64,000 bases of DNA from an uncultured Candidatus Saccharibacteria bacterium. Lineage in GTDB: Bacteria > Patescibacteriota > Minisyncoccia > UBA6257 > 2-01-FULL-56-20. Position 1 is the first letter of the stretch. Each line of letters starts with the position of its first letter. This document shows, one piece after another, positions 1-64,000 of the stretch. The stretch spans positions 3,867-67,866 of the forward strand of contig CAYHXC010000007.1 of the NCBI GenBank assembly GCA_964360585.1, in the 5' to 3' direction. The notes beneath the pieces were generated by a model. It did no database searches. It worked only from the letters and a program-made list of their open reading frames with translations, and had not been told where the DNA came from. A program made the position numbers and the translations under genes.

Positions 1-61
1 GGTGAGTGCGATTAGTTCCTTCATTGCCGTACGACGTTATCTCCATGGATAATAGATAGTT

Positions 62-535
62 ATGTTGGGTATTTTAAAAGCTTTATTTTTCAAAGATAGG
101 CGCTATTTAGTTCCCGTTTTATTTTTTTGGTATATTATTGTTTTTGTTCTTATTCATTTTTATGCTTCCATTTTCCTTATTCGCTTTATTGGCGACGTCG
201 ATATTCATGCATATTACTTAATTTGGCCTCAACAACAGATTGGCGAATACCTTATTGGTTACCGGAGTTTTGATTTTCCAGTATTGGCAGCGTTATATCA
301 AGGATTTGGCTATGTCGTCATGCCCGGGGAGATTCTTGGATTTATTTTAAGTTTGCCCATTCCAGATGAGTTACTAAAGTCGGTTCAATTAGTAGAGCCT
401 TCCAAGAGAGGAGGATTCATATTCGCCACTTATTGGGCCTTAAGCCCAGCAGGCGAGGTTGTTTTTCTTGTTGCAGCCCTGTTAGCGATTTGGTTGATTA
501 ACTATTTAGCTGTGCGTAAGCGTCATAAGTCTTAG
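62..535 (+). CDS. hypothetical membrane protein
   Basis: 157-aa ORF with several hydrophobic segments; no recognizable motif. Confidence 0.35.
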   Translation: MLGILKALFFKDRRYLVPVLFFWYIIVFVLIHFYASIFLIRFIGDVDIHAYYLIWPQQQIGEYLIGYRSFDFPVLAALYQGFGYVVMPGEILGFILSLPIPDELLKSVQLVEPSKRGGFIFATYWALSPAGEVVFLVAALLAIWLINYLAVRKRHKS

Positions 536-573
536 TTGATTTAAAGTTTCAGCCCGGAAGCAACCTGTGGATA

Positions 574-616
574 AGTATATATTGTATATATTCATAACTT
601 TGATACTATATATACA
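574..616 (+). promoter_or_regulatory. AT-rich palindrome (TGTATATAT..ATATATACA) plus a direct GTATATAT repeat immediately upstream of the lexA start; candidate operator or promoter
   Basis: inverted and direct repeats read directly in the sequence; position relative to lexA. Confidence 0.3.
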
Positions 617-1326
617 TGAATCAAGAATCAGTTATAAAACTAACCGACAAACAGAAGAAGTTTTACGATTCGCTGTGTGCGCTGATTGAGAAAAAAGGTG
701 AGTCGCCAACGGTAGCGGAACTGGTGCGGCTTATGAAATTTTCTTCGCCACGCGCCGTAACACAGTATCTTGAAGCTTTAGAGCGGAAGGGCTTAATTGA
801 GCGCCGGCGGTACGAGCGGCGCGGAATCCGTCTTCGGGAGCTGAAAGAAGGAGGAACAGAAACCGTCCAGATTCCGGTTATTGCGTCGGCCGGTTGTGAT
901 AATGTCAGTGTTTTTGCCCAGCGGAACTTTGGCGACTATATCTGCGTTGCTTCAGATCTTTTACAAGGCGTGGATCGAGATAATGTGGTTTGCGTCAAAG
1001 CCGTAGGGGATTCGATGGTGGACGCGGGTATCAATGAGGGCGACTATGTTTTAGTTGAGGTGATGGAGACAGCCGACCAGAACGATCTTGTTGTGGCAAT
1101 TATTGATAGCTTTGCGGTTATTAAGAAGTTAGAGATTGCGAATAACGCCATTATTTTACGGCCGGTTTCCTCTGATCCGCAGTATAAGCCAATCATTGTT
1201 AACAAAAACTTCCGGATCTTCGGCAAAGTAATTGACGTGATCCGAGTTCAGTCGGGCACCGATCTCGAAATTGTGCCCTTGTATACCAACCCAGAAGACA
1301 CCCGAATGGACTACGAACTTATCTGA
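616..1326 (+). CDS. lexA: LexA repressor (S24 peptidase)
   Basis: N-terminal winged-helix region; C-terminal S24 signature (GDSM...K) typical of LexA. Confidence 0.8.
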   Translation: MNQESVIKLTDKQKKFYDSLCALIEKKGESPTVAELVRLMKFSSPRAVTQYLEALERKGLIERRRYERRGIRLRELKEGGTETVQIPVIASAGCDNVSVFAQRNFGDYICVASDLLQGVDRDNVVCVKAVGDSMVDAGINEGDYVLVEVMETADQNDLVVAIIDSFAVIKKLEIANNAIILRPVSSDPQYKPIIVNKNFRIFGKVIDVIRVQSGTDLEIVPLYTNPEDTRMDYELI

Positions 1327-2057
1327 TCCGTAGTCAGAAGCGAAGCAGCATCTTTGTCTAAAAGCCAGAATAGCTCACCGTTTTCCGGTTGTATCATGGC
1401 TACGGGGAGATTTTTATGCACTTCCCGATTTTCCAAGATTTCCTTTATTATTGGAGCTTTTTCTTTTCCGCTCGCCATTATGACAACGTGACGGGCGGTA
1501 TTGATTAATTTCAAGGAAAACGATAGGCGAATTGATGGAGGCTTTGGAGACTCAGTGATAACGAGAATCAGATCTTCATCGTTGTGTGGTTTGTATAATG
1601 CAGGAAATAAGGAAGCGGTATGACCGTCCGGGCCAATACCAAGAAAAATCAAATCGAACTTCGGTTCATTATTGCCAAGTAGTTCCTGAATATCCGCCGT
1701 GTAAATCCGAGCCGCGTTTTCAGGCGTCGAGTGTTTCGTAATATATGGGTGAAGATTTTCGATCGGCAGTGGAACTTTGCTGAGGAAATATTCATAGATT
1801 ATCCGATAGTTATTGTCCTCCCCTTCGTAAGGCACGAATCGTTCGTCGCTCAAAAAAATATGAACTTTGGACCAGTCGATCTGAGATCGGAACGGTTCTT
1901 CGGTAAGAAGGCGGTGCATAGTCTGGGGCGTCCCTCCTCCAGCCAAAGCAACGACAGCAACACCACGAATTTTTATAGCTTCTTCTACAGACTGACTGAA
2001 AAGTTGAGCCGCTTTTTTAGCAAGAGTCGGTTGGTTGGGAAGGATAAGTAGTTTCAT
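1311..2057 (-). CDS. pgl: 6-phosphogluconolactonase (NagB/DevB family)
   Basis: VALAGGGTP and later DERF-containing motifs typical of 6-phosphogluconolactonases. Confidence 0.75.
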   Translation of the reverse strand: MKLLILPNQPTLAKKAAQLFSQSVEEAIKIRGVAVVALAGGGTPQTMHRLLTEEPFRSQIDWSKVHIFLSDERFVPYEGEDNNYRIIYEYFLSKVPLPIENLHPYITKHSTPENAARIYTADIQELLGNNEPKFDLIFLGIGPDGHTASLFPALYKPHNDEDLILVITESPKPPSIRLSFSLKLINTARHVVIMASGKEKAPIIKEILENREVHKNLPVAMIQPENGELFWLLDKDAASLLTTDQISS

Positions 2058-2117
2058 GAAATCCGAGATATTGTACCATAGTTCTTGCCTCCCAACTCGG
2101 CAGTTGTTAGGATCTTT

Positions 2118-2285
2118 CTAGAACCCATCTCAAAAATAGAATCACGCAGTCTTCCGGCTAGATTCGGCTATAAACCCACCCGACCCTCCTTGAAATACCA
2201 TAGGGTATTCCTGTCTCGGGTCGGATGGTTCTCGCTCGAATCTATCACGGAATACCCCTGTGCCTATTTTTGAGATGGGTTCTAG
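2118..2285. mobile_element. MITE copy 1 (about 166 bp, terminal inverted repeats AGAACCCATCTCAAAAATA / TATTTTTGAGATGGGTTCT, flanked by CTAG)
   Basis: near-identical copies at 22884-23051, 28486-28653 and 55873-56040; perfect terminal inverted repeats (TIRs). Confidence 0.8.
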
Positions 2286-2304
2286 TTATTTGGAGGATAG
2301 AAAT

Positions 2305-3006
2305 ATGCCGAAACAAGTCCTGCCGGATATCGTTGGTTTTGGGTGGCTCACGGAGTATCTGAAGAGGCATGGATTTCACCAGCTCTCAGCTTCCGAGGCC
2401 TATCAACGAGTGGCTCCGTATTTGCCGAACTCTCCGAAGTACTGGCCTCACCGAAATCGATTTGAACAACGTCATCGCGAGGGGAGAGAAGCCGGGTTTA
2501 TCTTTTCGCAGAATGGTTATGATGCTGTCGTTTGGACAACCTGGCTGGTTCGTGAGGGTAGGCCGCGAGAAAGCGACACTGGTTGGGTGGTTATTTCGGA
2601 AGGACGAAAAGCCCTCTACTTTGCCAAGCCGGCCAACCGTACAAAGCACTTTCTTCGTACACTGGCCATGCGGGCGGCAGTAGCGAAGCAAAGAGTGGCG
2701 AAGCGTCCTCACTGTGAGTTGTGCAACACGCTCATGAGAATAGTGCGAGGCCCCGAGCTCCGAGAGCGTTATTGGCGCTGTGATCTGAAACATCGGCATA
2801 CAACGCGAAAGTACACTTCGCGGCCGTGGGACGTTGGTCTCACCCCCGAAATGCGCGAGTTTGTTGAAAAGACTCGCCGAGAAGAACAGCGGTACGAAAA
2901 AAGACTGTTAGCTCAAGGGAAACGGCCACACACAGCTATGCTGAAGCGCAAGCGGTGGGAAGATCGAGTGGCAGCAAAAAAGAAACGAGCGCTACAACCG
3001 AGATAA
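2305..3006 (+). CDS. hypothetical Arg/Lys-rich protein with C-x2-C ... C-x-x-x-x-H cysteines; higher GC than its neighbours
   Basis: ORF-track frame begins inside the MITE; first ATG after the element is at 2305; strongly basic, possibly nucleic-acid-binding. Confidence 0.4.
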   Translation: MPKQVLPDIVGFGWLTEYLKRHGFHQLSASEAYQRVAPYLPNSPKYWPHRNRFEQRHREGREAGFIFSQNGYDAVVWTTWLVREGRPRESDTGWVVISEGRKALYFAKPANRTKHFLRTLAMRAAVAKQRVAKRPHCELCNTLMRIVRGPELRERYWRCDLKHRHTTRKYTSRPWDVGLTPEMREFVEKTRREEQRYEKRLLAQGKRPHTAMLKRKRWEDRVAAKKKRALQPR

Positions 3007-3026
3007 TATCTCGGTTTTTCATTTTC

Positions 3027-3626
3027 TTACTTACAGTTTAGGGCACTTCGGCACTGGGCCTTGGCCGTCGGATCGTTCGTTGCCTGATCACAGAGGGCGC
3101 ACTGGGCTTCAAGCGAGACGCTCCCAGAAACCTGGCCGCTTACAGTGGGCGGTGGGGTCATCTGCTCCACTATTGCCTCATTTTCGATAAAGGTGACATT
3201 TTGCGGAAGAGTAATGAGTGTGGCGTCCTCGACCCAAGGATTACAGGAGTAGTTAAATTTTTGATCGAAATCAACCCCTCCCATCATACCCACTGTCGAC
3301 ATCTTGAATCCTTGGTTTGTGGTGTCCGACCAGATATAGGCCGACGCGCCGTCCACTAACGTATGGATCTGTTCGGCCTGGCCATTCGTCAACTCAACAA
3401 AGTTCATGAGTATCTTCCCTCCTGAAACATAGATCTCGCCCGAGGCGCTCGTGCCGGTCACGTCTTCCCCAAAGGTACATTTCTGCGAAGTTTGCGAGTC
3501 GAGAAGATCTTTAAGCGATGTTCCTCCGCCGGAGAAAAGACTTGAGCCGGATTGGGTCAATAAAAAATATGCACCACCGCCCAAGACTGCTACGACAATA
3601 ATGCCGATAATGATTTTTTTATTCAT
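3027..3626 (-). CDS. hypothetical secreted/membrane-anchored protein
   Basis: N-terminal transmembrane/signal segment, Gly/Ser-rich linker, C-terminal cysteines. Confidence 0.45.
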   Translation of the reverse strand: MNKKIIIGIIVVAVLGGGAYFLLTQSGSSLFSGGGTSLKDLLDSQTSQKCTFGEDVTGTSASGEIYVSGGKILMNFVELTNGQAEQIHTLVDGASAYIWSDTTNQGFKMSTVGMMGGVDFDQKFNYSCNPWVEDATLITLPQNVTFIENEAIVEQMTPPPTVSGQVSGSVSLEAQCALCDQATNDPTAKAQCRSALNCK

Positions 3627-3659
3627 GGAGTTAAGTATATAGTGGCCGCTGTTTCCGGT

Positions 3660-4418
3660 CTATACGGCCTCGATAGCTCGAGCGGCCTCACGATAGGCGC
3701 AGTAATCACACTCCGGTCCGGAAGCAGGAAGTTCGTCCGCGACAAGACAGTTGTGGGCGTTCTGGAGAGTTTCTCCGACCCAGCTATCGTCGCCTTCGTA
3801 GGGGATAAGCTTCACCTTGAACTCCAGCTTGCCATCGAAGGATTTTTTATCCGTTTCACCATTGCAGTACACAAAATACCCAGTTGAGCTCACTTTAAAA
3901 CCATTCCTTCGGAAGAGCCATTGGTATATTTCCATCTGGCGTTTGTAGCCGATTTGCCAGTCGGCATCGAGACTGACTTCGCCGTCTTTCGAAGTGGCTT
4001 TGTAGTCGACAATGATGAGCTCGCCCTTGGGATTAACCCAGACATCGTCCACGCCGCCGGTTACCAAAAAATTAGTTGGCTCGTGGAGATGTTGAATACC
4101 GCCGCCCAAAGCATCCCGCCAGAACTCCATTTTTTCATGTTCGTAGGGCACGGCATCAAGGCCGTAGGCTTCCATCATTGGATGGGCGGTATGAGCAGCG
4201 CGATGAATATCAAACTCTTTTTTCAGAAGTTTATCGACGGCGCTGTTGAGGCTGAACGGAAAACCGGGCGGTTGGCCGACGCCCAGGCGGCGATCAAGAT
4301 AAAAACAGCGCGGGCAGTTCAGAAAGAGGTCAATTTTTGAACGGCTCAACTTGAAAGGGACTTTGGAGTGTGGAACGAAAAGATTGCGAACTCGCTTCGG
4401 GTTGTAATAAGAACTCAT
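3660..4418 (-). CDS. PD-(D/E)XK nuclease, Cas4/RecB-like with 4Fe-4S cysteines
   Basis: N-terminal CPRC plus C-terminal C-x2-C; IVDYK core motif (D..E/D-x-K). Confidence 0.6.
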   Translation of the reverse strand: MSSYYNPKRVRNLFVPHSKVPFKLSRSKIDLFLNCPRCFYLDRRLGVGQPPGFPFSLNSAVDKLLKKEFDIHRAAHTAHPMMEAYGLDAVPYEHEKMEFWRDALGGGIQHLHEPTNFLVTGGVDDVWVNPKGELIIVDYKATSKDGEVSLDADWQIGYKRQMEIYQWLFRRNGFKVSSTGYFVYCNGETDKKSFDGKLEFKVKLIPYEGDDSWVGETLQNAHNCLVADELPASGPECDYCAYREAARAIEAV

Positions 4419-4521
4419 CGCCTCAGTCTAATCGTTTGAACTTGGAAAGACAATAATGAAGATTCTCTATTTATTCCGTCGCGAAAGTGTGGCAGGATAA
4501 GAACGTCATAAATATACGCAT

Positions 4522-5691
4522 ATGAAATTTCAATTCAGGCGAATAATGACAGGGGCGGCCCTGGTTCTGCTTCTTTCCCCGATCCTCAGCGAAGCATCGT
4601 CATTTTCTTATGCCGGCTGGATTCCTTTTTGGGAAAAAGACCGCGGCATTTCTGATCTCACAGAAAACCTCACCAAGGTGCACTCCGTTAGTCCTTTCTC
4701 GTATGAGGTTCGTTCCAACGGCACACTAGTGGATAAAATAAAGATTGATGAAGGTGTCTGGCCGATCTGGAGGGTGGTGGCAAAACAGATTGGCGTAAAA
4801 GTTATTCCTACTGTCGCCTGGTTTGACGGCGAGGGAATTCATAAGCTTCTTACGAACACGAAGAAGCGTCGGGCCCATGAAGACGCTATTGCTAAATTAG
4901 TTAAAGACAAGAAGTTTGACGGTATCGATATCGATTACGAGGCTAAAAAAACGGAGACCATGGGTTATTTTTCATTGTTTATAAAAGGGTTGGCTATCCG
5001 TCTACATCCGATGGGAAAGACACTCTCCTGTACCATTGAATCACGAATGCCGGTTGATTCTCGGTACAATGTCGTTCCTGGAGAAAAAATCGAGTACGCC
5101 AATGATTATAAAGTTTTAAACCGGTATTGCGACGAGGTGCGGATCATGGCCTATGATCAGGGCGGTGTCGATCGTTTGCTCAACGATAAAAAGGGGAATG
5201 GCGCGCTTTACGCTCCCGTTGCCGATCCAGAATGGGCAGAGAAACTGATCAAAGAAGCGATGAAGACGATCAATCCAAAAAAAATTGTTCTCGGTGTTCC
5301 GACCTATGGGTATGAGTATCAGGCGACTTGGGATAGCGGAATAACGACCTATCGCCGGTTGCGGAGTGTGAACTACAATACGGCCATGACCCTCGCGAAT
5401 CTGGTCGGAGCCGTGCCAGCAAGAAATGCCGCGGGGGAACTGGGATTTTGGTACGGTTCGAGTAGTTTTGTTGAGGTATCTCCGGCTTTACGGCGCGATG
5501 TTTCATCAACGGAACCAGCTGAGATTATGGCTTCAAAACAGGCTGGAAAGATCACTCGCTTTGTGTCTTTGTCTGACGCTGAAGCGGTGGCGCAGAAAAT
5601 TGCGCTGGCCAAAAAATATAATTTAAAGGGCGTTGTCCTCTTCAAATTCGACGGCGGACACGATCCTCTGATCTGGACAAAGCTTCTCTAG
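4522..5691 (+). CDS. secreted glycoside hydrolase family 18 (chitinase-like) protein
   Basis: signal peptide; DGIDIDYE catalytic motif (DxxDxDxE) of the GH18 family. Confidence 0.7.
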   Translation: MKFQFRRIMTGAALVLLLSPILSEASSFSYAGWIPFWEKDRGISDLTENLTKVHSVSPFSYEVRSNGTLVDKIKIDEGVWPIWRVVAKQIGVKVIPTVAWFDGEGIHKLLTNTKKRRAHEDAIAKLVKDKKFDGIDIDYEAKKTETMGYFSLFIKGLAIRLHPMGKTLSCTIESRMPVDSRYNVVPGEKIEYANDYKVLNRYCDEVRIMAYDQGGVDRLLNDKKGNGALYAPVADPEWAEKLIKEAMKTINPKKIVLGVPTYGYEYQATWDSGITTYRRLRSVNYNTAMTLANLVGAVPARNAAGELGFWYGSSSFVEVSPALRRDVSSTEPAEIMASKQAGKITRFVSLSDAEAVAQKIALAKKYNLKGVVLFKFDGGHDPLIWTKLL

Positions 5692-5703
5692 AAACAATTG
5701 GAG

Positions 5704-6633
5704 TTATTTCTTAAAAGCAATCGGAATTTCCAAGGCGGCGTCATGCTCCGGTAGTCCGGAGGGATTATCTTTTTGCAAGATGAGTGTCCCGCGAAGATTA
5801 TTTCCGGCTGGTGGTACAAACTCAACGGTTGCCTCAAAGGGCACAAAGTTTTCCGTCATCCAATCACTTTTAGCTTCGGCATGATGCTCGGCAATAATTT
5901 TACCGTTCCAGTCGGTTATGGTAATTGGGAAGCTGGCTTCAAAAAACCAGGTACCGCGTGCTTTACCTCGAATGACAAGCGGACTGGAGATCTCTTGTCC
6001 TTCGGTAATATTGTCGACCACGATTATGTTTTTTAGATTTTCCCGATCAACCGCCGGTGAGTTCTGAAATTGTACGGTCCGAAGAAGATCATCGAAGTCT
6101 TTTATGGTCTGATCGGTCGGCGCGTTGTAAAACACGGTGAACATGTACACGAAATTTTCGCGGGCAACGACAACGTTTTTGTTTTCGTAGAGACCGGTTG
6201 CGTCATAGGCAACCGCCGGTTCGCCGCCCAAGGTTGTTTCAGTGGAACTTGTTTTGGCTAATTTATAGTTGGAAAAACTAGTTTCCTCAACCCATCTCTT
6301 CACGGGGTAGTCATCAAGGTTATTTTGGAAGATGCCGATGGTAATCGTCGGCGGACTTTCTCGTCCGACTTCTTGGCCGGAAAAAACACGGCGGTTTTCT
6401 TCAGTGTCTTCGGTAAGAATCAAGCTGTACCGCGAGCGTTGGCCATTACTCTCGTCGCGTTCTTTGAGGAAATAGCGTGACGAGTACTTAAAGCCTAGCC
6501 CTAGCTTTTCCGAATTGAATGTTGTTGCGGTTGATGGGGGTAGTACATCTGGATTTTTTTGGCGTAGAGAAAAGAGATATGTGCCGGTTATGAGGACGAT
6601 AAGGATAAATCTAATAATGATATTTTTTTGCAT
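5704..6633 (-). CDS. hypothetical membrane-anchored protein (Ig-like/Gmad2-type C-terminal domain possible)
   Basis: N-terminal transmembrane segment; no catalytic motif recognized. Confidence 0.4.
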   Translation of the reverse strand: MQKNIIIRFILIVLITGTYLFSLRQKNPDVLPPSTATTFNSEKLGLGFKYSSRYFLKERDESNGQRSRYSLILTEDTEENRRVFSGQEVGRESPPTITIGIFQNNLDDYPVKRWVEETSFSNYKLAKTSSTETTLGGEPAVAYDATGLYENKNVVVARENFVYMFTVFYNAPTDQTIKDFDDLLRTVQFQNSPAVDRENLKNIIVVDNITEGQEISSPLVIRGKARGTWFFEASFPITITDWNGKIIAEHHAEAKSDWMTENFVPFEATVEFVPPAGNNLRGTLILQKDNPSGLPEHDAALEIPIAFKK

Positions 6634-6695
6634 GGCCTGGTTATGATAAGACGATTTTTTTAAATACTACTCTTACGAGATGAAGGCTTGATGGA

Positions 6696-7250
6696 TTAGG
6701 CAGATCCCTGGGCGATGAGGCTGATGACAAGGATTCCTAGCGTATTAAAGACCAGAGAGGTAGGGAGAAAAATAGCGTAGTTTACGGCGGAAAGGCCGAG
6801 GAGCGTGATGCCCAACTCATCAGGCAAAGGTGAGGCTATAATAAGTGCTCCTAAAAAAGGTACAAACCGATGAAAGAGTCTCGTTCGGAACAGTGCTGGC
6901 AAGCGAACGCGCGGGGCGTGACTTCTTAGATAGGCAATATCATCAGTTACTCGGTCGCGAATGAAGCCGAAAAGTATTGCATCGCCGATCATTGCTCCCA
7001 GGCCACCGATGAGACTAACCGCGAGCGGGGATTGCTGTCTCGCAAGTTCTCCAAGAAGGGCAATGGCCGGAGCGGTTGTAAAAACCGACGTAAAAAGCAT
7101 GCCGGCGAAAAAGTCTCCAAAATAACGCCACTCGTTAATCTGGCCGGTCAGTTTTATGGTGAAGCCGGACCATTCCATAAAAAAAGCCAGTCCGATGGAA
7201 AGTGCGATCAGGAAAACGTCTTCGATGAGGTGTTTTCTTTCCCGTGCCAT
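6696..7250 (-). CDS. hypothetical integral membrane protein
   Basis: multiple hydrophobic helices. Confidence 0.45.
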   Translation of the reverse strand: MARERKHLIEDVFLIALSIGLAFFMEWSGFTIKLTGQINEWRYFGDFFAGMLFTSVFTTAPAIALLGELARQQSPLAVSLIGGLGAMIGDAILFGFIRDRVTDDIAYLRSHAPRVRLPALFRTRLFHRFVPFLGALIIASPLPDELGITLLGLSAVNYAIFLPTSLVFNTLGILVISLIAQGSA

Positions 7251-7428
7251 AAACTACAGTATATCGCTTTTTTCGACCAGGCCGAAAACGAGAGTTTTTA
7301 TCTGGCGTTGACGTACTGTATGCATTGCCCCCGGTTTTTAAAGGCAAGATCGGTAAAAATTTTCCAACCACCATTTTTACACTCTTTTTTGTATCGAGGA
7401 GCGGGCGAATTTTATATTTTTGAGGTCA

Positions 7429-7947
7429 TGTCGTCCGGCATTTTAGTCTCTCGGGGATCCCTGCAAACAGGTGCAAATGTTGCTGATATCTACGTTTAGT
7501 TTAGGCCCAACGTGGCCAACCGCGTTCACTCAGCTCAATATGGCGATAGCGAGTGACACGCCGGATGTCGCTATTCTTTCTTTCGGTACGAATGACATTC
7601 TCTTTCTCTACAATGTAGTTGTGAATTGGGGTGGAAATCCGTCAACGCTCGATATTGGACAGATCATCACCAACTACCGCAGCTTGGCGGATATCGCGAC
7701 TCAAGCGAATCTCTCCGCCTTTTTCGCCCTCACGCCGCCAGTCAAGTCTACGTATATCCACAACCCGCTCTATAATGATTTGGTGAATGATATGAACAAT
7801 CGTTTGCGCCACACAAGCTCAGCCGAACGATTCATCGATTTCCACACGTTCATGGTTGATCCTACAGATTTCTTGAATGATCTCCATTTCACGAATTCGG
7901 GCCAAACAAAACGCACGACCGCGGCGGTTCAAGAGATTAAGAATTAG
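7429..7947 (+). pseudogene. SGNH/GDSL-family hydrolase, apparently frameshifted
   Basis: degenerate block I (LVSRGSLQTG) in one frame ends at a stop at 7497-7499; block II (FGTNDI) and block V (DxxH, as DLHFTNSG) continue in the +1 frame from 7471. Confidence 0.4.
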
Positions 7948-8047
7948 CTTCGTGCTGGGGGACCCTCTTCCGCCAAGGCTTCAGACGGGCACGGCAGGGA
8001 CCGCCAGAGGCGGGCAGGCGAACCCCGATACCCATTTTCCTGCAGTG

Positions 8048-8118
8048 CTGGGGGACAGGGATTCGAACCCCGATAGCCAGGTCCAAAACCTGGAGTCCTA
8101 CCATTAGACGATCCCCCA
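8048..8118 (-). tRNA. tRNA-Gln (anticodon UUG)
   Basis: cloverleaf read by hand: acceptor UGGGGGA/UCCCCCA, T-loop GGUUCGAAUCC, anticodon loop UUUUGGA. Confidence 0.75.
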
Positions 8119-8120
8119 AT

Positions 8121-8801
8121 TTATGTCAAACACTTTATCATACCCTCTACCCACCCTGCAATTTTTCTATTTAAATCTGTGCTCCGTGCTATTACTACTC
8201 GAGCCGTACCTCGATACTTGTCGCCATTGTTTTTTCTTTTGGACCGGGGGTTATGCTTTTTAAAGTAAACCCGCAATTGTCGATGTGAAATTTTAAATCC
8301 ATCCATCCAGAACTTCTTCGCGGACTCAATGTTCGCTTTTTCGTGTATATAAAGTTCATATTTTAAACTACCATTTTCTACTTGAAGATACTTTTTCACC
8401 CACTTGATAAATAACTGATGAGCGTTTAAATCCATATTACTGAAAGTCATTTTTGCATCTTTAGTCCAATCTTTTTCTTTTGATCCTTCTGCCCAATAAA
8501 GCGCAAGCCCCGCTACCCACAGAGGATCTACTATAAAGTTACCAACTTCCTTCCAGGCCTTCTCTTTTATTAACTTTGTTTTTTCTACTCTTTGTTCGTG
8601 GACTTTTCTCCATCCTCTCTCTTGAGCAGCACGTTTTTTATCGGTAAGTCGTTGTACTTGTCTTTTCGTAAGAGATACACTTCGCAACCATAGCGATAGT
8701 GTTGATTTGGCTACTTTTACCTCAGAAAGAATCTCCGAGTAAGATAATCCATTTTTTCTCATAGCAATCGCTTTTATCCTCTCTTTTTCACGGTGTAACA
8801 T
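8121..8801 (-). CDS. hypothetical helix-turn-helix protein, possibly homing-endonuclease-like; low GC
   Basis: N-terminal helix-turn-helix (HTH) segment (GLSYSEILSEV...STLSLWLR); weak LAGLIDADG-like stretch (VAGLALYWAEGS); lies directly upstream of tRNA-Gln on the same strand. Confidence 0.4.
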   Translation of the reverse strand: MLHREKERIKAIAMRKNGLSYSEILSEVKVAKSTLSLWLRSVSLTKRQVQRLTDKKRAAQERGWRKVHEQRVEKTKLIKEKAWKEVGNFIVDPLWVAGLALYWAEGSKEKDWTKDAKMTFSNMDLNAHQLFIKWVKKYLQVENGSLKYELYIHEKANIESAKKFWMDGFKISHRQLRVYFKKHNPRSKRKNNGDKYRGTARVVIARSTDLNRKIAGWVEGMIKCLT

Positions 8802-8976
8802 TTTAGGTTGCAGTATCTATACTGTAGATTATAGTGATAGTTCATAAGTAGTCAACAACTCCATCACCCCTCGATTTTTTCGAGTGAGTATTTCAAGGTT
8901 TACGAAGATATGTTAGTAATTATCACAGAAATTCCAGAAAGATTGTCTTGCTCTACCGATTTGGTATGATTGTGAT

Positions 8977-9471
8977 ATGAACCTACCGGAAAAATTATCA
9001 AAAATTCTGCTTTCCGTAACCGCCGAAGCGCACTGCGATGTGCCGTGCGGTATCTACGAACCAGTGCAAGCCAAAATTGCGGCAAAAACGATTCAGAGAA
9101 TGGTGATGCAACTGAAAGAATTAAAACCTTCGGACCATAATCACAACAATCTTGCGGCGGCGTTGGAATACACGAATGCCGTTACGCGACGAATTGCGAC
9201 CAAGGAAAAACATGCTCAGATGTGCAAGGATGAACTTTCGCTTCTGTGGTCAGATTTTTTCAAGCCAGAGCATCTTGAGAAATTTCCTGACCTCCACAAT
9301 ACTTTTTGGCAAGCGCTCAAATTATGTTCGAAGAACAAACAGTTTATTGACGAGGAAGCAGCGCAAAAATTGATCGCGGCGGTTGATGAGATTGCTAAGA
9401 TTTTTTACGAAGTGAAAAATGATCCCGACCGCTATGGCTCATACCAGAATATTACCGATAAACTCTTTTAA
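8977..9471 (+). CDS. sodN: nickel-dependent superoxide dismutase precursor
   Basis: pro-peptide followed by the Ni-hook motif HCDVPCGIYEP (His-Cys-x-x-Pro-Cys-Gly-x-Tyr). Confidence 0.85.
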   Translation: MNLPEKLSKILLSVTAEAHCDVPCGIYEPVQAKIAAKTIQRMVMQLKELKPSDHNHNNLAAALEYTNAVTRRIATKEKHAQMCKDELSLLWSDFFKPEHLEKFPDLHNTFWQALKLCSKNKQFIDEEAAQKLIAAVDEIAKIFYEVKNDPDRYGSYQNITDKLF

Positions 9472-9748
9472 GCGACTGCTCTTTCTCGTTCGGGTGGAAG
9501 GGGAGAGTCTTCTCCCCGAACTGCTCCCAGGGAGATATTATTTGACCACCTCCCTTAAAAAACCAAAAGTTGGCAGTTATATTGTTTTCCCAAATCCGCA
9601 CAACGAGCGGCAGATTTTCATAAAAAAAATTAAATCCGTTAAGCCGGAGGGATATTATGTTTCAGGAAGCGTTTTCTGGGGGACATCGTCGGAGGATTTC
9701 GGTCTTATTTCAAGGAAACGCGTGCTGGGTACCGTGACTTTTCGATAG
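9419..9748 (+). CDS. sodX: NiSOD maturation protease (S26/S24 signal-peptidase family)
   Basis: VEGESLLPEL (GDSMxP-like) serine-protease motif; directly downstream of and overlapping sodN. Confidence 0.7.
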   Translation: MIPTAMAHTRILPINSFKRLLFLVRVEGESLLPELLPGRYYLTTSLKKPKVGSYIVFPNPHNERQIFIKKIKSVKPEGYYVSGSVFWGTSSEDFGLISRKRVLGTVTFR

Positions 9749-9822
9749 GGTACCTCTACAAGGGAGAAATCCACAGTTTTGAGGGAGAAAATTGGGTGTA
9801 TTTGTGATAAAATAGTAATGTA

Positions 9823-11679
9823 ATGAAGTCCTTCGAGCGCAACAAAGCCCCAAGGAAGTTTTTTGACGTTGTTTTGCATTCCAAAACAGAAACAAAACGT
9901 CAGCATTTTTTCAAAAGGTATGAGCATAGGGAGGTAATTAATCTTCGCCTGCCAGTCTATAAGCGCTATCCGGTTATTGCTGTTTTCCTCGTTGTTGCCA
10001 TTCTTGCCACGGGATATGGTACGCACCTTCTTTTTACTGAAGCGCACGTCGATGCCTTCTACCCCGAGAGCTGCTTAGGGACATGGCAAAATCCTCAACT
10101 GGCCCAAGGTGAACCAGATACATTCATAAGCACAACTTCCACGCTGAACGCTTCAAACTCCGCAATTCGCGATGATCAAGCACAAAATATTTTTTGTGGG
10201 AAGTTTTTATCCGATGATTTTAATGGTCAAGGCGAGATTACAGCTGTTGGCCTGACTCTTGTGTGGCGGGTTGGAGAAGAGAATCTTATAGATACGAAGG
10301 GGGAGTCAAACAGTACGCCTACTGGAGAGAGCGAAGTTTCGTCTACGCCAGCGGCTCTCCCTCTCGAACCCTCTCCCTCATCCTCTCCCAACCCCCCTTT
10401 CGAAATTGAAAGCAGTAGTCCACAATCATTTTTCCAGTTATTTCTTCCGTCATTGGCTCATGCGGAGACAGGAGAAGAAGTTCCTCCGCCGATTGTCTCG
10501 CCAGAAGTTGTAGTGGAGACAACTCCTTCGCCAGCACCTCACGAAAATGTTGTGGAAGAGAGTCCACCTTCTCTACCGACCCCAAAAGAAGAAGTCGTTC
10601 CACCGAGCGTCACGGTGGAAGATAAGACGCCCCAAGCTGTCCCACCTGAAACAGTAAATGACCCGAATGTAACGTCTTCCAGTGAGCCGGTTCCGATCGG
10701 GCCACCGATCATTGCCTCTCTCGAAAACTCATCGGATACAATTACTACCTCCGTCAGTTCATCTTCGGCTACGAGCTCGTCTTTCCCACTACCCGAACCC
10801 CCCCCTCCAGATGATCGTTTTTTGATTTTAAGTTATAGCATTGATGGCCAAAACTGGTTTGAACTAAAACGAATCGGAATGAACGACTGGAGAAATCTGA
10901 CTGTTGATCTGCCGGTCCGTTCTTGGGGCGATCTAAAAAACGTACAGATAAAAATTACCGGGACTCCTTCGACGCTCCAGGTCATTCCGCCAGTGTTTCT
11001 GGACGGGATTCTCGTAGAAGTAACTTCTCGGATGTTTCAACTGCCCGACTTTGGGACAAGTATATCGAGTAGTCAAATAGAATTTCTTCCCTTTGGAATT
11101 CAAGATCTTCCTCGGGACGAGCACGCCTCTTCATCACAAGACTATTTTTTGCAGTTTCGAGATGGAGAAGGAACTGTTCCTGAAGTCGAAACACTCTTTT
11201 TAGACTGGTGTGGCGCCTTGAGCAAAGAGGCCCTTTCGCGTGTAGCGCCGGAGTTTTGTGTGGGAGGAGGACGAGTACCTCTTTTTCTTGAAACCCAGGA
11301 AGATGGAAGCTTTGTGATGCGAACGAATCCGACCGAACCGTCATATGTTGCCTATACGATTTTTGAGGAAGGAAAAAAACTGAAGATGCGAGTAGCGGTT
11401 TCACAATCCGATTGGCAGGATCTCAATCAACCGTTTTTCATCAAGATGGTGCTTGATTACGACGAACGATTCTCCGCGTTGCAGTTAGGCGAGGATTTGA
11501 TTTTTGACGAGGGGAAAATTGTGATTGGGAAAAGTGAGGGAGGAACACTCATAGAGACATTGGCTAATGAGCCCCACCCTTCTCGTCCTGGTCGAGCAAT
11601 GAAATCTTTTATTTTTCAACTTGAGAAAAAAGAAACTGATCCGATTGGCGAGTTTACGATCGAACTATGGAAAGTATAA
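9823..11679 (+). CDS. hypothetical Pro/Ser/Glu-rich membrane-anchored protein
   Basis: single N-terminal transmembrane segment, long low-complexity Pro/Ser region, globular C-terminal part. Confidence 0.45.
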   Translation: MKSFERNKAPRKFFDVVLHSKTETKRQHFFKRYEHREVINLRLPVYKRYPVIAVFLVVAILATGYGTHLLFTEAHVDAFYPESCLGTWQNPQLAQGEPDTFISTTSTLNASNSAIRDDQAQNIFCGKFLSDDFNGQGEITAVGLTLVWRVGEENLIDTKGESNSTPTGESEVSSTPAALPLEPSPSSSPNPPFEIESSSPQSFFQLFLPSLAHAETGEEVPPPIVSPEVVVETTPSPAPHENVVEESPPSLPTPKEEVVPPSVTVEDKTPQAVPPETVNDPNVTSSSEPVPIGPPIIASLENSSDTITTSVSSSSATSSSFPLPEPPPPDDRFLILSYSIDGQNWFELKRIGMNDWRNLTVDLPVRSWGDLKNVQIKITGTPSTLQVIPPVFLDGILVEVTSRMFQLPDFGTSISSSQIEFLPFGIQDLPRDEHASSSQDYFLQFRDGEGTVPEVETLFLDWCGALSKEALSRVAPEFCVGGGRVPLFLETQEDGSFVMRTNPTEPSYVAYTIFEEGKKLKMRVAVSQSDWQDLNQPFFIKMVLDYDERFSALQLGEDLIFDEGKIVIGKSEGGTLIETLANEPHPSRPGRAMKSFIFQLEKKETDPIGEFTIELWKV

Positions 11680-12314
11680 TTATTCCGGCTCGGAATGAAG
11701 CTTTAGGATTACCCCTCGTTCTTAAAAATTTGCGAACAACTTGGAATGGAGAAGTTATTGTTGTAGACAACGGCAGTACGGACGCCACGTATCGTGTGGC
11801 CAAGGGAGGAGGAGCGCGCGTCCTATTTCTTGAAACACCGGGGAAAGGGAGATCGATGCGTTTTGCGGCGAAGCAGGCCCGAGGGGATATTCTCGTATTT
11901 GTAGATGGAGATAACACCTATCCTGTTGATCTCGCTTCGCATCTGGTTTCTATCATCAGAGAGAATAGCTGTGATTGTGTTTTCGGTTCGCGTTTTCTAC
12001 CGGGCGCCGAGAGGGAGATGAGTCTCAAGCGCCAGGCGGGAAATTATCTCCTGAACCGGCTTAGCTTATGGAAGGTGCGTCATCAAAGAACTGACATTTT
12101 GAGTGGTTTTTTCGCTATCCGAAAAGATGTTTTTCAAGAGCTCGGATTAGTGAGTAATGGATTTGAGATTGAAGCCGAGATTTTCTTAAAGTTAGAAAAA
12201 ATGGGGAAATGTACTATGGAGATTCCCGTACCCTATCGAGGAAGAAGTAATTCACAGCTTCGTCCTTGGATCGATGGTCTCAAGATAACATATACGCTTA
12301 TTCGAGGGGTATGA
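11667..12314 (+). CDS. family 2 glycosyltransferase (dolichyl/polyprenyl-phosphate glycosyltransferase-like)
   Basis: IIIPARNE ... VIVVDNGSTD ... VDGD motifs of the GT2 family. Confidence 0.75.
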   Translation: MESIIIPARNEALGLPLVLKNLRTTWNGEVIVVDNGSTDATYRVAKGGGARVLFLETPGKGRSMRFAAKQARGDILVFVDGDNTYPVDLASHLVSIIRENSCDCVFGSRFLPGAEREMSLKRQAGNYLLNRLSLWKVRHQRTDILSGFFAIRKDVFQELGLVSNGFEIEAEIFLKLEKMGKCTMEIPVPYRGRSNSQLRPWIDGLKITYTLIRGV

Positions 12315-13159
12315 AAAAGCTGTTTTTCCGGTATCGTATTCTACACTGGGGAGAGAAGATCTCTTCATTGCGCCCGCTCGGCTACACACTCTTTGGATAT
12401 GTATTTGCTTCGCATTTTTCTCTTCTCGCCATGACCCTCAACCTACTTCTCGGAGCGGGAATTTTAACTGCTTCGTATTTCTTGAATGATTACTATGATT
12501 GGAAGCTGCAGCACGAACGGAATTTTGTTTCTCGAGAACCCCAGGTTCAGAAACATATGGTATGGTATTTTAGTTTTCCGCTCTTGATTTCACTCGCAGC
12601 AGGGACGATCTTGGTGAGTCAGAGTTATGTTTCTCTACCTTCCCTAGCGCCACTTCTTCTCGCCGCCGTCCTTTCGTTTCTCTACTCCTTTCCTCCCGTG
12701 AGATTGAAGGACAGAAAGGGTATCCATTTTTTTATTTTTCCAGTATGCGTTACACTTCTTTTCCTGGCATCAATTCTTATGTTTGGAAGTTTTTCGAAGA
12801 TTATTGTCGCTTTTTCTCTGATTATTTTTCTCTACCAGTGTTATCTGGAAAGTCTTCATCAAATTCAGGACATCTTTGAAATTCACGAGTCGAGAAAACT
12901 GGCCTCACCGAATCAGGCAAGAAGGATCGCGCAAATACTCTTGGGGGTATACATTGGGGTCGCTCTTATACTTTCAATCCTGATTAACCTGCCATTTTTT
13001 CTCATCTCCGCCCTCTTTGGTGGAGTTCGTCTTCTCCGACTTTTTCAGGTGCGCCTTGTTGCTATTGGGCGGGAACGACGCCACATTTTTTCCCTTCTCG
13101 TATCGGCCGAAGAGTATATTCTCTATAGTTTTTTATTACTTGTTGGGCTCATACAGTAA
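12311..13159 (+). CDS. polytopic membrane protein, UbiA-prenyltransferase-like
   Basis: ATGA start/stop overlap with the upstream GT2 gene; NDYYD motif within a multi-transmembrane protein. Confidence 0.45.
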   Translation: MKKLFFRYRILHWGEKISSLRPLGYTLFGYVFASHFSLLAMTLNLLLGAGILTASYFLNDYYDWKLQHERNFVSREPQVQKHMVWYFSFPLLISLAAGTILVSQSYVSLPSLAPLLLAAVLSFLYSFPPVRLKDRKGIHFFIFPVCVTLLFLASILMFGSFSKIIVAFSLIIFLYQCYLESLHQIQDIFEIHESRKLASPNQARRIAQILLGVYIGVALILSILINLPFFLISALFGGVRLLRLFQVRLVAIGRERRHIFSLLVSAEEYILYSFLLLVGLIQ

Positions 13160-13162
13160 TCT

Positions 13163-14236
13163 ATGATTTCTCAAAAACTAAGGTATTTTATTCTAGTTTG
13201 CTTTCTTATCGGAGGACCGGCTCTGGTATGGTTTCTCGAAGAAGCGAGACCCTTTTCTCTTCGTGACGCACATTCCCGTATTCCTACTGCCATATCCCGC
13301 GGAGCGCAGTATCTTCGTACCCAGCAGTTTTCTTCAGGCACCTTCCATATGTTGGTATGCCCCAAAGGAGAAGGTGAAGACGCCTGTATACGAGACCCGG
13401 GCATTGTTTTTTTGGGATATATACTCAATTCACTCTCATTTCTGCCTAAGGAACAGGTCGGGGACATGACGGAAAAGGCGGCCCAGTTTCTTTTCCGGGA
13501 ACAGACGCGTCCTGGGGTGTGGCGTTTTGTTTTACATGATGCCGACCCGACAGTCTTGCCGGACCTTGATACGAACGCCCTTGTTTCCAGCGCTCTTCAA
13601 AATCTCGGGTACTCTTTGGATAATCAAGCGCTATTTCTCAATAACAGAAATGACCGGGGTGAGTTTCGGTTATGGGCAGAAGGATATGGATCTCGAGCGG
13701 ACTACACTCCTTTTGCTCGTGAAATTGATTGTGGTACGACCGCCAACGTGCTGTATTATTTAGGCGATACGAGAGAGACACGATCGGCCTGTGAACTTCT
13801 GGTCGACGATTTACTTCAGAAAAAAAGTTGTTCTTTGTATTATCGAGATCCCTTGGTTATTTATTACTTCGTGGCTCGCGCGTACCACGAGGGGAGTACC
13901 TGTCTTAAACCCACCATTTCTTATATTCAGGAGGCGATTCTCTCGGAACAAAAGGAAGATGGCAGTTTTGGAAATAGTCTGCAGACTGCCGTTTCGTTAA
14001 GCGCCCTCCTGGATACAGGTTACGACAACGAGCTTCGACTCCTGAAGGCAGTATCTGCCCTTCTCCGCCTTCAAAAAAACAATGGTTCATGGGAGCGGGG
14101 TACGATCTACTCCTATACGAGGGATTCAGGGAGTCCAGCGTTTCTGTCAAAGGATACGATATCTTTATCAGAAGATCTTTCTACGGCGTTTAGCCTTGAA
14201 GCGCTTGCAAAATTTGGACTATTTCTGAAACACTAA
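13163..14236 (+). CDS. prenyltransferase/squalene-oxidase-repeat (terpene-cyclase-like alpha/alpha toroid) protein
   Basis: repeated QxxxGSW/F motifs (QKEDGSFG, QKNNGSWE); N-terminal transmembrane segment. Confidence 0.5.
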   Translation: MISQKLRYFILVCFLIGGPALVWFLEEARPFSLRDAHSRIPTAISRGAQYLRTQQFSSGTFHMLVCPKGEGEDACIRDPGIVFLGYILNSLSFLPKEQVGDMTEKAAQFLFREQTRPGVWRFVLHDADPTVLPDLDTNALVSSALQNLGYSLDNQALFLNNRNDRGEFRLWAEGYGSRADYTPFAREIDCGTTANVLYYLGDTRETRSACELLVDDLLQKKSCSLYYRDPLVIYYFVARAYHEGSTCLKPTISYIQEAILSEQKEDGSFGNSLQTAVSLSALLDTGYDNELRLLKAVSALLRLQKNNGSWERGTIYSYTRDSGSPAFLSKDTISLSEDLSTAFSLEALAKFGLFLKH

Positions 14237-14387
14237 AACGTCTTTAGAATGACACGCTCATGCTTCTCTTTCTCTGTAGATAAGTATTTAAAAGAGTAGG
14301 GATGGACATGATACAATGGTAGTCGGAACAGCACTCATGCGCGATGAGGCGTTGTTGTGTTTGAAACAGATTCTTTTTTAAATTCCC

Positions 14388-17300
14388 GTGACTATCCACT
14401 TTTCTCCTTCAGTACGGAAACGTTTCAATAATCTTAGGTTGCTTGTTCGTAGTTCCTGGAGTGTTATACGGCATCCGTTAAGCGATTGGCCATTACGGAC
14501 AAACAACTCTTTTTTTGATCGACAGACCGTTGCCATCAGCACCTTCCTCTGGGGTGGTGTTTTTATTATCCTCAACTTTCTTTTTGCCCAACGAGTTTCT
14601 ATTTTTTGGTTCAATCACTGGCCGGTCAAGATTCTGTCGAGTGTCATCTACGGATTTCTTATCTGGTATGGCGGAGCGTTGTTTTTCTTTTTAGTCGCTA
14701 AGCTATTTCGAAAAGAAACGACTCTGGCGCGTCTCGAGATGTTAGTTTTCCCGCTCTGGCTCACCTGGGCCCTAATGCCTTTTTTCGATCTTCCCCATCT
14801 TCTTTTCAGTATTCCGATGGTTTATATCTGGGGCGCTGGGGCGCATCTCTCCTGGTTACTCGGATTTCCAATGCTGGCATTCCTTTCGTTTTCCTTGATG
14901 CGATATGAGTTTCACTTGTCCAAGAGAGAAATGGGGGTTGCCATGCTTCTGGCTGGAGCAGTTCCCGTGATTGGCCGTTTCGTCATTGAGAAGAGTCCGT
15001 TTTGGTTTGATGCGTTTGTTCTCAGTCTAACGGGAAAGGGGATGGGGTTCCACAGCGCTTCGTTACTAGCGGTTCTTGTAGCCCTCCCGCTTGCTTTCCT
15101 CTTGCGCCACCTAACCCAACCTGGGCGTTCGTGGACAACTCTTTTTTCGCCGATAATTTTTTTGGTTCTGGTGGTTCCACTTTTTGTGATTACGGCCCAA
15201 CAAACTTCCTGGACAATGTTTATTCCCGGAGGAAAAATATTTAATTTTTCTCGTCAGATTGAAGGAGATTTTGGCCCGGGGGAGTCTCGGTATCGGCATT
15301 CCTATGTTTGGACGGGAGGGGATTATGAAACTTCGACAATTACGCATGGGGGAGCTGGCATTGTCACGGCATATTACAGTGATTATTACGTTGATGTGGC
15401 GGACCTCGATTTTAACCCTACTTTAGCGGATATTCGCGAGATTAGAATTCTGGTTGATTTCACCGGGAACACCAACCTAGGATCAACAAACAAAATACAG
15501 GGTTGTTTTGCGGCAGACACCGCGAATGCCAGTGGAACTTTTTACTGCAGTGACTGGCAGAATAGTCAAAATAGCACCTCAACATTTACTTTCCGCATTC
15601 GCTCTGACAGTATTTTTACCTTCGCCACAAGTTCTGATGGCGCCGCTACTTCAACTGCCGCCTGGAACACGTTGATCAGCGCTCTGACCCAGGATGATAA
15701 TGATGTCGCGGTGCACGCGTACGTTACCGGATCAGATGACGGTAATAATTCTAATGATGGAAAAGTGGAATTTACCAATGTCAATGTTGAAGTTGAATAC
15801 AAGGACTATAACGAACTTATCACCGAGTACACGTACTCGACCAGTACCCAATCAACAACCTCAACAACCGCCATCCCCATACTGACCCTGCCGTCATCGT
15901 CTTTGCCGAACGGCACTTACTTTGTTACTTGGGGAATGCAGGCCAGCGCTGATGCTACTTCGCTCGCGATTCCGACGGTGAGTTTGCGTCAAGAGACGGG
16001 AACGATCATTGCCACTGAAAGCATGAACCTTAATACGGTCACTTCCACGGACCCAACGAAAGGAAGTTTTTTTGGAGGATTTTGGGCTGGAACGCTGGAT
16101 GGCGCCTCCTCTCTTTCTCTGTATGGGAACAGTCTTTTTGGAACTGTTGGCATATATTTCGGAACACGGTATATAAGCGCGACGCGTCTCGATACCCGCC
16201 TCACGGCCAATCAAGATTACTGGTCGAATAGCAATAACAGCACCGCCGACGTACTCACTGACGCGACAACGACATTTACCGTTGTTACCTCGACGACCGC
16301 GACCTTTCATACGGAAGCAACGGCACAACCCTTTCTCCTCTTTGCTTCTATGACCGTGAACCCCGATCAGACTGCTCGTTATTGCTCAGCTCAAGTAAAA
16401 GTGAGTTCAACGGCGAGCGTTGCCACATACGGTGTGGCCTATCGTAGGGGAGTATCGGGCAGTGATGTTTGGCCCTATACGTTCGCCACACAGCTCAATC
16501 TGGCCTCTGGATCCGTCACTGTTTCCCTGGAAGGGAAAACCAATGCGGCGGCGGCGGCCTGCGACTACGCCCAGCCTCGTATTTTTATTGTTCGCGCCAG
16601 TCTTTTCGACACTATCGGGAATAGTAGCGCAACCGCCGCAGTCACGATTAACACCTCCTCACTGACTACCCTGACGACCACCAGTTTTGTTCCCCAGGAA
16701 CAAGGTGACGCGCTCATCGTCGGCAACTCACTTTTTAGTCCAACCTCATCCCGAGCCATGGTTCTTACTACCAACGTGTCAGGCACATCGAATATTTTTT
16801 TGGACAATCTGGGTCTTTTAGGAACAGCCGTTACCAGTACCTGGCCGGTTACCACGGTTTATGTGTATCGTAATATCAGTTCAACGGTTAACTTTGCTTT
16901 GAGCGCGCACGGTGTTGGTACGGCGAGTACCACATTCGCCAGTAGCTCCTATCTGACCGTCTGGTCTCTGCAACCGCCCATCTCGTATACCCAGTCCGGT
17001 TACCGTTGGTATGCGAATAGCGATGCAACTTCAACCGGAGCCGCCCTGGCCGCCACCAATACCGCGGCATTTGCTCCCGTTCAAGGGACCCCTTTTCGAT
17101 TACGGTCTCTCCTCCACATTGGGAGTTCGACGCTCTCTTCCAGTTCACAGCCGTTTAAACTGCAGTATGCTGAAAAATCAGGGACGTGCGATACTGCATT
17201 TTCTGGAGAAACCTATGGCGACGTCGGGCGGACAAGCGGCGCTATCCGTTTTTATAACAACGCTTCAGTCAGTGATGGGGTAAGAATTGCCACCTCTTCG

Positions 17301-19205
17301 GGTGATCCGGTCCATGGCAGTGATACGGTCGTGGCCCAAAGTTATGAGGAAGCAAACTCGTTTGTGGCGGTCACGAGCACGGCAAGTAGTAGTGACGCCA
17401 TGTGGGATTTTTCGTTGGTTGATAACTCTGCGGTAGCCAGTACGACCTACTGTTTCCGAGCGGTCCAGATTGGCGATGTGGCTCTCGACGCCTACAGTGT
17501 TATTCCCGAGATTACCACGAAGGGAGCTGCTCCAGCTTTGGGGAGTGTGACCTTAAACAATGGTTCTGATATTTCACTCACGCCAGCTACCACAACTCGC
17601 ATTTACGCCTCATCGAGCGTCGTATCTGATGCTGACGGAGCGGGGGATATCCTCTACGCCACCTCAACGTTCTACCGCTCAGGGGTAACGGGCGGGCAGG
17701 ATTGCGTGGCTAATGATTTAAACTGTTATCAAACAGCGAGTTCGAGTTGTAGTTTTGCCGCCAGCACCTCCACGGTATCTTGCTATACGGATATCTGGTA
17801 CTTTGCGCAAGCTACCGATGCCTCGTCTAGTTTTAGCGCGGAAAGTTGGCAGGCGGCAATTTCCGTGACTGATAAACAAGCAGTTTCTACGAGAGTCAGC
17901 TCGACGGTCGGAACGGTACAGATTATCTCTCTTATAGCCATCGGATCAGCAACCTCATCCCTAAATTACGGAACTCAATTTGCGGGACAAAATACCGGCA
18001 GTACCAATCAGTTAGCTAACATTATCAACTACGGAAATACCTCCTCGACACTTAAGGTCTCTGGCACAAACTTAACCAGCGGAGGAAATACAATTGACGT
18101 GAGTAATCTACACTATGCTTCATCAGGATTTACGTATGGAGGAGTAGAACAATCTTTAAGTACGATTGCCACTACGCTCACCGGTGTCACCATTCTCCGC
18201 CCACCGATGTCGCCACTTTGGTCAACCAGTACACTTCCTTATGAAATCATCCAGCATAATCTTTCAGAATATAATAACTTTTTATATCAAACTGGCGGTT
18301 TGGACGTATCTTTAGCAAACACCTCAAATGTATCTTTTGCCCCATTGAGTCCCACCGGGACCATAGGCACGTGGGCCACCACCACGAATTTATCAGAAGG
18401 AAGACGTTTGCATGCCGGAGGCACCTACGGGGGGTACCTTTATGTGGCTGGCGGATTGCTGGACGGGAATGTTCTTACGAGTTCGGTCAAATTTGCCCAA
18501 ATCAACAGCACGGGGAGTATTGGGAGTTGGCTAACTGCTACCGCGCTTCCCACGAGTACCTATCAGGCCGGCAACGTTATTTCTAATGGCTATTTGTATC
18601 TGGTAGGGGGAAAAACTGGAGAAAGTGACGCCACCAGTACCGTTCGGTATGTTTCCATTAATAGTACCGGTAGTGTAAATACTTGGGACACTACGACGGC
18701 CCTACCAGGTCCTCTTGCAAGTCAGTACGGAGTAGTTGCTTATCAAGGATATATCTATCATGTCGGCGGCGTAAATAATAGCGGCAATACCTCTAGTGTG
18801 TTTTATGCGCCTTTGAACAGTAATGGCACGATCGGTTCTTGGAATTCCGGTACGTCACTCCCGGGCAGTTTTGCTTCTCCCGCGTTGGCTGCTTCCGGAG
18901 GATTTCTTTTTGTGGCAGTGGGAAGTATAACCTCCACCTTTGTCTACGCCCCGCTTTACTCAAACGGTTCTTTGGGTTCTTGGTCCCTCGGCACCTCTTT
19001 GCCATCGAGTACCGCGACGGTGCCGGCGCTTGCTTGGAACGGAAATGTATATATTACTGGTAATAACAATGTTATTCCTCAAAAGGATGTATTTTGGATT
19101 CCCACAAACAATCGGAATACCTACTGGGGACTGAATGTGCCAACCGGTAACGTCTCGGGAACGTATAGCGGTACCGTTACCTTTACGGCGGCCTATACTC
19201 CCTAG
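14388..19205 (+). CDS. giant (1605 aa) membrane-anchored Ser/Thr-rich surface protein with C-terminal Kelch-like beta-propeller
   Basis: N-terminal multi-transmembrane region, huge Ser/Thr-rich middle section, repeated YLYVAGG / YLYLVGG / YIYHVGG blades. Confidence 0.6.
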   Translation: MTIHFSPSVRKRFNNLRLLVRSSWSVIRHPLSDWPLRTNNSFFDRQTVAISTFLWGGVFIILNFLFAQRVSIFWFNHWPVKILSSVIYGFLIWYGGALFFFLVAKLFRKETTLARLEMLVFPLWLTWALMPFFDLPHLLFSIPMVYIWGAGAHLSWLLGFPMLAFLSFSLMRYEFHLSKREMGVAMLLAGAVPVIGRFVIEKSPFWFDAFVLSLTGKGMGFHSASLLAVLVALPLAFLLRHLTQPGRSWTTLFSPIIFLVLVVPLFVITAQQTSWTMFIPGGKIFNFSRQIEGDFGPGESRYRHSYVWTGGDYETSTITHGGAGIVTAYYSDYYVDVADLDFNPTLADIREIRILVDFTGNTNLGSTNKIQGCFAADTANASGTFYCSDWQNSQNSTSTFTFRIRSDSIFTFATSSDGAATSTAAWNTLISALTQDDNDVAVHAYVTGSDDGNNSNDGKVEFTNVNVEVEYKDYNELITEYTYSTSTQSTTSTTAIPILTLPSSSLPNGTYFVTWGMQASADATSLAIPTVSLRQETGTIIATESMNLNTVTSTDPTKGSFFGGFWAGTLDGASSLSLYGNSLFGTVGIYFGTRYISATRLDTRLTANQDYWSNSNNSTADVLTDATTTFTVVTSTTATFHTEATAQPFLLFASMTVNPDQTARYCSAQVKVSSTASVATYGVAYRRGVSGSDVWPYTFATQLNLASGSVTVSLEGKTNAAAAACDYAQPRIFIVRASLFDTIGNSSATAAVTINTSSLTTLTTTSFVPQEQGDALIVGNSLFSPTSSRAMVLTTNVSGTSNIFLDNLGLLGTAVTSTWPVTTVYVYRNISSTVNFALSAHGVGTASTTFASSSYLTVWSLQPPISYTQSGYRWYANSDATSTGAALAATNTAAFAPVQGTPFRLRSLLHIGSSTLSSSSQPFKLQYAEKSGTCDTAFSGETYGDVGRTSGAIRFYNNASVSDGVRIATSSGDPVHGSDTVVAQSYEEANSFVAVTSTASSSDAMWDFSLVDNSAVASTTYCFRAVQIGDVALDAYSVIPEITTKGAAPALGSVTLNNGSDISLTPATTTRIYASSSVVSDADGAGDILYATSTFYRSGVTGGQDCVANDLNCYQTASSSCSFAASTSTVSCYTDIWYFAQATDASSSFSAESWQAAISVTDKQAVSTRVSSTVGTVQIISLIAIGSATSSLNYGTQFAGQNTGSTNQLANIINYGNTSSTLKVSGTNLTSGGNTIDVSNLHYASSGFTYGGVEQSLSTIATTLTGVTILRPPMSPLWSTSTLPYEIIQHNLSEYNNFLYQTGGLDVSLANTSNVSFAPLSPTGTIGTWATTTNLSEGRRLHAGGTYGGYLYVAGGLLDGNVLTSSVKFAQINSTGSIGSWLTATALPTSTYQAGNVISNGYLYLVGGKTGESDATSTVRYVSINSTGSVNTWDTTTALPGPLASQYGVVAYQGYIYHVGGVNNSGNTSSVFYAPLNSNGTIGSWNSGTSLPGSFASPALAASGGFLFVAVGSITSTFVYAPLYSNGSLGSWSLGTSLPSSTATVPALAWNGNVYITGNNNVIPQKDVFWIPTNNRNTYWGLNVPTGNVSGTYSGTVTFTAAYTP

Positions 19206-19329
19206 CCCCATCTCTTAAAAAAGGGCGAGCAGATTGGGACTCTTTTTGTTTTTAGTCCGATACTCATCTGAGGAAGGGCGTGTGAATAATCCCCCTTGTT
19301 TTAGAACTTCCCTAGGGTATGATTAGCCC

Positions 19330-21828
19330 ATGAATAATACCAATTTTTTCGGTGGTCTTATAAATCAACAAAATCTGAAAAGGCTCGTTCTTTTCACCGC
19401 CCTTTTCGGCCTTTTTCTCGCCCTTGGCGCTAATTACGCGCGACACAATACCGGCACCGACTCACTCGTAAACGTGAGTTCCGCGGGGTGGGCGCCGCTC
19501 CTCAAGGGCTCCTATGACGCTCCTTCTACGCCTAATGCCAATGATGTTTTTGTCGAGGGAAACTACGAGTACGTTGTCACAGATAATAATACGAGTGGTG
19601 TTAATCCACCACATGAGTTCTATGTGATCGACGTTTCGAACCCGGGCGCTCCGTTCCGGGTTGGATCAGTTGAAATAGGCGGCGATGTGAGGAGCGTGGC
19701 GGTCAGCGGCAACTATGCCTATCTAGCTACCACTCTGGATACGCGGGAACTGGTCGTTATAAACATAAGTAGTAAATCGAACCCAACTATTGCTGGTTGG
19801 TACGATGCTGATCCCGGAGAGGGGCCAAATGGTCTGGCGGTCAGTGTTTCTGGGACGACCGTCTATCTGGGCACGATGAATAATGGCGGGGCTGGCGACA
19901 ACGAGTTTTATGTTTTAAACACCGCGAATCCATCAGCTATTACGCTCGTAGATGCTCTGGATGTTGATAATGACGTGAACGACATTAAGATCGCCCAAAA
20001 TTATGCCTATCTGGCTACCAGTCACAATACTAAGGAGTTGCTTCGCGTGAATATTCAAAATCCGGCCAACGTATTTGAGGCTGGCGCCTACGACACTCCT
20101 GGGGCCGCTGACGCGACTGGGGTAGATTACCGCTGGGGGCGGGTATTCTTGGGAACTGCTAATAATCAGTCCTCACCAGACTTTTTTGTCATCAATGCTT
20201 CCAGTTCAGCGCCGATGACGTTGGTTGGCTCGGTTGATTTGGGCAGTAATAATAACAAAGTGGTAGCCTATCGAGATAAGGTCTATATTGGCACCGACAC
20301 GGACACGCGAGGACTGACTATAGTGAACGTCGCCAATCCTCAAGCGCCGCAACAAGAGTACACGTATAAATCAGCAGGCAATGTTCTCGGGATATATGTA
20401 AAAGCCCCTTATACCTATCTGGCTACGGTGAGCAGTCCTGAAGTCGAAATTGTCGACACTGAGTTTTTGATGCGTCCGAATATTATTTTTATCTACACCG
20501 ATGATCAGCGCCAGGACACAGTTCAGTATATGCCAAAATTACAGAACCATCTGATCAATAACGGCATTACATTTACTAATTCTTTCGTGACAATTCCCGT
20601 TTGCTGTCCTTCGCGAGTCGGTACACTTACGGGAAGATACGCTCATAATACCGGTGTTATCAGCAATGTTTTTCCTGATGGGGGAGCCCGTAAGTTCGCG
20701 GGTCAGGATGGTTCGACTATCGCTACCTGGTTGCAGAGTGCTGGATATCGTACCGGTATATACGGTAAGTATTTGAACCAGTACGAAACGATGTGTCCTC
20801 CGGCTGGCTGTTATGTGCCTCCTGGCTGGGACGAGTGGCACGTCTTTCGAGAAGGGAGCGCTTACTATAACTACCACTTGACGAATAACACTGGCCCCAT
20901 AAGTTCGTACGAGTGGCATGGTAGTTCTTCTGCCGATTACGCTACTGATGTCATTACTATGAAGGCTTTGAATTTCATACAAACTTCAGATGGTAAGCCC
21001 TTCTACTTATCGGTAAACTACTTTGCTCCCCACGCCACGCCATTTACCCCACCGCTCGTAGCTCCTCGACACGCCGCAAGCCTTCCGAATTTCCAACCAA
21101 TTCACGGTCCCGCCTGGAACGAGGAAGATGTTTCTGATAAACCCTCTTTTTACGCTGATCGAGAGACTGCCGATGCGCCTTATGTACCACCATATACGCG
21201 TGGGGAGTGGTCCGATCTCTCTCAAAAAGCCGTAGCTCAATCACTTCAGGCGGTTGATGATGGGGTGGCAATTCTTCGATCGTATTTAAGCGCGATCGGG
21301 GAACTTGACGATACTGTTCTTGTCTACACCTCTGATAATGGCTTTATGGTTGGAGAGCATCGGCGTTTTGATGGCAAAGAATGTCCTCACGAAGAGTGTA
21401 TCCGAGTGCCCCTCATCATTAGCTACCCGCGGCTCATCGCTTCGCCCCGAGTCGAAAATCGGATGGCCTTGAATATTGATCTCGCTCCGACTTTTGCCGA
21501 CCTGGCTGGCATCACCCCCCCCTCTCCAGTTGACGGCTTGAGTTTAGAACCGATTCTTAAAAATCAGTCACCTTCATGGCGTACCGATTTTCTTATAGAG
21601 TTGTTGAGTCCTCTGGATTCTCAATGGGAGCCACCATTTACTGGAGTTCGCACCACCCAGTGGAAGTACATTCAGTCAACGAGCACCACCTCTTCAAGCA
21701 CGACCGAAGAAGCGCTCTATGATCTTCTGAACGATCCCTACGAGCTACAGAGTCAAGCCAGTAATCCGGCGTATGACTCGATCAAACAAACGCTCAAGGC
21801 TCGATTAGAAGTGCTCCGAGGGGAGTAG
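19330..21828 (+). CDS. LVIVD-repeat beta-propeller fused to a formylglycine-dependent sulfatase
   Basis: repeated YAYLAT...LVVINIS blades; C-terminal sulfatase signature CCPSR within PVCCPSRVGTLTGRY. Confidence 0.75.
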   Translation: MNNTNFFGGLINQQNLKRLVLFTALFGLFLALGANYARHNTGTDSLVNVSSAGWAPLLKGSYDAPSTPNANDVFVEGNYEYVVTDNNTSGVNPPHEFYVIDVSNPGAPFRVGSVEIGGDVRSVAVSGNYAYLATTLDTRELVVINISSKSNPTIAGWYDADPGEGPNGLAVSVSGTTVYLGTMNNGGAGDNEFYVLNTANPSAITLVDALDVDNDVNDIKIAQNYAYLATSHNTKELLRVNIQNPANVFEAGAYDTPGAADATGVDYRWGRVFLGTANNQSSPDFFVINASSSAPMTLVGSVDLGSNNNKVVAYRDKVYIGTDTDTRGLTIVNVANPQAPQQEYTYKSAGNVLGIYVKAPYTYLATVSSPEVEIVDTEFLMRPNIIFIYTDDQRQDTVQYMPKLQNHLINNGITFTNSFVTIPVCCPSRVGTLTGRYAHNTGVISNVFPDGGARKFAGQDGSTIATWLQSAGYRTGIYGKYLNQYETMCPPAGCYVPPGWDEWHVFREGSAYYNYHLTNNTGPISSYEWHGSSSADYATDVITMKALNFIQTSDGKPFYLSVNYFAPHATPFTPPLVAPRHAASLPNFQPIHGPAWNEEDVSDKPSFYADRETADAPYVPPYTRGEWSDLSQKAVAQSLQAVDDGVAILRSYLSAIGELDDTVLVYTSDNGFMVGEHRRFDGKECPHEECIRVPLIISYPRLIASPRVENRMALNIDLAPTFADLAGITPPSPVDGLSLEPILKNQSPSWRTDFLIELLSPLDSQWEPPFTGVRTTQWKYIQSTSTTSSSTTEEALYDLLNDPYELQSQASNPAYDSIKQTLKARLEVLRGE

Positions 21829-21921
21829 TAAGGAGGTTTTTTGAATCCGGGTATTTGTTATAAACCTTATCCACAGGAAAAAAAGAGTAATAATGGTATA
21901 TAATAAATATACGTAGCACAA

Positions 21922-22872
21922 ATGCACACGCATACCATCCAAAAGCTAAGTCTTTTTTTACCGGCTTCGATATTTTTTTTAGGAGTCTTTCTCATCGCCC
22001 GAACCGTTTTTGGAGCTGGATCAACTCAAGACCTTTCAAGTCTCGTAACCATTGGGAACTCTGCCCCAACGGTTTCGGCAGTCACCATTAATAGCGGTAA
22101 CGATATCGTCCTTACTCCCAACGCTACAACGACGGTGTATGTTAACTTTACGGTTCAGGATGCAAATGGTTGTAATGACGTTTTTTTAAATGGCACGGTA
22201 ACGTCAACTATTTTCCGAACTGGAGTCGGATCTGCTTGCTCGGCGAGCGACCGGAACTGTTACATTGTGAGTACATCGACTAATAGCTGTAGCGGAAACG
22301 CTTCTACCTCGCTTGCGACCACAACTTTCTACGTGTATTATTTTGCCGACTCCACGACCAACACGACGACTGCCAGCTCTAGCTTCCCTTCGGACCACTG
22401 GACTGGTTTTGCCTGGGCTAAGGATGCCTCTCTGGCCAGTTCTTCCGCGACTTCGACCGCCACCGTGGAGATGAGCGTACTCACTGCCTTGAATGTAACG
22501 ACTTCCTCCATTAACTATGGAACATTGTCAGCCGGTCAAGATACGGGAGCTACGAACCAATTCGCCACAACAACAAATGCCGGTAACTCGACCACTACGC
22601 TTCGACTGCATGCAGTAGCAACACTAACTGCGGGAGCTAATTCCATTACAACGAGTTCACAAGCATTTTCAACGTCTAGTTTCACGTATGCGGGCACAAG
22701 CACTGCCTTGACTGCCTCGGCTGTAACGGTCAGTGGTTTTCTCTTGACCATTCCGACCACCACAACGAACGTATCCCGAGCAACGTACTGGGGCTTAACA
22801 GTGCCTTTCGGGCAAGCCACTGGGAGCTACTCCGGCACGACTCGTTTCACGGCATTATATCAGGAGAATTAG
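21922..22872 (+). CDS. secreted Ser/Thr-rich protein, paralog of an internal segment of the giant protein
   Basis: shared segments (SINYGTLSAGQDTGATNQ vs SLNYGTQFAGQNTGSTNQ) and a shared C-terminus (ATYWGLTVPFGQATGSYSGTTRFTALY vs NTYWGLNVPTGNVSGTYSGTVTFTAAY). Confidence 0.55.
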   Translation: MHTHTIQKLSLFLPASIFFLGVFLIARTVFGAGSTQDLSSLVTIGNSAPTVSAVTINSGNDIVLTPNATTTVYVNFTVQDANGCNDVFLNGTVTSTIFRTGVGSACSASDRNCYIVSTSTNSCSGNASTSLATTTFYVYYFADSTTNTTTASSSFPSDHWTGFAWAKDASLASSSATSTATVEMSVLTALNVTTSSINYGTLSAGQDTGATNQFATTTNAGNSTTTLRLHAVATLTAGANSITTSSQAFSTSSFTYAGTSTALTASAVTVSGFLLTIPTTTTNVSRATYWGLTVPFGQATGSYSGTTRFTALYQEN

Positions 22873-22883
22873 CAGTGTATTGC

Positions 22884-23051
22884 CTAGAACCCATCTCAAA
22901 AATAGAATCACGCAGTCTTCCGGCTAGATTCGGCTATAAACCCACCCGACCCTCCTTGAAATACCATAGGGTATTCCTGTCTCGGGTCGGATGGTTCTCG
23001 CTCGAATCTATCACGGAATACCCCTGTGCCTATTTTTGAGATGGGTTCTAG
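22884..23051. mobile_element. MITE copy 2
   Basis: near-identical to 2118-2285. Confidence 0.8.
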
Positions 23052-23090
23052 GAAGAGTCGCTAAAAAATGCTATAATTTTCCCCAGAGTT

Positions 23091-24026
23091 ATGGACAGCT
23101 TTTATGATTTTTTGAAGAAAAGGGGCAAGATTCACACTGCTCTTTTTTCTTTCTTGGTGTGCGGCGCTTTACTTGTCCCCCAGGTTAGTTTTGGCGCGTT
23201 TGGAGCCTCGCCGCCGGTCTTAAACGCTACGCGATTGGTTCCTGGAATAAAATACCAACAGATTATTTATCTCGCGCGCGATAATGCCGAGAATGATTTG
23301 GTCATATCCGCCGACTTGGACGTTCCAGACACTATTAAGGAGTGGGTGCGTATTGAGCAGGGTAGTCAGTTCATTATCCCTCGCGATGTGCGGCAGTTCC
23401 CGATAACCGTCTTGATTGATGTCCCGAGTAGCGCCGGGCTCGGTATTTATAACGGCCGAGTAACTTTTTCCAGCGTTCCGAATAAAGAAGGCCAACAGGT
23501 GGCTATCTCTTTGGGCATAGAAATTCCTTTGAATCTCACGGTGGGTGATAATATCTCTCGAGAAGTTAAAGTCCGCTTGATTAAGTTGCTCGATATCGAA
23601 GAAGGTTGGGACCCCCGGGTATACGTTAAATTTGAGAATCTGGGGAATATCTCTGAAAAGTTCGATTCAGCAAACTATGAGCTTCTCGATAATTATGGCA
23701 ATGTTCGCCTTGCTTTTGCTCAAAAAACCGAAGACTTCCCAGAAACCCCGGCATTTTCTACCAACGAATATACAATTGACTTCCCCATGGATTTCCATTT
23801 GGGTGTAGGCCAGTATTGGGCAGTGGTTAATTTTTATCAGGAAGGTAAGGTGATCGGCAGTCAAAAAACTATTTTTAATGTTTTGAAGAGGGGATCGCTA
23901 TCCAGTCCGGCCGGACAGCTGTGGCAAGTATTGCGGCTTCAGGAGTTCTGGATGTTCTATCTCGGAGGGCTCGTTCTTATCATTCTCTACTTTTTACGCC
24001 GGAGGTTTTTTAGAAAATCTGTTTAA
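23091..24026 (+). CDS. hypothetical secreted protein with C-terminal transmembrane anchor
   Basis: signal peptide, C-terminal hydrophobic helix plus basic tail. Confidence 0.45.
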   Translation: MDSFYDFLKKRGKIHTALFSFLVCGALLVPQVSFGAFGASPPVLNATRLVPGIKYQQIIYLARDNAENDLVISADLDVPDTIKEWVRIEQGSQFIIPRDVRQFPITVLIDVPSSAGLGIYNGRVTFSSVPNKEGQQVAISLGIEIPLNLTVGDNISREVKVRLIKLLDIEEGWDPRVYVKFENLGNISEKFDSANYELLDNYGNVRLAFAQKTEDFPETPAFSTNEYTIDFPMDFHLGVGQYWAVVNFYQEGKVIGSQKTIFNVLKRGSLSSPAGQLWQVLRLQEFWMFYLGGLVLIILYFLRRRFFRKSV

Positions 24027-24029
24027 TGC

Positions 24030-25226
24030 ATGATCCCAATCAAAAAGCTTTTTACCGGAGTACTCCTTCTTGCTCAGACTCTCACTGCCTCGGCCGCTGA
24101 TATTTCGACCGTAGTAACAATCACTGTCACTCCTTCGCCGCCAAGCAGTCTCGGCGCTTCAGTGGTTTCCAGTAGTCAGATTACGTTGTCCTGGACGGAT
24201 AATTCGAACAATGAGGATGGGTTTTCTGTTGAACGGAAGACGGGGGTCGGTGGCACGTATGCGGAGATAGCTACGACCAGTCTTGGCGTGGCGACATATG
24301 CCGACAGTGGTCTTTCTGCGAGTACACTCTACTACTACCGTGTGGCGGCCTTTAGCGTAGACGGAAACTCTGCCTACAGTAACGAAGCCTCATCAACGAC
24401 GAGTAATGGGAGTAGTCCTCCACCAAATACTGGCGGAGGTGGCGGGGGAGGGGGGGGCGGGGGCGGAGGAGGTGGTAGTCCATCCGCACCGATTACCGCC
24501 GTAGTTTTTAAGGGGAGGGCCTACCCCTTGAGCCAAGTAAGCATCTTAAAAGATGGCCAACTGGCAGTGAGAACAATCGCTGGACCAGATAGTAAGTTCG
24601 CAGTTTCTTTGAGTAACTTATCGTCCGGAAACTACACATTTTCTGTCTACGGTGAAGATAGTAATGGTCTTCGTTCCAGCTTGTTCACGTTTCCAGTCTT
24701 CATCACCGCGGGGGTGACGACAGAAATAAGCGGGATATTTATCTCACCTACCATCACTGCGGATAAGAGTCAGGTGAAGCGGGGAGATACGATTACTATT
24801 TTTGGACAAAGCGCTCCATCCTCGTCCATTTCTATTACTATTAATTCTAAAAAAGAACTTATTGTCACGCGCCCCTCTGATGTTCAGGGTGTCTACCTGC
24901 TGAACTTGGATAGCGCGCAACTCGAACTGGGCCAGCATACCGCGCAATCGAAAGCTACTCTTGAAACTGAGGTTAGTCCCATATCCAAAACGCTGAGCTT
25001 CACTGTCGGTACAAAGAATGTAAAGGCGGAGCTCTCAAAGGGCTGTGGTCGGGCCGATCTGAACTGTGACGGTAACGTCAATCTAGTCGACTTTTCAATC
25101 GCTGCCTACTGGTACAATCGCGTCCTGGATACCAAATTTGCAGCCATTGAAGCGGAGCGATTAAATAACGATGGCAAGATTACGCTCATCGACTTTAGTA
25201 TTATGGCGTATTACTGGACCGGTTAA
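24030..25226 (+). CDS. secreted FN3-domain protein with poly-Gly linker and C-terminal dockerin-like duplicated repeat
   Basis: signal peptide; fibronectin type III (FN3)-like segment (LSWTDNSNNEDGFSVERK); DLNCDGNVNLVDF and LNNDGKITLIDF repeats match the dockerin motif. Confidence 0.6.
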   Translation: MIPIKKLFTGVLLLAQTLTASAADISTVVTITVTPSPPSSLGASVVSSSQITLSWTDNSNNEDGFSVERKTGVGGTYAEIATTSLGVATYADSGLSASTLYYYRVAAFSVDGNSAYSNEASSTTSNGSSPPPNTGGGGGGGGGGGGGGGSPSAPITAVVFKGRAYPLSQVSILKDGQLAVRTIAGPDSKFAVSLSNLSSGNYTFSVYGEDSNGLRSSLFTFPVFITAGVTTEISGIFISPTITADKSQVKRGDTITIFGQSAPSSSISITINSKKELIVTRPSDVQGVYLLNLDSAQLELGQHTAQSKATLETEVSPISKTLSFTVGTKNVKAELSKGCGRADLNCDGNVNLVDFSIAAYWYNRVLDTKFAAIEAERLNNDGKITLIDFSIMAYYWTG

Positions 25227-25228
25227 TC

Positions 25229-26092
25229 ATGGCAACTTTTAAAAAAATAGTGTCCGTTTTTCTTCTCGTCTTCTGGTTTGCACCTGCCGTTTCTTTGGCG
25301 GCCCGTCTTTACACCGCTACTGAGAAGTCCACGATTACGAGCAATAATCAATTTTTAGTTGATGTCTATGTAGATTCCGACCAGTCGGTTAATGCCCTCT
25401 CGGGGTATTTAGAGTTTTCTAAAGAAATTCTTCGCGTGGTAGACATCTTTGAAGGCGATTCAATCATCAACTTTTGGATTGAACGGCCACGCCAGGGAAC
25501 GCCCGGGGTGGTTAATTTTTCCGGCATCACTCCCGGAGGGTTTACCGGAACCAAACACAAGGTATTTTCTATCGTTTTTGAGGCGGCGTACCCTGGCCAG
25601 GCTGTAGTAAAGTTCTCCGATAGTACAGCGCTGGCGAATGATGGACTGGGTAGTCAACTGCCCACTGAAGTTGCGGCTCTGTCGTTATCTATTTTGCCAA
25701 GCGACGGCACTTCTATTCAGAAGATGATGCGTGACGAAAATCCTCCCGAACCATTTAAGGCTTCTATTGAAAGTGACCCGAATATATTCGAAGGACGGTA
25801 TTTCCTCGTATTTAGCACTGAGGATAAGGGTACTGGCATTTCTCACTATGAGATCAGGGAAGGTCTCCGGGGAACCTTTAAGCGTGCAGAGAGCCCGTAT
25901 CTCTTGGAGGATCAAAGCCTTACAAAAACAATTTCCCTGAAGGCCATCGATAAGGCCGGGAATGAACAGCTCATTGTTATCGAAAAAGGAGAAAGCGTTT
26001 CGAGTGTCTGGGAAGAGTATGGCTGGTTCGCTATAATGGCTTTAATAGTTATGGTGATGACCTTGCTTCTTTTTATCTTTAAGCGCCGATGA
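25229..26092 (+). CDS. cohesin-like domain protein with C-terminal transmembrane anchor
   Basis: cohesin-like pattern (FLVDVYVDS...LSGYLEFSKEILRVVDI..GD...NFSGITPGGFTG...VVKFSD...ANDG); C-terminal helix plus KRR. Confidence 0.5.
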   Translation: MATFKKIVSVFLLVFWFAPAVSLAARLYTATEKSTITSNNQFLVDVYVDSDQSVNALSGYLEFSKEILRVVDIFEGDSIINFWIERPRQGTPGVVNFSGITPGGFTGTKHKVFSIVFEAAYPGQAVVKFSDSTALANDGLGSQLPTEVAALSLSILPSDGTSIQKMMRDENPPEPFKASIESDPNIFEGRYFLVFSTEDKGTGISHYEIREGLRGTFKRAESPYLLEDQSLTKTISLKAIDKAGNEQLIVIEKGESVSSVWEEYGWFAIMALIVMVMTLLLFIFKRR

Positions 26093-27189
26093 ATAAGTTT
26101 TGGAAAATAGTTTTTGTTCTCCTTGTCCTCCTGGGCGCTCCTCGCGGAGCAGAGGCGGCTACGTTAGGAATGAATCCTCCGAGCGCCACGTTCGAAGTGG
26201 GCGATCGGGTGATTCTCCAGGTGCAAGTGGAAAGCGGTGTTCCAATAAATGCAGTTTCTGCTATCGTTTCGTTCCCACCGATATTTTCTATTGAATCGAT
26301 TTCTAAGTCAGACTCCATTCTCAACTTTTGGGTTTCCGAACCAAGCTTCTCGAAGAATGCGGGCACAGTTTCATTAGAAGGAGTAACGTTGGGTGGGTTC
26401 TCCGGAAAAATTGGAACAGTTCTCACGGTGCGAGCCAAAGTCGTGAAAGATGGCTCGGGTTCAATTGCATTTAAGTCCGGCCAAATTTTAGCGAATGACG
26501 GAGAAGGTACTGACATTATCTCCGGTTTCCGTACCTTCTCCTACGAGGTCAAGCCAAAAACCGGTGTTTCACCGCCTGTAGAAAAAACTGAAGAACTAGA
26601 GATTCAGCCAGAACGACCGCAAGAGCCGGCTACATTAACAGCGCCTGAGCTTATCGTGAGCCAATCGTTTGGACGTGAGGCAGTCATTGGGACTTCCCGT
26701 TATCCGCAGTCGCAAACGCTTGTGACTTTCCAATCGGCAGATGGCACAAAGATATTTCTCCAAGGGCGAACTGATGATCGGGGCGGTTTTCTCGTGTCCG
26801 TCCCCTCAGCCCTGAAGCGCGGAACCTACTCAGCTACTGCGCTGGTTATTACCCAGGAGCAACTCTACACAGCGCCATCAAATCGCGTAACAGTAATCGT
26901 TGGTAGCCCCTTCTCCGATCTGAGTCCTGAAAGTAGGCTTGTAGCTATTATTCTCCTTCTCGTCATTTTGTACTTAGGAGCAGTTCTCTTGGTATATATT
27001 CTCAAAGTTCGACGAGTAAGGGCTCGGATTCGAGAGGAGTCTCGGGAAGTGCAAGGCACTGTTCGTAAATCATTCAAATTATTAAATCAGGATATCGCTG
27101 ATGTTGCTTCGACTCGTGAAATAAAAAAAGATCTGAAGAACTCCGAAGAAACGATTCTTGAAGAAATTAAAGAAGTCGGAGACACATGA
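26089..27189 (+). CDS. cohesin-like domain protein with C-terminal transmembrane anchor (paralog)
   Basis: ATGA start/stop overlap with the upstream gene; same domain pattern as 25229-26092. Confidence 0.5.
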   Translation: MNKFWKIVFVLLVLLGAPRGAEAATLGMNPPSATFEVGDRVILQVQVESGVPINAVSAIVSFPPIFSIESISKSDSILNFWVSEPSFSKNAGTVSLEGVTLGGFSGKIGTVLTVRAKVVKDGSGSIAFKSGQILANDGEGTDIISGFRTFSYEVKPKTGVSPPVEKTEELEIQPERPQEPATLTAPELIVSQSFGREAVIGTSRYPQSQTLVTFQSADGTKIFLQGRTDDRGGFLVSVPSALKRGTYSATALVITQEQLYTAPSNRVTVIVGSPFSDLSPESRLVAIILLLVILYLGAVLLVYILKVRRVRARIREESREVQGTVRKSFKLLNQDIADVASTREIKKDLKNSEETILEEIKEVGDT

Positions 27190-28478
27190 GAAAAATTTTC
27201 GCTGGAGTAGCATTACTCTCCTGTGTCTCGCTCATCCTCGCGGTGAGCGTCCAGGCCCAAACCATTAGTTTACAGGCCTCCTCGTTAGTGCCAGAGGTTG
27301 CTTTGCTGGTATCGCCAGGAACCGGCAGTTTTGAAGACGGCGGCACGTTCACCATTTCCATTCTCGTCGACACAAAGGGAAAGAGTGTTAACAGTCTTGA
27401 GGTTGCTCTCAGTTTTGATCCGGATAAACTATCTATTGTTGGGCCGTCCGGAGGAAAATCCATTATTGGCGTCTGGGTTGAGCCTCCGATTTACGACAAC
27501 GCTACGGGTATTGCTCGTTACGCCGGGGTTATTCCCGGCGGTATTATTACGAGCTCCGGTCTTATAAACTCTATTACTTTCAAAACCAAGCGTCCCGGTC
27601 AAACTGCCATTGTTTTAAATGCCAGCTCGAAGGTGTATTTGAATGACGGTTTTGGCACGACCGCCCGAGTGAATGTTGGGCGGGGAACGTTCACTATTCT
27701 TCCCAAACCGTCGGCTGGTGTCGTGGTTTTTTCGGAAACACATCCGGTTCAAAGGAATTGGTATAACAATAACAACCCCATCCTCTCATGGGAGCGAGAG
27801 CCAGGTGCTACGGAGTATAGTTATGTCTTAGACAACCAGCCGGGAACTATTCCGGACAACACTCCGGAGACAGAGGGGGCAACGGTGCAATCTAAAGATC
27901 TGCAGGATGGCATCTGGTATTTCCATATAAAATCGAACAAAAACGGTCTTTGGGGACAGCCCGGTGTTTTTGTGATCCAGATCGATACGGCTCCGCCGGC
28001 TGAATTTCAACCAGCCATCGACTATCTTCTGGCCGCACTTAGCTTAGTGAATCGAGCCTTGGTTTCGTATTTCACCACGGACAACTTATCGGGAATAGAT
28101 CACTATGAAGTTGGCGTCATCGACAAGACCCAGCCAACGACTGTTTCTCCGGTCTTTGAAGAAGTGGCTAGTCCGTACCAAGTACCGTTAGAGGAAGGAG
28201 GAAATGCACGAGTTTTGGTTCGGGCTTTTGACCGGGCCGGCAATGTGCGGGAAGCAGGAGTAGATATTAAAACTCCATTTTTCATAAATAATTTTCTCGA
28301 GAAATACGGACTCCTTGTGCTCATTGGTCTCCTCTCTGCTATTATCGTGCTGATGTTATTGCATTACCTTATTACGCACCATCTGCTTCGCCATGCGAAG
28401 AAAGCGCTCAGGGCATTCGAGGAAGATGCAGCGGAAGACAACAATCCTTTGCCGCCAGTACTTCCACCACAACCGTAG
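27186..28478 (+). CDS. cohesin-like domain protein with C-terminal transmembrane anchor (paralog)
   Basis: ATGA start/stop overlap; same domain pattern plus extra C-terminal domains. Confidence 0.5.
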   Translation: MRKIFAGVALLSCVSLILAVSVQAQTISLQASSLVPEVALLVSPGTGSFEDGGTFTISILVDTKGKSVNSLEVALSFDPDKLSIVGPSGGKSIIGVWVEPPIYDNATGIARYAGVIPGGIITSSGLINSITFKTKRPGQTAIVLNASSKVYLNDGFGTTARVNVGRGTFTILPKPSAGVVVFSETHPVQRNWYNNNNPILSWEREPGATEYSYVLDNQPGTIPDNTPETEGATVQSKDLQDGIWYFHIKSNKNGLWGQPGVFVIQIDTAPPAEFQPAIDYLLAALSLVNRALVSYFTTDNLSGIDHYEVGVIDKTQPTTVSPVFEEVASPYQVPLEEGGNARVLVRAFDRAGNVREAGVDIKTPFFINNFLEKYGLLVLIGLLSAIIVLMLLHYLITHHLLRHAKKALRAFEEDAAEDNNPLPPVLPPQP

Positions 28479-28485
28479 TTTCTGC

Positions 28486-28653
28486 CTAGAACCCATCTCA
28501 AAAATAGAATCACGCAGTCTTCCGGCTAGATTCGGCTATAAACCCACCCGACCCTCCTTGAAATACCATAGGGTATTCCTGTCTCGGGTCGGATGGTTCT
28601 CGCTCGAATCTATCACGGAATACCCCTGTGCCTATTTTTAAGATGGGTTCTAG
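28486..28653. mobile_element. MITE copy 3; its terminal CTAG supplies the fmt stop codon
   Basis: near-identical to copy 1; the fmt stop (TAG, minus strand, 28650-28652) lies inside the element terminus. Confidence 0.8.
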
Positions 28654-29522
28654 GCAGTAGTCACTACTGGCTTGCCTGCAATCTGGAAAACTGTAATGTG
28701 AAGTTTCTGTCCTGCAATTTTTGCTCCCAGTATCTTGAGGCGATTATTGGCGGGTAAGGTGTAGGTATTCTCCTCAAGAGGTTTTTCGAGAATGGTCCAA
28801 GCTCCGGGTTCGTGTGAAAAAGCTAGGATTTTCCTAAGATTTTTTTGCGAGATTTCGAGATTGTTGCCGGCAAGCGCAATGCGGAGATCACCCTCGCTGA
28901 TTTCCGCATCGGCCGTCGTGAATTTTTTCGTCAGCGTCTTTTGAGTTTCGTCTTGAGGGGAAAGCTGTATGTTTCCTTCGAGATACTGCGGCATGGTTTT
29001 AAGAAAGATGTCGGCACCAAGTTTTGCTAGTTTTTCCTCCAGAGTTTGATAGTCGTCCTCGTCCGGCGAATAGTTTGAAAGAGCACTTGAAGCGAGAATC
29101 GGACCGTGATCAACTTTCTCGTCCATTTTATAGATTGTCACGCCAGCTGGTTCTCCCTGAAGAATAGTAGACTGAATGGGCGAAGCGCCCCGAAGACGAG
29201 GAAGAAGTGAGGGATGGATGCCAAATGTACCCTGTGGGGGCAGATCTAAGACCGCCTGCGGAATAATATGGGCGTAGGCCGCAACCAGGAAAAAATCTGC
29301 TTCGAGATTGGTGAGGATTTCAGGTGTGGGTCGTTCCGGTTGAAAGATGGGAATGGAATGGTCTTTCGCAATTTGTTTCGTGAGTGGTGGAGTCAACTCC
29401 TGTTTTCGGCCGGCTGGGCGATCTGGACTAGCCACGATTGCGAGCGGAAGTGTACCGGCGGCAATGAGTTTCTCAAGAATGATGGCGGCGAACTGCGGAC
29501 TGCCGAAAAAAACATACTTCAT
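28650..29522 (-). CDS. fmt: methionyl-tRNA formyltransferase
   Basis: MKYVFFGSPQFAA...SPDRPAGR N-terminus and overall Fmt fold-family sequence. Confidence 0.85.
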   Translation of the reverse strand: MKYVFFGSPQFAAIILEKLIAAGTLPLAIVASPDRPAGRKQELTPPLTKQIAKDHSIPIFQPERPTPEILTNLEADFFLVAAYAHIIPQAVLDLPPQGTFGIHPSLLPRLRGASPIQSTILQGEPAGVTIYKMDEKVDHGPILASSALSNYSPDEDDYQTLEEKLAKLGADIFLKTMPQYLEGNIQLSPQDETQKTLTKKFTTADAEISEGDLRIALAGNNLEISQKNLRKILAFSHEPGAWTILEKPLEENTYTLPANNRLKILGAKIAGQKLHITVFQIAGKPVVTTA

Positions 29523-29526
29523 AAAT

Positions 29527-30069
29527 CTAACGATCTTTCTTTATTTTCGAAGCGTGTTTCTTCAGGCGATCTCCCACCGGCACTTCGTGCAGATTCCGCC
29601 CTTTATCAATAAAGAGCTTGCCATCGAGATGATCTACTTCATGCTGAAAGACATGCGCCAAAAGTCCCCAGGCTTTTATCTTTACAGCTTTTCCATTCTT
29701 ATCTATGCCTTTCAAGGTTACTTCCAAAGAACGTTTTACTTCGCCATAAGTTCCTGGAACACTTAAGCAGCCTTCTTCTAAAAAATCCTGTTCTTTAGAC
29801 AGTTTTTCAATTTGCGGATTAAAAATTGCATAAAATTTTAAAGTCCCATCGTCTCGCGGTACTTCAGCCACAAAGAGGCGATAGGGGAGGCCGATCTGAT
29901 TGGCGCTCAAACCAACGCCATGGGCCCGGCGCATAGTTTTTTTCATTGTCTCCAACAGTTCTTTTTTTTCACCCGCCGAAAAAGAAGAGGGGTGTGCCTC
30001 TTTTGTTTTGTGGCGAAGGATTCGTTCGTCTTTAGTGTCTTTGTTTGTGAGAATTCGATCGGGGATCAT
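29527..30069 (-). CDS. def: peptide deformylase
   Basis: EGCLSVPG and HEVDHLDG metal-binding motifs. Confidence 0.85.
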   Translation of the reverse strand: MIPDRILTNKDTKDERILRHKTKEAHPSSFSAGEKKELLETMKKTMRRAHGVGLSANQIGLPYRLFVAEVPRDDGTLKFYAIFNPQIEKLSKEQDFLEEGCLSVPGTYGEVKRSLEVTLKGIDKNGKAVKIKAWGLLAHVFQHEVDHLDGKLFIDKGRNLHEVPVGDRLKKHASKIKKDR

Positions 30070-30319
30070 GCGATTTTTTTTCAGAAAGGAGTTTCATAAA
30101 ATACGCCCCTTTATTTTTGACATTTCTTCTCTCGCGGACATCTTTGGCGAGCGTAAGAAGATCGCTCGCGTGCCGTTCTTTTGCGAGCTTGATATAAAGA
30201 GACTTGTGGCGATCGTCATCGAGAATTTCCGCAATTTCAAGGCCGATTAATTGGTAGGCTCGATACACTTTTGATTTTTTACCACGCTCCCGAAGCGTTT
30301 CTAAAAAATCTTTGTCCAT
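30032..30319 (-). CDS. hypothetical small charged protein
   Basis: ORF only; overlaps the 5' end of def. Confidence 0.3.
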   Translation of the reverse strand: MDKDFLETLRERGKKSKVYRAYQLIGLEIAEILDDDRHKSLYIKLAKERHASDLLTLAKDVRERRNVKNKGAYFMKLLSEKKSHDPRSNSHKQRH

Positions 30320-30392
30320 CTCGGCTTCAGTGTACCCGAAATGGGCGGGTTAGTAAAATTTGTGAGGATGGCCAATTTCGAGTAGAATAACC

Positions 30393-30667
30393 AGAACCCA
30401 TCTCAAAAGTGCCACGGCGACGCGTTTCCAGATGTTTTTCCATTCCGCTAGGCACGGACTCCGAAGATGTACCCATAGGTACTTCAAGGAGGTCGGAACA
30501 ACGCGGAATGGAAAAACAGCGGAAACCCGAAGGGATATGAGCCAATTTTCACAATCTTATTTGTCGCTGCGGACTCGACGTACCAAAGGGTACGCCTTCG
30601 TCCTTACTCCTTAATCTTGTGAAAGTTGGCTCATATCGCGGCTCGCGGCACTTTTGAGATGGGTTCT
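30393..30667. mobile_element. second MITE family member (about 275 bp) with the same terminal repeats (AGAACCCATCTCAAAAGTGCC.../...GGCACTTTTGAGATGGGTTCT) but a different internal sequence rich in nested palindromes
   Basis: 22-nt perfect terminal inverted repeats shared with the 166-bp element; internal 15-bp perfect inverted repeat GTTTTTCCATTCCGC / GCGGAATGGAAAAAC. Confidence 0.65.
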
Positions 30668-30673
30668 ACTGTC

Positions 30674-31921
30674 ATGCAACGGAAACTCGTCAAATTTTTG
30701 GTTCTCACTTTGATTGTGGTGGGTATCGGCGGCACGGGCTATCTTTTTGGGCTTACAGTTGGCCAGGAGACACCGAAAACCGTTCTCGTTCAAGGCGTGA
30801 CTGGTCTCGAAGCTGGCAAGACTACTGCTCAAGTTGATTTCGGGGTCTTTTGGCAGGCCTGGGATGTCATTAATCGCGAGTACCTGAAGCACGACACCAT
30901 TAACAACCAAACTAAGGTCTATGGCGCAGTTCGCGGCCTGGTTCAGTCCTTGGGCGATCCCTATACGCAGTACTTTAATCCGGTCGACAATAATCGATTT
31001 CAGCAGGATGTCTCGGGAAGTTTCGGTGGTATTGGCGCCGAGCTCGGCCTTCGCGAGGATCGCTTAGTGGTTATAACTCCGCTTAAGGGTTCGCCGGCAA
31101 GCAAAGTAGGGCTCGAAGCGGGCGATTTTATCGTTAGTATCAATAGTACTTCAACCGAGAATCTTCAGGTTGATGAGGCTGTGAATTTAATTCGCGGTCC
31201 GGAAAATACAACCGTGACGCTCTCCATCTATCGTGAGAGTTGGGGGAAGATTCGAGAGATTTCGATTAAGCGAGAAAAAATCAGCGTGCCAACGCTTGAT
31301 TCGGAAATACTGTCTGACCATATCCTCTATATCCAACTCTATAGTTTTAACGCCCAGGCCAGCCAGCTTATGGCTAAGGCACTTCAGGATTCGTTCAGTA
31401 AGGAGCCGATTGGCGGCATTATTCTTGACCTTCGCAATAATCCGGGCGGATATCTTGAAGTCGCGGTTGATATGGCCGGCTGGTTCTTGCCCAAAGGCAC
31501 GCTCGTTGTTACCGAGCAAGGGATCACGGAAAAGGAAGAGTTTCTGGCCCGCGGCAATGGCAGTCTCCTCAAGGTACCGCTCGTCGTCATTGTAAATCAG
31601 GGATCGGCTTCGGCGGCGGAAATCTTGGCTGGCGCTTTGCGCGATCATAAGCGAGCTGAGCTGGTGGGAGAACAGAGTTTTGGCAAAGGAACTATTCAGG
31701 AGCTCAAATCTCTGAAGGACGGCTCGGCAATTAAGATGACGATTGCCCACTGGGTTTTGCCAAAGGGTCAGATTCTCGAAGGAAACGGTCTCGTGCCCGA
31801 CTATGTGGTCAAAATGCCGACCAGTACGACCGCGACTGCTTCGAGTACGAAGGCCGATCCGCAACTCCTCAAGGCCAGAGAGATTTTAAAAGCAAAGATT
31901 ACGACACTCTTTAAGGCGTAG
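30674..31921 (+). CDS. ctpA: carboxyl-terminal processing protease (S41 family, PDZ domain)
   Basis: LDLRNNPGGYL and downstream S41 motifs; the ORF-track start lies inside the MITE, so the ATG at 30674 was chosen. Confidence 0.8.
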   Translation: MQRKLVKFLVLTLIVVGIGGTGYLFGLTVGQETPKTVLVQGVTGLEAGKTTAQVDFGVFWQAWDVINREYLKHDTINNQTKVYGAVRGLVQSLGDPYTQYFNPVDNNRFQQDVSGSFGGIGAELGLREDRLVVITPLKGSPASKVGLEAGDFIVSINSTSTENLQVDEAVNLIRGPENTTVTLSIYRESWGKIREISIKREKISVPTLDSEILSDHILYIQLYSFNAQASQLMAKALQDSFSKEPIGGIILDLRNNPGGYLEVAVDMAGWFLPKGTLVVTEQGITEKEEFLARGNGSLLKVPLVVIVNQGSASAAEILAGALRDHKRAELVGEQSFGKGTIQELKSLKDGSAIKMTIAHWVLPKGQILEGNGLVPDYVVKMPTSTTATASSTKADPQLLKAREILKAKITTLFKA

Positions 31922-31951
31922 TCGTTTCGGTCATCATCGTATTTACTTCAC

Positions 31952-32401
31952 ATGAAAGTTATTTTTTTAAAGAATGTCCGCGGCGTGGGGCATCGATCGG
32001 AGATGAAAGAAGTTTCTCCGGGATATGCCCGCAACTTTCTCTTTCCCAATAAACTGGCGCTCGAAGCGACGCCGGAAAATATAAAAAAACGGGAGCAGGA
32101 GTTGAAATCAACGGAAGCGGGCGAAAAAGAGCTTCTTCTCCGTCTAGATAAGATTGCCCAGATGGTGAAGGACAACCACGTTGTGATTCCGGTTAAAGCG
32201 GATGCGAAAGGGCGTATTTTTGGCTCAGTCTCAAAAGAAACTATTCTTTCAGCGCTTCGAGACGCCAAAATAGTGACCGACGAACGGGTTCACGTGCAAC
32301 TGTCTCACCCTCTAAAAGAAGTAGGGGAGTATGTGATCGATCTTGATCTTAAAAAAGGAGTGACCGCCAAGCTCCGCGTTATACTACAGAGACAACCTTA
32401 A
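31952..32401 (+). CDS. rplI: 50S ribosomal protein L9
   Basis: [13 protein letters not shown]...[10 protein letters not shown]-terminus typical of L9. Confidence 0.85.
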
Positions 32402-32651
32402 CCTGCCGCTTTGTGCCGTCGAAGTTTATTTTGTGTTTTGTTGAGAATGCCACCTTACCGGTTTTCATGGCATAGAGGGTATCGTCACCGCCCCGTTTTA
32501 CATTTGTACCTTCGGCGTACTTTGAACCGCGCTGACGGATGATAATCTCGCCAACTTTAATAACTTGACCGTCTTGAATTTTGACGCCTAAGCGCTTTGA
32601 CTCTGAATCTCGTCCTAATTTGGTTGACCCGAGGGCCTTGGTATGTGCCAT
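32379..32651 (-). CDS. rpmA: 50S ribosomal protein L27
   Basis: [25 protein letters not shown]-terminus typical of L27. Confidence 0.85.
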
Positions 32652-32744
32652 CCCCCCACCTTAAATTATGTCTAATCGACTATTTGATTTAATAAGATTT
32701 TGCATATTTCTAGTCTGGATTTACTGTGCGATTAAGGTGGGGGG
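32652..32744 (-). promoter_or_regulatory. rpmA 5' leader: 12-bp perfect inverted repeat (CCCCCCACCTTA / TAAGGTGGGGGG) whose 3' arm contains the Shine-Dalgarno sequence directly before the rpmA start codon
   Basis: read directly: arms at 32652-32663 and 32733-32744 with a 69-nt AT-rich loop. Confidence 0.5.
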
Positions 32745-32904
32745 ATGAGCATGCCGCTTGCGCTTTAACGCCTAGCGACGACCCACCTTTCACCGCTTTT
32801 GTAGAAACTATTCTATGCTATAATCGCCCTTATGTCAAAGATGGAAACCTGGTTCGGCGAACATAAAAGAGAGCTCATTTTAGGCCTTATTATCTTCCTC
32901 GTAG

Positions 32905-33645
32905 CTACCACGAGCTTTGCCTTCGGCTACCTTTTAGCCAAGCGCGACGGACGTGCCCCAATTGTTGTCGAGCAGAAGATGGTGGGTCCTTAGGGGCTTT
33001 CAGCATATTCTGATGCCACGCGGCAACGCTGATAGCCAAAGCCATGCCACTTTGCCACAAAACATACAGGTATAGCAATTGTTCGTCGCTGGTAGTTCCA
33101 AAATGAAAGGTGAATCCAAGTCCTCCTCCAATAACTACGAGGGGGATGAGATAACGAAGAGATAAGCGGAAAAGACTAATTTTAAGTCCGATAAAGACTA
33201 TCGCGGCACCCACCATTCCGGCCAGAAAAAATACAATATTTGCGGAAAGAGTATTGTCAATTTCGGAAGACATGATGACTGTTTCTACTACCGCGTAGTA
33301 GGCGAATGTAGAGAGTGCGACCCATACAAAAGATTTCAGTATCGGATATCGTTCATTATCAACCATTCTATTTGCGAGAAAGGAAACTAAGATCAGTATG
33401 CCAAATATGAGTCCTGGAAGAAAAAAAATACTATCCTTGGCAAGTGGAATAGATTTAATCCCTCCGAAATATTTTGTTAGGAAAAAGGACAAAAAGCCGG
33501 AAAGAATACCCGTGCAGAGAGCTGACAATAAAGGACATGATTTAAGTATACCAAATCTCAATAGCCGACGCGTTTCAGCCAGTAGTCGTTTTCCCACTCC
33601 CAGAGGCGTTTGGCGCCGAGGAACGCTTGAAAATCGTCTTCCCAC
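32905..33645 (-). CDS. hypothetical polytopic membrane protein (start uncertain)
   Basis: many hydrophobic helices; the 5' end overlaps the next gene, so the true start is probably internal. Confidence 0.4.
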   Translation of the reverse strand: MGRRFSSVPRRQTPLGVGKRLLAETRRLLRFGILKSCPLLSALCTGILSGFLSFFLTKYFGGIKSIPLAKDSIFFLPGLIFGILILVSFLANRMVDNERYPILKSFVWVALSTFAYYAVVETVIMSSEIDNTLSANIVFFLAGMVGAAIVFIGLKISLFRLSLRYLIPLVVIGGGLGFTFHFGTTSDEQLLYLYVLWQSGMALAISVAAWHQNMLKAPKDPPSSARQQLGHVRRAWLKGSRRQSSW

Positions 33646-34361
33646 AACGGAAACTCCTTGAGTTCAATCTGGCCGCGAACTTCGCTCCAATCATGCTCTC
33701 CCGACGGACAAGCCTTGGAGCCATTATTTTTGACCTTTTCCCGGCCGCCCTTGGTTCGTCGCGTGGCGCGGCAACGATTGCAGAACTGGATCTGGTCAAT
33801 GCGCAAGATCCACCGATTCTGGAGATTAAACTCGTGCTTTAAGGCGTCCATGTAAGCCGCCGTCTGGAGATTATAGTCACGATAGATGCCTTGCGACGTT
33901 TTTATATCCATCACGCCAAACTGGCCATCAATCAACGCCATGGCGTCAATTGTACCAGCGTAGCGGTGGTCATAGTGCACAATGCGTCGTTCGATATACT
34001 CCGGCGAGGTTTGGATATTTTTCTCAACCAGGAATGCTTTAAAGGCGTCGATCGATGGTTTAATCGAGACCGGCACTTCTGGATTTTGACCGAGCAAGAT
34101 GGCTTGAGAAACTTCGTGGACAAGCGTGCCTTCTTCCGCCGATTTTTCCGTCACATCCTGGGCGGCTTTGTAACTGGCGGCTTCGCCATAGTAGCGATAG
34201 AGCGCCGGTTTGGCTTTAATCGAAAGAATTTTGGTAACCCGCGGATACCAGGCGCCGTCGATGGTGTAGCCGCAGACTTCTTTGAAGTTCTCGATATTGT
34301 TGTACGTATCGAACATATTATTTGAAGAGGAGGGGAGTAAGATTGGCAACTGATCCGGCAC
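33558..34361 (-). CDS. PD-(D/E)XK-family nuclease-like protein with C-terminal Cys-rich insert
   Basis: GTIDAMALIDG...MDIKTS (D..D/E-x-K) core; CNRC...CPSGEH zinc-ribbon-like cluster. Confidence 0.45.
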   Translation of the reverse strand: MPDQLPILLPSSSNNMFDTYNNIENFKEVCGYTIDGAWYPRVTKILSIKAKPALYRYYGEAASYKAAQDVTEKSAEEGTLVHEVSQAILLGQNPEVPVSIKPSIDAFKAFLVEKNIQTSPEYIERRIVHYDHRYAGTIDAMALIDGQFGVMDIKTSQGIYRDYNLQTAAYMDALKHEFNLQNRWILRIDQIQFCNRCRATRRTKGGREKVKNNGSKACPSGEHDWSEVRGQIELKEFPLWEDDFQAFLGAKRLWEWENDYWLKRVGY

Positions 34362-35790
34362 CCATCATGATTATTACTGGGTTTGGGGGGTAGCCCCGAC
34401 GCAGAGGTCGGGGTCCCGACTTCCTTGAGTATTTTTTTGATCTAACGTCGGGAGGTCTAGGGGGTAAGGTTTGAGCGATCAACTCTTTCAGTTTTTTAGG
34501 GTTTGCAAGATACAAAACAGTTTTTTTAGGATATTTTTTCTTGATATCGCGAGCTAGTTTTTCTGAGGTAAATACTGCTTCTTTATTATCACGACCGGCT
34601 ACTTCGTAGACGGGGAGAAGAATTAGCTGATCGGTATCATGGAAAGCCGTCGTGAACTCTTTGTAGAGGGCCTTAAGGCGTTTTGCCTGGTGGGGTTCGA
34701 AAACGGTAACTAACTCCGCTCCCGGGAATTTCTCTCGGAATGCCTGAAGTGTTGCTTGAATTTCTGTCGGGTGATGGGCATAGTCGTCATATACCTCTAT
34801 CCTCGTTTTTAGTCTTCGGTTTTTAGTTTTTAGTTCCCCTTTAAACTCCATCCGCCGCCAGGCTCCGCTATAACTCCCCAGTTTTGCGAGGACGTTTTTT
34901 TCTGGAATATGGAGAATGTCGCGGGTTACCGTGAGCGCGGCCAAGGCGTTCGAGAGATTGTGTTTTCCGGGAAGTTTAAGATGTTTTTTTACTCTAGACG
35001 CATCCTTTGTACTTCGAACGCTGTACCAGTACATTTTGAGCGAACTTTTTTTCGCGATTTTTGAAATAAGAGGGGAGAGTGAAAAAAGATTTTTATCGTC
35101 GCGATTAAGGACTAAGGAACCGCCTGGCTTCACGCGAGTCATGAACTTGAGGAAGGTACGTTTCAAGTCGTTTAGGTCCTTATAAAAGTCCAAGTGCTCT
35201 CGATCGATATTCGTAATCACCGCGATGTCCGGATGATAATGAAGAAAGGCACCGCGCCACTCATCCGCTTCTAAGACGAGCCAGCCAAAGGTGTGGCTGT
35301 TCTGATTTTCACCGAGCCAAAAATTTTTCCCGTGTAACTCCTTGAGTTTTGTGCCGACAATAATAGTTGGTTGGATAGGCGAGTCTTTCAAAATCAGTCC
35401 GATCATGGCCGTGGTCGTACTTTTCCCATGACTGCCCGAAACACTCACAGTTTTGTACACCTCGGTCAAACAACCGACGGTTTGCGGATAGGACATCGGT
35501 CGTATCTGCATTTTCCGAACCTCTTCGAGCTCAAGGTACCCCGACGATCCTGGAGTAATCGCGTTCGAGTAGATGGCCATGCTTAGTCCTTTCGGCACAT
35601 TCGTTTTGCGGTGGCCAACTTTTATCGAAGCGCCTTCGTGGACTAATTCCTCGGTCAGATCGCTTTTTTGGAGATCCGAACCGCTTACAGCCCATCCTTG
35701 AGCCAAAAACCAGCGGGCGAGAGCGCTGATCCCAATACCGCCAATACCAATGAAATGAATCTTATCCGGTGCGCTTTTTTGTGACGGCAT
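34318..35790 (-). CDS. murC: UDP-N-acetylmuramate--L-alanine ligase, with an about 25-aa Pro/Arg-rich insertion near the C-terminus
   Basis: HFIGIGGIGISALA, GSHGKSTTTAM and C-terminal MMGAGSV motifs. Confidence 0.85.
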   Translation of the reverse strand: MPSQKSAPDKIHFIGIGGIGISALARWFLAQGWAVSGSDLQKSDLTEELVHEGASIKVGHRKTNVPKGLSMAIYSNAITPGSSGYLELEEVRKMQIRPMSYPQTVGCLTEVYKTVSVSGSHGKSTTTAMIGLILKDSPIQPTIIVGTKLKELHGKNFWLGENQNSHTFGWLVLEADEWRGAFLHYHPDIAVITNIDREHLDFYKDLNDLKRTFLKFMTRVKPGGSLVLNRDDKNLFSLSPLISKIAKKSSLKMYWYSVRSTKDASRVKKHLKLPGKHNLSNALAALTVTRDILHIPEKNVLAKLGSYSGAWRRMEFKGELKTKNRRLKTRIEVYDDYAHHPTEIQATLQAFREKFPGAELVTVFEPHQAKRLKALYKEFTTAFHDTDQLILLPVYEVAGRDNKEAVFTSEKLARDIKKKYPKKTVLYLANPKKLKELIAQTLPPRPPDVRSKKYSRKSGPRPLRRGYPPNPVIIMMGAGSVANLTPLLFK

Positions 35791-36135
35791 CGTTCAATTA
35801 TACGGCATCTCTTTTCTTCTTACGAATGAAATTTTAATGCACGCTGACGACGACCCCAAAACCTCTTTTTACCCGCAGGGGAGTGGGGTTTTAAGGGTTT
35901 TCACTCGATAGACTAATGTCGCACAATATACCTTTTACGACATGTAGATAGTTTAAGCCGGGACCTTCATTTGAATCTTTCGAACCGATTATAATGGGCT
36001 TAAAGAGTATAGGGTAGTCGCTCCTCGAAAGATTTCGAGTCGACATTAATTCTGTGTGCCGTATATTAAAATTCTTCCAATAAAAAATCCACACAGTATT
36101 GAGGGCAGACATAAGTACTACCACTCCCCTCCTCG

Positions 36136-36540
36136 TCATGAAGATGAAGAAGGGATAAAACTGATCAGCCACTTCAAGGCGTCAATCATGCCGGTTAAAA
36201 CATTTACGGCAATATTCATTACAAAAATTAAAATATTTCCAACGACTTTCAAGCAACCCCAGATGTCGAGACCGGTTTTTTCTTTAATCCAGTCGTTAGC
36301 CTTACTCCATGAGGCTTTGGCTTCCTCAACTTTTGTCGAAAGAACTGTTTCTGTGGACGAGCCTTTTTCCACGTCTATCTTCGTCGCTTTATCTAAAAAC
36401 TCCGAAAACGGCTCCTGAAGAATATCAAAACCAGTCTTGGGATCAACGGTAATATCACTAATTTCCGTTGCCTCGGTTTTTTGAAAAAAACCGAGTACAA
36501 GAACAATCGCGAGAAATAAGATCAGCCGGTCTTTTCGCAT
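36136..36540 (-). CDS. hypothetical secreted/membrane protein
   Basis: signal peptide and C-terminal hydrophobic segment. Confidence 0.4.
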   Translation of the reverse strand: MRKDRLILFLAIVLVLGFFQKTEATEISDITVDPKTGFDILQEPFSEFLDKATKIDVEKGSSTETVLSTKVEEAKASWSKANDWIKEKTGLDIWGCLKVVGNILIFVMNIAVNVLTGMIDALKWLISFIPSSSS

Positions 36541-36599
36541 AGTATTTTAATTATAACACAAATTGCGGTTACGAGTTTTTAGTTATCAGTTGTTAGTCT

Positions 36600-37925
36600 T
36601 CAGAGATACTTCGAAGGATTCAGATCACCGCCTTGGGGCATGGGGCCGCAGGAACGGCTGCCGGCAATCTTGAATGTCGCTTGGGCAAAGACCGTAAAGT
36701 GAAGGTGCGGTCCGGTGGCGTAGCCGGTTGAGCCGGAGTAACCAATCACCTGACCCTGTTTCACGGTATCGCCTACTGCAACCACCATGCGCGATAAGTG
36801 ACCATAGAGTGTCGTTAGATTGTCACCGTGATTAATGACGATTACTTTTCCGTAAGCGCCCCGAGGACAGTAGCGATCCTGATCTGTAGCCATTGCAATC
36901 CTTCCTGACGCGGCGGCCAAAACAGGCGTTCCCAGCGAGGCACGGAAGTCTAGGCCGTTATGCCATTTCCCGCGGTAGCCAGATTTAGCGAAGGTGGTGG
37001 CACCGTATCCTTGGGTCGTGGCCGCGTTCGCGATCGGCAAAATCAAAAGTTCGCCGACAGGAAGCGCATTATAGTCGATTTCACCACGCAGTTTCGCGTC
37101 CAGGGCTTCAATTTCCGCGGCGATTGCTTCTTGTTGCACATATACCGCTCGCAAATGTTCTTGGTAGACTGCTTCTTGGCTGTTAGTTTCTTTAAGAAGT
37201 TGCTGCCGCTGTGTTTCCTGGTTTGCGAGAACAACTTTTCGATTCTTCAAATTAAAAGCTTGTAACTCGACTGCGTTCTGCTTCTCGTTCAGGTTTTTAA
37301 GTTTTCCAGTGTATTCGTTGGTTAGGTTTTTGAGGCTCAGGATATCGGTCGTGAGACGCGCGTTCAGATCGTCGAGGTTTTTTATCTCCAGAACACTGTC
37401 AGCGAGCGACTGATTCTTAAGAAGAATAGTCAAAATATTCGTATTATCAGATCGCTGAATCATACGGAGGAGTTCCTGCATAGCCTGGCGTTTATCAACA
37501 ACACCGGCTTGAATATCCTGGAGATCATACGTTATCGATTTAATCTCAAGATTAAGCCGTTCGAGACTTATCTGGTCTTGCTGGATTTGTTTTGTCAGCA
37601 CCGACTGTTGGCCACGCAACACACCTAACTCCTTTTGTAAGGAAGTTTTTTGGCCCTGGGTTTTTGATAATGCTTCTTCGTTTTTCTGAATTGCGGCTTT
37701 AATGCCTTCCAGTTCAAAGTTTTTCTTTCGAATTTCAAACTCCAACTGTTGCTTAGCCAGTTCTTCAACGCTTAACTCCGGCGTGCTCGAGGCAACATCC
37801 TCTGTCAAAGTGCTTGTGCTTTGCACCGAAGAAGAGCTGGTGGCGCTCCAGGTGAAAAGAGGCAAGGCGACGAGTATAAGGAACGCGAAAGCCAGGATCG
37901 CTTTAAAGGAGTTAGTTCGGTTCAT
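36600..37925 (-). CDS. M23-family peptidoglycan endopeptidase with N-terminal coiled-coil (EnvC-like)
   Basis: long coiled-coil region; C-terminal HNGLDF...GSTGYATGPHLHF M23 motifs. Confidence 0.75.
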   Translation of the reverse strand: MNRTNSFKAILAFAFLILVALPLFTWSATSSSSVQSTSTLTEDVASSTPELSVEELAKQQLEFEIRKKNFELEGIKAAIQKNEEALSKTQGQKTSLQKELGVLRGQQSVLTKQIQQDQISLERLNLEIKSITYDLQDIQAGVVDKRQAMQELLRMIQRSDNTNILTILLKNQSLADSVLEIKNLDDLNARLTTDILSLKNLTNEYTGKLKNLNEKQNAVELQAFNLKNRKVVLANQETQRQQLLKETNSQEAVYQEHLRAVYVQQEAIAAEIEALDAKLRGEIDYNALPVGELLILPIANAATTQGYGATTFAKSGYRGKWHNGLDFRASLGTPVLAAASGRIAMATDQDRYCPRGAYGKVIVINHGDNLTTLYGHLSRMVVAVGDTVKQGQVIGYSGSTGYATGPHLHFTVFAQATFKIAGSRSCGPMPQGGDLNPSKYL

Positions 37926-39390
37926 TGAGTTTGTTTATAGCGATCGTGAGGCGTTTTTCCGTCGCGTCTTTTCCTAAAACCTCAAGAATATCCAAGGGAT
38001 CCGGCGAAGCGGCTTTGCCGGACAAGGCCACTCGAAATGGCCAGAGCACACCTCCCCTCCCCCACTGATCGATAAGCGGCGCAATTTTTGAGGCGATGAC
38101 CGTACGATCGAGCGACTCCGGCAGTTCACTCATAACGGTTTTCAACTCGCGAAGAATAGTGAGCGTATCGTCTTTGTTTTGATCTTTCGGAATAAGGAGT
38201 GCGCCTGCGTAGTTCTCGGGTTTGAAAAAAAATTCGGTTGATTCAAAAAAATCGTGAAGTGTTTTCATGCGGGGTTGTTCAAGAAGCACGAGCTGGCTGA
38301 ATGTTTCATCGGGAATATGGAGAAGACCGCCGCGGTGCTCGGCTAGATATATACGAAGACGCCGTTCCAAATCCTCGGGCGTGAGGCGACGAATGTGCTG
38401 GGTGTTGAGCCACAGTAGTTTTTCTTCGTTAAAAATCGCCCCGCCCTTTTGCACACGCTTCAGATCAAATCGTTCGATAATTTCCTGCGGTGTAAGAACT
38501 TCCGCGTCGTCCTTTGGATGCCAGCCAAGAAAAGCCACGAAGTTCACAAGAGCCTCGGGCAGATATCCCTTATCTCGATACTCAAGCAGAGACGAGGTCA
38601 GATATCTTTTAGAAAGTTTTTCGCGATTCTGACCCAGAACCAGTGGCACATGGGCGTAGAGTGGTTCGTCAAAACCAAGGGCTCGAAGAATGAGAATATG
38701 TTTTGGTGTGTTTGAGATGTGATCCTCGCCGCGAATGACATGTGTTATTTTCATAAGATGGTCGTCAACCACTACGGCAAAATGAAAAAGGACATCATTC
38801 GTATTCCTCGCAATAGGAAAATCGCCTAAGAGCGATGCGTCAAAGGAAATCGTACCGCGAATGATGTCTTTAAATTCAATAATGGCCTCTGGTGCTTTAA
38901 GACGGACAACCTGCGGCTCTCTGTCCTTCGGCGGATGTTCCAGATTGCGGCAGTGGCCGCTGTACTTCGGCACGGTGCCGCTCGCAATCATGCCTTCTCG
39001 TTCGGCGGCGAGTTCTTCTTTCGTACAGTAGCAGTAGTACACCTTCTTATCCTCAAGCAGTTTTTCCAGATATTCTTTATAGATTTCTGTGCGTTCACTC
39101 TGGCGATACGGCCCGTAGTTTCCAACCTCTTTATTCTCCAAAGTGTCCGGGCTAACCGGGCCCTCGTCCCAAAGCATACCCAGCCAGCGCAGGCCTTCAA
39201 ATATATCCTGCTCAAATTTTCTGTCAGATCGTTCTTTATCGGTATCCTCTATGCGGACCACAAAAATCCCGCCTTCGCCTCGGGCGAAAAGCCAGTTAAA
39301 AACAGCCGCTCGAGCTGTACCCCAGTGGAAAAAACCAGTAGGACTCGGCGCCATCCGCACACGGGGGGAGTTTGTATGTTTCTCACTCAC
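37912..39390 (-). CDS. gltX: glutamyl-tRNA synthetase
   Basis: VRMAPSPTGFFHWG (HIGH region) and class I overall pattern. Confidence 0.85.
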   Translation of the reverse strand: MSEKHTNSPRVRMAPSPTGFFHWGTARAAVFNWLFARGEGGIFVVRIEDTDKERSDRKFEQDIFEGLRWLGMLWDEGPVSPDTLENKEVGNYGPYRQSERTEIYKEYLEKLLEDKKVYYCYCTKEELAAEREGMIASGTVPKYSGHCRNLEHPPKDREPQVVRLKAPEAIIEFKDIIRGTISFDASLLGDFPIARNTNDVLFHFAVVVDDHLMKITHVIRGEDHISNTPKHILILRALGFDEPLYAHVPLVLGQNREKLSKRYLTSSLLEYRDKGYLPEALVNFVAFLGWHPKDDAEVLTPQEIIERFDLKRVQKGGAIFNEEKLLWLNTQHIRRLTPEDLERRLRIYLAEHRGGLLHIPDETFSQLVLLEQPRMKTLHDFFESTEFFFKPENYAGALLIPKDQNKDDTLTILRELKTVMSELPESLDRTVIASKIAPLIDQWGRGGVLWPFRVALSGKAASPDPLDILEVLGKDATEKRLTIAINKLNEPN

Positions 39391-39438
39391 TCCCCTACTT
39401 TAGCATGAAAATAAGGCCTAAAAAAGGCATTCCGGCCC

Positions 39439-39494
39439 AGAACTCGTCTCGAAAATGTATCCTGTCGCGATAGCTATTTTTGAGATGAGTTCTC
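39439..39494. repeat. mini element: 56-bp palindrome made of the MITE-type termini only (AGAACTCGTCTCGAAAAT...TATTTTTGAGATGAGTTCT); overlaps the murG stop codon
   Basis: inverted repeat related to the MITE TIRs; the murG stop (TGA, minus strand, 39493-39495) sits at the element end. Confidence 0.5.
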
Positions 39495-40719
39495 AATACC
39501 CGGCAATTTTCATGATCTCCTGCGCGATAATTTGGGCGGCATTCGGAATGTAAAATGAAGCGGATGTCTTTGACATTGTCTCAAGCGTGGCCGCATTTCC
39601 CAAGATGTCCTTAATTTGGTTCATGAAAATGCCGGGCATGAGATTTGTTTGTTCAATGATAATTCCGCCGCCGGACTTGGCGAACTCAAAGGCGTTCAAG
39701 CGTTGATGATCCCGGGCTGATCCGGGAAGCGGAATCACGATCGCTGGTTTTTTAAACGCCGCAATCTCAAAAAGCGAACTGCTGCCGGCGCGACTGATCA
39801 CGAGATCGGCGGCGGTCAAGGCGTTCCGCATATCTTCTGTCTTGAGGAATGCAACAGGATGGTATCGTTTTGGGAGCGCGTCCTTGGTCGAGATCTCAAT
39901 CATGGCCGCGCGCGAAAGTTTTTGCACTTCGGCAAAGTTAGCCGTTCCGGTCTGGTGGATAATCTGGGCAATCTTCGTCATCTCTTCGAGATTGGTCATC
40001 AAAAATTCGTTCAGGGGTTGGGCGCCCTGTGATCCGCCCATCACAAAGATGACCGGTTCTTCGGGATCAAATCCTAAAACATCCTTCGCCGTTTTCTGGG
40101 AAAGTTGATCGGTAAAGAGACCGGGATTGAGGGGGGCGCCAGTCAGGGCCGTTTTTTTCCGGGGGAAGTAGTTTTTTGCCCGATCAAAACTAATTGCAAT
40201 CCGCCGCGCGAAACGTCCGGCGATGGCATTGCTCACTCCCGGAATGGCGTCCGATTCGTGGATCACGATTGGAATGCGGTATAGCCAACCGACGAGCACA
40301 ACCGGCAGTGAACCGGTGCCGCCCTTCGAAAAAATGACGTCGGGCATAAAAAAAAGAAGTTTTACGAGTGCTTGGAACAAACTTACGAAAAAAAACGGAA
40401 TGTCTAAGATATTCCGGACGAATCCATGTCGCCGCCACTTGGCGCCCAGCAAGGAATCAATCTCGATATTTGCCGCCCTTAGAATTTCCACGTACTCGCT
40501 CTCTGGTCCGAGGTAGCGAAGGGTGAGGGAAATTCCCGCCTTGGGTGCGCTCAGGCGGAGCGCTTCAGCCACGGCGAGAAGCGGATTGATATGTCCACCA
40601 CTGCCGCCGCCGGCCAGGACGACGCGCAGTGTCCGTTCCGGACTTTTTCTTTCCGGAGCGACTGACTGCGCTCCGGTTTTCCCATCGACCACTTCTTCGT
40701 AATTGACGTCCTTGAACAT
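39493..40719 (-). CDS. murG: UDP-N-acetylglucosamine--N-acetylmuramyl-(pentapeptide) pyrophosphoryl-undecaprenol N-acetylglucosamine transferase
   Basis: LAGGGSGGHINPLLAVAEAL glycine-rich motif and GT28 C-terminal domain. Confidence 0.85.
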   Translation of the reverse strand: MFKDVNYEEVVDGKTGAQSVAPERKSPERTLRVVLAGGGSGGHINPLLAVAEALRLSAPKAGISLTLRYLGPESEYVEILRAANIEIDSLLGAKWRRHGFVRNILDIPFFFVSLFQALVKLLFFMPDVIFSKGGTGSLPVVLVGWLYRIPIVIHESDAIPGVSNAIAGRFARRIAISFDRAKNYFPRKKTALTGAPLNPGLFTDQLSQKTAKDVLGFDPEEPVIFVMGGSQGAQPLNEFLMTNLEEMTKIAQIIHQTGTANFAEVQKLSRAAMIEISTKDALPKRYHPVAFLKTEDMRNALTAADLVISRAGSSSLFEIAAFKKPAIVIPLPGSARDHQRLNAFEFAKSGGGIIIEQTNLMPGIFMNQIKDILGNAATLETMSKTSASFYIPNAAQIIAQEIMKIAGY

Positions 40720-40731
40720 ATTTTCTTTAGC

Positions 40732-41838
40732 TTAGGAGTATTTCGATATATTCGCAATGATTCCCGCCATCGTCATAAAAACAGCTAAGGCGGTGCCGCC
40801 GAAGCTGATAAAGGGCAGCGGCACGCCGGTTAAAGGAACCACGCCGGAGATGGCCGCCATGTGCATAAAGGCCTGGCCGGCGATAATCGTCCCAAAGCCA
40901 ATCAGAACGAGACGTCCAAAACTATCGCGAAAGTTTTTCGCCAGCCAAAATATTTTTACTATCAGAAATCCAAAAACAACAACCAGTCCGGCGCTCCCGA
41001 TAAAGCCGAGTTCCTGGCCAATGACAGCAAAGATTGAGTCCGCAATCGGATCTGGTAAGAATTTGATCTTGGCTGTCGACTGGCCATAACCAGTACCCAG
41101 GATCTGTCCCGAACCAATCGCAATCAATGACTGATTTAAATGGTAGCCAATTCCTTCTTCGTGGCTCGAGTATTTCAAAAATCCAAAAACCCGTTCAAAT
41201 CGGTATGGCGTTGTAAGAACGAGGAGCGCGAGGCCAAAAGCACCAAGGAGTATGGCGCCAAGAATATATTTCCACGGGGCGCCGTGTAAGAAATACATGA
41301 CCAGACCCGATCCCAAAAGAATCGCCACGGTTGAGGTCGCCGGCTGAAGGATAAGGATGATGCCAATAATGCTTGAGATAACAAGAAAAGGCATAAACCC
41401 CTCGTAGAAATTTTTACCGCGATTCATTTTATTGTTACTCAACCAGGCAGCAAGATAAATGATGTAGGTGATTTTCATTAACTCGGCCGGCTGAAAACTA
41501 ATCGAACCAAACTTCAACCACCGTTCCGCACCACCGCTGGCTAAGCCAAAACTGGTAAAAACCAGAAGGAGGAGTCCTAAGGTCACAAGAAGCAAGGGTA
41601 CTGTCCACTTCTGATAGGTGCGATAGTATATAAAATAGCCCGCAAAGAATCCGATACAACCAATCAAAAGACCGTGGAGCAGCTGGTGTTTGAGATAGTA
41701 GTACGCGTCATCAAATCTGGTCTTGCCGAGATACGACGAGGCGCTGGCGAGCATGACGAGGCCAAAAACAACGAGGAGAAAAAAAGTGGTGATGAGAACA
41801 TAGTCAGGACTGTGTCCGGATTTCCGAAAAGCTTTCAT
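40732..41838 (-). CDS. ftsW: SEDS-family peptidoglycan glycosyltransferase (FtsW/RodA)
   Basis: ten-helix membrane protein carrying motifs of the SEDS (shape, elongation, division, sporulation) family. Confidence 0.8.
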   Translation of the reverse strand: MKAFRKSGHSPDYVLITTFFLLVVFGLVMLASASSYLGKTRFDDAYYYLKHQLLHGLLIGCIGFFAGYFIYYRTYQKWTVPLLLVTLGLLLLVFTSFGLASGGAERWLKFGSISFQPAELMKITYIIYLAAWLSNNKMNRGKNFYEGFMPFLVISSIIGIILILQPATSTVAILLGSGLVMYFLHGAPWKYILGAILLGAFGLALLVLTTPYRFERVFGFLKYSSHEEGIGYHLNQSLIAIGSGQILGTGYGQSTAKIKFLPDPIADSIFAVIGQELGFIGSAGLVVVFGFLIVKIFWLAKNFRDSFGRLVLIGFGTIIAGQAFMHMAAISGVVPLTGVPLPFISFGGTALAVFMTMAGIIANISKYS

Positions 41839-43349
41839 TGATAGTGAGAACGGTGTCGCAGAATTTTGCCGTGGGGCGTCAGATCGAAACTGTGGTTTTC
41901 GAATGCCAGATGACCATTCACGATAGTAAAAAGTATTTCGCCGTTCCGGAAACCAGTCACGTCGGCAAAAAATCCTTCTTTAATCTCCCCTCGCTTTTCA
42001 ATCTGAAAAAGACTGGCTGGTTTTTTGGTAATCCGTTCGATCGCCACTTCAATCGGCATGATTCTTTTTTCCTCGACGAGCGATAGGAATTTCGGAAACG
42101 TTCGGCGTGCCCGCTCTGGTTTCAACATAATCTCGCTTGTCTTCGAGAGGCTGGCGGCATTTGAGGCAATGAGACAACGCGGATGCGTCAGCGCCTCCAT
42201 CAGAAGATCCTGATTGATGCTCTCATAAAACACGGCGGCCCGGAGCTCGGTCGCAATCATGACTTTGATCAGAGCTTCTTTATAATCATCGACGCCGTAG
42301 AGTTCCATACAGTCGCGAATCGATCGTCCGACTAAAACATCGTTTTTATCGGCGCGCGAGATGATAATTTTTTCCGGATCAATATCAGTTATTTCTTTCT
42401 GCACCTTGCTTCGCAACCAGTCATCGGTCAGATTTTCATACATCTCGGACAAGCCGCCCTGTTTCGCCCAGTCCGGCAGGAAGTAATAAATTGGAAGTAT
42501 GCGGATCGGGAACGGTGAAAGATCAAAATACATCTCGCTGGCCGGGTCGAGGTTGCGTAACTTTTCGAGGCCAGAACGGTAGAGATCTTCTTCCCCAAGA
42601 ACCGGAATGAAGTGGCTAATAATCGTCTTTACGCCGGTATTTCGGTGCAGGGTGATGGCCTCATCAATTGGCTCGGCCACGCCGCCGGCGCGGTCGCGTA
42701 GATGGGTGGTGTAGACACCTTCCTGTTTCTTGACGATCTTAGCCAGCTCCTCAAGCTCTAATGGCGAGGTGGCGGCGCTATGGACATAACTTAAACCCGT
42801 CGAGAGTCCGGCTCCGCCCTGTCGCATGGCTTTGGCGAGAACATGGGTAAAAACGTCAACCTCTTTGGCGGTCAGGTTTCGCGCCTCCTCGCCGACAATA
42901 TCCCGACGAATAGTCGAGTGGCCGACAAGGGTAGCAAAGTTTACCCCCAAGGGGTGCTTCTCCAGAAACGCGAGGAGTTCCGCGACTTCATGCCAGTTAA
43001 CGTTGATCTTCGTCGTATCCGTCCATTTACGGAGCGAGTCCAAACGGCCGTAGATAAGTGGCGCGAGCGATGAACCGCACTGGCCGCCGATAATTGTGGT
43101 CACGCCCTGGCGCAAAAAATCCTCCTGGAGCGGATCGGAGAATACCGAGAGATAGTGGTCGGAGTCGGTATTAACGTCGATAAAACCCGGACTCACGTAA
43201 CAGCCCTGGGCGTCAATAACCTTGTCGGCGATTTTCGCGGAAAAACTGCCGATGGCCGAAATTTTATCGCCGCTGATAAAAATATCGGACCTATCAGTCA
43301 GTCGCTCTCCACCAGAAAAAATCTGCGCACCTTTGATCAAGATGGTCAT
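41835..43349 (-). CDS. amidohydrolase-family protein (N-acyl-D-amino-acid deacylase-like)
   Basis: metal-dependent amidohydrolase motifs (VSPGFIDVNTDSDH). Confidence 0.6.
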   Translation of the reverse strand: MTILIKGAQIFSGGERLTDRSDIFISGDKISAIGSFSAKIADKVIDAQGCYVSPGFIDVNTDSDHYLSVFSDPLQEDFLRQGVTTIIGGQCGSSLAPLIYGRLDSLRKWTDTTKINVNWHEVAELLAFLEKHPLGVNFATLVGHSTIRRDIVGEEARNLTAKEVDVFTHVLAKAMRQGGAGLSTGLSYVHSAATSPLELEELAKIVKKQEGVYTTHLRDRAGGVAEPIDEAITLHRNTGVKTIISHFIPVLGEEDLYRSGLEKLRNLDPASEMYFDLSPFPIRILPIYYFLPDWAKQGGLSEMYENLTDDWLRSKVQKEITDIDPEKIIISRADKNDVLVGRSIRDCMELYGVDDYKEALIKVMIATELRAAVFYESINQDLLMEALTHPRCLIASNAASLSKTSEIMLKPERARRTFPKFLSLVEEKRIMPIEVAIERITKKPASLFQIEKRGEIKEGFFADVTGFRNGEILFTIVNGHLAFENHSFDLTPHGKILRHRSHYQ

Positions 43350-43398
43350 CCCTTCTTATTATAGAACGTCCCGCTTTTAAAATGAATGCCTCGTTTTA

Positions 43399-44484
43399 CT
43401 AGAAGGCGAGATTCTGTACTTCACGAACCGTAAGAACAAGCATGAGGAGGATAAGAAGGCTGATGCCGGTCGTATTGATAACGAGTTTTGTCTTCGTACG
43501 GATGGCACTTCCCTTTAGCTTCTCAATAAAGATGAAAAGGAGATGTCCGCCATCCAAAGCCGGGAACGGAATGGCGTTTAAGACCGCGAGATTCAAGGAA
43601 ATAACACTCATCAAATGGAGAAGGTAGATGAGATTTATCTTTCCGGTCTCCTGGGCAAAGCGGAATATGCCCACTGGTCCAACCACGTCCTCGGGAATGC
43701 TGGCCTTAAAAAATATGTCACGAAGAAGGTTCGCCAGTCCCTGGACCGTCAAAACGACAATGACAACCGCCTGCTCAAACGATCGCCGGATGGCTTCAAA
43801 AAAACCCTGTCGCGGAATACCAATCGCCGTAAAACGGATGCCAAGCGTGCCTTGGTTCGGCTCGGGCATGGTTCGAAGCGTAACGGGGATAAGAACTTTC
43901 TTGCCGTCTGTTTCAACGAAAAGCTGGATCTCCCGTCCTTTATGCTGATCCACGAATTGCGAGAAGTCGTGCGCTAGTGATTCTCCATTTTCGATGGCGG
44001 TTTCTGCGGTCGTGACCGTTTCTCCAAATCCCATAATTACCTCTCCTTGCTTCAGTCCTGCAATTTCGGCCGGACTCCCCTTCTCCACATCGCCAATCGC
44101 AATTCCTTGCGGCGTGCCAATCAAGAAGACGGTGGTTAAAATGAGCCAGCCGAGCAGAAAATTCATGGCAATGCCCGCTCCGATTACGACCGCCCGTTTC
44201 CACGGCTTCTGAAACGTAAAAAGACGTTTTTTCTCCTCCGCTGAAAGATGTTTCAGGTCTTCCTCATTCTCCCCTTCGCCCGCAATTTTCACGAAACCGC
44301 CCAGCGGCAATACGTTAAAACTATACACCGTCTCACCCTTTCGTTTGGAAAATAATCGCGGTGGAAAACCAACACCGAACTCCTCTACTTTAAGGTGAAA
44401 TTTTTTAGCCGCCCAAAAATGTCCCCATTCGTGCGCCACAATTAAAACCGCGATCCCCAAAATGGTTGCGAGGGTAATGAGCAT
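43399..44484 (-). CDS. rseP: site-2 protease RseP (M50 family, with PDZ domain)
   Basis: HEWGHFWAAK (HExxH) zinc motif in the first transmembrane region; PDZ segment; C-terminal LDGG motif. Confidence 0.8.
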   Translation of the reverse strand: MLITLATILGIAVLIVAHEWGHFWAAKKFHLKVEEFGVGFPPRLFSKRKGETVYSFNVLPLGGFVKIAGEGENEEDLKHLSAEEKKRLFTFQKPWKRAVVIGAGIAMNFLLGWLILTTVFLIGTPQGIAIGDVEKGSPAEIAGLKQGEVIMGFGETVTTAETAIENGESLAHDFSQFVDQHKGREIQLFVETDGKKVLIPVTLRTMPEPNQGTLGIRFTAIGIPRQGFFEAIRRSFEQAVVIVVLTVQGLANLLRDIFFKASIPEDVVGPVGIFRFAQETGKINLIYLLHLMSVISLNLAVLNAIPFPALDGGHLLFIFIEKLKGSAIRTKTKLVINTTGISLLILLMLVLTVREVQNLAF

Positions 44485-44487
44485 TGA

Positions 44488-45045
44488 TTAGACGGAAAGT
44501 TCCTGAATTTTCTTTTCAAGCACTGCATCAATATCTTTATTGGCGTCATCGGTCACTTTTTGGATTTTTTCCTTCGCCCGAAATAACTGATCCTCGCTTA
44601 TTGTTTTCTGGCCTTCGATAATTTTTATTTTTTTATTGGCGTCGTCCCGAAGCGTCCGAATGGCGATGCGCGTTTCCTCGCTCATCTTTTTTACCGTTTT
44701 CCCAAGTTCCACGCGCCGTTCGTCAGTGAGTGGCGGAAGGAAGGCTCGGATAGTACGTTCGTCGCGCTGAACACTCAAACCCAGCTTGGCGTCCTCGATT
44801 GCTTTGATGACGCCGGAAATAACCTGCTCATCCCAGACCTGGACAACAATTTCCCGCGGCGGTTTGATACTCAATGATCCTAACTGCTTAATCGGGAGCT
44901 TCTGATCAAAATACATAACCATGATATTTTCGATCATTTCCGGCGAGGGTCGGTTGGTACGGATACCGGAAATATCCTGTTTTAGCTTCTCTCGCCGCTC
45001 GTCGAGGCGACCCGTGAGCTCTTCTATGATGACGTCTGTTTCCAT
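44488..45045 (-). CDS. frr: ribosome recycling factor
   Basis: conserved overall pattern of ribosome recycling factor (RRF). Confidence 0.85.
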   Translation of the reverse strand: METDVIIEELTGRLDERREKLKQDISGIRTNRPSPEMIENIMVMYFDQKLPIKQLGSLSIKPPREIVVQVWDEQVISGVIKAIEDAKLGLSVQRDERTIRAFLPPLTDERRVELGKTVKKMSEETRIAIRTLRDDANKKIKIIEGQKTISEDQLFRAKEKIQKVTDDANKDIDAVLEKKIQELSV

Positions 45046-45048
45046 TGA

Positions 45049-45858
45049 TTAAGAAAAAATGCTTTCTAATTGTAACCGAGGATTGAGATTCAGAGTAGCC
45101 AAGCCCCGTTTCACCTGGAGGAGCTTGAGTATGAGCCCCGTATTCTCCTTTGACTCGGCATAGGTGAGAACAAGAATAGCGTCTATTAGTCGGAGCGGGT
45201 CCTCCTCGTTATCGAGATACTCCTTGGTCAGTTTCTTCCGACTTTCGGCTGAAGCAGTTCTCATTTTCTTAGCTGTTTCAGCATAACCGCTCGCCTCTCC
45301 GAGAAGTTCGCGGAGTTTTCCGGGCGATCCGTTTGAAGCGCGGAGAAAAACATTTTTTTCTTTCGCGCTAAATTTCTCCGGTAGAAGAAGCGAGAGATCT
45401 TTCTCGCTTACTCTCGGAAAATATATTTTTTGGAACCGTGAGATGAGCGTTGGAAGAAGCGTTTCTGGATTCATGACGATGAGGATGAGGAGGCTGTTCG
45501 CTGGCGGTTCTTCGGAAATTTTGAGAAGCGCGTTTTGCGCCTGCGGTGTAAGGCAGTCGGCCTGATCAATAATAACCGTTCGTTTTTGACCGGCAATTGG
45601 CGTTTCGCTTAAGTACCACTTAATTCTTCGGGCGGTTTCTATGCCAATCGTTCCATTTTGAGGAGTAACGAGAAGCGTGTCCTGCAGAATCTGACTCGAA
45701 AGATCAAACGGCCGTCCCTCGAGATAATGGGCCAAGGCTTCAGCGCAGGTTCGTTTCCCGATACCTTCTTCTCCGAAGAATAAGTAGCTCGATGCCAGGG
45801 CTTGATTCTTGACGAGTCCTTGAATGAGATTGATCCGGATCGAATGACCAACAATCAT
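45049..45858 (-). CDS. holB: DNA polymerase III delta-prime subunit (AAA+ clamp-loader)
   Basis: AAA+ N-terminal domain with a degenerate Walker A motif (FFGEEGIGKRT). Confidence 0.65.
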   Translation of the reverse strand: MIVGHSIRINLIQGLVKNQALASSYLFFGEEGIGKRTCAEALAHYLEGRPFDLSSQILQDTLLVTPQNGTIGIETARRIKWYLSETPIAGQKRTVIIDQADCLTPQAQNALLKISEEPPANSLLILIVMNPETLLPTLISRFQKIYFPRVSEKDLSLLLPEKFSAKEKNVFLRASNGSPGKLRELLGEASGYAETAKKMRTASAESRKKLTKEYLDNEEDPLRLIDAILVLTYAESKENTGLILKLLQVKRGLATLNLNPRLQLESIFS

Positions 45859-45861
45859 AGC

Positions 45862-46917
45862 TTAAGCGCGCAGATCGTGTTTTGTAAGAAGGGTTCGCTT
45901 GTAGGCATCGAGGTGATTCAGAATAAGACCGGTGCCGCGCGCCACGCAGAGCAGTGGATGTTCGGCCACATACACCGAAACACCAAGAAATCTTTTTAAA
46001 AACTCATCGAGATAGTGAAGCTGAGAACTGCCGCCGGAGATAATAATCCCCTTTTCCATCACGTCAGCCACGAGTTCCGGCGGGGTTTCATTAAACACAC
46101 TCTGCACTGAACTGGCGATCTCAATCAGATGCGGATGGAGCGCTTCGGCCACATCGTTTGAGGTGACGAGGACATCCTTCGGCAGTCCTGACGACAGATC
46201 ACGGCCCCGCACCTGCATCGCCATTTTTTCCTTAATCGGCAAAGCTGAACCAATTTCGATTTTGACGGCTTCGGCGGTCTGTTCGCCAATCGCCAGATCG
46301 TACTTCTTTTTTACATGATCAATAATGGCCTGATCGAATTTGTCGCCGGCAATGCGGAGGCTCGTCCAGGAAACGATACTTCCTAAAGCAATAATCGCCA
46401 CTTCGGACGTGCCGCCGCCGATATTTACAATCATGCTTCCCGAACGAGCATTGATCGGAATACCCGCTCCCAAGGCCGCCAAGATCGGTTCACGAACCAG
46501 AAAAACATCGCGAGCCCCAGCTTCCTTTCCGGCGTTCACCACCGCCCGGCGTTCCGTCTGGGTGATTCCGGCGGGCACGGAGATGATCACTTCCGGTTTT
46601 ACAAAATTAAATCCGCCGACGGCGCGGGAAATGAAGTACTTCAACATTGCCCGAGTAATATAGTAGTCGGCAATGACTCCGTTTTTTAACGGGCGATAGG
46701 CCACGATCTCTTCCGGCGTTCGGCCGATCATTTCTTTGGCCTCGGCGCCAACCGCCAGTACAAAATTCTCCGGTTTGCTTAATGAAACGATGGTCGGCTC
46801 GTTAATAATGAAGCCCTTCCCCGGAACAAAGACGACGGTGTTGGCTGTTCCTAGATCGATGCCGATGCGGCGCGTGAACATAGCCCTTAATGTACGACGA
46901 AAGCTTAATTGAGGCAA
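45862..46917 (-). CDS. mreB: rod shape-determining protein MreB
   Basis: IGIDLGTANTVVF actin-fold phosphate-1 motif and downstream actin-like motifs. Confidence 0.85.
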   Translation of the reverse strand: MPQLSFRRTLRAMFTRRIGIDLGTANTVVFVPGKGFIINEPTIVSLSKPENFVLAVGAEAKEMIGRTPEEIVAYRPLKNGVIADYYITRAMLKYFISRAVGGFNFVKPEVIISVPAGITQTERRAVVNAGKEAGARDVFLVREPILAALGAGIPINARSGSMIVNIGGGTSEVAIIALGSIVSWTSLRIAGDKFDQAIIDHVKKKYDLAIGEQTAEAVKIEIGSALPIKEKMAMQVRGRDLSSGLPKDVLVTSNDVAEALHPHLIEIASSVQSVFNETPPELVADVMEKGIIISGGSSQLHYLDEFLKRFLGVSVYVAEHPLLCVARGTGLILNHLDAYKRTLLTKHDLRA

Positions 46918-46920
46918 ACC

Positions 46921-47008
46921 AGGAAGTGAAAATTCGATTGAGAATTGCGGGATGCCGCTATCGAATTTCTACTTCCTGGAAAACAAATGAACTGCCACGG
47001 CGTTACCG
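46921..47008 (-). promoter_or_regulatory. mreB leader 20-bp-stem hairpin (46921-46981) plus an upstream GC hairpin with T-run (46989-47008) that likely terminates the preceding minus-strand ORF
   Basis: CCAGGAAGTGAAAATTCGAT / ATCGAATTTCTACTTCCTGG inverted repeat; CCACGGCG-TTAC-CGCCGTGG stem followed by a T-rich run on the minus strand. Confidence 0.4.
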
Positions 47009-47059
47009 CCGTGGTTTCCCGTACAGTTCAAGCTGGGCATATAAAAAACCGCGATGTGA

Positions 47060-47413
47060 TCACGGTTTCGATAATAAGGGTACGGTATCGAAAAGCTCAG
47101 TAATTGCCCTTGCAGGGCCGCCATTAGCGGTCCGGGCGCGAGCAAAAAACATATGTGCCATATTGAAAATGTCCCGCCCTTCTGTTTCAGAAGCCTCGAG
47201 CATGTCTGTAACGATAGAATCGACTTTCCCGGTATCGCCTTGAATGGCCAGTGTCCTTGCGAGAACTTTGACAATGCGACCCAATGTATCCGCTGCAGTC
47301 TGGTACCGATACATCTCTGCTTCAAGTTCTTGGGCTCGGGATGTAGCCGCGCTCACCTTACCGCGCTTGCGAATGTTTCTCTGTTCGCGTTTTTGACTTT
47401 TCTTCTCAGTCAC
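47060..47413 (-). CDS. hypothetical protein with basic N-terminus
   Basis: ORF followed by terminator-like hairpins; no motif recognized. Confidence 0.4.
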   Translation of the reverse strand: MTEKKSQKREQRNIRKRGKVSAATSRAQELEAEMYRYQTAADTLGRIVKVLARTLAIQGDTGKVDSIVTDMLEASETEGRDIFNMAHMFFARARTANGGPARAITELFDTVPLLSKP

Positions 47414-47486
47414 GGGCGTCTCCTTTCATTTAAAAATAGCCGCAATAATAATACTCCACAGCAATTAGCGGTCAAGCCGAGTCTTC

Positions 47487-49028
47487 TTATAGGTTCTTGA
47501 TAATCTTGATGCGAGCGCCCAAAGAGTTCAAGCGGCCGCAGATGTCCTCATAGCCTCGATTGATGGAGTAGGCATTCCGGAGAATTGAAGTGCCTTCGGC
47601 CTGAAGCATGGCAATTAAAATAATAACCGCAGGGCGAAGAGCGGGGGGACAGATCACCTCGGCTCCCTTCAGTTTGGTCGGACCGTCGACGTAGACGCGA
47701 TGTGGGTCGGCAAGTAAAATATTCGCGCCGAGTTTATTCAGTTCCATGTAGTAGATGGCGCGATTTTCATAGACCCAGTCATGAATCAAGGTCGTGCCCT
47801 TCGCCTGCGTGGCAATCGGCACAAAAAATGGCAAATTGTCGATATTTAATCCGGGATAGGGGTGCGCGGCAATTTTATCTTCAAGCGCCACGAGTTTCGA
47901 GGCAAAGGTTTGTATATCGACAAGATTGGCTTGTTCATTCGCGGCCTTGTACCGTTTCAAAATTTTATACTTGAATCCCATCTTCTCAAGTTTGAGCAGC
48001 TCCACTTCCAAGAAATCGATCGGACAACGTCGGATCGTAATTTTGGAATTTGTTGTCGCCGCAATCGAGAGAAAGAGCATGGCTTCAATCGGATCCTCGG
48101 TGGGCGAAAACGTGACTGGTAAAGTTATTTCCGGTTTTCCGTGGATAGTCAATGTAGTCGTTCCAATTCCCTCAATTTTCACCCCGAGCGCAGAGAGATA
48201 AAAGCAAAGATCCTGAACCTGGTAGTTTGCCGAGGCAAACTTGATGACCGTCTTTCCAGCGAGACGAGCCGCTACCATCAGGGCATTCCCCGTCGCTGTG
48301 TCGCTTGATTCGTAGAGAACGATTTCCGTCGGGCGAAGTTTTTTCCGGGAAACTCGATACTGGTTTTTTGCTGTATCGATTTTCACACCAAAATTTTCCA
48401 AAGCATAGAGATGCGGTCGAACTGTACGTTTGCCAAGCTTACATCCTCCTGGATAGGGCAAAGAAAAATTATTTACGAGATGAAGAAGCGGGCCGAGGAG
48501 GAGAATAATACTTCGGGTCCTAATAGCCGCTTCGATGTCCAAGTTTTTAAGCAAAAGCTTCTTCGGCGGAATAACTTCGAGGTCACTTTTCCCGATCCAA
48601 CGAATACTGACGCCGATACTCGAAAGAACTTCGATGATTCGATTTACCTCCTCGATCCGCGGCATATTCTTAAAAACGGTCTTGCCTTGATTCAAGAGCG
48701 AAGCCGAGAGTAAAAAAACGGCCGAATTTTTCGAAGTTTTAACCGTAATTTCTCCCGAGAGTTTTCGTCCGCCCTGGATTTCAAAATTCACGCTTGTATT
48801 TCCCAGGGTAATAATTTCACGATTCAAAATCTGACTGATCTTTGCGAGTAAGTCTGTCGTGAAATTTTGTTCGCCTTTTTCCATCCTGGCTACGGCGCTC
48901 TGACTGGTATGGAGAGCATCGGCCAGGTTTTTTTGGGTAATCCGCCTTTCTTCACGGAGCTCCTGAATAAACTGGCCGATCCGTGACTGTTGACTGTCGT
49001 CTTTGGGCATGGCCAAATAATATATCAC
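47487..49028 (-). CDS. murA: UDP-N-acetylglucosamine 1-carboxyvinyltransferase with N-terminal XRE-type helix-turn-helix domain
   Basis: N-terminal HTH (ITQKNLADALHTSQSAVARME); MurA core with catalytic-Cys loop YPGGCKLGKRTV and SKNSAVFLL Lys motif. Confidence 0.75.
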   Translation of the reverse strand: MIYYLAMPKDDSQQSRIGQFIQELREERRITQKNLADALHTSQSAVARMEKGEQNFTTDLLAKISQILNREIITLGNTSVNFEIQGGRKLSGEITVKTSKNSAVFLLSASLLNQGKTVFKNMPRIEEVNRIIEVLSSIGVSIRWIGKSDLEVIPPKKLLLKNLDIEAAIRTRSIILLLGPLLHLVNNFSLPYPGGCKLGKRTVRPHLYALENFGVKIDTAKNQYRVSRKKLRPTEIVLYESSDTATGNALMVAARLAGKTVIKFASANYQVQDLCFYLSALGVKIEGIGTTTLTIHGKPEITLPVTFSPTEDPIEAMLFLSIAATTNSKITIRRCPIDFLEVELLKLEKMGFKYKILKRYKAANEQANLVDIQTFASKLVALEDKIAAHPYPGLNIDNLPFFVPIATQAKGTTLIHDWVYENRAIYYMELNKLGANILLADPHRVYVDGPTKLKGAEVICPPALRPAVIILIAMLQAEGTSILRNAYSINRGYEDICGRLNSLGARIKIIKNL

Positions 49029-49197
49029 ATATGATATATTGCAAGGCGAGAAGGACTGTCCCCACCGGATCCTCTTCTTTCCTCCAGCACCGAAATATCC
49101 AGATTGACTTGTTTTTTACGCCCAACTACTGTGATAAGTAGCTACAGGGCCCGAGCGTGCGCTTTGCAACCACGCTCACCTCAGCCCTCGCTAAGAG

Positions 49198-49431
49198 GCC
49201 GGAAGTTGGAGTTCGAAGCACTGCTAAGTTCACGGAGCAACGTTCCCTGAGTGACTGTAACCCTCATTACTCATGTAGTGGGGCGGGACTCTCTGACAAG
49301 AGAAATCCCTTATCTGGTCCCGTTCTGTCTCCTCTGGACCGCGTATCGCCGCGGTCGCGATGGTTCAGAACCCTGGACCTCAGTGGCACTTATTTGCAAT
49401 GGAATGGCGCAGGTTGGCTCCAACTTCCGGC
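49198..49431 (+). ncRNA. retron msr/msd non-coding RNA region bounded by a1/a2 inverted repeats
   Basis: perfect 14-bp inverted repeat GCCGGAAGTTGGAG (49198-49211) / CTCCAACTTCCGGC (49418-49431) about 205 nt apart; internal hairpins (e.g. GACCGCG..CGCGGTC); reverse-transcriptase gene starts 27 nt downstream. Confidence 0.7.
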
Positions 49432-49457
49432 GCTACTGATCAACGCGGAGGACTGAA

Positions 49458-50366
49458 ATGGTTTTTGAAAAAATAATCCAAGATCTCCCAGGAAAACCTT
49501 CCTGGGATCGCCGCACGATTCGGGATGTAAATCCCGTGAGTCGTCGTCGCAAGAAACGCCAAATTTCAGCTCCAAACCCAGCAATGCGCTTGGTCCATGA
49601 ACGACTGGTGGCGTATCTCCGGAGCACGATTTCGTACTCGCGCACGTACGCCACGGGATCTCAACCTGGCAACAGCAGTCTCGGCAACGTGAAGCGTCAC
49701 CAGAAAAACAGATGGTTCTATCTGGTCGATCTCAAGGACGCTTACCCGAGCGTTGATGGTCGGAAATTAGCATCAGTGTTAGTTTCCCTCAATCGAAAAC
49801 TACACGGACACGAAAGTGAAATCCTTGAATTCCTCCGGACATACTGCTTAACCGACCAAGAAGGCCTTTGGCCCACTGGACTGGTGGTAGGTGGACCGGC
49901 TTCCAATGATCTTTTTGAGATCTACGCCGGAAAACTTCTTGATGAACCGTTGGGCGAGTTGAGTCGGGCGTGGGGTGTAACCTACACACGGTACATCGAC
50001 GATCTAACTTTTTCGTCGCCACGCATGCCCATCGGCAAACGCAAACGAAAAGCAATTCGAGCGGTGATCGAGAAGGCGACACTCGTGATCAACCACCCGA
50101 AAAGTGGAGTTTACGATCTTCGTAAGGGTCCCGTGGTAATTACAGGAATCGGCCTCAAGCTGGGTGGTGATACTTTCCTCCCACGGTTCTTTTTGCGTCG
50201 CGTTCGAGGTTTTCTTCATCAAGTTGGCCGTAATCCAGAAATTTCCCGCGCTCAGGCGTCTGGACTAATGGGTTGTTTCTATGCGGCGAAACCCAGCAAC
50301 ATCTACACCCTTCCCTATAACCAGACGGAACGAACCCTCTTGGAAATGTTCGAATCACTATCTTGA
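49458..50366 (+). CDS. retron-type reverse transcriptase
   Basis: RT motifs: FYLVDLKDAYPSV (A), GLVVGGPASNDLFEIY (B), YTRYIDDLTFS (C, YxDD; compare Ec86 YTRYADDLTLS), LVINHPKS...RKGPVVITGIGLK (retron VTG-type motif); 302 aa. Confidence 0.85.
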   Translation: MVFEKIIQDLPGKPSWDRRTIRDVNPVSRRRKKRQISAPNPAMRLVHERLVAYLRSTISYSRTYATGSQPGNSSLGNVKRHQKNRWFYLVDLKDAYPSVDGRKLASVLVSLNRKLHGHESEILEFLRTYCLTDQEGLWPTGLVVGGPASNDLFEIYAGKLLDEPLGELSRAWGVTYTRYIDDLTFSSPRMPIGKRKRKAIRAVIEKATLVINHPKSGVYDLRKGPVVITGIGLKLGGDTFLPRFFLRRVRGFLHQVGRNPEISRAQASGLMGCFYAAKPSNIYTLPYNQTERTLLEMFESLS

Positions 50367-50367
50367 A

Positions 50368-50405
50368 ACCCAGCCCACGAGTTAATCTCGCTGGGCTTTT
50401 TTATT
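50368..50405. terminator. rho-independent terminator (bidirectional) between the reverse-transcriptase gene and glyQS
   Basis: AGCCCACGAG..CTCGCTGGGCT stem followed by TTTTTT. Confidence 0.6.
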
Positions 50406-50441
50406 ATCTTTAGAATCGTAAATAGAGGCTTTTACGATCCC

Positions 50442-51750
50442 TTACCCTATTTTTTCGCGGAGGAAGTTTTTGAGCTCACTCATGGCGATCCGCTCCTGTG
50501 CTCCAGTGTCGCGGAAACGAACAGTTACGTCGTTTTTTTCAAGCGAATCGAAATCTACAGTGATGCAAAACGGTGTCCCAATCTCGTCTTGGGCATAGTA
50601 CCGCTTTCCAATGTTTCCCCGGTCATCCCAAGCCACCATAAACTCTTTTCGCAAATCATCGTAAATCGCGCGGGCTTTCTCTGTCAGTTCTGGCTTATTG
50701 GCGAGAAGGGGAAAGATAGCGGCCTTATACGGAGCAATTCGTGGCGGCAGTTTTAGGAAAACTCGCTCCCCTTCTTCGATATAGCTCGAAAGCAAAACAG
50801 CCAAGATCGTGCGGTCGACGCCCCAGGTTGGCTCGATGACGTGGGGCAAAAACTCCTCATTTGTTTCTGGATCGCGGTATTTCAGATTCTCGCCGGAAGC
50901 CTGCTCGTGATTCTTGAGATCAAAATCACCGCGATATGCCAGACCGTAGAGCTCTTTCTGGCCAAAGGGATAGTCGAACTCAAAGTCTACCGTTCGCTTC
51001 GAGTAGTGGGCTCGATCGCCGTCAGGAATTTCGACATCATGCACTTTCGATTCATCAATGCCCACCGCGCGCATCCACTCGTGCATTAATTCCTGCCAAA
51101 CCTCGAAATGTTCCTGCCACTCCCCTTCTCGCACAAAATACTCGATTTCCATTTGCTCGAACTCACGAGTGCGGAAAATAAAATTCCCGGGTGTGATCTC
51201 ATTCCGAAAAGCTTTTCCGATTTGGGCTACACCAAACGGAAGTCGCTTTCGGGTCGTCTCTCGAATATTTTTAAACTGCACAAACATGGCCTGGGCCGTT
51301 TCTGGACGAAGATACACGATATTTGCCTCCTCCTCGGCTGGACCAAGAAAGGTCTTGAGCATCATGTTAAACTGCTGGGCCTTGGTGAACTGATCTTTTG
51401 CTCCGCAGTTCTCACAGGGTTCGTCTACGCTGATCTGATCGGCGCGGAATCGGGTGTGACATTTTTTGCATTCGATAAGCGGATCAGAAAACTCCTTCAA
51501 GTGTCCGCTCGCTTCCCAGACTTTCGGATTCATAATAAGTGCGGCATCCAATCCAACCATATCGTCCCGTTCTTGAACAAACATCTTCCACCACAGATTC
51601 TTGATATTGTTTTTTAACTGCGCGCCCAGCGGGCCGTAGTCCCAACTATTCGCCAGTCCGCCATAAATTTCCGAGCCAGGAAAAATAAAGCCGCGCCGTT
51701 TCGCGAGGCTCACGATTTTTTCCATCAAGTTTTGTTCGTTTTCGGCCATG
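50442..51750 (-). CDS. glyQS: glycyl-tRNA synthetase (dimeric class II)
   Basis: MAENEQNLMEKIVSLAKRRGFIFPGSEIYGG N-terminus; class II motifs; start set at the Met before MAENEQ rather than the longer ORF-track start. Confidence 0.85.
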
Positions 51751-51915
51751 GTTAGAGTATATTGAGAAACCCTCTTCCGTTGCAACATGTCGAGATTTTT
51801 GAGCGAAAAGCGTTCGGCCCGAAGAAGGAATACCCAGAGGTATTTCGAGGAGAGACGGAGGCTTTGCAGCCGAAAATATCGGCATGCTTGTAGAATACGG
51901 AGTTTCTCAACATGC

Positions 51916-53709
51916 TCAAGGCTGAACTGTGCGATCAACATTACCGAGACTTTGATCGTCTGGCAAGCTCGAAAGAATCGCTCCGGCGGTTACCGAATAG
52001 GCTCGGCCAATAAAATCATCATTGGCCCGAAGGATGGTTGGGCGAAGAAGGGTCATATCGTGGTCGACATAGGCGCTGGACGGTGTGGATTCAATTTGAA
52101 AAACTGCCTCGATCGGCGCGCCTAAAACACCCTGGTTGGCGGCAAGTTTATCAATCTTCCAGGAGATTTGGCCGCTGGCCGAGTTATAGATCGGCGTGCT
52201 CGAGATGTTGGCTGTCGGTTTTCCGATTAACTGGCTGTAAGGCTCGAGGAAGGAAGATATTTCTATCCGACTCACGTCGGCGGCGTAGTTCTGGAGGGTC
52301 CAACGAATGGTGTACCGGCTCGACGCATTCACCTTCGGCGGATAGGGACCGCCCTCGTGGTATCCCCTGGCTCGCAAGCCAATCTCGCCGGCCACCTTTG
52401 TTTCTGATTTTGTCTGCACAAATGTCTTCTGGCGCGAAACGCTGGGAATTGGCGTCGGCGACTCGGCTGAGCCATTTACTTTGAGAACATAATTTTTATC
52501 ACTCTGACGCGCGATCGGAAAACTATTTTTTACAAAAATACTAAAACCAATCGTCTGCGACTCCCCCGGCGGCAAACGAAGCAAACTGGGAATAGTGCCC
52601 GAGTTCCAGGTCACGGTGTTATTGATCGCATTTAAAACTCCGGAAGTCTGGAGCGTGCTCATATTAAAAAGTTCGCCGAGCAAGGTGGCTTTTAAAACGA
52701 CATTCTCAAGCGGTACCTCGGTGTTGTTCTTAATGCTCACCAGATAATCAATCTTCTCTCCCAGGCGAGCCGCGTCATTATTACTCGGCCGAATAGTGAG
52801 CGAGAGCGGCGGCGCGGCAATACTCAAGCTGGCAGATTTAGTCGTCAGAATATATTCACTTGCCCCTTCCCGCCGCGTTAAACGCGCCACCAGATTTACA
52901 AAATCACTTTCCTGACCAATCAGATTTCCGGTTATGGTCACTGTGCGAACCTCCCCGCTCTCCAGGACGCCAATCGGCCAACTCGAAGTGGCCGTCGTCG
53001 ATGACTCGCTTGTTCCGCTCAGTATAAAATTCTTGGGAAAGGCGAGGGAAAGAGTAAGATTACCGATCATTTCGCTCGTCCGGTTGTTAATCGTGATTTT
53101 TGTTTCAAAATTACCGCCGCTTAAAATAGTTTCCGGCGTCGAAAGATCAAGCGTGACGGCAGGCTGGCCGATCAAAACATCGGTTGTTTCGTTTCGTTCA
53201 AACTGGGCGCTCGAACCGCTTTGAACGTAGGTGAACTTCGCTTGAATCCGACCCACCTTCTCCGTTCCTGATGCGGCCACAATCTGCACTTCACTACTCG
53301 CAAATGACAACCGGTCGATCGTGCCAATCGATTCCTCATACACGCGCGCGCTTGGCTTTCGTTCCGTAAAGGCCATCTCCGGCGGCAAATAGATAGAGAG
53401 CGTACCGTTTTTGAGAACCTCGGTATTCGTATTTTCAATTTTCACCTTCAGAGAAAACGGCTGTCCCACGGGAACTTCGCTCGGTGCCATCAGCACCACG
53501 GACGCGCTTTGCGCCGGTTCGCTAATCAACTGCATCAAAAGAAATATACCGAGACCGATCACGAGAATGGCGCCGAGACCGATGCCGATAGGCAAAAGCG
53601 GCAAAGACACGTGTGTTTTTTTCATGACGCCGAAGTTTGGCGCAAGTTCCGGTTTTTTTGGCGCGCGTTCATCCTCCTTCCAAGGAGATTTAAAAAAAGG
53701 TTCTGGCAT
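51916..53709 (-). CDS. hypothetical large membrane-anchored protein with repeated beta-sandwich (DUF11/CARDB-like) segments
   Basis: basic N-terminus, single transmembrane helix, repetitive Thr/Ser-rich extracellular region. Confidence 0.45.
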   Translation of the reverse strand: MPEPFFKSPWKEDERAPKKPELAPNFGVMKKTHVSLPLLPIGIGLGAILVIGLGIFLLMQLISEPAQSASVVLMAPSEVPVGQPFSLKVKIENTNTEVLKNGTLSIYLPPEMAFTERKPSARVYEESIGTIDRLSFASSEVQIVAASGTEKVGRIQAKFTYVQSGSSAQFERNETTDVLIGQPAVTLDLSTPETILSGGNFETKITINNRTSEMIGNLTLSLAFPKNFILSGTSESSTTATSSWPIGVLESGEVRTVTITGNLIGQESDFVNLVARLTRREGASEYILTTKSASLSIAAPPLSLTIRPSNNDAARLGEKIDYLVSIKNNTEVPLENVVLKATLLGELFNMSTLQTSGVLNAINNTVTWNSGTIPSLLRLPPGESQTIGFSIFVKNSFPIARQSDKNYVLKVNGSAESPTPIPSVSRQKTFVQTKSETKVAGEIGLRARGYHEGGPYPPKVNASSRYTIRWTLQNYAADVSRIEISSFLEPYSQLIGKPTANISSTPIYNSASGQISWKIDKLAANQGVLGAPIEAVFQIESTPSSAYVDHDMTLLRPTILRANDDFIGRAYSVTAGAILSSLPDDQSLGNVDRTVQP

Positions 53710-54204
53710 TTATTCCACAACAATCATTGTATCCTTTTCCTTTCCGAAGGCATAGCATCGATCGCAGAAAAAATGTTGATTCATGAGATCAAAATATCGC
53801 GGCAAAGCCGCCTCGCAACTATCACAACGCGCTTCTTCTGGATCCCAACCGAGAAGACGGAGAATGATTCGCCAGGATGGCTCGTTCGCCACCACTCGCC
53901 AGAGTTCGGGATCGGCTTCATGGTCGGAAAGAAGACGGGCGAGATGGGAAAAATTGACGAGCTCCCACACAACCTTTCGCTCTTTCAAGGCATCGACGAT
54001 CGAAAGATCATTTTTTTCGATCAACCGAATGGTAGTGATGTTTCCCGGCTCGAGATGCGGTGAAAGTTTTGAGAGAATTTTTCGAGAGCTGACGGTGCGA
54101 GCCGCCATCTTGCCGACCTGACGGCTGAAAAAAGTAATCCGCTCATCCCATTCGCCGCGCGGTTCCCGTTTTAAAATAACTGCTGACGTAATGAATTCGC
54201 GCAT
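53710..54204 (-). CDS. recO: DNA repair protein RecO-like (short form)
   Basis: N-terminal OB-fold-like segment; C-terminal CDSC...CDRC zinc-finger pairs. Confidence 0.5.
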   Translation of the reverse strand: MREFITSAVILKREPRGEWDERITFFSRQVGKMAARTVSSRKILSKLSPHLEPGNITTIRLIEKNDLSIVDALKERKVVWELVNFSHLARLLSDHEADPELWRVVANEPSWRIILRLLGWDPEEARCDSCEAALPRYFDLMNQHFFCDRCYAFGKEKDTMIVVE

Positions 54205-55539
54205 CTATGTTTTTGCCGCCCGGATTCTTTTTAGCTCGTCGCGGACCACTTCGCGATCATCCCACAAAGAAAATGAACCGTTCGGTCCGACAATCGCCTG
54301 TTCGCATCCTTTTCCGGTTATGAGAACCAGTCCGCCCGACTCGGCCAAGGTCAAAGCTTTATGAATAGCTTCCCGCCGATCTTTAATCACAAAAAGATCC
54401 CGACCGTCTTTTTTTCCGCCTTCAAGAACGCCTACTTCAACTTGATTGATAATCTCCTCGGGATCTTCGTCGTAGGGATCTTCGTTGGTGACGATAACGT
54501 AATCGGCAAACTCGGCCGCCATTTTTCCTAAAACCGGCCGCCTGGCTTTATCGCGACCGCCGCCCGTTCCCCCTAAGACCTGGATAATTTTTTTATACTG
54601 CAGTGGCCGGAGTGTGGCATATAAATTGCCCATAGCTCCTGGTTCAAAAGCATAATCAACAACAATATCCCAGGGCTGACCTTCGTTTATATACTCTAGG
54701 CGGCCTGGCACAGGCGGCAGGTTTCGAACGGCGCCCTGGAGCGCTTCCCAGGAAATGCCGAGCGCTCGAGCAATGGTGAGGGCGGCCACGACATTTCGGA
54801 CGTTGTGTTCACCGCGGAGCGGTGATTCGAAAGCATGCCCATCGAGCGTGAACTTCATACCCCTGGGAGTAGTCTCTAGGTTTTGAGCGTGCAAGAGCGT
54901 TACGGCCGGCAGATTTTTGTCATGAAGCGTGAAGGCATACTTTTCCTCAACTGAAAAATCAAGAAAGTCATGGGCGTGTTCGTCATCAGCATTTACCACA
55001 ATCCGGCGCGGAATTTCCCGCTCGCCCAGTTTTTTCTTCTTTCCCGCCGCCAGATGGTCAAATAGTTTTAACTTGGCCTTTTTATAGTTCTCGAAACCGC
55101 CATGAGCTTCAATATGTTCGGGGTAAAGGTTGGTGCAAAGCAGGAGATCGTAATGAATCCCCCGGTGGCGAGACTGGTCGATTCCCTGCGAGGTGGTTTC
55201 GATAATCGCGTACTGACAGTTAGCCTTAACCATCCGGCGCAAAAACTGTTGGGTTTTAAAACGGCCGAGCATGGTCATCTTCCGATCGTTCATCTTCGAC
55301 CACTCGCCAATCTTGAAGGCAATGGTACTTAATGAACCAACCGCACTGCCGACTCCCTCAAGGAGACTATGAAGAATGAAAACGGTCGTGGATTTTCCCG
55401 AGGTGCCTGTAACGCCAATCACCGTCAGTTTTTCCGACGGAAAGCCGTACCACAGCGCGCCCAGCTCGGCTAAACTGCGGTGGTAGAGCGCGAGGACAAA
55501 GGGCGGCGTAATCTTCAAAATTGCGGTTTTAAGTGACAT
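54205..55539 (-). CDS. Mur ligase family protein (MurE/MurF-like)
   Basis: VIGVTGTSGKSTT P-loop; central and C-terminal Mur ligase domains. Confidence 0.65.
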   Translation of the reverse strand: MSLKTAILKITPPFVLALYHRSLAELGALWYGFPSEKLTVIGVTGTSGKSTTVFILHSLLEGVGSAVGSLSTIAFKIGEWSKMNDRKMTMLGRFKTQQFLRRMVKANCQYAIIETTSQGIDQSRHRGIHYDLLLCTNLYPEHIEAHGGFENYKKAKLKLFDHLAAGKKKKLGEREIPRRIVVNADDEHAHDFLDFSVEEKYAFTLHDKNLPAVTLLHAQNLETTPRGMKFTLDGHAFESPLRGEHNVRNVVAALTIARALGISWEALQGAVRNLPPVPGRLEYINEGQPWDIVVDYAFEPGAMGNLYATLRPLQYKKIIQVLGGTGGGRDKARRPVLGKMAAEFADYVIVTNEDPYDEDPEEIINQVEVGVLEGGKKDGRDLFVIKDRREAIHKALTLAESGGLVLITGKGCEQAIVGPNGSFSLWDDREVVRDELKRIRAAKT

Positions 55540-55823
55540 AGCGGCGATGCTACCAATAATACGCTGATGGCGGCACTTTTTCCACAGTTAACACAGATTT
55601 TTCCCCACCTTGTCCACCTTTTGCGCTTGACTTTTTAGATAGAGGTGGAAAAATAAGATTAGGTTTGAGAGCATACAAGAGTTCCGTTTGATAATCTATC
55701 CAATTCGGAACCCACACATTGTTATAGTCTGATGACTATAACTGAGGGTCCCACCTAATTGATTTTCGGAATACTCCCCGCATCTCAAACCAAATAGAAA
55801 ATATGATCCCCTCTCACCGCTGA

Positions 55824-55848
55824 AGCCCCTCTCCTCGGGGGGTTTTAG
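55824..55848 (+). terminator. orphan terminator-like hairpin (CCCC-TCTCCTC-GGGG then TTTT) with no annotated plus-strand gene upstream
   Basis: read directly; could mark the 3' end of a small RNA in the 55540-55850 gap. Confidence 0.3.
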
Positions 55849-55872
55849 CTTTCTAGGGTGTCCTTTCTTTTC

Positions 55873-56040
55873 TTAGAACCCATCTCAAAAATAGAATCAC
55901 GCAGTCTTCCGGCTAGATTCGGCTATAAACCCACCCGACCCTCCTTGAAATACCATAGGGTATTCCTGTCTCGGGTCGGATGGTTCTCGCTCGAATCTAT
56001 CACGGAATACCCCTGTGCCTATTTTTAAGATGGGTTCTAG
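55873..56040. mobile_element. MITE copy 4; its terminal CTAG supplies the stop codon of the downstream minus-strand ORF
   Basis: near-identical to copy 1; the stop (TAG, minus strand) at 56037-56039 lies inside the element. Confidence 0.8.
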
Positions 56041-56480
56041 GCAACTCTGTCGAGCTCAATCTCAAGCTTAACAACATAGGGTTCTACTATTCTCAATAAC
56101 TGCTCTCCCTCCGTAACGAGATCGGGGCTGATAGGAATGTCCTGATCTGATTTCTCTTTTTTCTTATTTAATCTTTTGATCTTCCGAGCTAAAGCGCTCC
56201 ATTTCTTTTTAACGCGGTTCTCCTCCCAGCGGTCATTAATTTTATTCTCTTCCAGAATAATACCGACAATACCAAGCAGGGCGGAAAACCAGACCATTCG
56301 GAATTTATTAAGCTCCTTTCCTTCGAAAACTTCTGGATCTTCGTAATCTTTGTCAGTGAGGGTTAATTTTCTCAATTTTTTCCACGTATGTAGCAATTTT
56401 TCTACAGAGTATTCATGAAAATATTGCTCGTCATCTTCGTAGGCTACGTCTGGAGTTGTCGGTGGTTTTTCTTTAAGCAT
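56037..56480 (-). CDS. hypothetical protein with one transmembrane segment
   Basis: ORF only; highly charged. Confidence 0.4.
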   Translation of the reverse strand: MLKEKPPTTPDVAYEDDEQYFHEYSVEKLLHTWKKLRKLTLTDKDYEDPEVFEGKELNKFRMVWFSALLGIVGIILEENKINDRWEENRVKKKWSALARKIKRLNKKKEKSDQDIPISPDLVTEGEQLLRIVEPYVVKLEIELDRVA

Positions 56481-57009
56481 TCCGAGCCGTTTTCTTTATC
56501 CCTAAAATCGTGGCGATCATGGCAAATCCAGTTAAGGACATGACCGGGATCGTGATGTAGCCATATTCGTAGACAAACCGCTCACTGCAGGATACCGCGG
56601 TCGCGTCGCATGGTAAAAGAGAGATGCCGGTATTCTCAAGATAGACGTGATCCAGGGCGACGAGCGTACCGAAAACGGTGAGCCAGATAAGATAGTCAAT
56701 GGCCGCCGTATCGCCTTTTTTATACACCGCCACGCCGGAAACAATGAGAATGCCGTACATGAATATCCGCTGCCACCAGCAGAGCGTACAGGGCGGAAAA
56801 CCAATGTAGTTCGAGTAGAATAAACTGACCAAAACTGCCCCAAGGGCGATCAGAAAGACGAGTTTTAGCCCATTTCGTTCGATATACTGAATCGTTCCGT
56901 TATGCCGGCCGCGAAAGACGAGCGAGAGGACAATTACGGCTACAATAAGCTGGCCGCCCAAGGTCATACTGGCCATAAGCTGATTGGTTATGGCGATAAT
57001 GTTTTCCAT
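56473..57009 (-). CDS. DsbB/BdbC-like disulfide bond formation protein
   Basis: four-helix membrane protein with the PPCTLCWWQR motif (compare BdbC PCxLCWYQR). Confidence 0.6.
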   Translation of the reverse strand: MENIIAITNQLMASMTLGGQLIVAVIVLSLVFRGRHNGTIQYIERNGLKLVFLIALGAVLVSLFYSNYIGFPPCTLCWWQRIFMYGILIVSGVAVYKKGDTAAIDYLIWLTVFGTLVALDHVYLENTGISLLPCDATAVSCSERFVYEYGYITIPVMSLTGFAMIATILGIKKTARNA

Positions 57010-57011
57010 GC

Positions 57012-57389
57012 TTACTTTGGCAAGACGCAGCTTGTCTTCTCGGCTAATTGACTAAGCGGAATCTCGCCCGTGAGTTCAGTGCCATCAGCGAATCGCCAGG
57101 TTGGATAGCTTTGAACCTTAGCATTATTACAAATTGCTAACTGCTCCCGATTGGGTGTGGAGCACTCGACGTAGGGCAAAAGACGAGCCGAATTTCCAAA
57201 CATCGCTTTTTGATTCTGACAGTGCGGACACCAGAATGCGCCGTAAAACTTCGCTCCGTTGTCCTTTAAGCACTGTGCGAACTGATCATACTGACCCGGG
57301 GCGTTGTTGCTATAAACTGCCCAGCCGATAATGGCCGCAAGAACGACAACGATCACGATCCAGAAGGTGAAATCACTTTTTCTTTTCAT
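57012..57389 (-). CDS. thioredoxin-fold thiol-disulfide oxidoreductase (DsbA/BdbD-like), membrane-anchored
   Basis: WCPHCQ CxxC active site after an N-terminal transmembrane anchor. Confidence 0.65.
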   Translation of the reverse strand: MKRKSDFTFWIVIVVVLAAIIGWAVYSNNAPGQYDQFAQCLKDNGAKFYGAFWCPHCQNQKAMFGNSARLLPYVECSTPNREQLAICNNAKVQSYPTWRFADGTELTGEIPLSQLAEKTSCVLPK

Positions 57390-57622
57390 GATCTAGATTA
57401 TAGCGATTTTTTCCGAGTTGTCATCTTCTCAACTGACGAGAGCTTACACGTAATAGCTTTTTGTGTTCTAAAATTCATGAACAAGTCAGGGGATAACCAG
57501 GGACTTGCGCCCTGTCTCCTTCCCCTTCTATACTAACCGCAGTCATTTGCGAGGTACCAGTTCTTTGACATCTGAAAACGAACAACACACAGTTATTTAC
57601 TAATCCAACTATTTTAACAACA

Positions 57623-58366
57623 ATGATTAAACGCTTTCTCGCCATGCTTCTCGTGGTAGGCAGTTTCGGTTTTCAGATGAGTTTCGCCCTGGCTCAAACG
57701 AACGAGGTTGATCCCCAGGTCGCCGCCCAGCTGAAGGAACAGATTATGACCCTCCAATCCACCGTAACCTCGCTTGAGGCCCAGGTGGCCGCGAAGAATG
57801 CGGCTATGACCGTGACGGTAACGACCGAACCGACCTTAAGCGAAGCGAACGCCATGGCCCTGAAGGAGTCTTTGACCGCATTGAGCGCTTTGGTGACCCA
57901 GATGCAAGCTCGGATTGGATCGGATCTCTCCGCAAGCGATCGAGCCGTTCTCGCGACTGGCCTTGGGTCTCTGGCCCAGTATCTCCAAACCATGAAGAAT
58001 GGTCTCGGATCCAGTGCTCCGATTACCGTAACCCCAAATATCGCCGTGACGCCGGCTCCGAGCGCGATTGCTCAGGCGCCAGCCGTCACTCCCGTCCGTG
58101 CCGTAACGCCGATTGCCACCACCCCGACCGTTTCCGCTCCGGCAGCTGCTGACACCAAGACCGAAGGAACCGCCGCCATGGCCGATACGGCCGCGGCAGA
58201 CACTGAAACCAGCGCCGAAACCGCTTCCGTAACCGAAGGATTTGGCCGTCAGTCATGGGGAGTAGTTATTATTCTCCTCGTGGTCGCCGGACTGGTCTAT
58301 TGGTTCATGAAGGATTCAGACGAAACACCGATTCCTGCCAATAAAGCTCTCACGCAGGTTAAGTAA
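57623..58366 (+). CDS. hypothetical Ala/Thr-rich secreted protein with C-terminal transmembrane anchor
   Basis: signal peptide, low-complexity region, C-terminal helix. Confidence 0.45.
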   Translation: MIKRFLAMLLVVGSFGFQMSFALAQTNEVDPQVAAQLKEQIMTLQSTVTSLEAQVAAKNAAMTVTVTTEPTLSEANAMALKESLTALSALVTQMQARIGSDLSASDRAVLATGLGSLAQYLQTMKNGLGSSAPITVTPNIAVTPAPSAIAQAPAVTPVRAVTPIATTPTVSAPAAADTKTEGTAAMADTAAADTETSAETASVTEGFGRQSWGVVIILLVVAGLVYWFMKDSDETPIPANKALTQVK

Positions 58367-58436
58367 GGTTCTCCGGGTAGTTGCAAAAAAATCCGCCCCA
58401 AAGGCGGATTTTTTGGTTTCAACTTTCCCAAATCAA

Positions 58437-58799
58437 CTACACTTCCACTTCTTGCCAGACCAACTCAATTGCATTGAAATACTTGCGAGTAAATTCAGCT
58501 GCTTCTTCTGCGGAGAAAGGCTTGCATGTGTAGCAATCTACGGTAAAAAGTGGAGGATTAGTTGGATAGGAATAAAAAGCCGCTCCTGACGATTTCCAGT
58601 GAATCCAGCCCCCATACCCCATATCATGAGCAGAATGAGCTTCAGGTTCTGATAAAACTTCCATATCGGCCACTTTTGCAAGTTCGCTAAGATACGATTT
58701 GATTTGCTCAGGCTCAACAATTTTTTCTGTCGTGCCCTCGATGATTACTCGTTGCCTTATTAAATTTGGTGCTAAATTTTTCCACATAAAGATATTCAT
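58437..58799 (-). CDS. speH: S-adenosylmethionine decarboxylase proenzyme (pyruvoyl type, SpeH-like)
   Basis: YSYPT....FTVDCYTC aligns with the SpeH HTWPE...DLFTCG region; start set at MNIFMWKNL (the longer ORF-track N-terminus runs through GC hairpins). Confidence 0.6.
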   Translation of the reverse strand: MNIFMWKNLAPNLIRQRVIIEGTTEKIVEPEQIKSYLSELAKVADMEVLSEPEAHSAHDMGYGGWIHWKSSGAAFYSYPTNPPLFTVDCYTCKPFSAEEAAEFTRKYFNAIELVWQEVEV

Positions 58800-58933
58800 T
58801 TCAAAACTACTGGCGGAGGAGGTGAGCCTCCTTCGTCCGCCAGTTGGCGGACTGAGGACGGCCAGGGATTCCCGCCGAAGGCGGGCAAGCGAACTCACAA
58901 TGTCCTTTCAAGCGTACCATAAATTTCTAGTCA

Positions 58934-59023
58934 TGGCGGAGGCGGGAGGATTCGAACCTCCGATACCCTTTCGGGCATACCGCATTTCGAGTGCGGCCCA
59001 TTCGACCACTCTGGCACACCTCC
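58934..59023 (-). tRNA. tRNA-Ser (anticodon CGA)
   Basis: cloverleaf read by hand: acceptor GGAGGUG/CGCCUCC, anticodon loop CUCGAAA, long variable arm, T-loop GGUUCGAAUCC, encoded CCA. Confidence 0.7.
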
Positions 59024-59039
59024 GCCATAACTAGAAAAC

Positions 59040-59160
59040 GAAAATCAACGAGCATTTTCCGCCGAAGGCGGATCCGTCCTCTGGCGGACGAGTGCGGCGC
59101 GTTAGACCACTCTGCCACCCCACCACCATAGGTGCGGCCCACCTGCCCCGTCAGCTTTAG
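59040..59160 (-). other. tRNA-like fragment: a 5' half resembling the adjacent tRNA-Ser (GGUGGGGUGGCAGAGUGGUCUAACGC...CCGCACUCG) with no recognizable T-arm
   Basis: sequence similarity to the first half of the tRNA-Ser D-arm and anticodon stem; not foldable as a complete tRNA by eye. Confidence 0.3.
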
Positions 59161-59271
59161 CGTTCAGGGTTCAACCACCCTGCCTGCCTCCAGTAGGTCA
59201 GCCACTCCTCCGTTCTCTATAAGAAACAAAATCTTACTGAATATATCCCCTTTTCCTCTAATTCTCAAGAA

Positions 59272-60774
59272 TTAGGCTTTGCGGGAGCGGTCGTTGGCCA
59301 TCGGGGCAATCAGCTGATCGATGGGCGCAAAATCATCGGTCAGGACCGGCGCGTCCTTATTGACCACCCCGACCCAGAGATGGGTGAGGTAGTGCGTCAG
59401 CTCGGCGTCGTCACTACTCAAGGCCGGCGGCTCGTCGGACTTCATGGCCACAAGTATGATGTTTTGCGTAGTGCCGGTATCGTTTTTATCATAGGTTGGG
59501 AAAAGGTAGACCTGGGGGAAAACCTCGCGGAAGGTTCTATATTCTGCGGCCAAAAATTTACTTCGCGGACCGTCCAGCGAGGAGATGATGTTTACGACAA
59601 CTACTCCCTCGTTGTTCAAAACCCGATACATCTCCGTAATCGCTTCTTTGGTCGTCAGCTGGTACGGCAGAGCGTAAAACGAACCGAAGGCATCGCCGTA
59701 GATCGCATCGTAGGTCGAGGTTGTCCGGTTGAGATATGTCCGACCGTCTTCGTGGTAGATCGTGAGCCGCGGATTATCTTTTAAATTAAAATATTTTCTG
59801 GCCAGTTCGGTCGTCTTGGGATCAATTTCGACAACAGCAAGTGTGGCTTCTGGAAATTGCGCTAAAAAATCCTTGGGATAGGAGTAGCCGCCGGCGCCAA
59901 GCATGAGCGCAGACTCAATAAGCGGGTTGAAGTGCTTGGCTAGGCGGTAGTAGTTTGAATAGGGCAAGGCCAGATCACTCGTATTCAAAAACATAGCGGA
60001 GTTCAACTCGCCGCTGATGAGCATTTCGCGAATCATCTCCCCGGTCTGGGGAATACGATCATCTTTGATCTGAATCCGATTATACGCCGAGTCCGTGTCC
60101 ACAAATCCCTTTGCCTCGGCCTGCTTTTGGGTGATGTGCTGACCAATCGTCAGCGTGAGGAGAATGACGAAGACCGCGGCGCGTGTTTTACTTCGTTCGC
60201 CTAAAAAACCGAAGACAGAAAAAATAACTAAAATGAGCGCGAGAAAGAATAAGATTTTCGTCACGCCGATCCAGGCCAGAAGATAAAAACCGGTCAAAAA
60301 TGTGCCGAAAATACTTCCGACGGTCGAGATGGCGTAGAGATTGCCGACAGTTCGGCCGGAGGTTTCAAGATTCTGGAGTTTGAGACGAGCGGCGTATGGC
60401 GAAACAGTGCCCAAAAGTATACTGGCCGGCGCAAGAAGAATGATGCTCGAAATAATCGCCCGAAAACGGATATCAAATGGCAGGCGCGAGATCACTCCCA
60501 AGATCACGCTATTCGTTAGCGCGAGCAGGCCGATCGCCAATCCGCTGATAAAAAGAATGAAAGAAAGCGTGTCGTAGCGAGCGCTCTGGTCGGCAATCCG
60601 ACCGCCCAGCCAGTAACCAAGACTTAAACTGCCAAGAATGACGCCAATGATGCTGGTCCAAACATAAATTGAGGTACCTAAATAGGGCGCGAGTATTCGC
60701 GAACCCACCAGTTCCAAAATCATGATCACGGTACCCGAAATAAAAACTGTCGATTCAAGCGTGTGGCGTTTCAT
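59272..60774 (-). CDS. speE: polyamine aminopropyltransferase (spermidine synthase) fused to an N-terminal multi-transmembrane domain
   Basis: N-terminal hydrophobic helices; C-terminal LMLGAGGY...VVEID...GDAF spermidine synthase motifs. Confidence 0.7.
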   Translation of the reverse strand: MKRHTLESTVFISGTVIMILELVGSRILAPYLGTSIYVWTSIIGVILGSLSLGYWLGGRIADQSARYDTLSFILFISGLAIGLLALTNSVILGVISRLPFDIRFRAIISSIILLAPASILLGTVSPYAARLKLQNLETSGRTVGNLYAISTVGSIFGTFLTGFYLLAWIGVTKILFFLALILVIFSVFGFLGERSKTRAAVFVILLTLTIGQHITQKQAEAKGFVDTDSAYNRIQIKDDRIPQTGEMIREMLISGELNSAMFLNTSDLALPYSNYYRLAKHFNPLIESALMLGAGGYSYPKDFLAQFPEATLAVVEIDPKTTELARKYFNLKDNPRLTIYHEDGRTYLNRTTSTYDAIYGDAFGSFYALPYQLTTKEAITEMYRVLNNEGVVVVNIISSLDGPRSKFLAAEYRTFREVFPQVYLFPTYDKNDTGTTQNIILVAMKSDEPPALSSDDAELTHYLTHLWVGVVNKDAPVLTDDFAPIDQLIAPMANDRSRKA

Positions 60775-60881
60775 AAGGATTCGTTCATTATACCAAATAC
60801 CAAAAGCCCCGTTTTCGCTTTCTAAGAAATTCGAAAAAACAGTTGAAAAAACCGTTCCTTCATACTATCATCTCCTAACAA

Positions 60882-60972
60882 GCGCCCATAGCTCACCCGC
60901 CAGCCGGCGGAGGTAGAGCGGCTCCCTTTGCTTGTCAGCCGATAGTTCGTTCATCGAAAATGCATCCACCGT
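60882..60972 (+). other. tRNA-like partial duplicate (first 14 nt identical to the following tRNA-Lys, then divergent)
   Basis: GCGCCCATAGCTCA...TAGAGCGGCTCCCTTTGC resembles the tRNA-Lys 5' half with an 18-nt insertion in the D-loop. Confidence 0.25.
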
Positions 60973-61045
60973 GCGCCCATAGCTCAGTTGGTAGAGCGGC
61001 TCCCTTTTAAGGAGATGGTCCCAGGTTCGAATCCTGGTGGGCGCA
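60973..61045 (+). tRNA. tRNA-Lys (anticodon UUU)
   Basis: cloverleaf read by hand: acceptor GCGCCCA/UGGGCGC, D-loop AGUUGGUAG, anticodon loop CUUUUAA, T-loop GGUUCGAAUCC. Confidence 0.75.
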
Positions 61046-61064
61046 CAGTGCATACATTGTAAAA

Positions 61065-62159
61065 CTACTCTTCGGTTTCTGCGTCCTCTATTAATTTTTT
61101 AGCTTTCGCGCTTAACTTTTTCGGCGCTTTCAAAATCAGACGCACCAGAAGATCGCCGCGGCCAAAACTGCCGAGATGGGGCATCCCTTCGTGCGACACG
61201 CGTATCTCTTCCTGAATATTAAAATGTGCCGGAAGATCGATGCTTTTCACGCCTCCGCCGAGGATGGGTACTTCAATTTTCCGCTGGAGCAGTAAATCGA
61301 AAATAGAAATTTCCTTCCGTATTCGAAGATCGTCATTGTGCCGTTCAAACGTGGGGTGCGGCGCGATCAAAATTCGCACATACAAATCGCCTTCACCGGT
61401 GCTGTGCTCGCCGGACTCCCCCGCCCCCTTCACTGTCAGAATCTGACCGTTTTGCACTCCAGGAAGAATTGAAATCTGAACCTGTCGTTTGCCCTTGACG
61501 CGGCCGCTTCCCTTACACGCTTCACATACTTTATTGGGAATCTTGCCGCGGCCATAACACCCTTCACACGGTTTGATCTGTGAAAAATTTCCAAAGAATG
61601 AACGTTTTTCTTCGCGAACCTCGCCTTTTCCATCACATCGCTCACACTTTTTAAACCCGGCCGCCACGTCGGCGCCCTGGCCCTGACACTCCGCACAGCG
61701 AATGGCGGTTTCGTACTCCAAATTTTTGACTGCGCCCCGGAATGATTCCTCGAGCGAGATCTCTATCGGGTACTCCAAATCCGAACCGCGACGATAGGTT
61801 CGCCGTTTGGTGTGGATCCCCAAGTCCTCGAACATTGTCTCGAAGATATCGCCAAGGTCTCCCAAATCGCCCATATCCTCAAATCCAAAACCGTGCGCGC
61901 CGCCAGAAAATGGATTGCCGCCGCCATGCCCTCCGCCGCCCCCGGGAAATGGTTCGGCTGTGCCAAAACGATCGTAGTTCCTCCGCTTCTTTTCATCAGA
62001 AAGAATCTGATAGGCTTCGTTAATTTCTTTAAATTTTTTTTCATCTCCCTTAGGCTTATCGGGATGATACTGATGCGCCAGGCGTCGAAAGGCTTTCTTT
62101 ATTTCGTCGGGAGAGGCATTTTTTTGGACACCAAGTAGTTTGTAGTAGTCTTTGGGCAT
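61065..62159 (-). CDS. dnaJ: chaperone DnaJ
   Basis: J-domain HPD motif (YHPDKPKGD); Gly-rich linker; four CxxCxG zinc-finger repeats. Confidence 0.85.
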
Positions 62160-62169
62160 TACGTAGTAC

Positions 62170-63160
62170 TTAAAAATCTAATGTTTCCTTCGCGGCCGTA
62201 CCGCTGTAAATGTTAATGAAACGACTGGCTAGGAGAACTTGATAGAGCAGATAGGCCAAGCCACTCATGGCGAGCGCATACACCTTTCCTACACTAAAGG
62301 AGAAAACGAGGACAATCAAGGCCCAACCGATGAAGAACCACTGCCCCATATAGTTCTCGAGACGAGCCAGTCCCTCTTTCATTAATCGGTATAAAAAACT
62401 TCCCAGGCGCTCGTCTGGCGCCGGACTGATGCCCCCAAGTTGCGCCTGCATCCGTTCGGTCATTAACTGACTGACCTCGGCATTAATTTTTTCTTTTTCC
62501 GCCGTCGAGAGATTACCGGCGTTGGAAAGTTTGGCCATTTCGTTTTGGGCCATCATCGTGTAGATCTCATCGAACGTTGATTTTGGCGTGATATTCAAGT
62601 CGGGATAAAAATTCGCCGCGAGACCCAAGGACCAGGTGGTCACGCCGTCAAAAGCCGCCTCCGGAACAATCACTCGATCCCGCTGCCAGTAAGGAAAATA
62701 AAAAACGGTGGCCATGAGCGCTACGGCCATAACTAAGCGGCCGTAATAGAGGCCGGCCAGACGAACAAATCGAATTGAGATACTGTTGGCCAGTTCGTTT
62801 CGAACTTTCCAGGTGCCGGAAAAAATAAGCAGTAAAGCAAACCCTTCGGTCGCCAGCCAGCTGAATGACTCGTTATAGAGGAAGAGGCCAAGCACGACTA
62901 CGGCCACCACTTGAAGCACCGTTCGCCGGCCAAAGTCTTTTACCAGCATTGCTTGAAACAGCGAAGCCAGAAAAAAGATCGAAAGATTGAGAAGAATAGC
63001 CCAGAACCCCGGCACCACTTCAAGAAACGGTATGGTTTGACCGGCAATATAGAGCTTGAAGAAATAGCCAAGCGAAAACGCCGAAAGAATCGTGGCAGTC
63101 TCAAAGACTAAACCGCGCCAGAGAGAAGGATTCCGCTGAACCACTTCTTTTTGAATTTTT
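62170..63160 (-). CDS. hypothetical polytopic membrane protein (start uncertain)
   Basis: many hydrophobic helices; the ORF-track N-terminus overlaps the 3' end of dnaK, so the true start is probably internal. Confidence 0.4.
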
Positions 63161-63163
63161 TCA

Positions 63164-64000
63164 CTAAGCGTCTGGTTGAGGAGAAGGTTGCTCACCGTTT
63201 TGATTGTTTTGGCTGTCGTTCTTATTATAGAGCGATTCGCCAATTTTTTGAATCTCGGCGGAAAGTTCATTCATGGCAGTCTGGATGGCGCCAAAATCAG
63301 AACCGTCTTTTACTGCTTTCACGGCCGCGATTTTTTTCTCAATTGCTTCCTTCACTTCAGCCGAAACCTTATCCCCAGCATCCCGCAAAGACTTTTCGGC
63401 GAGATAGATACCACTTTCGGCCTGGTTCTTGATCTCGATCAGTTCTTTCTTTTTTGTATCCTCAACCGCGTGTTCCGCCGCTTCTTTTTTCAAACGCTCA
63501 ACTTCGTCCTTGGAGAGCGTTCCGGAAGCCTCAATCTTGACTGATTGTGTGTTTCCCGAGGCCTTATCTTTGGCCGAAACATTCAGAATACCGTTCGCAT
63601 CAATATCAAATGAAACTTCAATTTGCGGCAAATCGCGAGGCGACGGCGGAATTTTGTCCAAGATAAATCGCGCCAGGGTCTTGTTATCAGCGGCCAACGG
63701 ACGCTCGCCTTGGAGTACATGGACTTCAACCGAGGTTTGATTATCGGCTGCCGTCGAGAACGTTTGTGACTTTGAGGTCGGGACGGTCGTATTTTTCTGA
63801 ATCATCGGAGTGGCCACACCGCCCAAGGTTTCGATGCTCAAGGTGAGCGGCGTCACATCCAAAAGCAAAATATCTTTCACGTCGCCCTGAAGGATTCCGG
63901 CTTGGACAGCGGCGCCCAAAGCCACCACTTCGTCCGGATTGATTCCTTTGTGCGGTTCTTTTCCAAACAAGTTTTTGACCGCCTCCTGAATAGCTGGCAT
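63164..64000 (-). CDS. dnaK: chaperone DnaK, C-terminal part (gene continues beyond the window)
   Basis: [16 protein letters not shown]...[17 protein letters not shown] substrate-binding-domain motifs. Confidence 0.85.

Follow-up and report, generated by a model that had tools for sequence, protein, structure and literature searches.

Small non-coding MITEs in a groundwater Patescibacteria genome share their ends with IS5-family, IS427-group-like insertion sequences

The 64-kb stretch of DNA analysed here (the window) carries six related repeats, which raises the question of what they are and which transposase could move them. We found all six where the original prediction had placed them, and its description of them as MITE-like, non-coding and multi-copy, with terminal inverted repeats (TIRs) and TA flanks, was borne out. 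The elements are small non-coding MITEs in a groundwater Patescibacteria genome; it is their host that is unusual, not the kind of element. Very probably, they use the ends of IS5-family, IS427-group-like insertion sequences (ISs), with a transposase supplied in trans and insertion at TA.

Four copies are of one type (166-type), each consisting of a 162-bp element with TA on both sides. Copy 1 lies on the plus strand at 2119-2284 (TA at 2119-2120, GAACCC...GGGTTC at 2121-2282 and TA at 2283-2284), and its neighbours are a divergent 6-phosphogluconolactonase-like gene (1311-2057, minus strand) and an ORF from the ATG at 2305. Copy 2 (22885-23050, plus strand) has its TA flanks inside CTAG and sits between plus-strand ORFs at 21922-22872 and 23091-24026; its junction recurs in an independent assembly (L132). 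Copy 3 (28487-28652, plus strand) lies between convergent genes, one of which is fmt on the minus strand, and copy 4 (55874-56039, plus strand) lies at the end of a minus-strand ORF (56037-56480). The copies had been called near-identical, and from CTAG to CTAG all four differ by a single G/A SNP in the right TIR, where copies 3 and 4 have A. With CTAG counted in, the TIRs of copies 1 and 2 are perfect over 22 bp.

The two remaining elements are of other types. The 275-type element (30392-30668, plus strand) has def-side ORFs on one side and an S41 peptidase gene on the other; the element proper is 273 bp (30394-30666) and its flanks are CA...TA. A single TIR pair encloses two interior hairpin modules in opposite orientation, at 30431-30519 (minus strand) and 30539-30633 (plus strand), the strands being those of the match to the interior model described below. 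The mini element (39438-39494, plus strand) is 53 bp proper (39440-39492), with flanks CA...TC and TIRs that have diverged by 3 and 1 mismatches. Since it shares ATCCTGTCGCGATA with a third subfamily, type C (on contig L128, from 8564 onwards), the mini element is probably a deletion derivative of type C.

Besides these six, the window holds a decayed, TIR-less relic of the 166-type interior at 51793-51889 (minus strand; nhmmer E = 4.9e-9), a seventh copy that was absent from the original list. It occupies the spacer that separates a DUF11 gene from a gene for a class-II aminoacyl-tRNA synthetase and is ~73% identical by eye over ~100 nt, with an alignment score of 79 vs 23 ± 3.7 for shuffles and a covariance-model E of 0.17.

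How far do the ends unite the six elements? The TIR core AGAACCCATCTCAAAA has 13 matches in the window at ≤3 mismatches, compared to 0.9 ± 0.9 in shuffled sequence (0 of 100 shuffles reach 13), and the two ends of each of the six elements account for 12 of the 13. The longer element had been predicted to share 22-nt TIRs with the others; the sharing is real, but 16 bp are common to them, and the 275-type element has its own perfect TIR of 21 bp. The predicted TA/CTAG flanks are present at the four 166-type copies; the 275-type and mini elements do not have TA on both sides.

We found no coding capacity of the elements' own: at 53, 162 and 273 bp, their sole long frame enters from outside, and a search of 5.8 billion predicted proteins returned nothing for the peptide of the internal ORF.

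As predicted, the family extends beyond the window. On two other contigs of the same sample (L128 and L129) there are at least three further copies, two of the 166-type and one of the 275-type. The latter (L128, 6883-7167) is 98.9% identical to that of the window and occupies an unrelated site, and one of the extra 166-type copies is nested within another MITE type, at a TA. The elements are not conserved at orthologous sites: in syntenic relatives, whose fmt is 56-59% identical, no TIR match occurs in 14-21 kb, and at the fmt, S41 peptidase and murG sites the spacer is either short or missing. These empty sites come from distant relatives of different species. The corresponding reconstructed sites in the window would read CTGCC-TA-GGCAG for copy 3 and GCC TAA for copy 4. 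The copies point to recent amplification in this Patescibacteria genome. In the same orientation, each of the two independent 275-type copies has the flanks TA...TG, which simple TA duplication does not predict; the TA flanks of the family may be a target duplication, or TA may be part of the element end.

The ends of the elements lead to candidate parents. ISs of 843-866 bp on Leptospira plasmids and in a Planctomycetota MAG are bounded by exactly the same 16-17-bp terminal repeat, TA|GAACCCATCTCAAAA. The Leptospira weilii elements (~866 bp; one full-length element lies at ~69.4-70.3 kb of plasmid NZ_CP040842) read cTA|GAACCCATCTCAAAAACC...GGTATTTTTGAGATGGGTTC|TAg, and the 843-bp Planctomycetota element has the same ends, TA flanks and a transposase 53-62% identical. 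The transposase of these full-length ISs scores 241 bits against the IS5-family model NCBIfam NF033580 (cut-off 110), and matches Pfam DUF4096 and DDE_Tnp_1; its coding sequence is split over two frames that meet at an A7G site. Members of the IS427 group are described as 832-865 bp long, with inverted repeats of 13-21 bp, a duplication of 2 bp and a frameshift between two ORFs (PMC3281130), and our placement compares the full-length ISs with the traits of the group given there (Table 2 and text). Three further full-length homologues end in TA|CAAGCCATCTCAAAA, TA|GAAGCCATCTCATAA and TA|GAACTCATCTCATAA. All seven intact full-length elements inspected that have complete ends of this type encode IS5-family transposases; an eighth (L174), with only its right end recognisable, has the same kind of transposase. 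Homologues of the transposase number more than 7,900 at E < 1e-20, from many phyla, and one Desulfosalsimonadaceae MAG (JAWOAV01) contains a full-length element and MITEs together. The window itself had been reported to lack a transposase; by tblastn, no IS427-type transposase was found in the 64-kb window, in L128 or L129, or in ~20 CPR loci carrying such elements. Hence, mobility in this genome at present is putative.

Elements with these ends are widespread. An exact 16-mer scan of one genome per species returned at least 120 loci, and about half of the matches listed are paired with an inverted copy at a distance of 120-350 bp. At least nine phyla are represented among these 120-350-bp elements, including Desulfobacterota, seven Patescibacteria/CPR lineages, Nitrospirota, Bacteroidota, Beta- and Gammaproteobacteria, Campylobacterota, Bdellovibrionota, Actinomycetota and Leptospira. 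Among 75 elements, TA is found at the left end in 60, at the right end in 59 and at both in 46; the left TA has a C before it in 35 elements, and the right TA has a G after it in 44.

The interior is a hairpin that encodes no protein. Predicted folds are far more stable than those of shuffles (z = -10.1, -13.7 and -7.4), 93% of cells are paired, and 12 of 32 pairs have changed on both sides (shuffles 6.1 ± 1.4; slid controls 1-4). This hairpin with compensatory changes is common to part of the family, window copies included, and its apical motif, CCTCRAAATAC-loop-GTATTCCTGCGG, is conserved among elements of Desulfobacterota, Patescibacteria and Campylobacterota. With an interior-only covariance model built from Desulfobacterota elements, the top six matches were the six window modules (E = 0.0015-0.0098; next 0.17), and the model had no match in six full-length IS copies. 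Hence, the MITEs are not simple deletion derivatives of these ISs. It is conceivable, although rather unlikely, that the hairpin has a function of its own, as a module that travels with IS427-type ends across phyla. If so, its structure, as DNA or RNA, could be required for the elements to be mobilised efficiently in trans, or it could be exapted, e.g. as an anti-Shine-Dalgarno or an RNase target; the near-identical copies in transposase-poor CPR genomes would then be mobilised by an outside transposase, e.g. from a host bacterium or incoming DNA.

The same hairpin invites the reading that the elements are structured RNA genes or cis-regulatory RNAs (3'-UTR stabilisers, terminators or anti-Shine-Dalgarno sponges) that only superficially look like transposons. 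Very stable folds (z = -10 to -14), covariation above both controls, the apical motif shared between phyla and its CCUCC, which resembles an anti-Shine-Dalgarno, are what such RNAs would display. However, syntenic relatives lack the elements at orthologous sites, one copy is nested in another MITE, and the ends are identical to those of transposase-encoding ISs. Orientation relative to co-directional flanking genes is also unbiased (8 sense, 6 antisense; the window copies are found in all contexts), and hence the interior pairing most likely acts as DNA; a DNA palindrome can keep its pairing without an RNA function. Moreover, the elements match no Rfam family, and terminator-like matches in them are no commoner than in shuffles, the sole one inside an element being a 5-pair stem. 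We therefore regard the RNA reading as improbable.

The remaining alternatives concern the source of the repeats. IS630 targets CTAG and duplicates TA, so the TA flanks and CTAG preference of the elements are also compatible with MITEs derived from IS630/Tc1-mariner elements, as originally proposed, with a TA duplication made by an IS630-type transposase. That attribution fails on the parents: every full-length element found with these ends encodes an IS5-family transposase (DUF4096 + DDE_Tnp_1, NF033580), and the 843-866-bp size and two-ORF frameshift layout suit the IS427 group, which makes an IS630 origin very improbable. Still harder to credit are REP/BIME-like palindromes spread by a RAYT (IS200/IS605-like) or integron attC-like sites, which would account for intergenic palindromic repeats with variable interiors and conserved ends. 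The attC R-box consensus is GTTRRRY, but the elements read GTTCTAG; they have true 16-22-bp TIRs with TA flanks; nine neighbouring genes scanned against Pfam include no RAYT or integrase; and these same ends are carried by a DDE transposon. With lengths of 53-273 bp, the window elements also far exceed REPs, which are 20-40 bp (PMC3733652). Finally, the DNA comes from a short-read metagenome of low coverage (~6x, per contig names), in which assembly or binning could create repeats. Nevertheless, Logan assemblies as well as three replicate ENA assemblies show the same junctions, the flanks are unique to each copy, and related elements occur in hundreds of unrelated genomes, so that the probability of an artefact is negligible.

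For MITEs with IS427-type ends, the following mechanism would apply. A DDE transposase whose two ORFs are joined by -1 frameshifting would recognise the 16-17-bp repeat GAACCCATCTCAAAA and would move or copy any DNA between two such ends, inserting it at a TA dinucleotide, by preference in CTAG, and duplicating the TA. The interior of one or two long imperfect, non-coding hairpins may bring the two ends together, or its pairing may be kept by intrastrand repair. The transposase for the window copies would have to act in trans, from outside the window. Mobilisation by the IS5-family transposase is suggested by comparison of sequences, and the elements may also affect transcripts, e.g. in the terminator or RNA-stabiliser role that was originally proposed.

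This mechanism would also explain the stop codons at element boundaries. The original prediction placed three minus-strand stops inside element ends. This is the case for fmt, whose TAG (28650-28652, minus strand) is formed by the last C of copy 3 and the right TA, and for the 56037 ORF, whose TAG (56037-56039, minus strand) is formed by the last C of copy 4 and TA. The murG stop, TGA at 39493-39495, overlaps the mini element as originally drawn but only abuts its core, being the base after the last C of the element and two more flank bases. Of the 75 elements, 21 adjoin an open frame of at least 80 codons that ends in the boundary TAG. With G as its first base and C as its last, an element that inserts into the TA of TAA or TAG would restore TAG on either strand; hence, gene ends would tolerate insertion, which would account for the overlaps. 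The fmt reading frame requires one TA to be present before insertion.

Among known systems, the closest are the ISs themselves. Our full-length relatives match the IS427-group ISs IS1248, ISPpa2 and ISPaes1 of Paracoccus in size, two ORFs with a frameshift, inverted repeats of 13-21 bp and 2-bp duplication (PMC3281130), and the unnamed Leptospira weilii plasmid IS has the same GAACCCATCTCAAAA ends and TA flanks as the window elements. In contrast to IS427-group ISs, the window elements are 53-273 bp without a transposase, and their interior is not a shortened IS. REP/BIME sequences are likewise intergenic, palindromic, multi-copy and often at gene 3' ends; however, REPs are 20-40 bp with GTAG or CGTC heads, RAYT-linked and without long TIRs or TA duplication (PMC3733652), and neither the sizes nor the termini of the window elements are of this kind.

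Correia elements (CREE) of Neisseria (~107-155 bp) resemble the present family in their TIRs, TA termini, conserved core and long stem-loop transcripts (predicted here), and in having size variants by internal segment, gene-adjacent intergenic positions and no known host transposase (PMC2229807, PMC2649163). They differ in being confined to one genus; promoters, an IHF site and RNase III processing are demonstrated for them. Here, the parent IS family is identifiable. Like the present elements, Nezha (cyanobacteria), Chunjie (Geobacter) and MITEPye1 (Paracoccus) were assigned to a parent IS by their TIRs, and they too are small and non-coding, with stable folds and filled vs empty sites; their direct repeats may correspond to the TA flanks here. 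For Nezha, the matching IS was found only in another species (PMC3184786, PMC11578231). Those three have other parents (ISNpu3-like, IS1182 family) and longer duplications (e.g. 9 bp in Chunjie). Unlike them, the present lineage is found in many phyla, with an interior module that is common across phyla. The TIR sequences of Correia elements are presumably unrelated to those found here.

We found that all six repeat elements of the original prediction lie where it had placed them and share a 16-17-bp terminal inverted repeat (TIR; end sequence GAACCCATCTCAAAA). The four 166-type copies (2119-2284, 22885-23050, 28487-28652 and 55874-56039) each consist of TA, a 162-bp element (GAACCC...GGGTTC) and TA, and their claimed near-identity holds in a gapless alignment, where they are the same from CTAG to CTAG bar one G/A difference in the right TIR. 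The 275-type element (30394-30666) is 273 bp with flanks CA and TA, and the mini element (39440-39492) is 53 bp with flanks CA and TC. Allowing at most 3 mismatches, we counted 13 matches to the 16-nt TIR core in the window, relative to 0.9 in shuffles; 12 of them make up the two ends of each of the six elements. The predicted folds of the 166-type, 275-type and mini elements are far more stable than those of shuffles (z = -10.1, -13.7 and -7.4, respectively). Using nhmmer and local alignment, we found a seventh copy, a decayed 166-type relic that lacks TIRs (51793-51889, minus strand), in the spacer that separates a class-II aminoacyl-tRNA synthetase gene from a DUF11 gene. A long ORF called at 50442-51941 probably starts further downstream, at the ATG at 51749; hence, the first ~60 codons of the called ORF are likely relic.

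An NCBI MAG labelled 'Patescibacteria group bacterium' encodes an fmt protein identical to the window's. We found the region in three replicate assemblies from Hainich groundwater well H51 and also in Logan assemblies; hence, the repeats are not an assembly artefact. The neighbours of the elements are ordinary housekeeping genes (i.e. 6-phosphogluconolactonase-like, fmt, def, S41 peptidase, gltX, murG, Mur ligase and class-II aminoacyl-tRNA synthetase genes). Elsewhere, the window has a very large ORF (1605 aa; 14388-19205) and then several ORFs without a Pfam match (21922-28478); two ORFs read in 26089-28478 have a signal-peptide or membrane-anchored look, and in syntenic relatives the same block of large unannotated genes adjoins fmt.

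Short-query BLAST against plasmids matched the terminus in Leptospira weilii plasmids, where the overlying genes carry the annotation 'IS5 family transposase'. This L. weilii element of ~866 bp runs from GAACCCATCTCAAAAACC, preceded by cTA, to GGTATTTTTGAGATGGGTTC, followed by TAg; its two reading frames join at an A7G slippery site, and the fused transposase matches NCBIfam NF033580 (IS5 family) at 241 bits, as well as Pfam DUF4096 and DDE_Tnp_1. Using tblastn over the examined loci, we found a second full-length element (843 bp) with the same ends and TA flanks in a Planctomycetota MAG, with a 53-62% identical transposase, as well as an internally deleted copy in a Vicinamibacterales genome. 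A profile search returned >7,900 transposase homologues (E < 1e-20) from many phyla, ~60% identical to the query, and at five homologue loci inspected (Desulfobacterales, Desulfosalsimonadaceae, Desulfobacteraceae, Omnitrophica and Polyangium) we found ends of the same type (TA followed by CAAGCCATCTCAAAA, GAAGCCATCTCATAA or GAACTCATCTCATAA). The Desulfosalsimonadaceae MAG JAWOAV01 combines a full-length IS427-type element with several 144-bp MITEs that have related ends (loci L173, L060 and L075).

The TA flanks had tentatively been ascribed to an IS630/Tc1-type target duplication. We replace this assignment with IS5/IS427, since full-length elements with the same ends encode an IS5-family transposase and since their size, the length of their inverted repeats, their 2-bp duplication and their two ORFs with a frameshift are those of the IS427 group within the IS5 family, as described for functional Paracoccus elements (PMC3281130). 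The sequences thus indicate that the parents of the window elements are IS427-group IS5 elements. In the Leptospira loci L126 (2511-2513) and L127, the Planctomycetota locus L081, and loci L171 and L172, the transposase stop TGA (...L R Y F stop) lies inside the right TIR; hence, part of the TIR is under coding constraint, and the MITEs retain the same TGA. As predicted, the window has no cognate transposase (tblastn finds no homologue); tblastn also found none in the CPR loci examined, and none of the best 120 of the >7,900 homologues carries a CPR name. Should these CPR genomes truly lack a transposase, the way in which the copies spread would be a real question; otherwise, the elements are a routine addition to the MITE catalogue.

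The window elements show the published signatures of bacterial MITEs (PMC2229807, PMC3184786): they are small and non-coding, have TIRs, end in TA, form stable stem-loops and come with filled versus empty sites. The repeats in this genome are to be masked as MITEs. Nearest to them in behaviour are the Correia elements (PMC2649163), which likewise end in TA, vary in size around a conserved core and are found beside genes. The searchable literature yielded no description of this lineage, and a query with the TIR sequence returned only an unrelated primer-like match.

A metagenome scan with an interior 20-mer returned three same-site contigs (L128, L129 and L132) along with L130 and L131, which are chance matches to the 20-mer, not elements. 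L132 covers copy 2 of the window itself, which leaves L128 and L129 as the contigs that contribute further copies. Hence, the family is not confined to the window, as had been expected of a mobile repeat, and two further 166-type copies with different flanks lie on other contigs of the sample. On L128 (8564-8854), a member of a third MITE subfamily, type C, has a 166-type copy nested in it at a TA, and ATCCTGTCGCGATA is common to type C and the window mini element, which is probably a shortened version of type C. The same contig holds a second 275-type copy (6883-7167), 98.9% identical and at an unrelated site. Both independent 275-type copies (30392-30668 in the window) are flanked TA...TG in the same orientation with different outer flanks, which is not predicted by plain TA duplication. 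The right TIR of the window copy (30656-30668) holds an outward-facing ATG (GAGATGGGTTCTA) that gene callers took as the S41 peptidase start (gene 253-1515 of locus L001); the ATG at 30676 is the likelier true start. As in this example, several gene starts and stops called inside elements need care, as do spurious ORFs that run through them.

The closest relatives used for empty sites are distant (fmt 56-59% identical) and keep the gene order murG-gltX-...-S41 peptidase-def-fmt-convergent gene. We found no TIR match in 14-21 kb of these relatives; no spacer separates their fmt from the convergent gene, which it abuts or overlaps, and their spacers are short at the S41 peptidase and murG sites. 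This comparison supports the reading of the window elements as insertions.

Across 75 TIR-bounded elements of the family, TA flanks the left end in 60, the right end in 59 and both in 46, with C before the left TA in 35/75 and G after the right TA in 44/75. Hence, the preferred site is CTAG. Since the first base of the element is G and its last is C, a flanking TA is completed to TAG on either strand. The stop codons noticed at the element ends of fmt and the 56037 ORF are accounted for in this way, with the boundary TAG rebuilt from TA and the element end: at the inferred empty site of fmt (...ACT GCC TA/G GCA..., insertion at the slash) one TAG stop takes the place of another, and at that of the 56037 ORF GCC TAA becomes GCC TAG. 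The pattern extends to the family as a whole: at 21/75 elements, an open frame of 80 codons or more ends in the boundary TAG, and convergent gene pairs are the commonest context. Hence, the stop-codon overlap follows from target choice and end sequence, and such insertions are neutral for the protein; by the design of the element, insertion into a stop codon is silent.

An exact-16-mer scan of one genome per species gave at least 120 loci. Among the matches listed, roughly half have an inverted second copy 120-350 bp off, and the sources include Desulfobacterota, Nitrospirota, Bacteroidota, Beta- and Gammaproteobacteria, Campylobacterota, Bdellovibrionota, Actinomycetota, Leptospira and seven CPR lineages (Saccharibacteria, Colwell-, Kaiser-, Kerfeld-, Sung- and Liptonbacteria, and the window's own organism). 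Viral contigs had no MITE pairs, the 16-mer being there only single or within a Leptospira-type insertion sequence. Long TIR pairs in loci L019, L071 and L123 are chance half-matches around ordinary genes rather than insertion sequences. Hence, one IS427-type end sequence bounds miniature elements across many phyla, including small transposon-poor Patescibacteria genomes. This breadth, with CPR bacteria included, and a covarying interior module put the family slightly above routine.

The non-coding interiors of different lineages are mostly unalignable, and each is a long imperfect hairpin. In the 144-bp Desulfobacterota family, 93% of cells are paired, and we found both-side changes at 12 of 32 pairs, relative to 6.1 ± 1.4 in shuffles and 1-4 with slid partners; this hairpin is supported by covariation. 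A covariance model of the Desulfobacterota interiors alone, excluding the terminal repeats, was run over the window with filters off. The four 166-type interiors score best, at 21.9 bits (E = 0.0015), followed by the two halves of the 275-type element, A with E = 0.0065 (minus strand) and B with E = 0.0098 (plus strand); these six modules are the best six matches, and the seventh has E = 0.17. Opposite strands of these hairpins score ~10 bits lower, so the model picks up more than just 'any long hairpin'. The common feature is an apical hairpin with a flanking pyrimidine-rich internal loop (CCTCRAAATAC-loop-GTATTCCTGCGG). In alignment A3, columns 25/88 and 43/71 keep U-G pairs in 10-11 of 11 interior sequences, which become C-A mismatches on the opposite strand, a small hint of strand asymmetry.

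Beyond the window, an element of a Sungbacteria MAG (L089, 6502-6611) has diverged TIRs (TAGACCTACTGATTAAATA) and an interior scoring 30 bits with the Desulfobacterota model; hence, the interior module is common to variant ends. The model also matched a Hydrogenimonas element and, weakly, a Bdellovibrionota element, and had no match in several other elements from CPR and Proteobacteria. We rejected the idea that the interior is a fragment left by deletion of the insertion sequence, since the model has no match in six full-length copies. Hence, part of the family, including the window copies, has a conserved, covarying interior hairpin that the parent insertion sequences lack and that did not arise by simple deletion.

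One frame of the 166-bp element is open as far as the TGA of the right repeat, but a search of 5.8 billion predicted proteins gave no match to its peptide, and we rejected this internal ORF as a protein. Rfam gave nothing on the elements at gathering or permissive thresholds, and attC-like and REP-like readings were rejected on size and end sequence. The proposed role as terminator or stabiliser stays a guess, since promoter-like and terminator-like matches are at chance level and not above shuffles. Relative to co-directional flanking genes, we found 8 elements in sense and 6 in antisense orientation. This unbiased orientation argues against a strand-specific RNA role and favours a DNA-level explanation or neutral maintenance of the palindrome.

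Follow-up and report, generated by a model that had tools for sequence, protein, structure and literature searches.

Candidate non-cellulosomal cohesin-dockerin surface-display operon conserved across Patescibacteria

The operon analysed here, which encodes a secreted dockerin protein (G1) and three cohesin-like membrane proteins (G2, G3 and G4), can be set beside several described systems. With the cellulosomal type I pairs of Acetivibrio/Clostridium thermocellum, C. cellulolyticum and C. acetobutylicum (1g1k, 2vn5, 4uyp, 6kgc) it shares the cohesin fold, found in G4, and a C-terminal dockerin with two predicted Ca2+-loop/helix repeats related by two-fold similarity (DFSIAAYWY and DFSIMAYYW in G1). 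In contrast to these pairs, however, it comprises no multi-cohesin scaffoldin, glycoside hydrolase or CBM, and its dockerin is carried by a non-enzymatic FN3/Ig protein, with unusually aromatic helices and a second loop without Asp at position 1. Anchors of the OlpA, OlpC and SdbA type (4dh2, Coh-OlpC/Doc435), which display a dockerin-bearing partner on the cell, resemble G2, G3 and G4 in having one cohesin per surface anchoring protein, but they are SLH wall anchors, whereas the proteins of this operon have a C-terminal transmembrane (TM) helix and cytoplasmic tails, and three paralogues are co-encoded with a single dockerin protein. In the GH84 toxin complexes of C. perfringens (2w1n, GH84C) cohesin and dockerin serve extracellular assembly outside cellulose degradation, as proposed here, although there the modules are parts of secreted glycoside hydrolases which associate with one another, and not of membrane anchors and a non-enzymatic dockerin protein encoded in one operon. 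Non-cellulosomal cohesin-dockerin modules have reportedly been surveyed by Peer et al. in 2009. Very few Patescibacteria (CPR) are culturable, and their surface construction and host attachment are little understood. Wang et al. (2023, PMC10633639) reported that SEML1_0315 of the saccharibacterium Southlakia epibionticum, a dockerin-domain envelope protein with Ig/FN3-type domains, is essential, and suggested that it takes part in host interaction. SEML1_0315 is a stand-alone protein of 927 aa, encoded between a hydrolase gene and a tRNA gene with no cohesin-like neighbours, and this gene context indicates that it is not an orthologue of the operon; the word 'cohesin' is absent from the tables of that paper.

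The operon lies in a 64-kb window, i.e. the whole stretch of DNA that was analysed, to which all coordinates refer. We read its four ORFs directly at the positions given in the preliminary description, all of them on the + strand. G1 (398 aa, 24030..25226) is secreted, ends in a dockerin and has no TM anchor, whereas G2 (287 aa, 25229..26092), G3 (366 aa, 26089..27189) and G4 (430 aa, 27186..28478), the last being the most conserved member, are type I membrane proteins. Directly upstream, likewise on the + strand, U3 (311 aa, 23091..24026) has a signal peptide and a C-terminal TM segment at aa 283-301. The genes are tightly packed, the spacing along U3-G1-G2-G3-G4 being 3, 2, -4 and -4 nt: the stop codon of U3 is separated by 3 nt from the ATG of G1 and the TAA of G1 by 2 nt from the ATG of G2. 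ATGA overlaps, as described before, are present at the G2/G3 and G3/G4 junctions, but not between G1 and G2, which are 2 nt apart. An HMM scan of the whole window yielded exactly one dockerin and three cohesin-like domains, and the architecture and paralogy of G1-G4 are far beyond chance. With moderate confidence we read the operon as a non-cellulosomal cohesin-dockerin surface-display system that is conserved across Patescibacteria.

G1 begins with a signal-peptide-like N-terminus, followed by FN3, a poly-Gly linker, two Ig domains and the C-terminal dockerin with both previously quoted motifs, DLNCDGNVNLVDF and LNNDGKITLIDF; unlike G2, G3 and G4 it contains no TM segment. The AlphaFold model of G1 has a pLDDT of 87.0. 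The N-terminal FN3 module (aa 31-123, 24120..24398, +) consists of beta strands in this model and scores 34.9 bits with Pfam fn3 (cutoff 25), but it is variable, with orthologues carrying Cys-rich or other N-termini instead. Within the poly-Gly linker (aa ~134-150, 24429..24479, +) residues G142-G148 are nearly invariant in 40 orthologues, and pLDDT values drop below 50 at aa 134-146. Both tandem Ig-like domains (aa 157-237 and 243-327, 24498..25010, +) show strands in the model; Pfam Big_6 scores 24.8 bits on G1 of the window, under the cutoff of 27.6, and many orthologues have a precomputed PF17936 match. What is conserved throughout the G1 family is the core poly-Gly, Ig, Ig, C-terminal dockerin.

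The dockerin (aa ~340-398, 25047..25223, +) contains two loops, D343-L-N-C-D-G-N-V-N-L-V-D354 and R377-L-N-N-D-G-K-I-T-L-I-D388, each followed by an aromatic helix (FSIAAYWY and FSIMAYYW, respectively). Loop 1 is canonical, with D343, N345, D347, N351 and D354 being invariant or nearly so in orthologues. Loop 2 has R and not Asp at position 1, followed by N3, D5, T9 and D12, position 1 being non-acidic in the long-linker subfamily and D in the short-linker subfamily. Three helices are modelled (aa 352-361, 368-377 and 386-394), with pLDDT means over 10-residue blocks of 76-96 for aa 331-398 and of 85-96 for the helices. Full length G1 scores 22.3 bits with Dockerin_1 (PF00404), just under the Pfam cutoff of 22.9, whereas the isolated 73-aa domain passes it (28.3 bits, E 2.1e-6), and the same profile matches 24/24 orthologous domains tested (best E 7e-11). 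The best PDB matches of the dockerin profile are type I dockerins (E 2e-6 to 6e-3), namely 2y3n_B (2.3e-6) and then 5nrm_B, 4fl4_A and 1daq_A. Pfam searches with the isolated domain and with orthologues, PDB profiles and the three-helix model therefore all corroborate the proposed identity of the G1 C-terminus, the HMM comparison falling short at full length only. Ca2+-dependent folding and cohesin binding are predicted for this domain.

Each of G2, G3 and G4 shows the expected hydrophobic signal segment at the N-terminus and a single TM segment towards the C-terminus (aa 266-284, 284-302 and 374-392, respectively). Their N-terminal domains of ~140 aa are paralogous, as seen from BLASTP E values of 1e-19, 5e-16 and 4e-10. 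In G2 the cohesin-like domain (aa ~24-160, nt 25298-25708, +) is followed by a beta-sandwich (aa ~185-250), with a weak NCBIfam OmpL47-type barrel match at aa 195-246, the TM segment and a three-residue KRR tail. In G3 the corresponding domain (aa ~22-160, nt 26152-26568, +) precedes a Pro/Glu-rich linker, a further ectodomain, the TM segment and a charged cytoplasmic tail of ~60 aa. The cohesin-fold domain of G4 (aa 37-172, nt 27294-27701, +) is carried by two FN3/Ig-like stalk domains (aa 181-266 and 277-362), the TM segment and a helical cytoplasmic tail. The three proteins are distinct and individually conserved, each with one membrane-distal cohesin fold, on stalks of unequal length. NCBI names G2 (MEK7187558.1) and G3 (MEK7187559.1) 'cohesin domain-containing protein'.

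The preliminary description had assigned a cohesin pattern to all three. With Pfam Cohesin (PF00963) G4 reaches 17.3 bits (cutoff 24.1) and a full-length Pfam scan gave no match for G2 or G3; at the level of the family, however, a PF00963 match is precomputed on most G4 orthologues, and 8/23 family domains match at E <= 0.1 (best 4.5e-9). When the PDB is searched with a joint profile of G2, G3 and G4, R. flavefaciens cohesins come first (E 7e-4). The profile of the full-length G4 family gets no further than E 0.085 with cohesins in the PDB. Since full-length Pfam scores stay under the cutoffs, the identification rests on domain-level, family-level and structural evidence. The AlphaFold model of G4 (pLDDT 85.2) has a cohesin fold in its N-terminal domain and not an unrelated one, a nine-stranded jelly-roll that can be superposed on solved cohesins. 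In Foldseek searches against the PDB the best overall match is 2w1n (E 2e-12), a non-cellulosomal C. perfringens cohesin with FN3, and single type I cohesins align over ~150 columns with TM scores of 0.72-0.78 and an rmsd of 2.4-3.0 Å, i.e. 6kgc_A (0.78, rmsd 2.4), 1g1k_A (0.76), 2vn5_C (0.73) and 4uyp_C (0.72); 4dh2 is also among the matches (0.65-0.68). The structural model is that of G4, and G2 and G3 are linked to it by family HMM cross-matches among the three (E 1e-16 to 1e-29). Identity to solved cohesins is only 15-22%, and at the sequence level the similarity is remote.

One might object that generic beta-sandwich membrane proteins merely lie beside a protein with an EF-hand-like motif, and the sub-threshold or absent full-length Pfam scores as well as the many Foldseek matches of G4 to generic FN3/Ig arrays would fit such a superficial resemblance. 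We regard this as very improbable, as the single-domain structures that match the N-terminal domain of G4 are cohesins specifically, the best PDB sequence-profile matches are cohesins and dockerins, respectively, all tested dockerins and most G4 orthologues match Pfam, and the two domain types are co-located in the large majority of loci (see below).

The context is non-cellulosomal, as had been proposed: signals of glycoside hydrolases, CBMs, multi-cohesin scaffoldins, SLH modules or sortase are absent from it. Throughout the 64 kb there is one cohesin-like domain per protein, no CBM in Pfam and no dockerin-bearing CAZyme, the sole dockerin residing on a protein without catalytic domain. Anchoring of G2, G3 and G4 is by their C-terminal TM helix; SLH was not matched, and a Gram_pos_anchor match (E 0.26) covers the TM segment only. 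As these cellulosome components are missing, the operon is not a cellulosome. A minimal degrading system of that kind, in which the cohesin proteins anchor dockerin-bearing glycoside hydrolases encoded elsewhere, could draw on the fact that cohesin and dockerin folds are the building blocks of the cellulosome and on the LVIVD-sulfatase (19330-21828) and glycosyltransferases encoded nearby. The sulfatase, however, has no dockerin and is absent from a syntenic locus (L001), and the genomes of Patescibacteria are reduced and encode little polysaccharide catabolism. Taken together with the window content, which locally refutes a cellulosome to a large extent, this leaves the degrading system with a minimal probability.

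The survey covered 61 informative loci from different GTDB species of Patescibacteria. A dockerin gene lies directly upstream of the cohesin-like array in 47 of them, adjacency being defined as a dockerin domain start <900 nt upstream of the first cohesin-like domain, and 38 of these 47 have exactly one dockerin and three cohesin-like genes. The same gene order occurs in Parcubacteria/Paceibacteria and in Zambryski-, Taylor-, Kerfeld-, Doudna- and Harrisonbacteria, among others, while the flanks of the module differ from locus to locus. Conservation of the dockerin-then-cohesins order across Patescibacteria argues for a functional unit, and of the surface-protein gene sets that could be traced in this group the operon is one of the more conserved. 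In one locus (L022) two further large proteins with a C-terminal Dockerin_1 domain (35.9 and 35.7 bits) are encoded immediately before the module, an arrangement that a docking platform of cohesins would predict; Pfam detects no enzyme domain in them, which also speaks against the degrading system. The G4 family comprises 1775 clusters at 50% identity (E <= 1e-30), a count that takes in giant proteins repeating only the G4 stalk domains. Mirror-tree correlations picked out no single partner. Cohesin and dockerin modules are known, and NCBI names these proteins cohesin or dockerin domain-containing; for the operon of a dockerin and three cohesin-like genes we found no paper in the literature.

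Whether the module is self-contained, as the preliminary description suggested, is doubtful in view of its neighbourhood. With jackhmmer, U3 homologues were identified immediately before G1 in no fewer than 18 further loci, including those of distant lineages, and U3 is likely a fifth member of the operon. Its family is unannotated, all homologues being named 'hypothetical protein', and U3 itself has neither a Pfam match nor a PDB sequence match. Affiliation of U0, U2 and U3 with a WxL/Csc cluster was rejected, as only a trace of WxLIP_PGBD was found in U2 (E 0.21) and the U3 family gave no WxL or DUF916/DUF3324-type Pfam match; the WxL-like look of a TM-anchored two-domain protein with a YWGLxVP C-terminal motif is an impression only. 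Further upstream, an ORF of >600 aa on the same strand lies <6 kb from G1 in 32/40 loci. In 13/61 loci a G4-like gene stands by itself, lacking conserved neighbours as well as any dockerin within 8 kb.

The last two observations would also suit a different arrangement, possible though doubtful, in which G2, G3 and G4, together with U3, are a structural or assembly platform of the envelope for the giant surface protein encoded further upstream, an S-layer or a wall polymer. The cohesin-like fold would then have been adapted to a ligand other than a dockerin, with the dockerin of G1 binding elsewhere or providing Ca2+-stabilisation of G1 only. It is favoured by the very strong conservation of G4 (66 positions do not vary among 40 orthologues, and many of these belong to the stalk domains), by the recurrence of these stalk domains as tandem repeats in giant proteins and by a motif that the three paralogue families all keep without variation, L-x-N-D-G-x-G-T, together with N, S..W...P and G. 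To our knowledge this motif is no hallmark of canonical cohesins, and it may point to another ligand. The giant proteins, however, contain neither a dockerin nor a cohesin-like domain and are not one orthologous family: the one in the window (1605 aa) combines a polytopic membrane domain at the N-terminus with a Kelch-like region at the C-terminus, whereas that of L085 carries PATR repeats. The tightest and most constant linkage is that of the dockerin beside the cohesins, and the arrangement is partly compatible with a display complex.

For the surface-display system that we favour, the following mechanism is conceivable. G1 would be exported via Sec, upon which its dockerin would fold around Ca2+ and dock onto one or more of the cohesin-like domains of G2, G3 and G4, a predicted interaction that would tether the Ig/FN3 arm of G1 to the cytoplasmic membrane, the cell being monoderm. 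By means of the flexible poly-Gly linker the variable tip of G1 could then reach its target, for example a glycan, a host cell or a further layer of the envelope; no enzyme would be involved in the complex. As the paralogues are kept as separate orthogroups across large phylogenetic distances, they probably act jointly as a heteromeric platform and not as redundant anchors, and G3 and G4 may connect this platform with the cell interior through their cytoplasmic tails. A role in adhesion is putative, and one in host attachment would be speculation. A broader proposal, which we deem rather unlikely, is that the module and U3 constitute a Patescibacteria-specific core envelope machine, with a heterotrimeric membrane platform, built from repurposed cohesin-like proteins, holding an arm with an exchangeable tip. 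Under this proposal the machine would hold further dockerin proteins in some genomes, its conserved cytoplasmic tails would couple it to the interior, and it could serve surface organisation or the host grip of ultra-small episymbionts; if true, this would be an attachment or envelope system that is widespread and not described before, and more than one further adhesin.

The domains are small and expressible, which makes a Ca2+-dependent dockerin-cohesin tether on membrane anchors a testable hypothesis. Confirmation would extend cohesin-dockerin assembly to membrane-anchored, enzyme-free display in a major uncultivated lineage and would offer orthogonal binding pairs for protein engineering; otherwise, three conserved cohesin-like proteins would need another explanation. 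Two further points speak against the favoured reading: the stoichiometry of one local dockerin to three cohesin-like proteins is unexplained, and identity across classes amounts to ~50-60%, which is unusually high for an adhesin.

The four ORFs of the preliminary description were all found on the + strand, encoding a secreted dockerin protein (G1, 24030-25226, 398 aa) followed by three membrane-anchored cohesin-like paralogues (G2, 25229-26092, 287 aa; G3, 26089-27189, 366 aa; G4, 27186-28478, 430 aa). Direct reading of the junctions confirmed the proposed ATGA overlaps for G2/G3 and G3/G4, but not for G1/G2, as the TAA of G1 lies 2 nt ahead of the ATG of G2. An additional upstream ORF, U3 (23091-24026, 311 aa), has its stop 3 nt before G1, so that five genes form a tight block; fmt and def lie downstream of it on the opposite strand. 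Promoter and terminator scans gave counts no higher than background. A hydropathy scan identified a signal-type N-terminal segment in G2, G3, G4 and U3 and a single C-terminal transmembrane (TM) segment in each of them (G2 aa 266-284, G3 aa 284-302, G4 aa 374-392, U3 aa 283-301), in agreement with the C-terminal anchors proposed for the three paralogues. The N-terminus of G1 is signal-peptide-like and shorter than those of G2-G4 and U3 (MIPIKKLFTGVLLLAQTLTASA|AD), and the same scan detected no TM segment in G1.

Searching full length G1 against Pfam yielded fn3 above threshold (34.9 bits), Big_6 below it (24.8 bits, threshold 27.6) and Dockerin_1 marginally below it (22.3 bits, threshold 22.9). 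The isolated 73-aa C-terminal domain scored 28.3 bits on Dockerin_1, which was also matched by 24/24 orthologous domains from syntenic loci (best 7e-11), so that the dockerin proposed initially held in the HMM check. The best PDB matches of the G1-dockerin profile were solved type I dockerins, namely 2y3n_B (2.3e-6), followed by 5nrm_B, 4fl4_A, 1daq_A, 2mte_A and CelD. The AlphaFold model of G1 (overall pLDDT 87.0) comprises an FN3 domain (aa 31-123), a disordered Gly linker (aa 134-146), two Ig domains (aa 157-237 and 243-327) and three dockerin helices (aa 352-361, 368-377 and 386-394; block-mean pLDDT 85-96). Run through Foldseek as a whole, the model matched nothing but generic FN3 arrays, which is not informative for the dockerin. 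More than 100 full length homologues share ~50% identity with G1; the named ones all belong to Patescibacteria, and several carry the NCBI name 'dockerin type I repeat-containing protein'. In an alignment of 40 sequences the poly-Gly run, the two Ig domains and the C-terminal segment (KGDLNxDGRVNLVDFSIAAYWYKRP...LNGDGKIDLxDFSIMAYYWTG) are kept, and the N-terminal module differs between orthologues, being FN3, Cys-rich or other. The second Ca2+ loop of G1 is degenerate (R-L-N-N-D-G-K-I-T-L-I-D), with Arg instead of Asp at position 1; a non-Asp residue at this position is common to the long-linker subfamily of G1.

The cohesin domains of the preliminary description stood up in the fold of the G4 model and in the paralogy of G2-G4, but in the proteins of the window not against Pfam thresholds. 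G2, G3 and G4 have in common an N-terminal domain of ~140 aa with 29-31% identity (BLASTP, E 1e-19, 5e-16 and 4e-10), and family HMMs built from syntenic orthologues cross-match with E values from 1e-16 to 1e-29. Pfam Cohesin scored 17.3 bits on G4 of the window against a cutoff of 24.1 and gave no match on G2 and G3; it was matched by 8 of 23 cohesin-like domain sequences (best 4.5e-9). Hundreds of full length homologues share ~50% identity with G4, most with a precomputed PF00963 assignment. A combined cohesin-like profile had its best PDB matches in Ruminococcus flavefaciens cohesins (7e-4), and a full length G4 profile reached a cohesin at E 0.085 only. In the AlphaFold model of G4 (pLDDT 85.2) a beta-sandwich (aa 37-172) is followed by two FN3/Ig-like domains (aa 181-362) and a long helix (aa 366-417) running across the membrane into the cytoplasm. 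The top Foldseek match of this model in the PDB was 2w1n (E 2e-12), a cohesin+FN3 pair from C. perfringens GH84C and thus from outside cellulosomes, and the model superimposed on the single type I cohesins 6kgc_A, 1g1k_A, 4uyp_C and 2vn5_C with TM scores of 0.72-0.78 and rmsd values of 2.4-3.0 Å.

Invariant in all three families are N, S..W...P, G and L-x-N-D-G-x-G-T. The last motif is found at aa ~136-143 of G2, aa ~133-140 of G3 and aa 151-158 of G4, where the model places it in the loop that connects strands 149-152 and 159-164. To our knowledge it is not a trait of canonical cohesins, and it could mark a site for Ca2+ or a ligand.

Scanning one genome per GTDB species gave 80 loci, to which we then applied the dockerin and cohesin HMMs; 61 of them had sufficient upstream sequence for counting arrangements. 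A dockerin gene was accompanied by three cohesin-like genes in 38/61 loci, by two in six, by four in two and by one in a single locus; 13/61 had a lone G4-like gene without a dockerin, and one had four cohesin-like genes with the dockerin undetected. In all 47 dockerin-bearing loci the distance from the start of the dockerin domain to the first cohesin-like domain downstream is below 900 nt, and ~30 loci keep the orthologous order G1-G2-G3-G4. The loci originate from Parcubacteria/Paceibacteria and from Zambryski-, Taylor-, Kaiser-, Uhr-, Magasanik-, Kerfeld-, Doudna-, Sung-, Portnoy- and Harrisonbacteria, and the flanking genes vary (fmt/def, glycosyltransferases, Fic or SelR). No conserved context was found around the 13 lone G4-like loci. 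G4-like proteins as a whole form 1775 clusters at 50% identity (E <= 1e-30). In two Zambryskibacteria loci a small inserted ORF of 87 aa with a GIY-YIG domain separates the dockerin gene from the cohesin-like genes, directly ahead of the first of them (L003 4875-5138, L004 3880-4143).

Domain identities, membrane topology, operon packing and the linkage of dockerin and cohesin-like genes across lineages have been shown. Beyond them we infer that, with Ca2+, the G1 dockerin would dock to at least one of the cohesin-like domains anchored in the membrane, which would display a flexible Ig/FN3 arm with a tip differing by lineage. As G2, G3 and G4 are conserved separately, the paralogues suggest a heteromeric platform. 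Mirror-tree analysis of the dockerin versus each cohesin family (pairwise identities, 28 genomes) gave correlations of 0.46-0.52 and partial correlations of 0.24-0.34; being similar for all families, they single out no dockerin partner. Several points weaken the docking reading: the similarity to cohesins, judged by sequence, is remote, local cohesin-like proteins outnumber the dockerin 3:1, in some genomes a G4-like gene stands alone without a nearby dockerin, the second Ca2+ loop of G1 is degenerate, and the proteins are more strongly conserved than is usual for an adhesin. HMM and loop regular expression searches revealed no dockerin in the window beyond G1, and among more than 80 loci they detected extra local dockerins in L022 only. 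In this locus, from one Patescibacteria MAG, two genes directly upstream of the G1-G4 module (57-1904 and 1921-4398) encode large proteins with a C-terminal Dockerin_1 domain (35.9 and 35.7 bits).

In the main rival explanation, G2-G4 and U3 would be a scaffold of the envelope that serves other partners, for example the giant protein encoded upstream. In 32/40 related loci the dockerin gene is preceded, within 6 kb and in the same orientation, by a giant ORF. In the window this is U0 (14388-19205, 1605 aa), in which an N-terminal polytopic membrane domain (~6 TM segments, aa 48-270) is followed by a long stretch rich in Ser/Thr and by Kelch-like repeats. U0 and the secreted protein U2 (21922-22872, 316 aa) have the C-terminal motif YWGLxVPxGxxxGxYSGTxxFTAxY in common, and their homology is detectable by jackhmmer. 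Between them lies the gene for an 832-aa LVIVD-sulfatase fusion (19330-21828; N-terminal TM, LVIVD beta-propeller repeats, Sulfatase and SGSH_C), which is missing from the otherwise syntenic locus L001 and thus looks like a lineage-specific insertion in the surface-protein cluster. At least 18 other Patescibacteria loci, distant ones included, have a U3 homologue as the immediate upstream neighbour of G1, and U3 probably belongs to the system as its fifth component. Pfam, NCBIfam and a profile search of the PDB gave no match for U3, and the names of its homologues say nothing on function. In a metagenomic protein library, the two stalk domains of G4 (aa 181-362, window 27726-28271) are present in many tandem copies in giant proteins of 1,700-5,800 aa, with up to 31 matched stretches.

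A cellulosome is ruled out locally, the locus being without an enzyme, CBM, multi-cohesin scaffoldin, SLH or sortase anchor. Among known systems, type I cohesin-dockerin pairs, OlpC-type single-cohesin anchoring proteins (4dh2) and the non-cellulosomal C. perfringens GH84 toxin pairs (2w1n) come closest. Unlike these, the operon has C-terminal TM helices with cytoplasmic tails as anchors, co-encodes three paralogous single-cohesin anchors, uses a non-enzymatic dockerin carrier, and is both restricted to and conserved across Patescibacteria. The domain names are already present in public annotation, where NCBI calls each of G2, G3 and G4 (MEK7187558-560) a 'cohesin domain-containing protein'. 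In the literature on cohesin or dockerin in Patescibacteria, Parcubacteria and CPR classes we found no description of the operon. SEML1_0315, an essential dockerin protein of Southlakia (PMC10633639), was rejected as a member since it is a stand-alone gene (PMC10633639).

The U3-G4 block is flanked by two copies of a 168-nt element (22884-23051 and 28486-28653), both of which are missing at L001. Two further copies lie at ~2118-2285 and ~55873-56040; all four are intergenic, on the + strand and near-identical, with 22-nt terminal inverted repeats (CTAGAACCCATCTCAAAAATAG ... CTATTTTTRAGATGGGTTCTAG). The element has no match in Rfam. Its full length forms a single long hairpin when folded (-79.2 kcal/mol, z = -10.1), and it looks like a MITE or a large palindromic repeat.

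Follow-up and report, generated by a model that had tools for sequence, protein, structure and literature searches.

Retrons have since 2020 been understood as three-part immune systems in which a DNA product restrains an adjacent toxin, and their subtypes are defined by accessory-protein features (PMC7736814, PMC10849725). The locus analysed here raises the question of what a retron-type reverse transcriptase (RT) may amount to where no such accessory protein is encoded. In a Patescibacteria genome, an RT gene and a folded non-coding RNA form a unit of about 1.4 kb in the spacer between glyS and murA. The earlier note on this DNA had proposed a compact retron at this place, consisting of RNA and RT and lacking an adjacent effector. 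Here, we examined the unit within the window, i.e., the whole 64-kb stretch of DNA that was analysed, and compared it with related loci. The RT reading frame, its retron motifs and the inverted repeat reported in that note were all found where it had put them, and the coordinates of the features are collected in Table 1.

Table 1. Features of the RNA-RT unit and of its flanking genes (window positions).
Feature	Position	Strand	Description
HTH-MurA	47487-49028	-	divergent neighbour of the RT gene
Insertion	49046..50441	+	about 1.4 kb; extent judged against relatives without the unit
Leader	49046..49197	+	weak TTGACT-17-TACTGT promoter-like site at 49104-49132; hairpin at 49153-49177
msr-msd-like non-coding RNA	49198..49431	+	234 nt; fold and architecture shared in about 30 family loci
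a1 arm	49198..49213	+	perfect over 49198-49211 (GCCGGAAGTTGGAG); contains GTTGGAG
Junction helix P3, 5' strand	49247..49251	+	CUGAG, pairs with 49379-49383
Hairpin H1	49261..49283	+	9 bp, loop UCAU, -11.3 kcal/mol; first msr-like hairpin
Hairpin H2	49285..49309	+	GGGA...UCCC outer stem, 5-bp inner stem, loop GACA, -10.2 kcal/mol; second msr-like hairpin
Long hairpin H3	49316..49379	+	64 nt, 22 pairs, -32.5 kcal/mol, z = -4.2; predicted msd/template stem
CCUCAG(C/U)GG motif	49378..49386	+	conserved; CUCAG is the 3' strand of P3
a2 arm	49416..49431	+	perfect over 49418-49431 (CTCCAACTTCCGGC); followed by GCUAC (family consensus CGCUG)
Retron-lineage RT	49458..50366	+	302 aa, ATG start, no fused domain
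Intrinsic terminator	50372..50402	+	bulged hairpin 50372-50397, then T-run; -15.5 kcal/mol, z = -5.1
GlyRS	50442-	-	neighbour on the other side

The insertion consists of the RNA, the RT gene and a terminator

Two relatives, L083 and L086, offer empty sites for comparison. The distance from the GlyRS stop codon to the start of HTH-murA is 62-65 nt in these relatives versus 1413 nt in the window, and similarity to the empty site picks up again at window position 49045. Thus, the whole insertion corresponds to RNA, RT and terminator, and its placement between murA and glyQS, as claimed previously, is borne out. The MurA proteins of these relatives are 72-79% identical to that of the window; since the unit is nevertheless missing from them, its inheritance is not simply vertical. 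No direct repeats flanking the insertion, terminal repeats or target-site duplication were found around the unit, and its GC content is that of the surroundings.

The leader in front of the RNA contains a hairpin of -11.8 kcal/mol (z = -3.2). A promoter scan of the + strand returned no consensus sigma-70 promoter, and the leader showed no similarity to other family loci. A hairpin terminator does follow the RT gene, as had been stated; its hairpin is bulged, which is why a simple terminator scan overlooked it, and the T-run (50397-50402) amounts to T6 only if the last base of the stem is counted.

The RT groups with retron enzymes

Judged by its sequence, the window RT is of the retron lineage and has intact catalytic residues. 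A GGAGGA ribosome-binding site lies ahead of the reading frame at 49447-49452, and the public annotation gives a shortened protein of 260 aa. Retron RTs are recognised by two regions, X with NAxxH and Y with VTG (PMC7736814). In the window RT, GNVKRH aligns with the NAxxH box, VITG represents region Y, and GPVVITGIGLK aligns with VTGV of Ec83 and VTGL of Ec86, while YTRYIDDLTFS aligns with YSRYADDLTFS (Ec83) and YTRYADDLTLS (Ec86). Among 28 family members, residues N77, H81, D91, D181, D182 and G230 vary little or not at all.

Profile and structure searches gave a consistent assignment. Apart from the general Pfam match to RVT_1 (2.7e-14), the RT matched the NCBIfam retron St85 family at 1.7e-25, its best 25 PADLOC matches were all retron RT models with RT_VI at the top, and its sequence matches in the PDB were Ec83 and Ec86. 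Models of other RTs were weak: group_II_RT_mat reached 2.8e-4 (20 bits versus a cut-off of 300), and Drt3a (2e-4) and Drt2 (3e-3) fell far under their model cut-offs. In a Foldseek search with the AF2 model (pLDDT 91.6), the best 14 matches were retron RTs with TM-scores up to 0.75; group II, DRT2, DGR and DRT9 RTs were also returned, with lower scores, the DGR RT at rank 25. The RT therefore sides with retron RTs and not with those of group II introns, DGRs or Abi/DRT systems in PADLOC, NCBIfam, PDB and Foldseek alike. The subtype is less distinct. RT_VI scores 90 bits on the window RT versus 215 bits on a true type VI member and does no better than the III-A, II-A or X models; each of the retron RT models is matched by all 28 aligned family members (1e-26 to 1e-39), and the best E-value across the RT family belongs to RT_III-A.

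The RNA in front of the RT gene has an msr-msd layout

The earlier note had placed a non-coding stretch about 230 nt upstream of the RT gene. This distance was given loosely: with a length of 234 nt, the RNA stops 26 nt short of the RT start codon. Folding of a 251-nt stretch gave -109 kcal/mol (z = -5.5). The RNA is closed by a perfect 14-bp inverted repeat, a1/a2, which reaches 16 bp if two G-U pairs are counted, and which lies within the range of more than 8 bp that is used as a criterion for retron non-coding RNAs (PMC10849725). When the 64-kb window was block-shuffled 50 times, no perfect 14-mer inverted repeat with a spacing of 100-400 nt arose, and the other real 14-mer inverted repeats of the window all come from one unrelated MITE-like repeat. 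By definition (PMC7736814), the repeat of a retron RNA encloses between one and three short msr hairpins together with a variable, long msd stem-loop. The two short hairpins and one long hairpin found inside the a1/a2 duplex have this layout, H3 being a purely thermodynamic prediction.

The GTTGGAG of a1 is an instance of the semi-conserved family motif TT(A/G)G(A/G)(G)AG (TTAGAG, TTGGAG, TTGGGAG). Branching guanosines of retrons are often preceded by TTA (PMC10849725), and 49209, 49211 and 49215 are candidates for the putative branching G; the first G after the a1 helix varies in position from +1 to +7 across family loci and is not conserved. An Rfam scan of 48900-50500 at E <= 10 yielded three chance matches only. 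Within the 64-kb window no further copies or targets of the RNA were found, and its primary sequence resembles none of the RNAs at other loci.

The RNA architecture is conserved across the family

The same architecture was observed in about 30 fetched family loci. The a1 and a2 arms of these homologous loci differ in sequence yet are complementary, so that the conservation of pairing, on which the retron reading was to be checked, is upheld. When control windows from these loci were scored as well, their median was 9.2, against 12.3 for the enclosing inverted repeats (p = 1.8e-10). Since the arms were chosen through an inverted-repeat search, this evidence of pairing is partly circular; its support comes from the control-window comparison and from the fixed position of the arms relative to H1.

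The hairpins were followed with a covariance model of the H1/H2 module (R1, 16 seeds). It has a single match in the 64-kb window (49260-49312, E = 3.6e-10) and detects the module beside the RT gene, on the RT strand, in more than 30 loci, non-seed loci included. Among 38 sequences, eight of the nine H1 pairs show double changes and the four modelled inner pairs of H2 all covary, which supports the internal hairpins proposed before. Paired cells make up 88.8% of the H1/H2 alignment, against 64% once it is shuffled; double changes occupy 157 cells, and none of 500 shuffles scored as high. The junction helix P3 occurs as CUGAGG/CCUCAG or UUGAAG/CUUCAG in about 17 of 28 loci, and the CCUCAG(C/U)GG motif lies 22-62 nt ahead of a2 in most loci. 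In 21 of 28 loci, H2 is followed after 0-7 nt by a helical domain that is long (median 117 nt) and variable; the variable spacers of the RNA are beyond MAFFT alignment. In most loci the RNA lies upstream of the RT gene, and in ten it lies downstream, an arrangement found in a subclade. This occurrence on either side argues for an independent RNA partner over a 5'-UTR regulator.

The unit belongs to a large Patescibacteria family

A profile search with the family returned 551 cluster representatives at E<1e-30, of which the best 150 are mostly about 300 aa long; family RTs measure about 295-345 aa and, with one exception, have no extra domain. RT and RNA travel together through this large, Patescibacteria-specific family. 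The neighbours in family loci are housekeeping genes (sigma-70, HU, RNase Y, GreA, MiaA, UvrB, MraZ). The nearest relatives retrieved outside the Candidate Phyla Radiation (CPR) were Bacteroidota type VI retron loci (L029-L055) with 25-33% identity. No relatives were found in IMG/VR, and phage and plasmid records gave distant retron RTs only, below 30% identity. In one syntenic group of loci the RT is about as diverged as the host neighbour genes, which suggests long residence. Within the library searched, no paper linking retrons with CPR or Patescibacteria was found, and none on effector-less retrons.

No effector gene is linked to the unit

The cognate accessory or effector gene, or fused domain, of tripartite retrons is absent, and the insertion holds only RNA and RT. 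Across 40 loci there is no conserved neighbour gene, as no gene family occurred in more than 3-5 of the 40 within 2-6 kb; applied to 27 type VI loci as a positive control, the same approach recovered their HTH partner in 24. The effector-less state is common to the fetched loci. Thus, the absence of an adjacent effector, noted originally at this one locus, holds in view of both the two empty sites and the 40 neighbourhoods. When the search was widened to effectors acting in trans, PADLOC returned weak Cas4-like and mad2 matches only for the 36 large open reading frames (ORFs) of the window, and small ORFs around the window RT had no PADLOC match. An HTH_VI HMM run over 49 CPR loci gave nothing beyond weak matches to three HTH-MurA genes.

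Two groups of ORFs were considered as candidates and rejected. Same-strand ORFs downstream of the RT gene in 20 loci were housekeeping genes (GreA, MiaA, UvrB, MraZ, glutaredoxin-like, others) or low-complexity spurious frames. ORFs overlapping the RNA, e.g., 49157-49456 (99 aa), are unconserved, differ in strand between loci and have no PADLOC matches, so that a coding or DRT2-like 'neo' reading was dropped.

Comparison with known retrons and RT-RNA systems

Type VI retrons combine a clade 3 RT with a small Cro/C1 HTH protein and a helper of 75-79 aa (Mestre et al. 2020, PMC7736814). Their RTs are, like that of the window, small and without a fused domain, and in PADLOC the window RT matches RT_VI best; however, HTH_VI and SP_VI, which stand directly upstream of the type VI RT, occur in none of the 49 CPR loci, and the H1/H2 RNA model matches nothing in eight type VI loci. 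In a census, clade 3 and 4 retrons gave almost no RT-DNA in E. coli (PMC10849725). With Ec86/Eco1 (type II-A), Ec83 and Ec78/Eco7 (type I-A) the window RT shares the full-length RT fold, and the NAxxH, YxDD and VTG motifs align in Ec83 and Ec86. Classical retrons and the unit also have in common an RNA beside the RT gene in which an a1/a2 duplex is combined with short hairpins of the msr type and a long one of the msd type. In contrast, sequence identity to the classical RTs is about 20%, and their adjacent toxin (nucleoside deoxyribosyltransferase-like, or ATPase plus HNH), restrained by msDNA, has no counterpart at the window unit. The window RNA also differs in that its a1/a2 helix runs on into the long-range pairings P2 and P3 before the hairpins, and part of the family has the RNA 3' of the RT gene.

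DRT2 and DRT9, of the UG/Abi lineage, likewise comprise one RT and one structured RNA without a separate effector protein, and their cDNA product itself acts as the effector. Among the Foldseek matches, 9c0i, 9nlv and 9vma are RT-ncRNA complexes of these systems. Their RTs belong to another lineage and are larger (about 410-500 aa); the likeness is one of working principle and parts list only. Myxobacterial type XIII retrons are vertically inherited (PMC7736814) and resemble the window unit in being chromosomal, outside prophages and plasmids, but have their own winged-helix/SWIM proteins and an N-terminally extended RT.

A minimal two-part retron as the probable explanation

We consider it probable that the unit is a complete yet minimal two-part retron, effector-less, which entered the glyS-murA spacer as a self-contained element of about 1.4 kb; its retron identity as such is very likely. 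The large group to which it belongs is apparently undescribed and never carries a linked toxin gene. An RT of the group II intron, DGR or Abi/DRT class next to an incidental inverted repeat is hardly plausible. The fold search does contain RTs of these kinds, but retron models and structures are ahead of them by many orders of magnitude. Neither an intron RNA nor any other Rfam family is present, a template/variable repeat pair was not found (direct repeats in 48990-50500 do not exceed 19 nt), and repeat and hairpins are conserved alongside the RT. A type VI-like retron that uses the divergent HTH-MurA fusion as its HTH partner would fit the adjacent, divergent arrangement of the two genes, the top rank of RT_VI and the best PADLOC match of the MurA N-terminus, HTH_VI at 6e-11. 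That match, however, is limited to the generic XRE core, on which other XRE models score alike, and an HMM of true HTH_VI gives 20-25 bits on HTH-MurA versus 80-90 on real partners. Moreover, HTH-MurA (about 505 aa, same domain pair) is 66-80% identical across its best 120 matches, has 8000 candidates at E<=1e-20, far more than the RT family, has the RT as a neighbour within 6 kb in just 3 of 40 loci, and persists, with its operator-like palindrome conserved, in the relatives that lack the RT. This partner is thus largely refuted and its role in a retron scarcely credible: the divergent HTH-MurA neighbour was correctly described, but it is an ordinary, highly conserved Patescibacteria MurA and not a partner of the retron.

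A tripartite retron with its effector in trans is unlikely, though it deserves some weight given that characterised retrons all need an accessory toxin (PMC7736814, PMC10849725). The effector might then be unlinked and encoded beyond the window, or it might be the lineage-specific 117-aa ORFan at 47060-47413 past murA. Like the retron, this ORF is missing in L083 and L086, whose murA-mreB spacers measure 113 and 66 nt versus about 570 nt in the window, but it found only itself among 5.8 billion proteins, occurs in none of 48 other RT loci and has no Pfam or PADLOC match, while the Cas4-like and mad2 matches elsewhere in the window are weak. To our knowledge, effectors of known retrons are always adjacent, which also speaks against action in trans. 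We regard as rather improbable a selfish retroelement that spreads itself between intergenic sites and has no host function. A clean insertion without cargo, the many different housekeeping contexts and an RNA that begins 13-19 nt past the upstream gene in L005 and L009 agree with it; against it stand the single copy in the 64-kb window, the lack of target-site duplication, terminal repeats and any endonuclease or integrase domain, the matching GC content, the RT-neighbour divergence in one set of loci, and the fact that, among prokaryotic RTs, those of group II introns alone have been shown to be autonomously mobile (PMC7736814). Finally, a decaying retron remnant, deprived of its effector and no longer functional, could account for the missing effector and the shortened public annotation. 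This is very improbable in view of the intact ORF, the catalytic and hallmark residues invariant across the family, the perfect inverted repeat and the RNA helices upheld through compensatory changes; the effector-less state, furthermore, spans the fetched loci and hundreds of representatives of about 300 aa, not one locus.

Proposed mode of action and significance

For the minimal two-part retron we propose that the RT would recognise the conserved H1/H2 hairpins, while the a1/a2 duplex would offer the 2'-OH of a G within or just past a1. From the inner end of a2 the RT would then copy the RNA leftward through H3, and the product would be branched multicopy single-stranded DNA (msDNA). On balance, msDNA synthesis by the unit is slightly more probable than not. 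The RT-RNA-DNA complex could act as a sensor of phage or foreign DNA whose output is not a cis-encoded toxin; the effector might be the complex or the cDNA synthesis itself, or the system may act via an unlinked or host protein. A defence role is conceivable, although we lean somewhat against it. More tentatively, and on balance doubtfully, this Patescibacteria-confined retron lineage may work without any protein effector, the RT-RNA(-msDNA) complex being the complete system, with a cDNA effector as in DRT2/DRT9 but independently evolved, or with a domesticated host function.

RTs of the CPR have been thought to be about 80% DGRs (PMC8632793), and the family described here extends retrons into this radiation. 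Since retron subtypes are defined via accessory proteins, effector-based detection would probably miss it. The family shows that a retron RNA can occupy either side of the RT gene, and its very compact RT-RNA units, of about 1.2 kb with an RT of about 300 aa, have a conserved and well-defined RNA scaffold and may be of interest for retron-based genome editing. It also gives a natural setting in which to ask how a retron RT and its DNA act by themselves. If the lineage is truly effector-free, the rule of a tripartite, toxin-antitoxin-like organisation would no longer hold for retrons.

The window RT is a retron-lineage polymerase

The 302-aa reverse transcriptase (RT) ORF contains a Pfam RVT_1 domain, and the ORF, its RT motifs and the inverted repeat 5' of it were all found where the earlier note had placed them. 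The 25 best PADLOC matches of the protein were all retron RT models (RT_VI 3.8e-26, III-A 4.8e-25, II-A 1e-24, X 7.6e-24), and in NCBIfam the retron St85 family reached 1.7e-25 versus 2.8e-4 for group II maturase RT, 2e-4 for Drt3a and 3e-3 for Drt2. Among PDB sequences the top matches were the RTs of retrons Ec83 and Ec86, with which the window protein could be aligned at the NAxxH box (GNVKRH in the window), at YTRYIDDLTFS (YSRYADDLTFS and YTRYADDLTLS, respectively) and at VITGI (VTGV and VTGL). An AlphaFold model was built with 28 homologues as input (pLDDT 91.6). In a fold search with this predicted structure, 14 retron RT structures ranked first, over the full length and with TM-scores of up to 0.75, followed by group II, DRT2, DGR and DRT9 enzymes. 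No extra domain was found in the window RT. The public protein record (P0001, 260 aa) begins at Met43, and conservation in the family starts at residue 1 of the 302-aa ORF.

A word-indexed search returned 55 homologues with 35-50% identity; those with a source name were labelled Patescibacteria/Parcubacteria or just 'bacterium'. When 1.84 billion cluster representatives were searched with a profile, 551 reached E<1e-30, and about 300 aa was the usual length among the 150 best of these. Residues N77, H81, D91, D181, D182 and G230 are fully or almost fully conserved in the family alignment, and all 28 aligned members matched every retron RT model at similar strength, so that no type stands out. 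No relatives were found in IMG/VR, and phage and plasmid records held only distant retron RTs (<30% identity). Only one family RT (locus L028, 5908-7167) carries a long C-terminal extension, about 120 aa past the usual end. By sequence and predicted structure, the window RT is a retron-lineage polymerase whose catalytic residues are intact.

A cognate RNA is maintained by compensatory changes

The arms of the terminal inverted repeat, a1 and a2, form a helix of 16 bp when two G-U pairs are counted. Fifty shuffles of the window produced no perfect 14-mer inverted repeat with arms 100-400 nt apart, and the remaining real ones all come from a MITE-like repeat family. Each copy of this family carries a 22-nt terminal inverted repeat, CTAGAACCCATCTCAAAAATAG, at its two ends; the family has no Rfam match and shares no sequence similarity with the retron RNA. 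The 251-nt stretch that includes the a1/a2 repeat folds at -109 kcal/mol (z = -5.5), and this RNA has no match in Rfam either. A stable leader hairpin (49153-49177, GAGCGUG...CACGCUC, -11.8 kcal/mol) lies about 20 nt 5' of a1.

Features of the retron-type unit and other elements in the window
Feature	Coordinates	Strand	Remark
a1 arm, GCCGGAAGTTGGAG	49198-49211	+	perfect reverse complement of a2
a2 arm	49418-49431	+	perfect reverse complement of a1
Hairpin H1	49261-49283	+	recurrent module
Hairpin H2	49285-49309	+	recurrent module
Long helical domain after H2 (H3), 64 nt	49316-49379	+	z = -4.2
GGAGGA 5' of RT ORF	49447-49452	+	read from sequence
RT ORF, 302 aa	49458-50366	+	ORF call
Bulged hairpin, then T-run, 3' of RT ORF	50372-50402	+	-15.5 kcal/mol, z = -5.1
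Insertion	about 49046-50441		152-nt leader, RNA, RT, terminator
117-aa ORFan between murA and mreB	47060-47413	-	very basic N-terminus
MITE-like repeat, four near-identical copies, about 168 nt	2118-2285, 22883-23052, 28482-28657, 55874-56039
MITE-like repeat variant, 275 nt	30393-30667

The comparison covered 28 loci from genomes and about 20 from metagenomes. Most of them have a 10-18-bp inverted repeat spanning 190-380 nt and adjoining the RT; it varies in sequence between loci and scores well above the repeats in control windows taken from these loci (median 12.3 versus 9.2, Mann-Whitney p = 1.8e-10). Inside it two adjacent hairpins recur: H1, with a 9-bp stem and a YCAY-type loop closed by AC...GU, and H2, with an outer stem GG...CC. 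RNAalifold predicted both from 16 hand-extracted modules; 12 of the 13 pairs showed compensatory changes. A covariance model made from these modules gave 38 matches in 584 kb. Apart from two weak ones, these are on the RT strand and adjoin the RT, non-seed loci included; the single match in the window is at 49260-49312 (E = 3.6e-10). In the resulting alignment 88.8% of cells pair; the share is 64% in shuffles and falls to about 40-50% if the partner is shifted by 1-3 columns. None of 500 shuffles reached the observed values, including 157 double-change cells; being model-fitted, the alignment is biased toward structure, though the margin is large all the same. In about 17 of 28 loci the hairpins are enclosed by a short junction helix, P3, which reads CUGAGG/CCUCAG or UUGAAG/CUUCAG, the latter with a compensated G-C to A-U change. 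H2 is followed by a long, variable helical domain (family median 117 nt), and many loci have a CGCUG-like motif 3' of a2. No primary-sequence similarity of the RNA was found between loci.

Retron msr-msd transcripts are defined by such an arrangement, with hybridising terminal repeats around a long msd stem-loop and one to three short msr hairpins (PMC7736814; PMC10849725). In a subclade of ten loci (L002, L007, L017, L019, L057, L059, L060, L064, L065 and L067) the RNA and the repeat around it are instead found 14-393 nt 3' of the RT stop. Its occurrence on either side of the gene makes a 5'-UTR regulator unlikely and supports the RNA as a partner or template. The covariation shows, at the level of sequence, a cognate RNA of predicted retron architecture kept by compensatory evolution, and RT and RNA are co-inherited. 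Some loci have two or three H1-H2 modules 5' of one RT (L006 4863/5272/5618; L003 5428/5733; L001 122/389; L011 4560/4662), which may be tandem or degenerate RNA copies; the first module of L003 has its own plausible a1/a2 (5379-5389/5563-5573).

The unit is inserted between the GlyRS and MurA genes

The nearest MurA relatives (79% and 72% identity) are on contigs with exactly the gene order of the window: Mur ligase, RecO, a 600-aa protein, GlyRS, HTH-MurA, MreB, HolB, RRF and RseP. There GlyRS and MurA are 62-65 nt apart, versus 1413 nt in the window, and homology resumes at window position 49045; the insertion therefore consists of leader, RNA, RT and terminator. The RT is the sole + strand gene within a long run of - strand genes. 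Neither flanking direct repeats nor a compositional anomaly of the insertion were found. Relatives have a GlyRS of 427-434 aa, whereas the window ORF (50442-51941) is listed with 499 aa; its start is therefore over-called.

On the other side of murA, the murA-mreB spacer of relatives is just 66-113 nt, and the window has there a 117-aa ORFan, a second lineage-specific insertion flanking this gene. A database search returned only the ORFan itself, and neither Pfam nor PADLOC gave a match.

The RT has no effector in cis

BLASTP clustering of all ORFs within 6 kb of the RT in 40 loci gave no conserved neighbour, just small housekeeping-synteny clusters (sigma-70, HU, RNase Y, O-antigen ligase, HtrA, ABC ATPase). 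ORFs 3' of the RT on its strand were GreA, MiaA, UvrB, MraZ and similar, or spurious. A more sensitive comparison, all-against-all phmmer of 958 ORFs of at least 45 aa within 2 kb of the RT, detected no family shared by more than three loci. An ORF of 54-80 aa, about 400-900 nt 5' of the RT in three syntenic loci (L004 5124-5366, L016 5059-5223, L018 5327-5566, minus strand), may be a small gene or else conserved non-coding sequence read as an ORF.

As a positive control we used the Bacteroidota loci L029-L055, distant matches of the same scan that are true type VI retrons (e.g., L032: RT_VI 2e-64, HTH_VI 1.8e-25, SP_VI 9e-6 in PADLOC). The HTH_VI gene lies directly 5' of the RT in 24 of these 27 loci. 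An HMM of this partner found nothing in 49 CPR loci beyond 20-25-bit matches to three HTH-MurA genes. With empty sites in relatives, no common neighbour in 40 loci and a partner that is detectable in the type VI control, a cis effector is absent, which bears out the earlier note's view that none is adjacent.

HTH-MurA was rejected as a retron partner. The best PADLOC match of its N-terminus is HTH_VI (6e-11), which covers the generic XRE core only and is barely above other XRE models. These bacteria have the fusion as their ordinary MurA: at E<=1e-20 there are 8000 candidates, and the 120 best matches are all about 505 aa, HTH_3 plus EPSP_synthase, with 66-80% identity. Directly 5' of the HTH-murA start, overlapping the predicted murA promoter, a palindrome ATATATCA(Y)ATATGATATAT is conserved in three genomes with or without the RT (window 49019-49040; RT-less relatives L083 5966-5992 and L086 5967-5990), and is likely an operator for MurA's own HTH domain.

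Elsewhere in the window, the 36 ORFs of at least 180 aa outside 43399-55539 include one PD-(D/E)XK/Cas4-like protein (PADLOC Cas4 1.4e-9, Pfam PDDEXK_1 1.3e-14), and a LexA-like repressor lies at 616-1326; the rest is housekeeping.

Possible mechanism and role of the unit

The unit has the RT and the RNA of a retron and lacks the third component, a cognate effector. Type VI retrons are defined by an HTH partner, which is missing here, and the two-component systems DRT2 and DRT9 are similar in parts list but belong to a different RT lineage. A full-text literature search found no paper tying retrons to CPR lineages and no description of effector-less retron clades; a 2021 review puts the share of DGRs among CPR RTs at about 80% (PMC8632793).

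The RT would bind the H1/H2 hairpins and use as primer the 2'-OH of a G located within a1 or shortly 3' of it. Copying would then start at the inner end of a2, pass through the CCUCAG stretch and H3, and leave a branched msDNA. The semi-conserved a1 motif TT(A/G)G(A/G)AG (GTTGGAG in the window) recalls the 'TTA-G' consensus of retrons (PMC10849725), yet the a1 helix extends past it. One caution is that type VI RTs are clade 3 enzymes (PMC7736814), and a retron census obtained almost no RT-DNA from clades 3 and 4 (PMC10849725).

An effector might be encoded elsewhere, unlinked to the RT; the 117-aa ORFan is likewise specific to the window's genome, but has no homologue at all. The unit could instead be a selfish retroelement. 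Its absence from relatives counts against strict vertical descent, and in one syntenic group the RTs have diverged (35-45%) about as much as host neighbours (25-49% in most pairs compared), which argues against a recently mobile element. A further alternative is that the unit is a relic. Over these readings we favour a role in defence or sensing, in which the output of the unit would be something other than a linked toxin.
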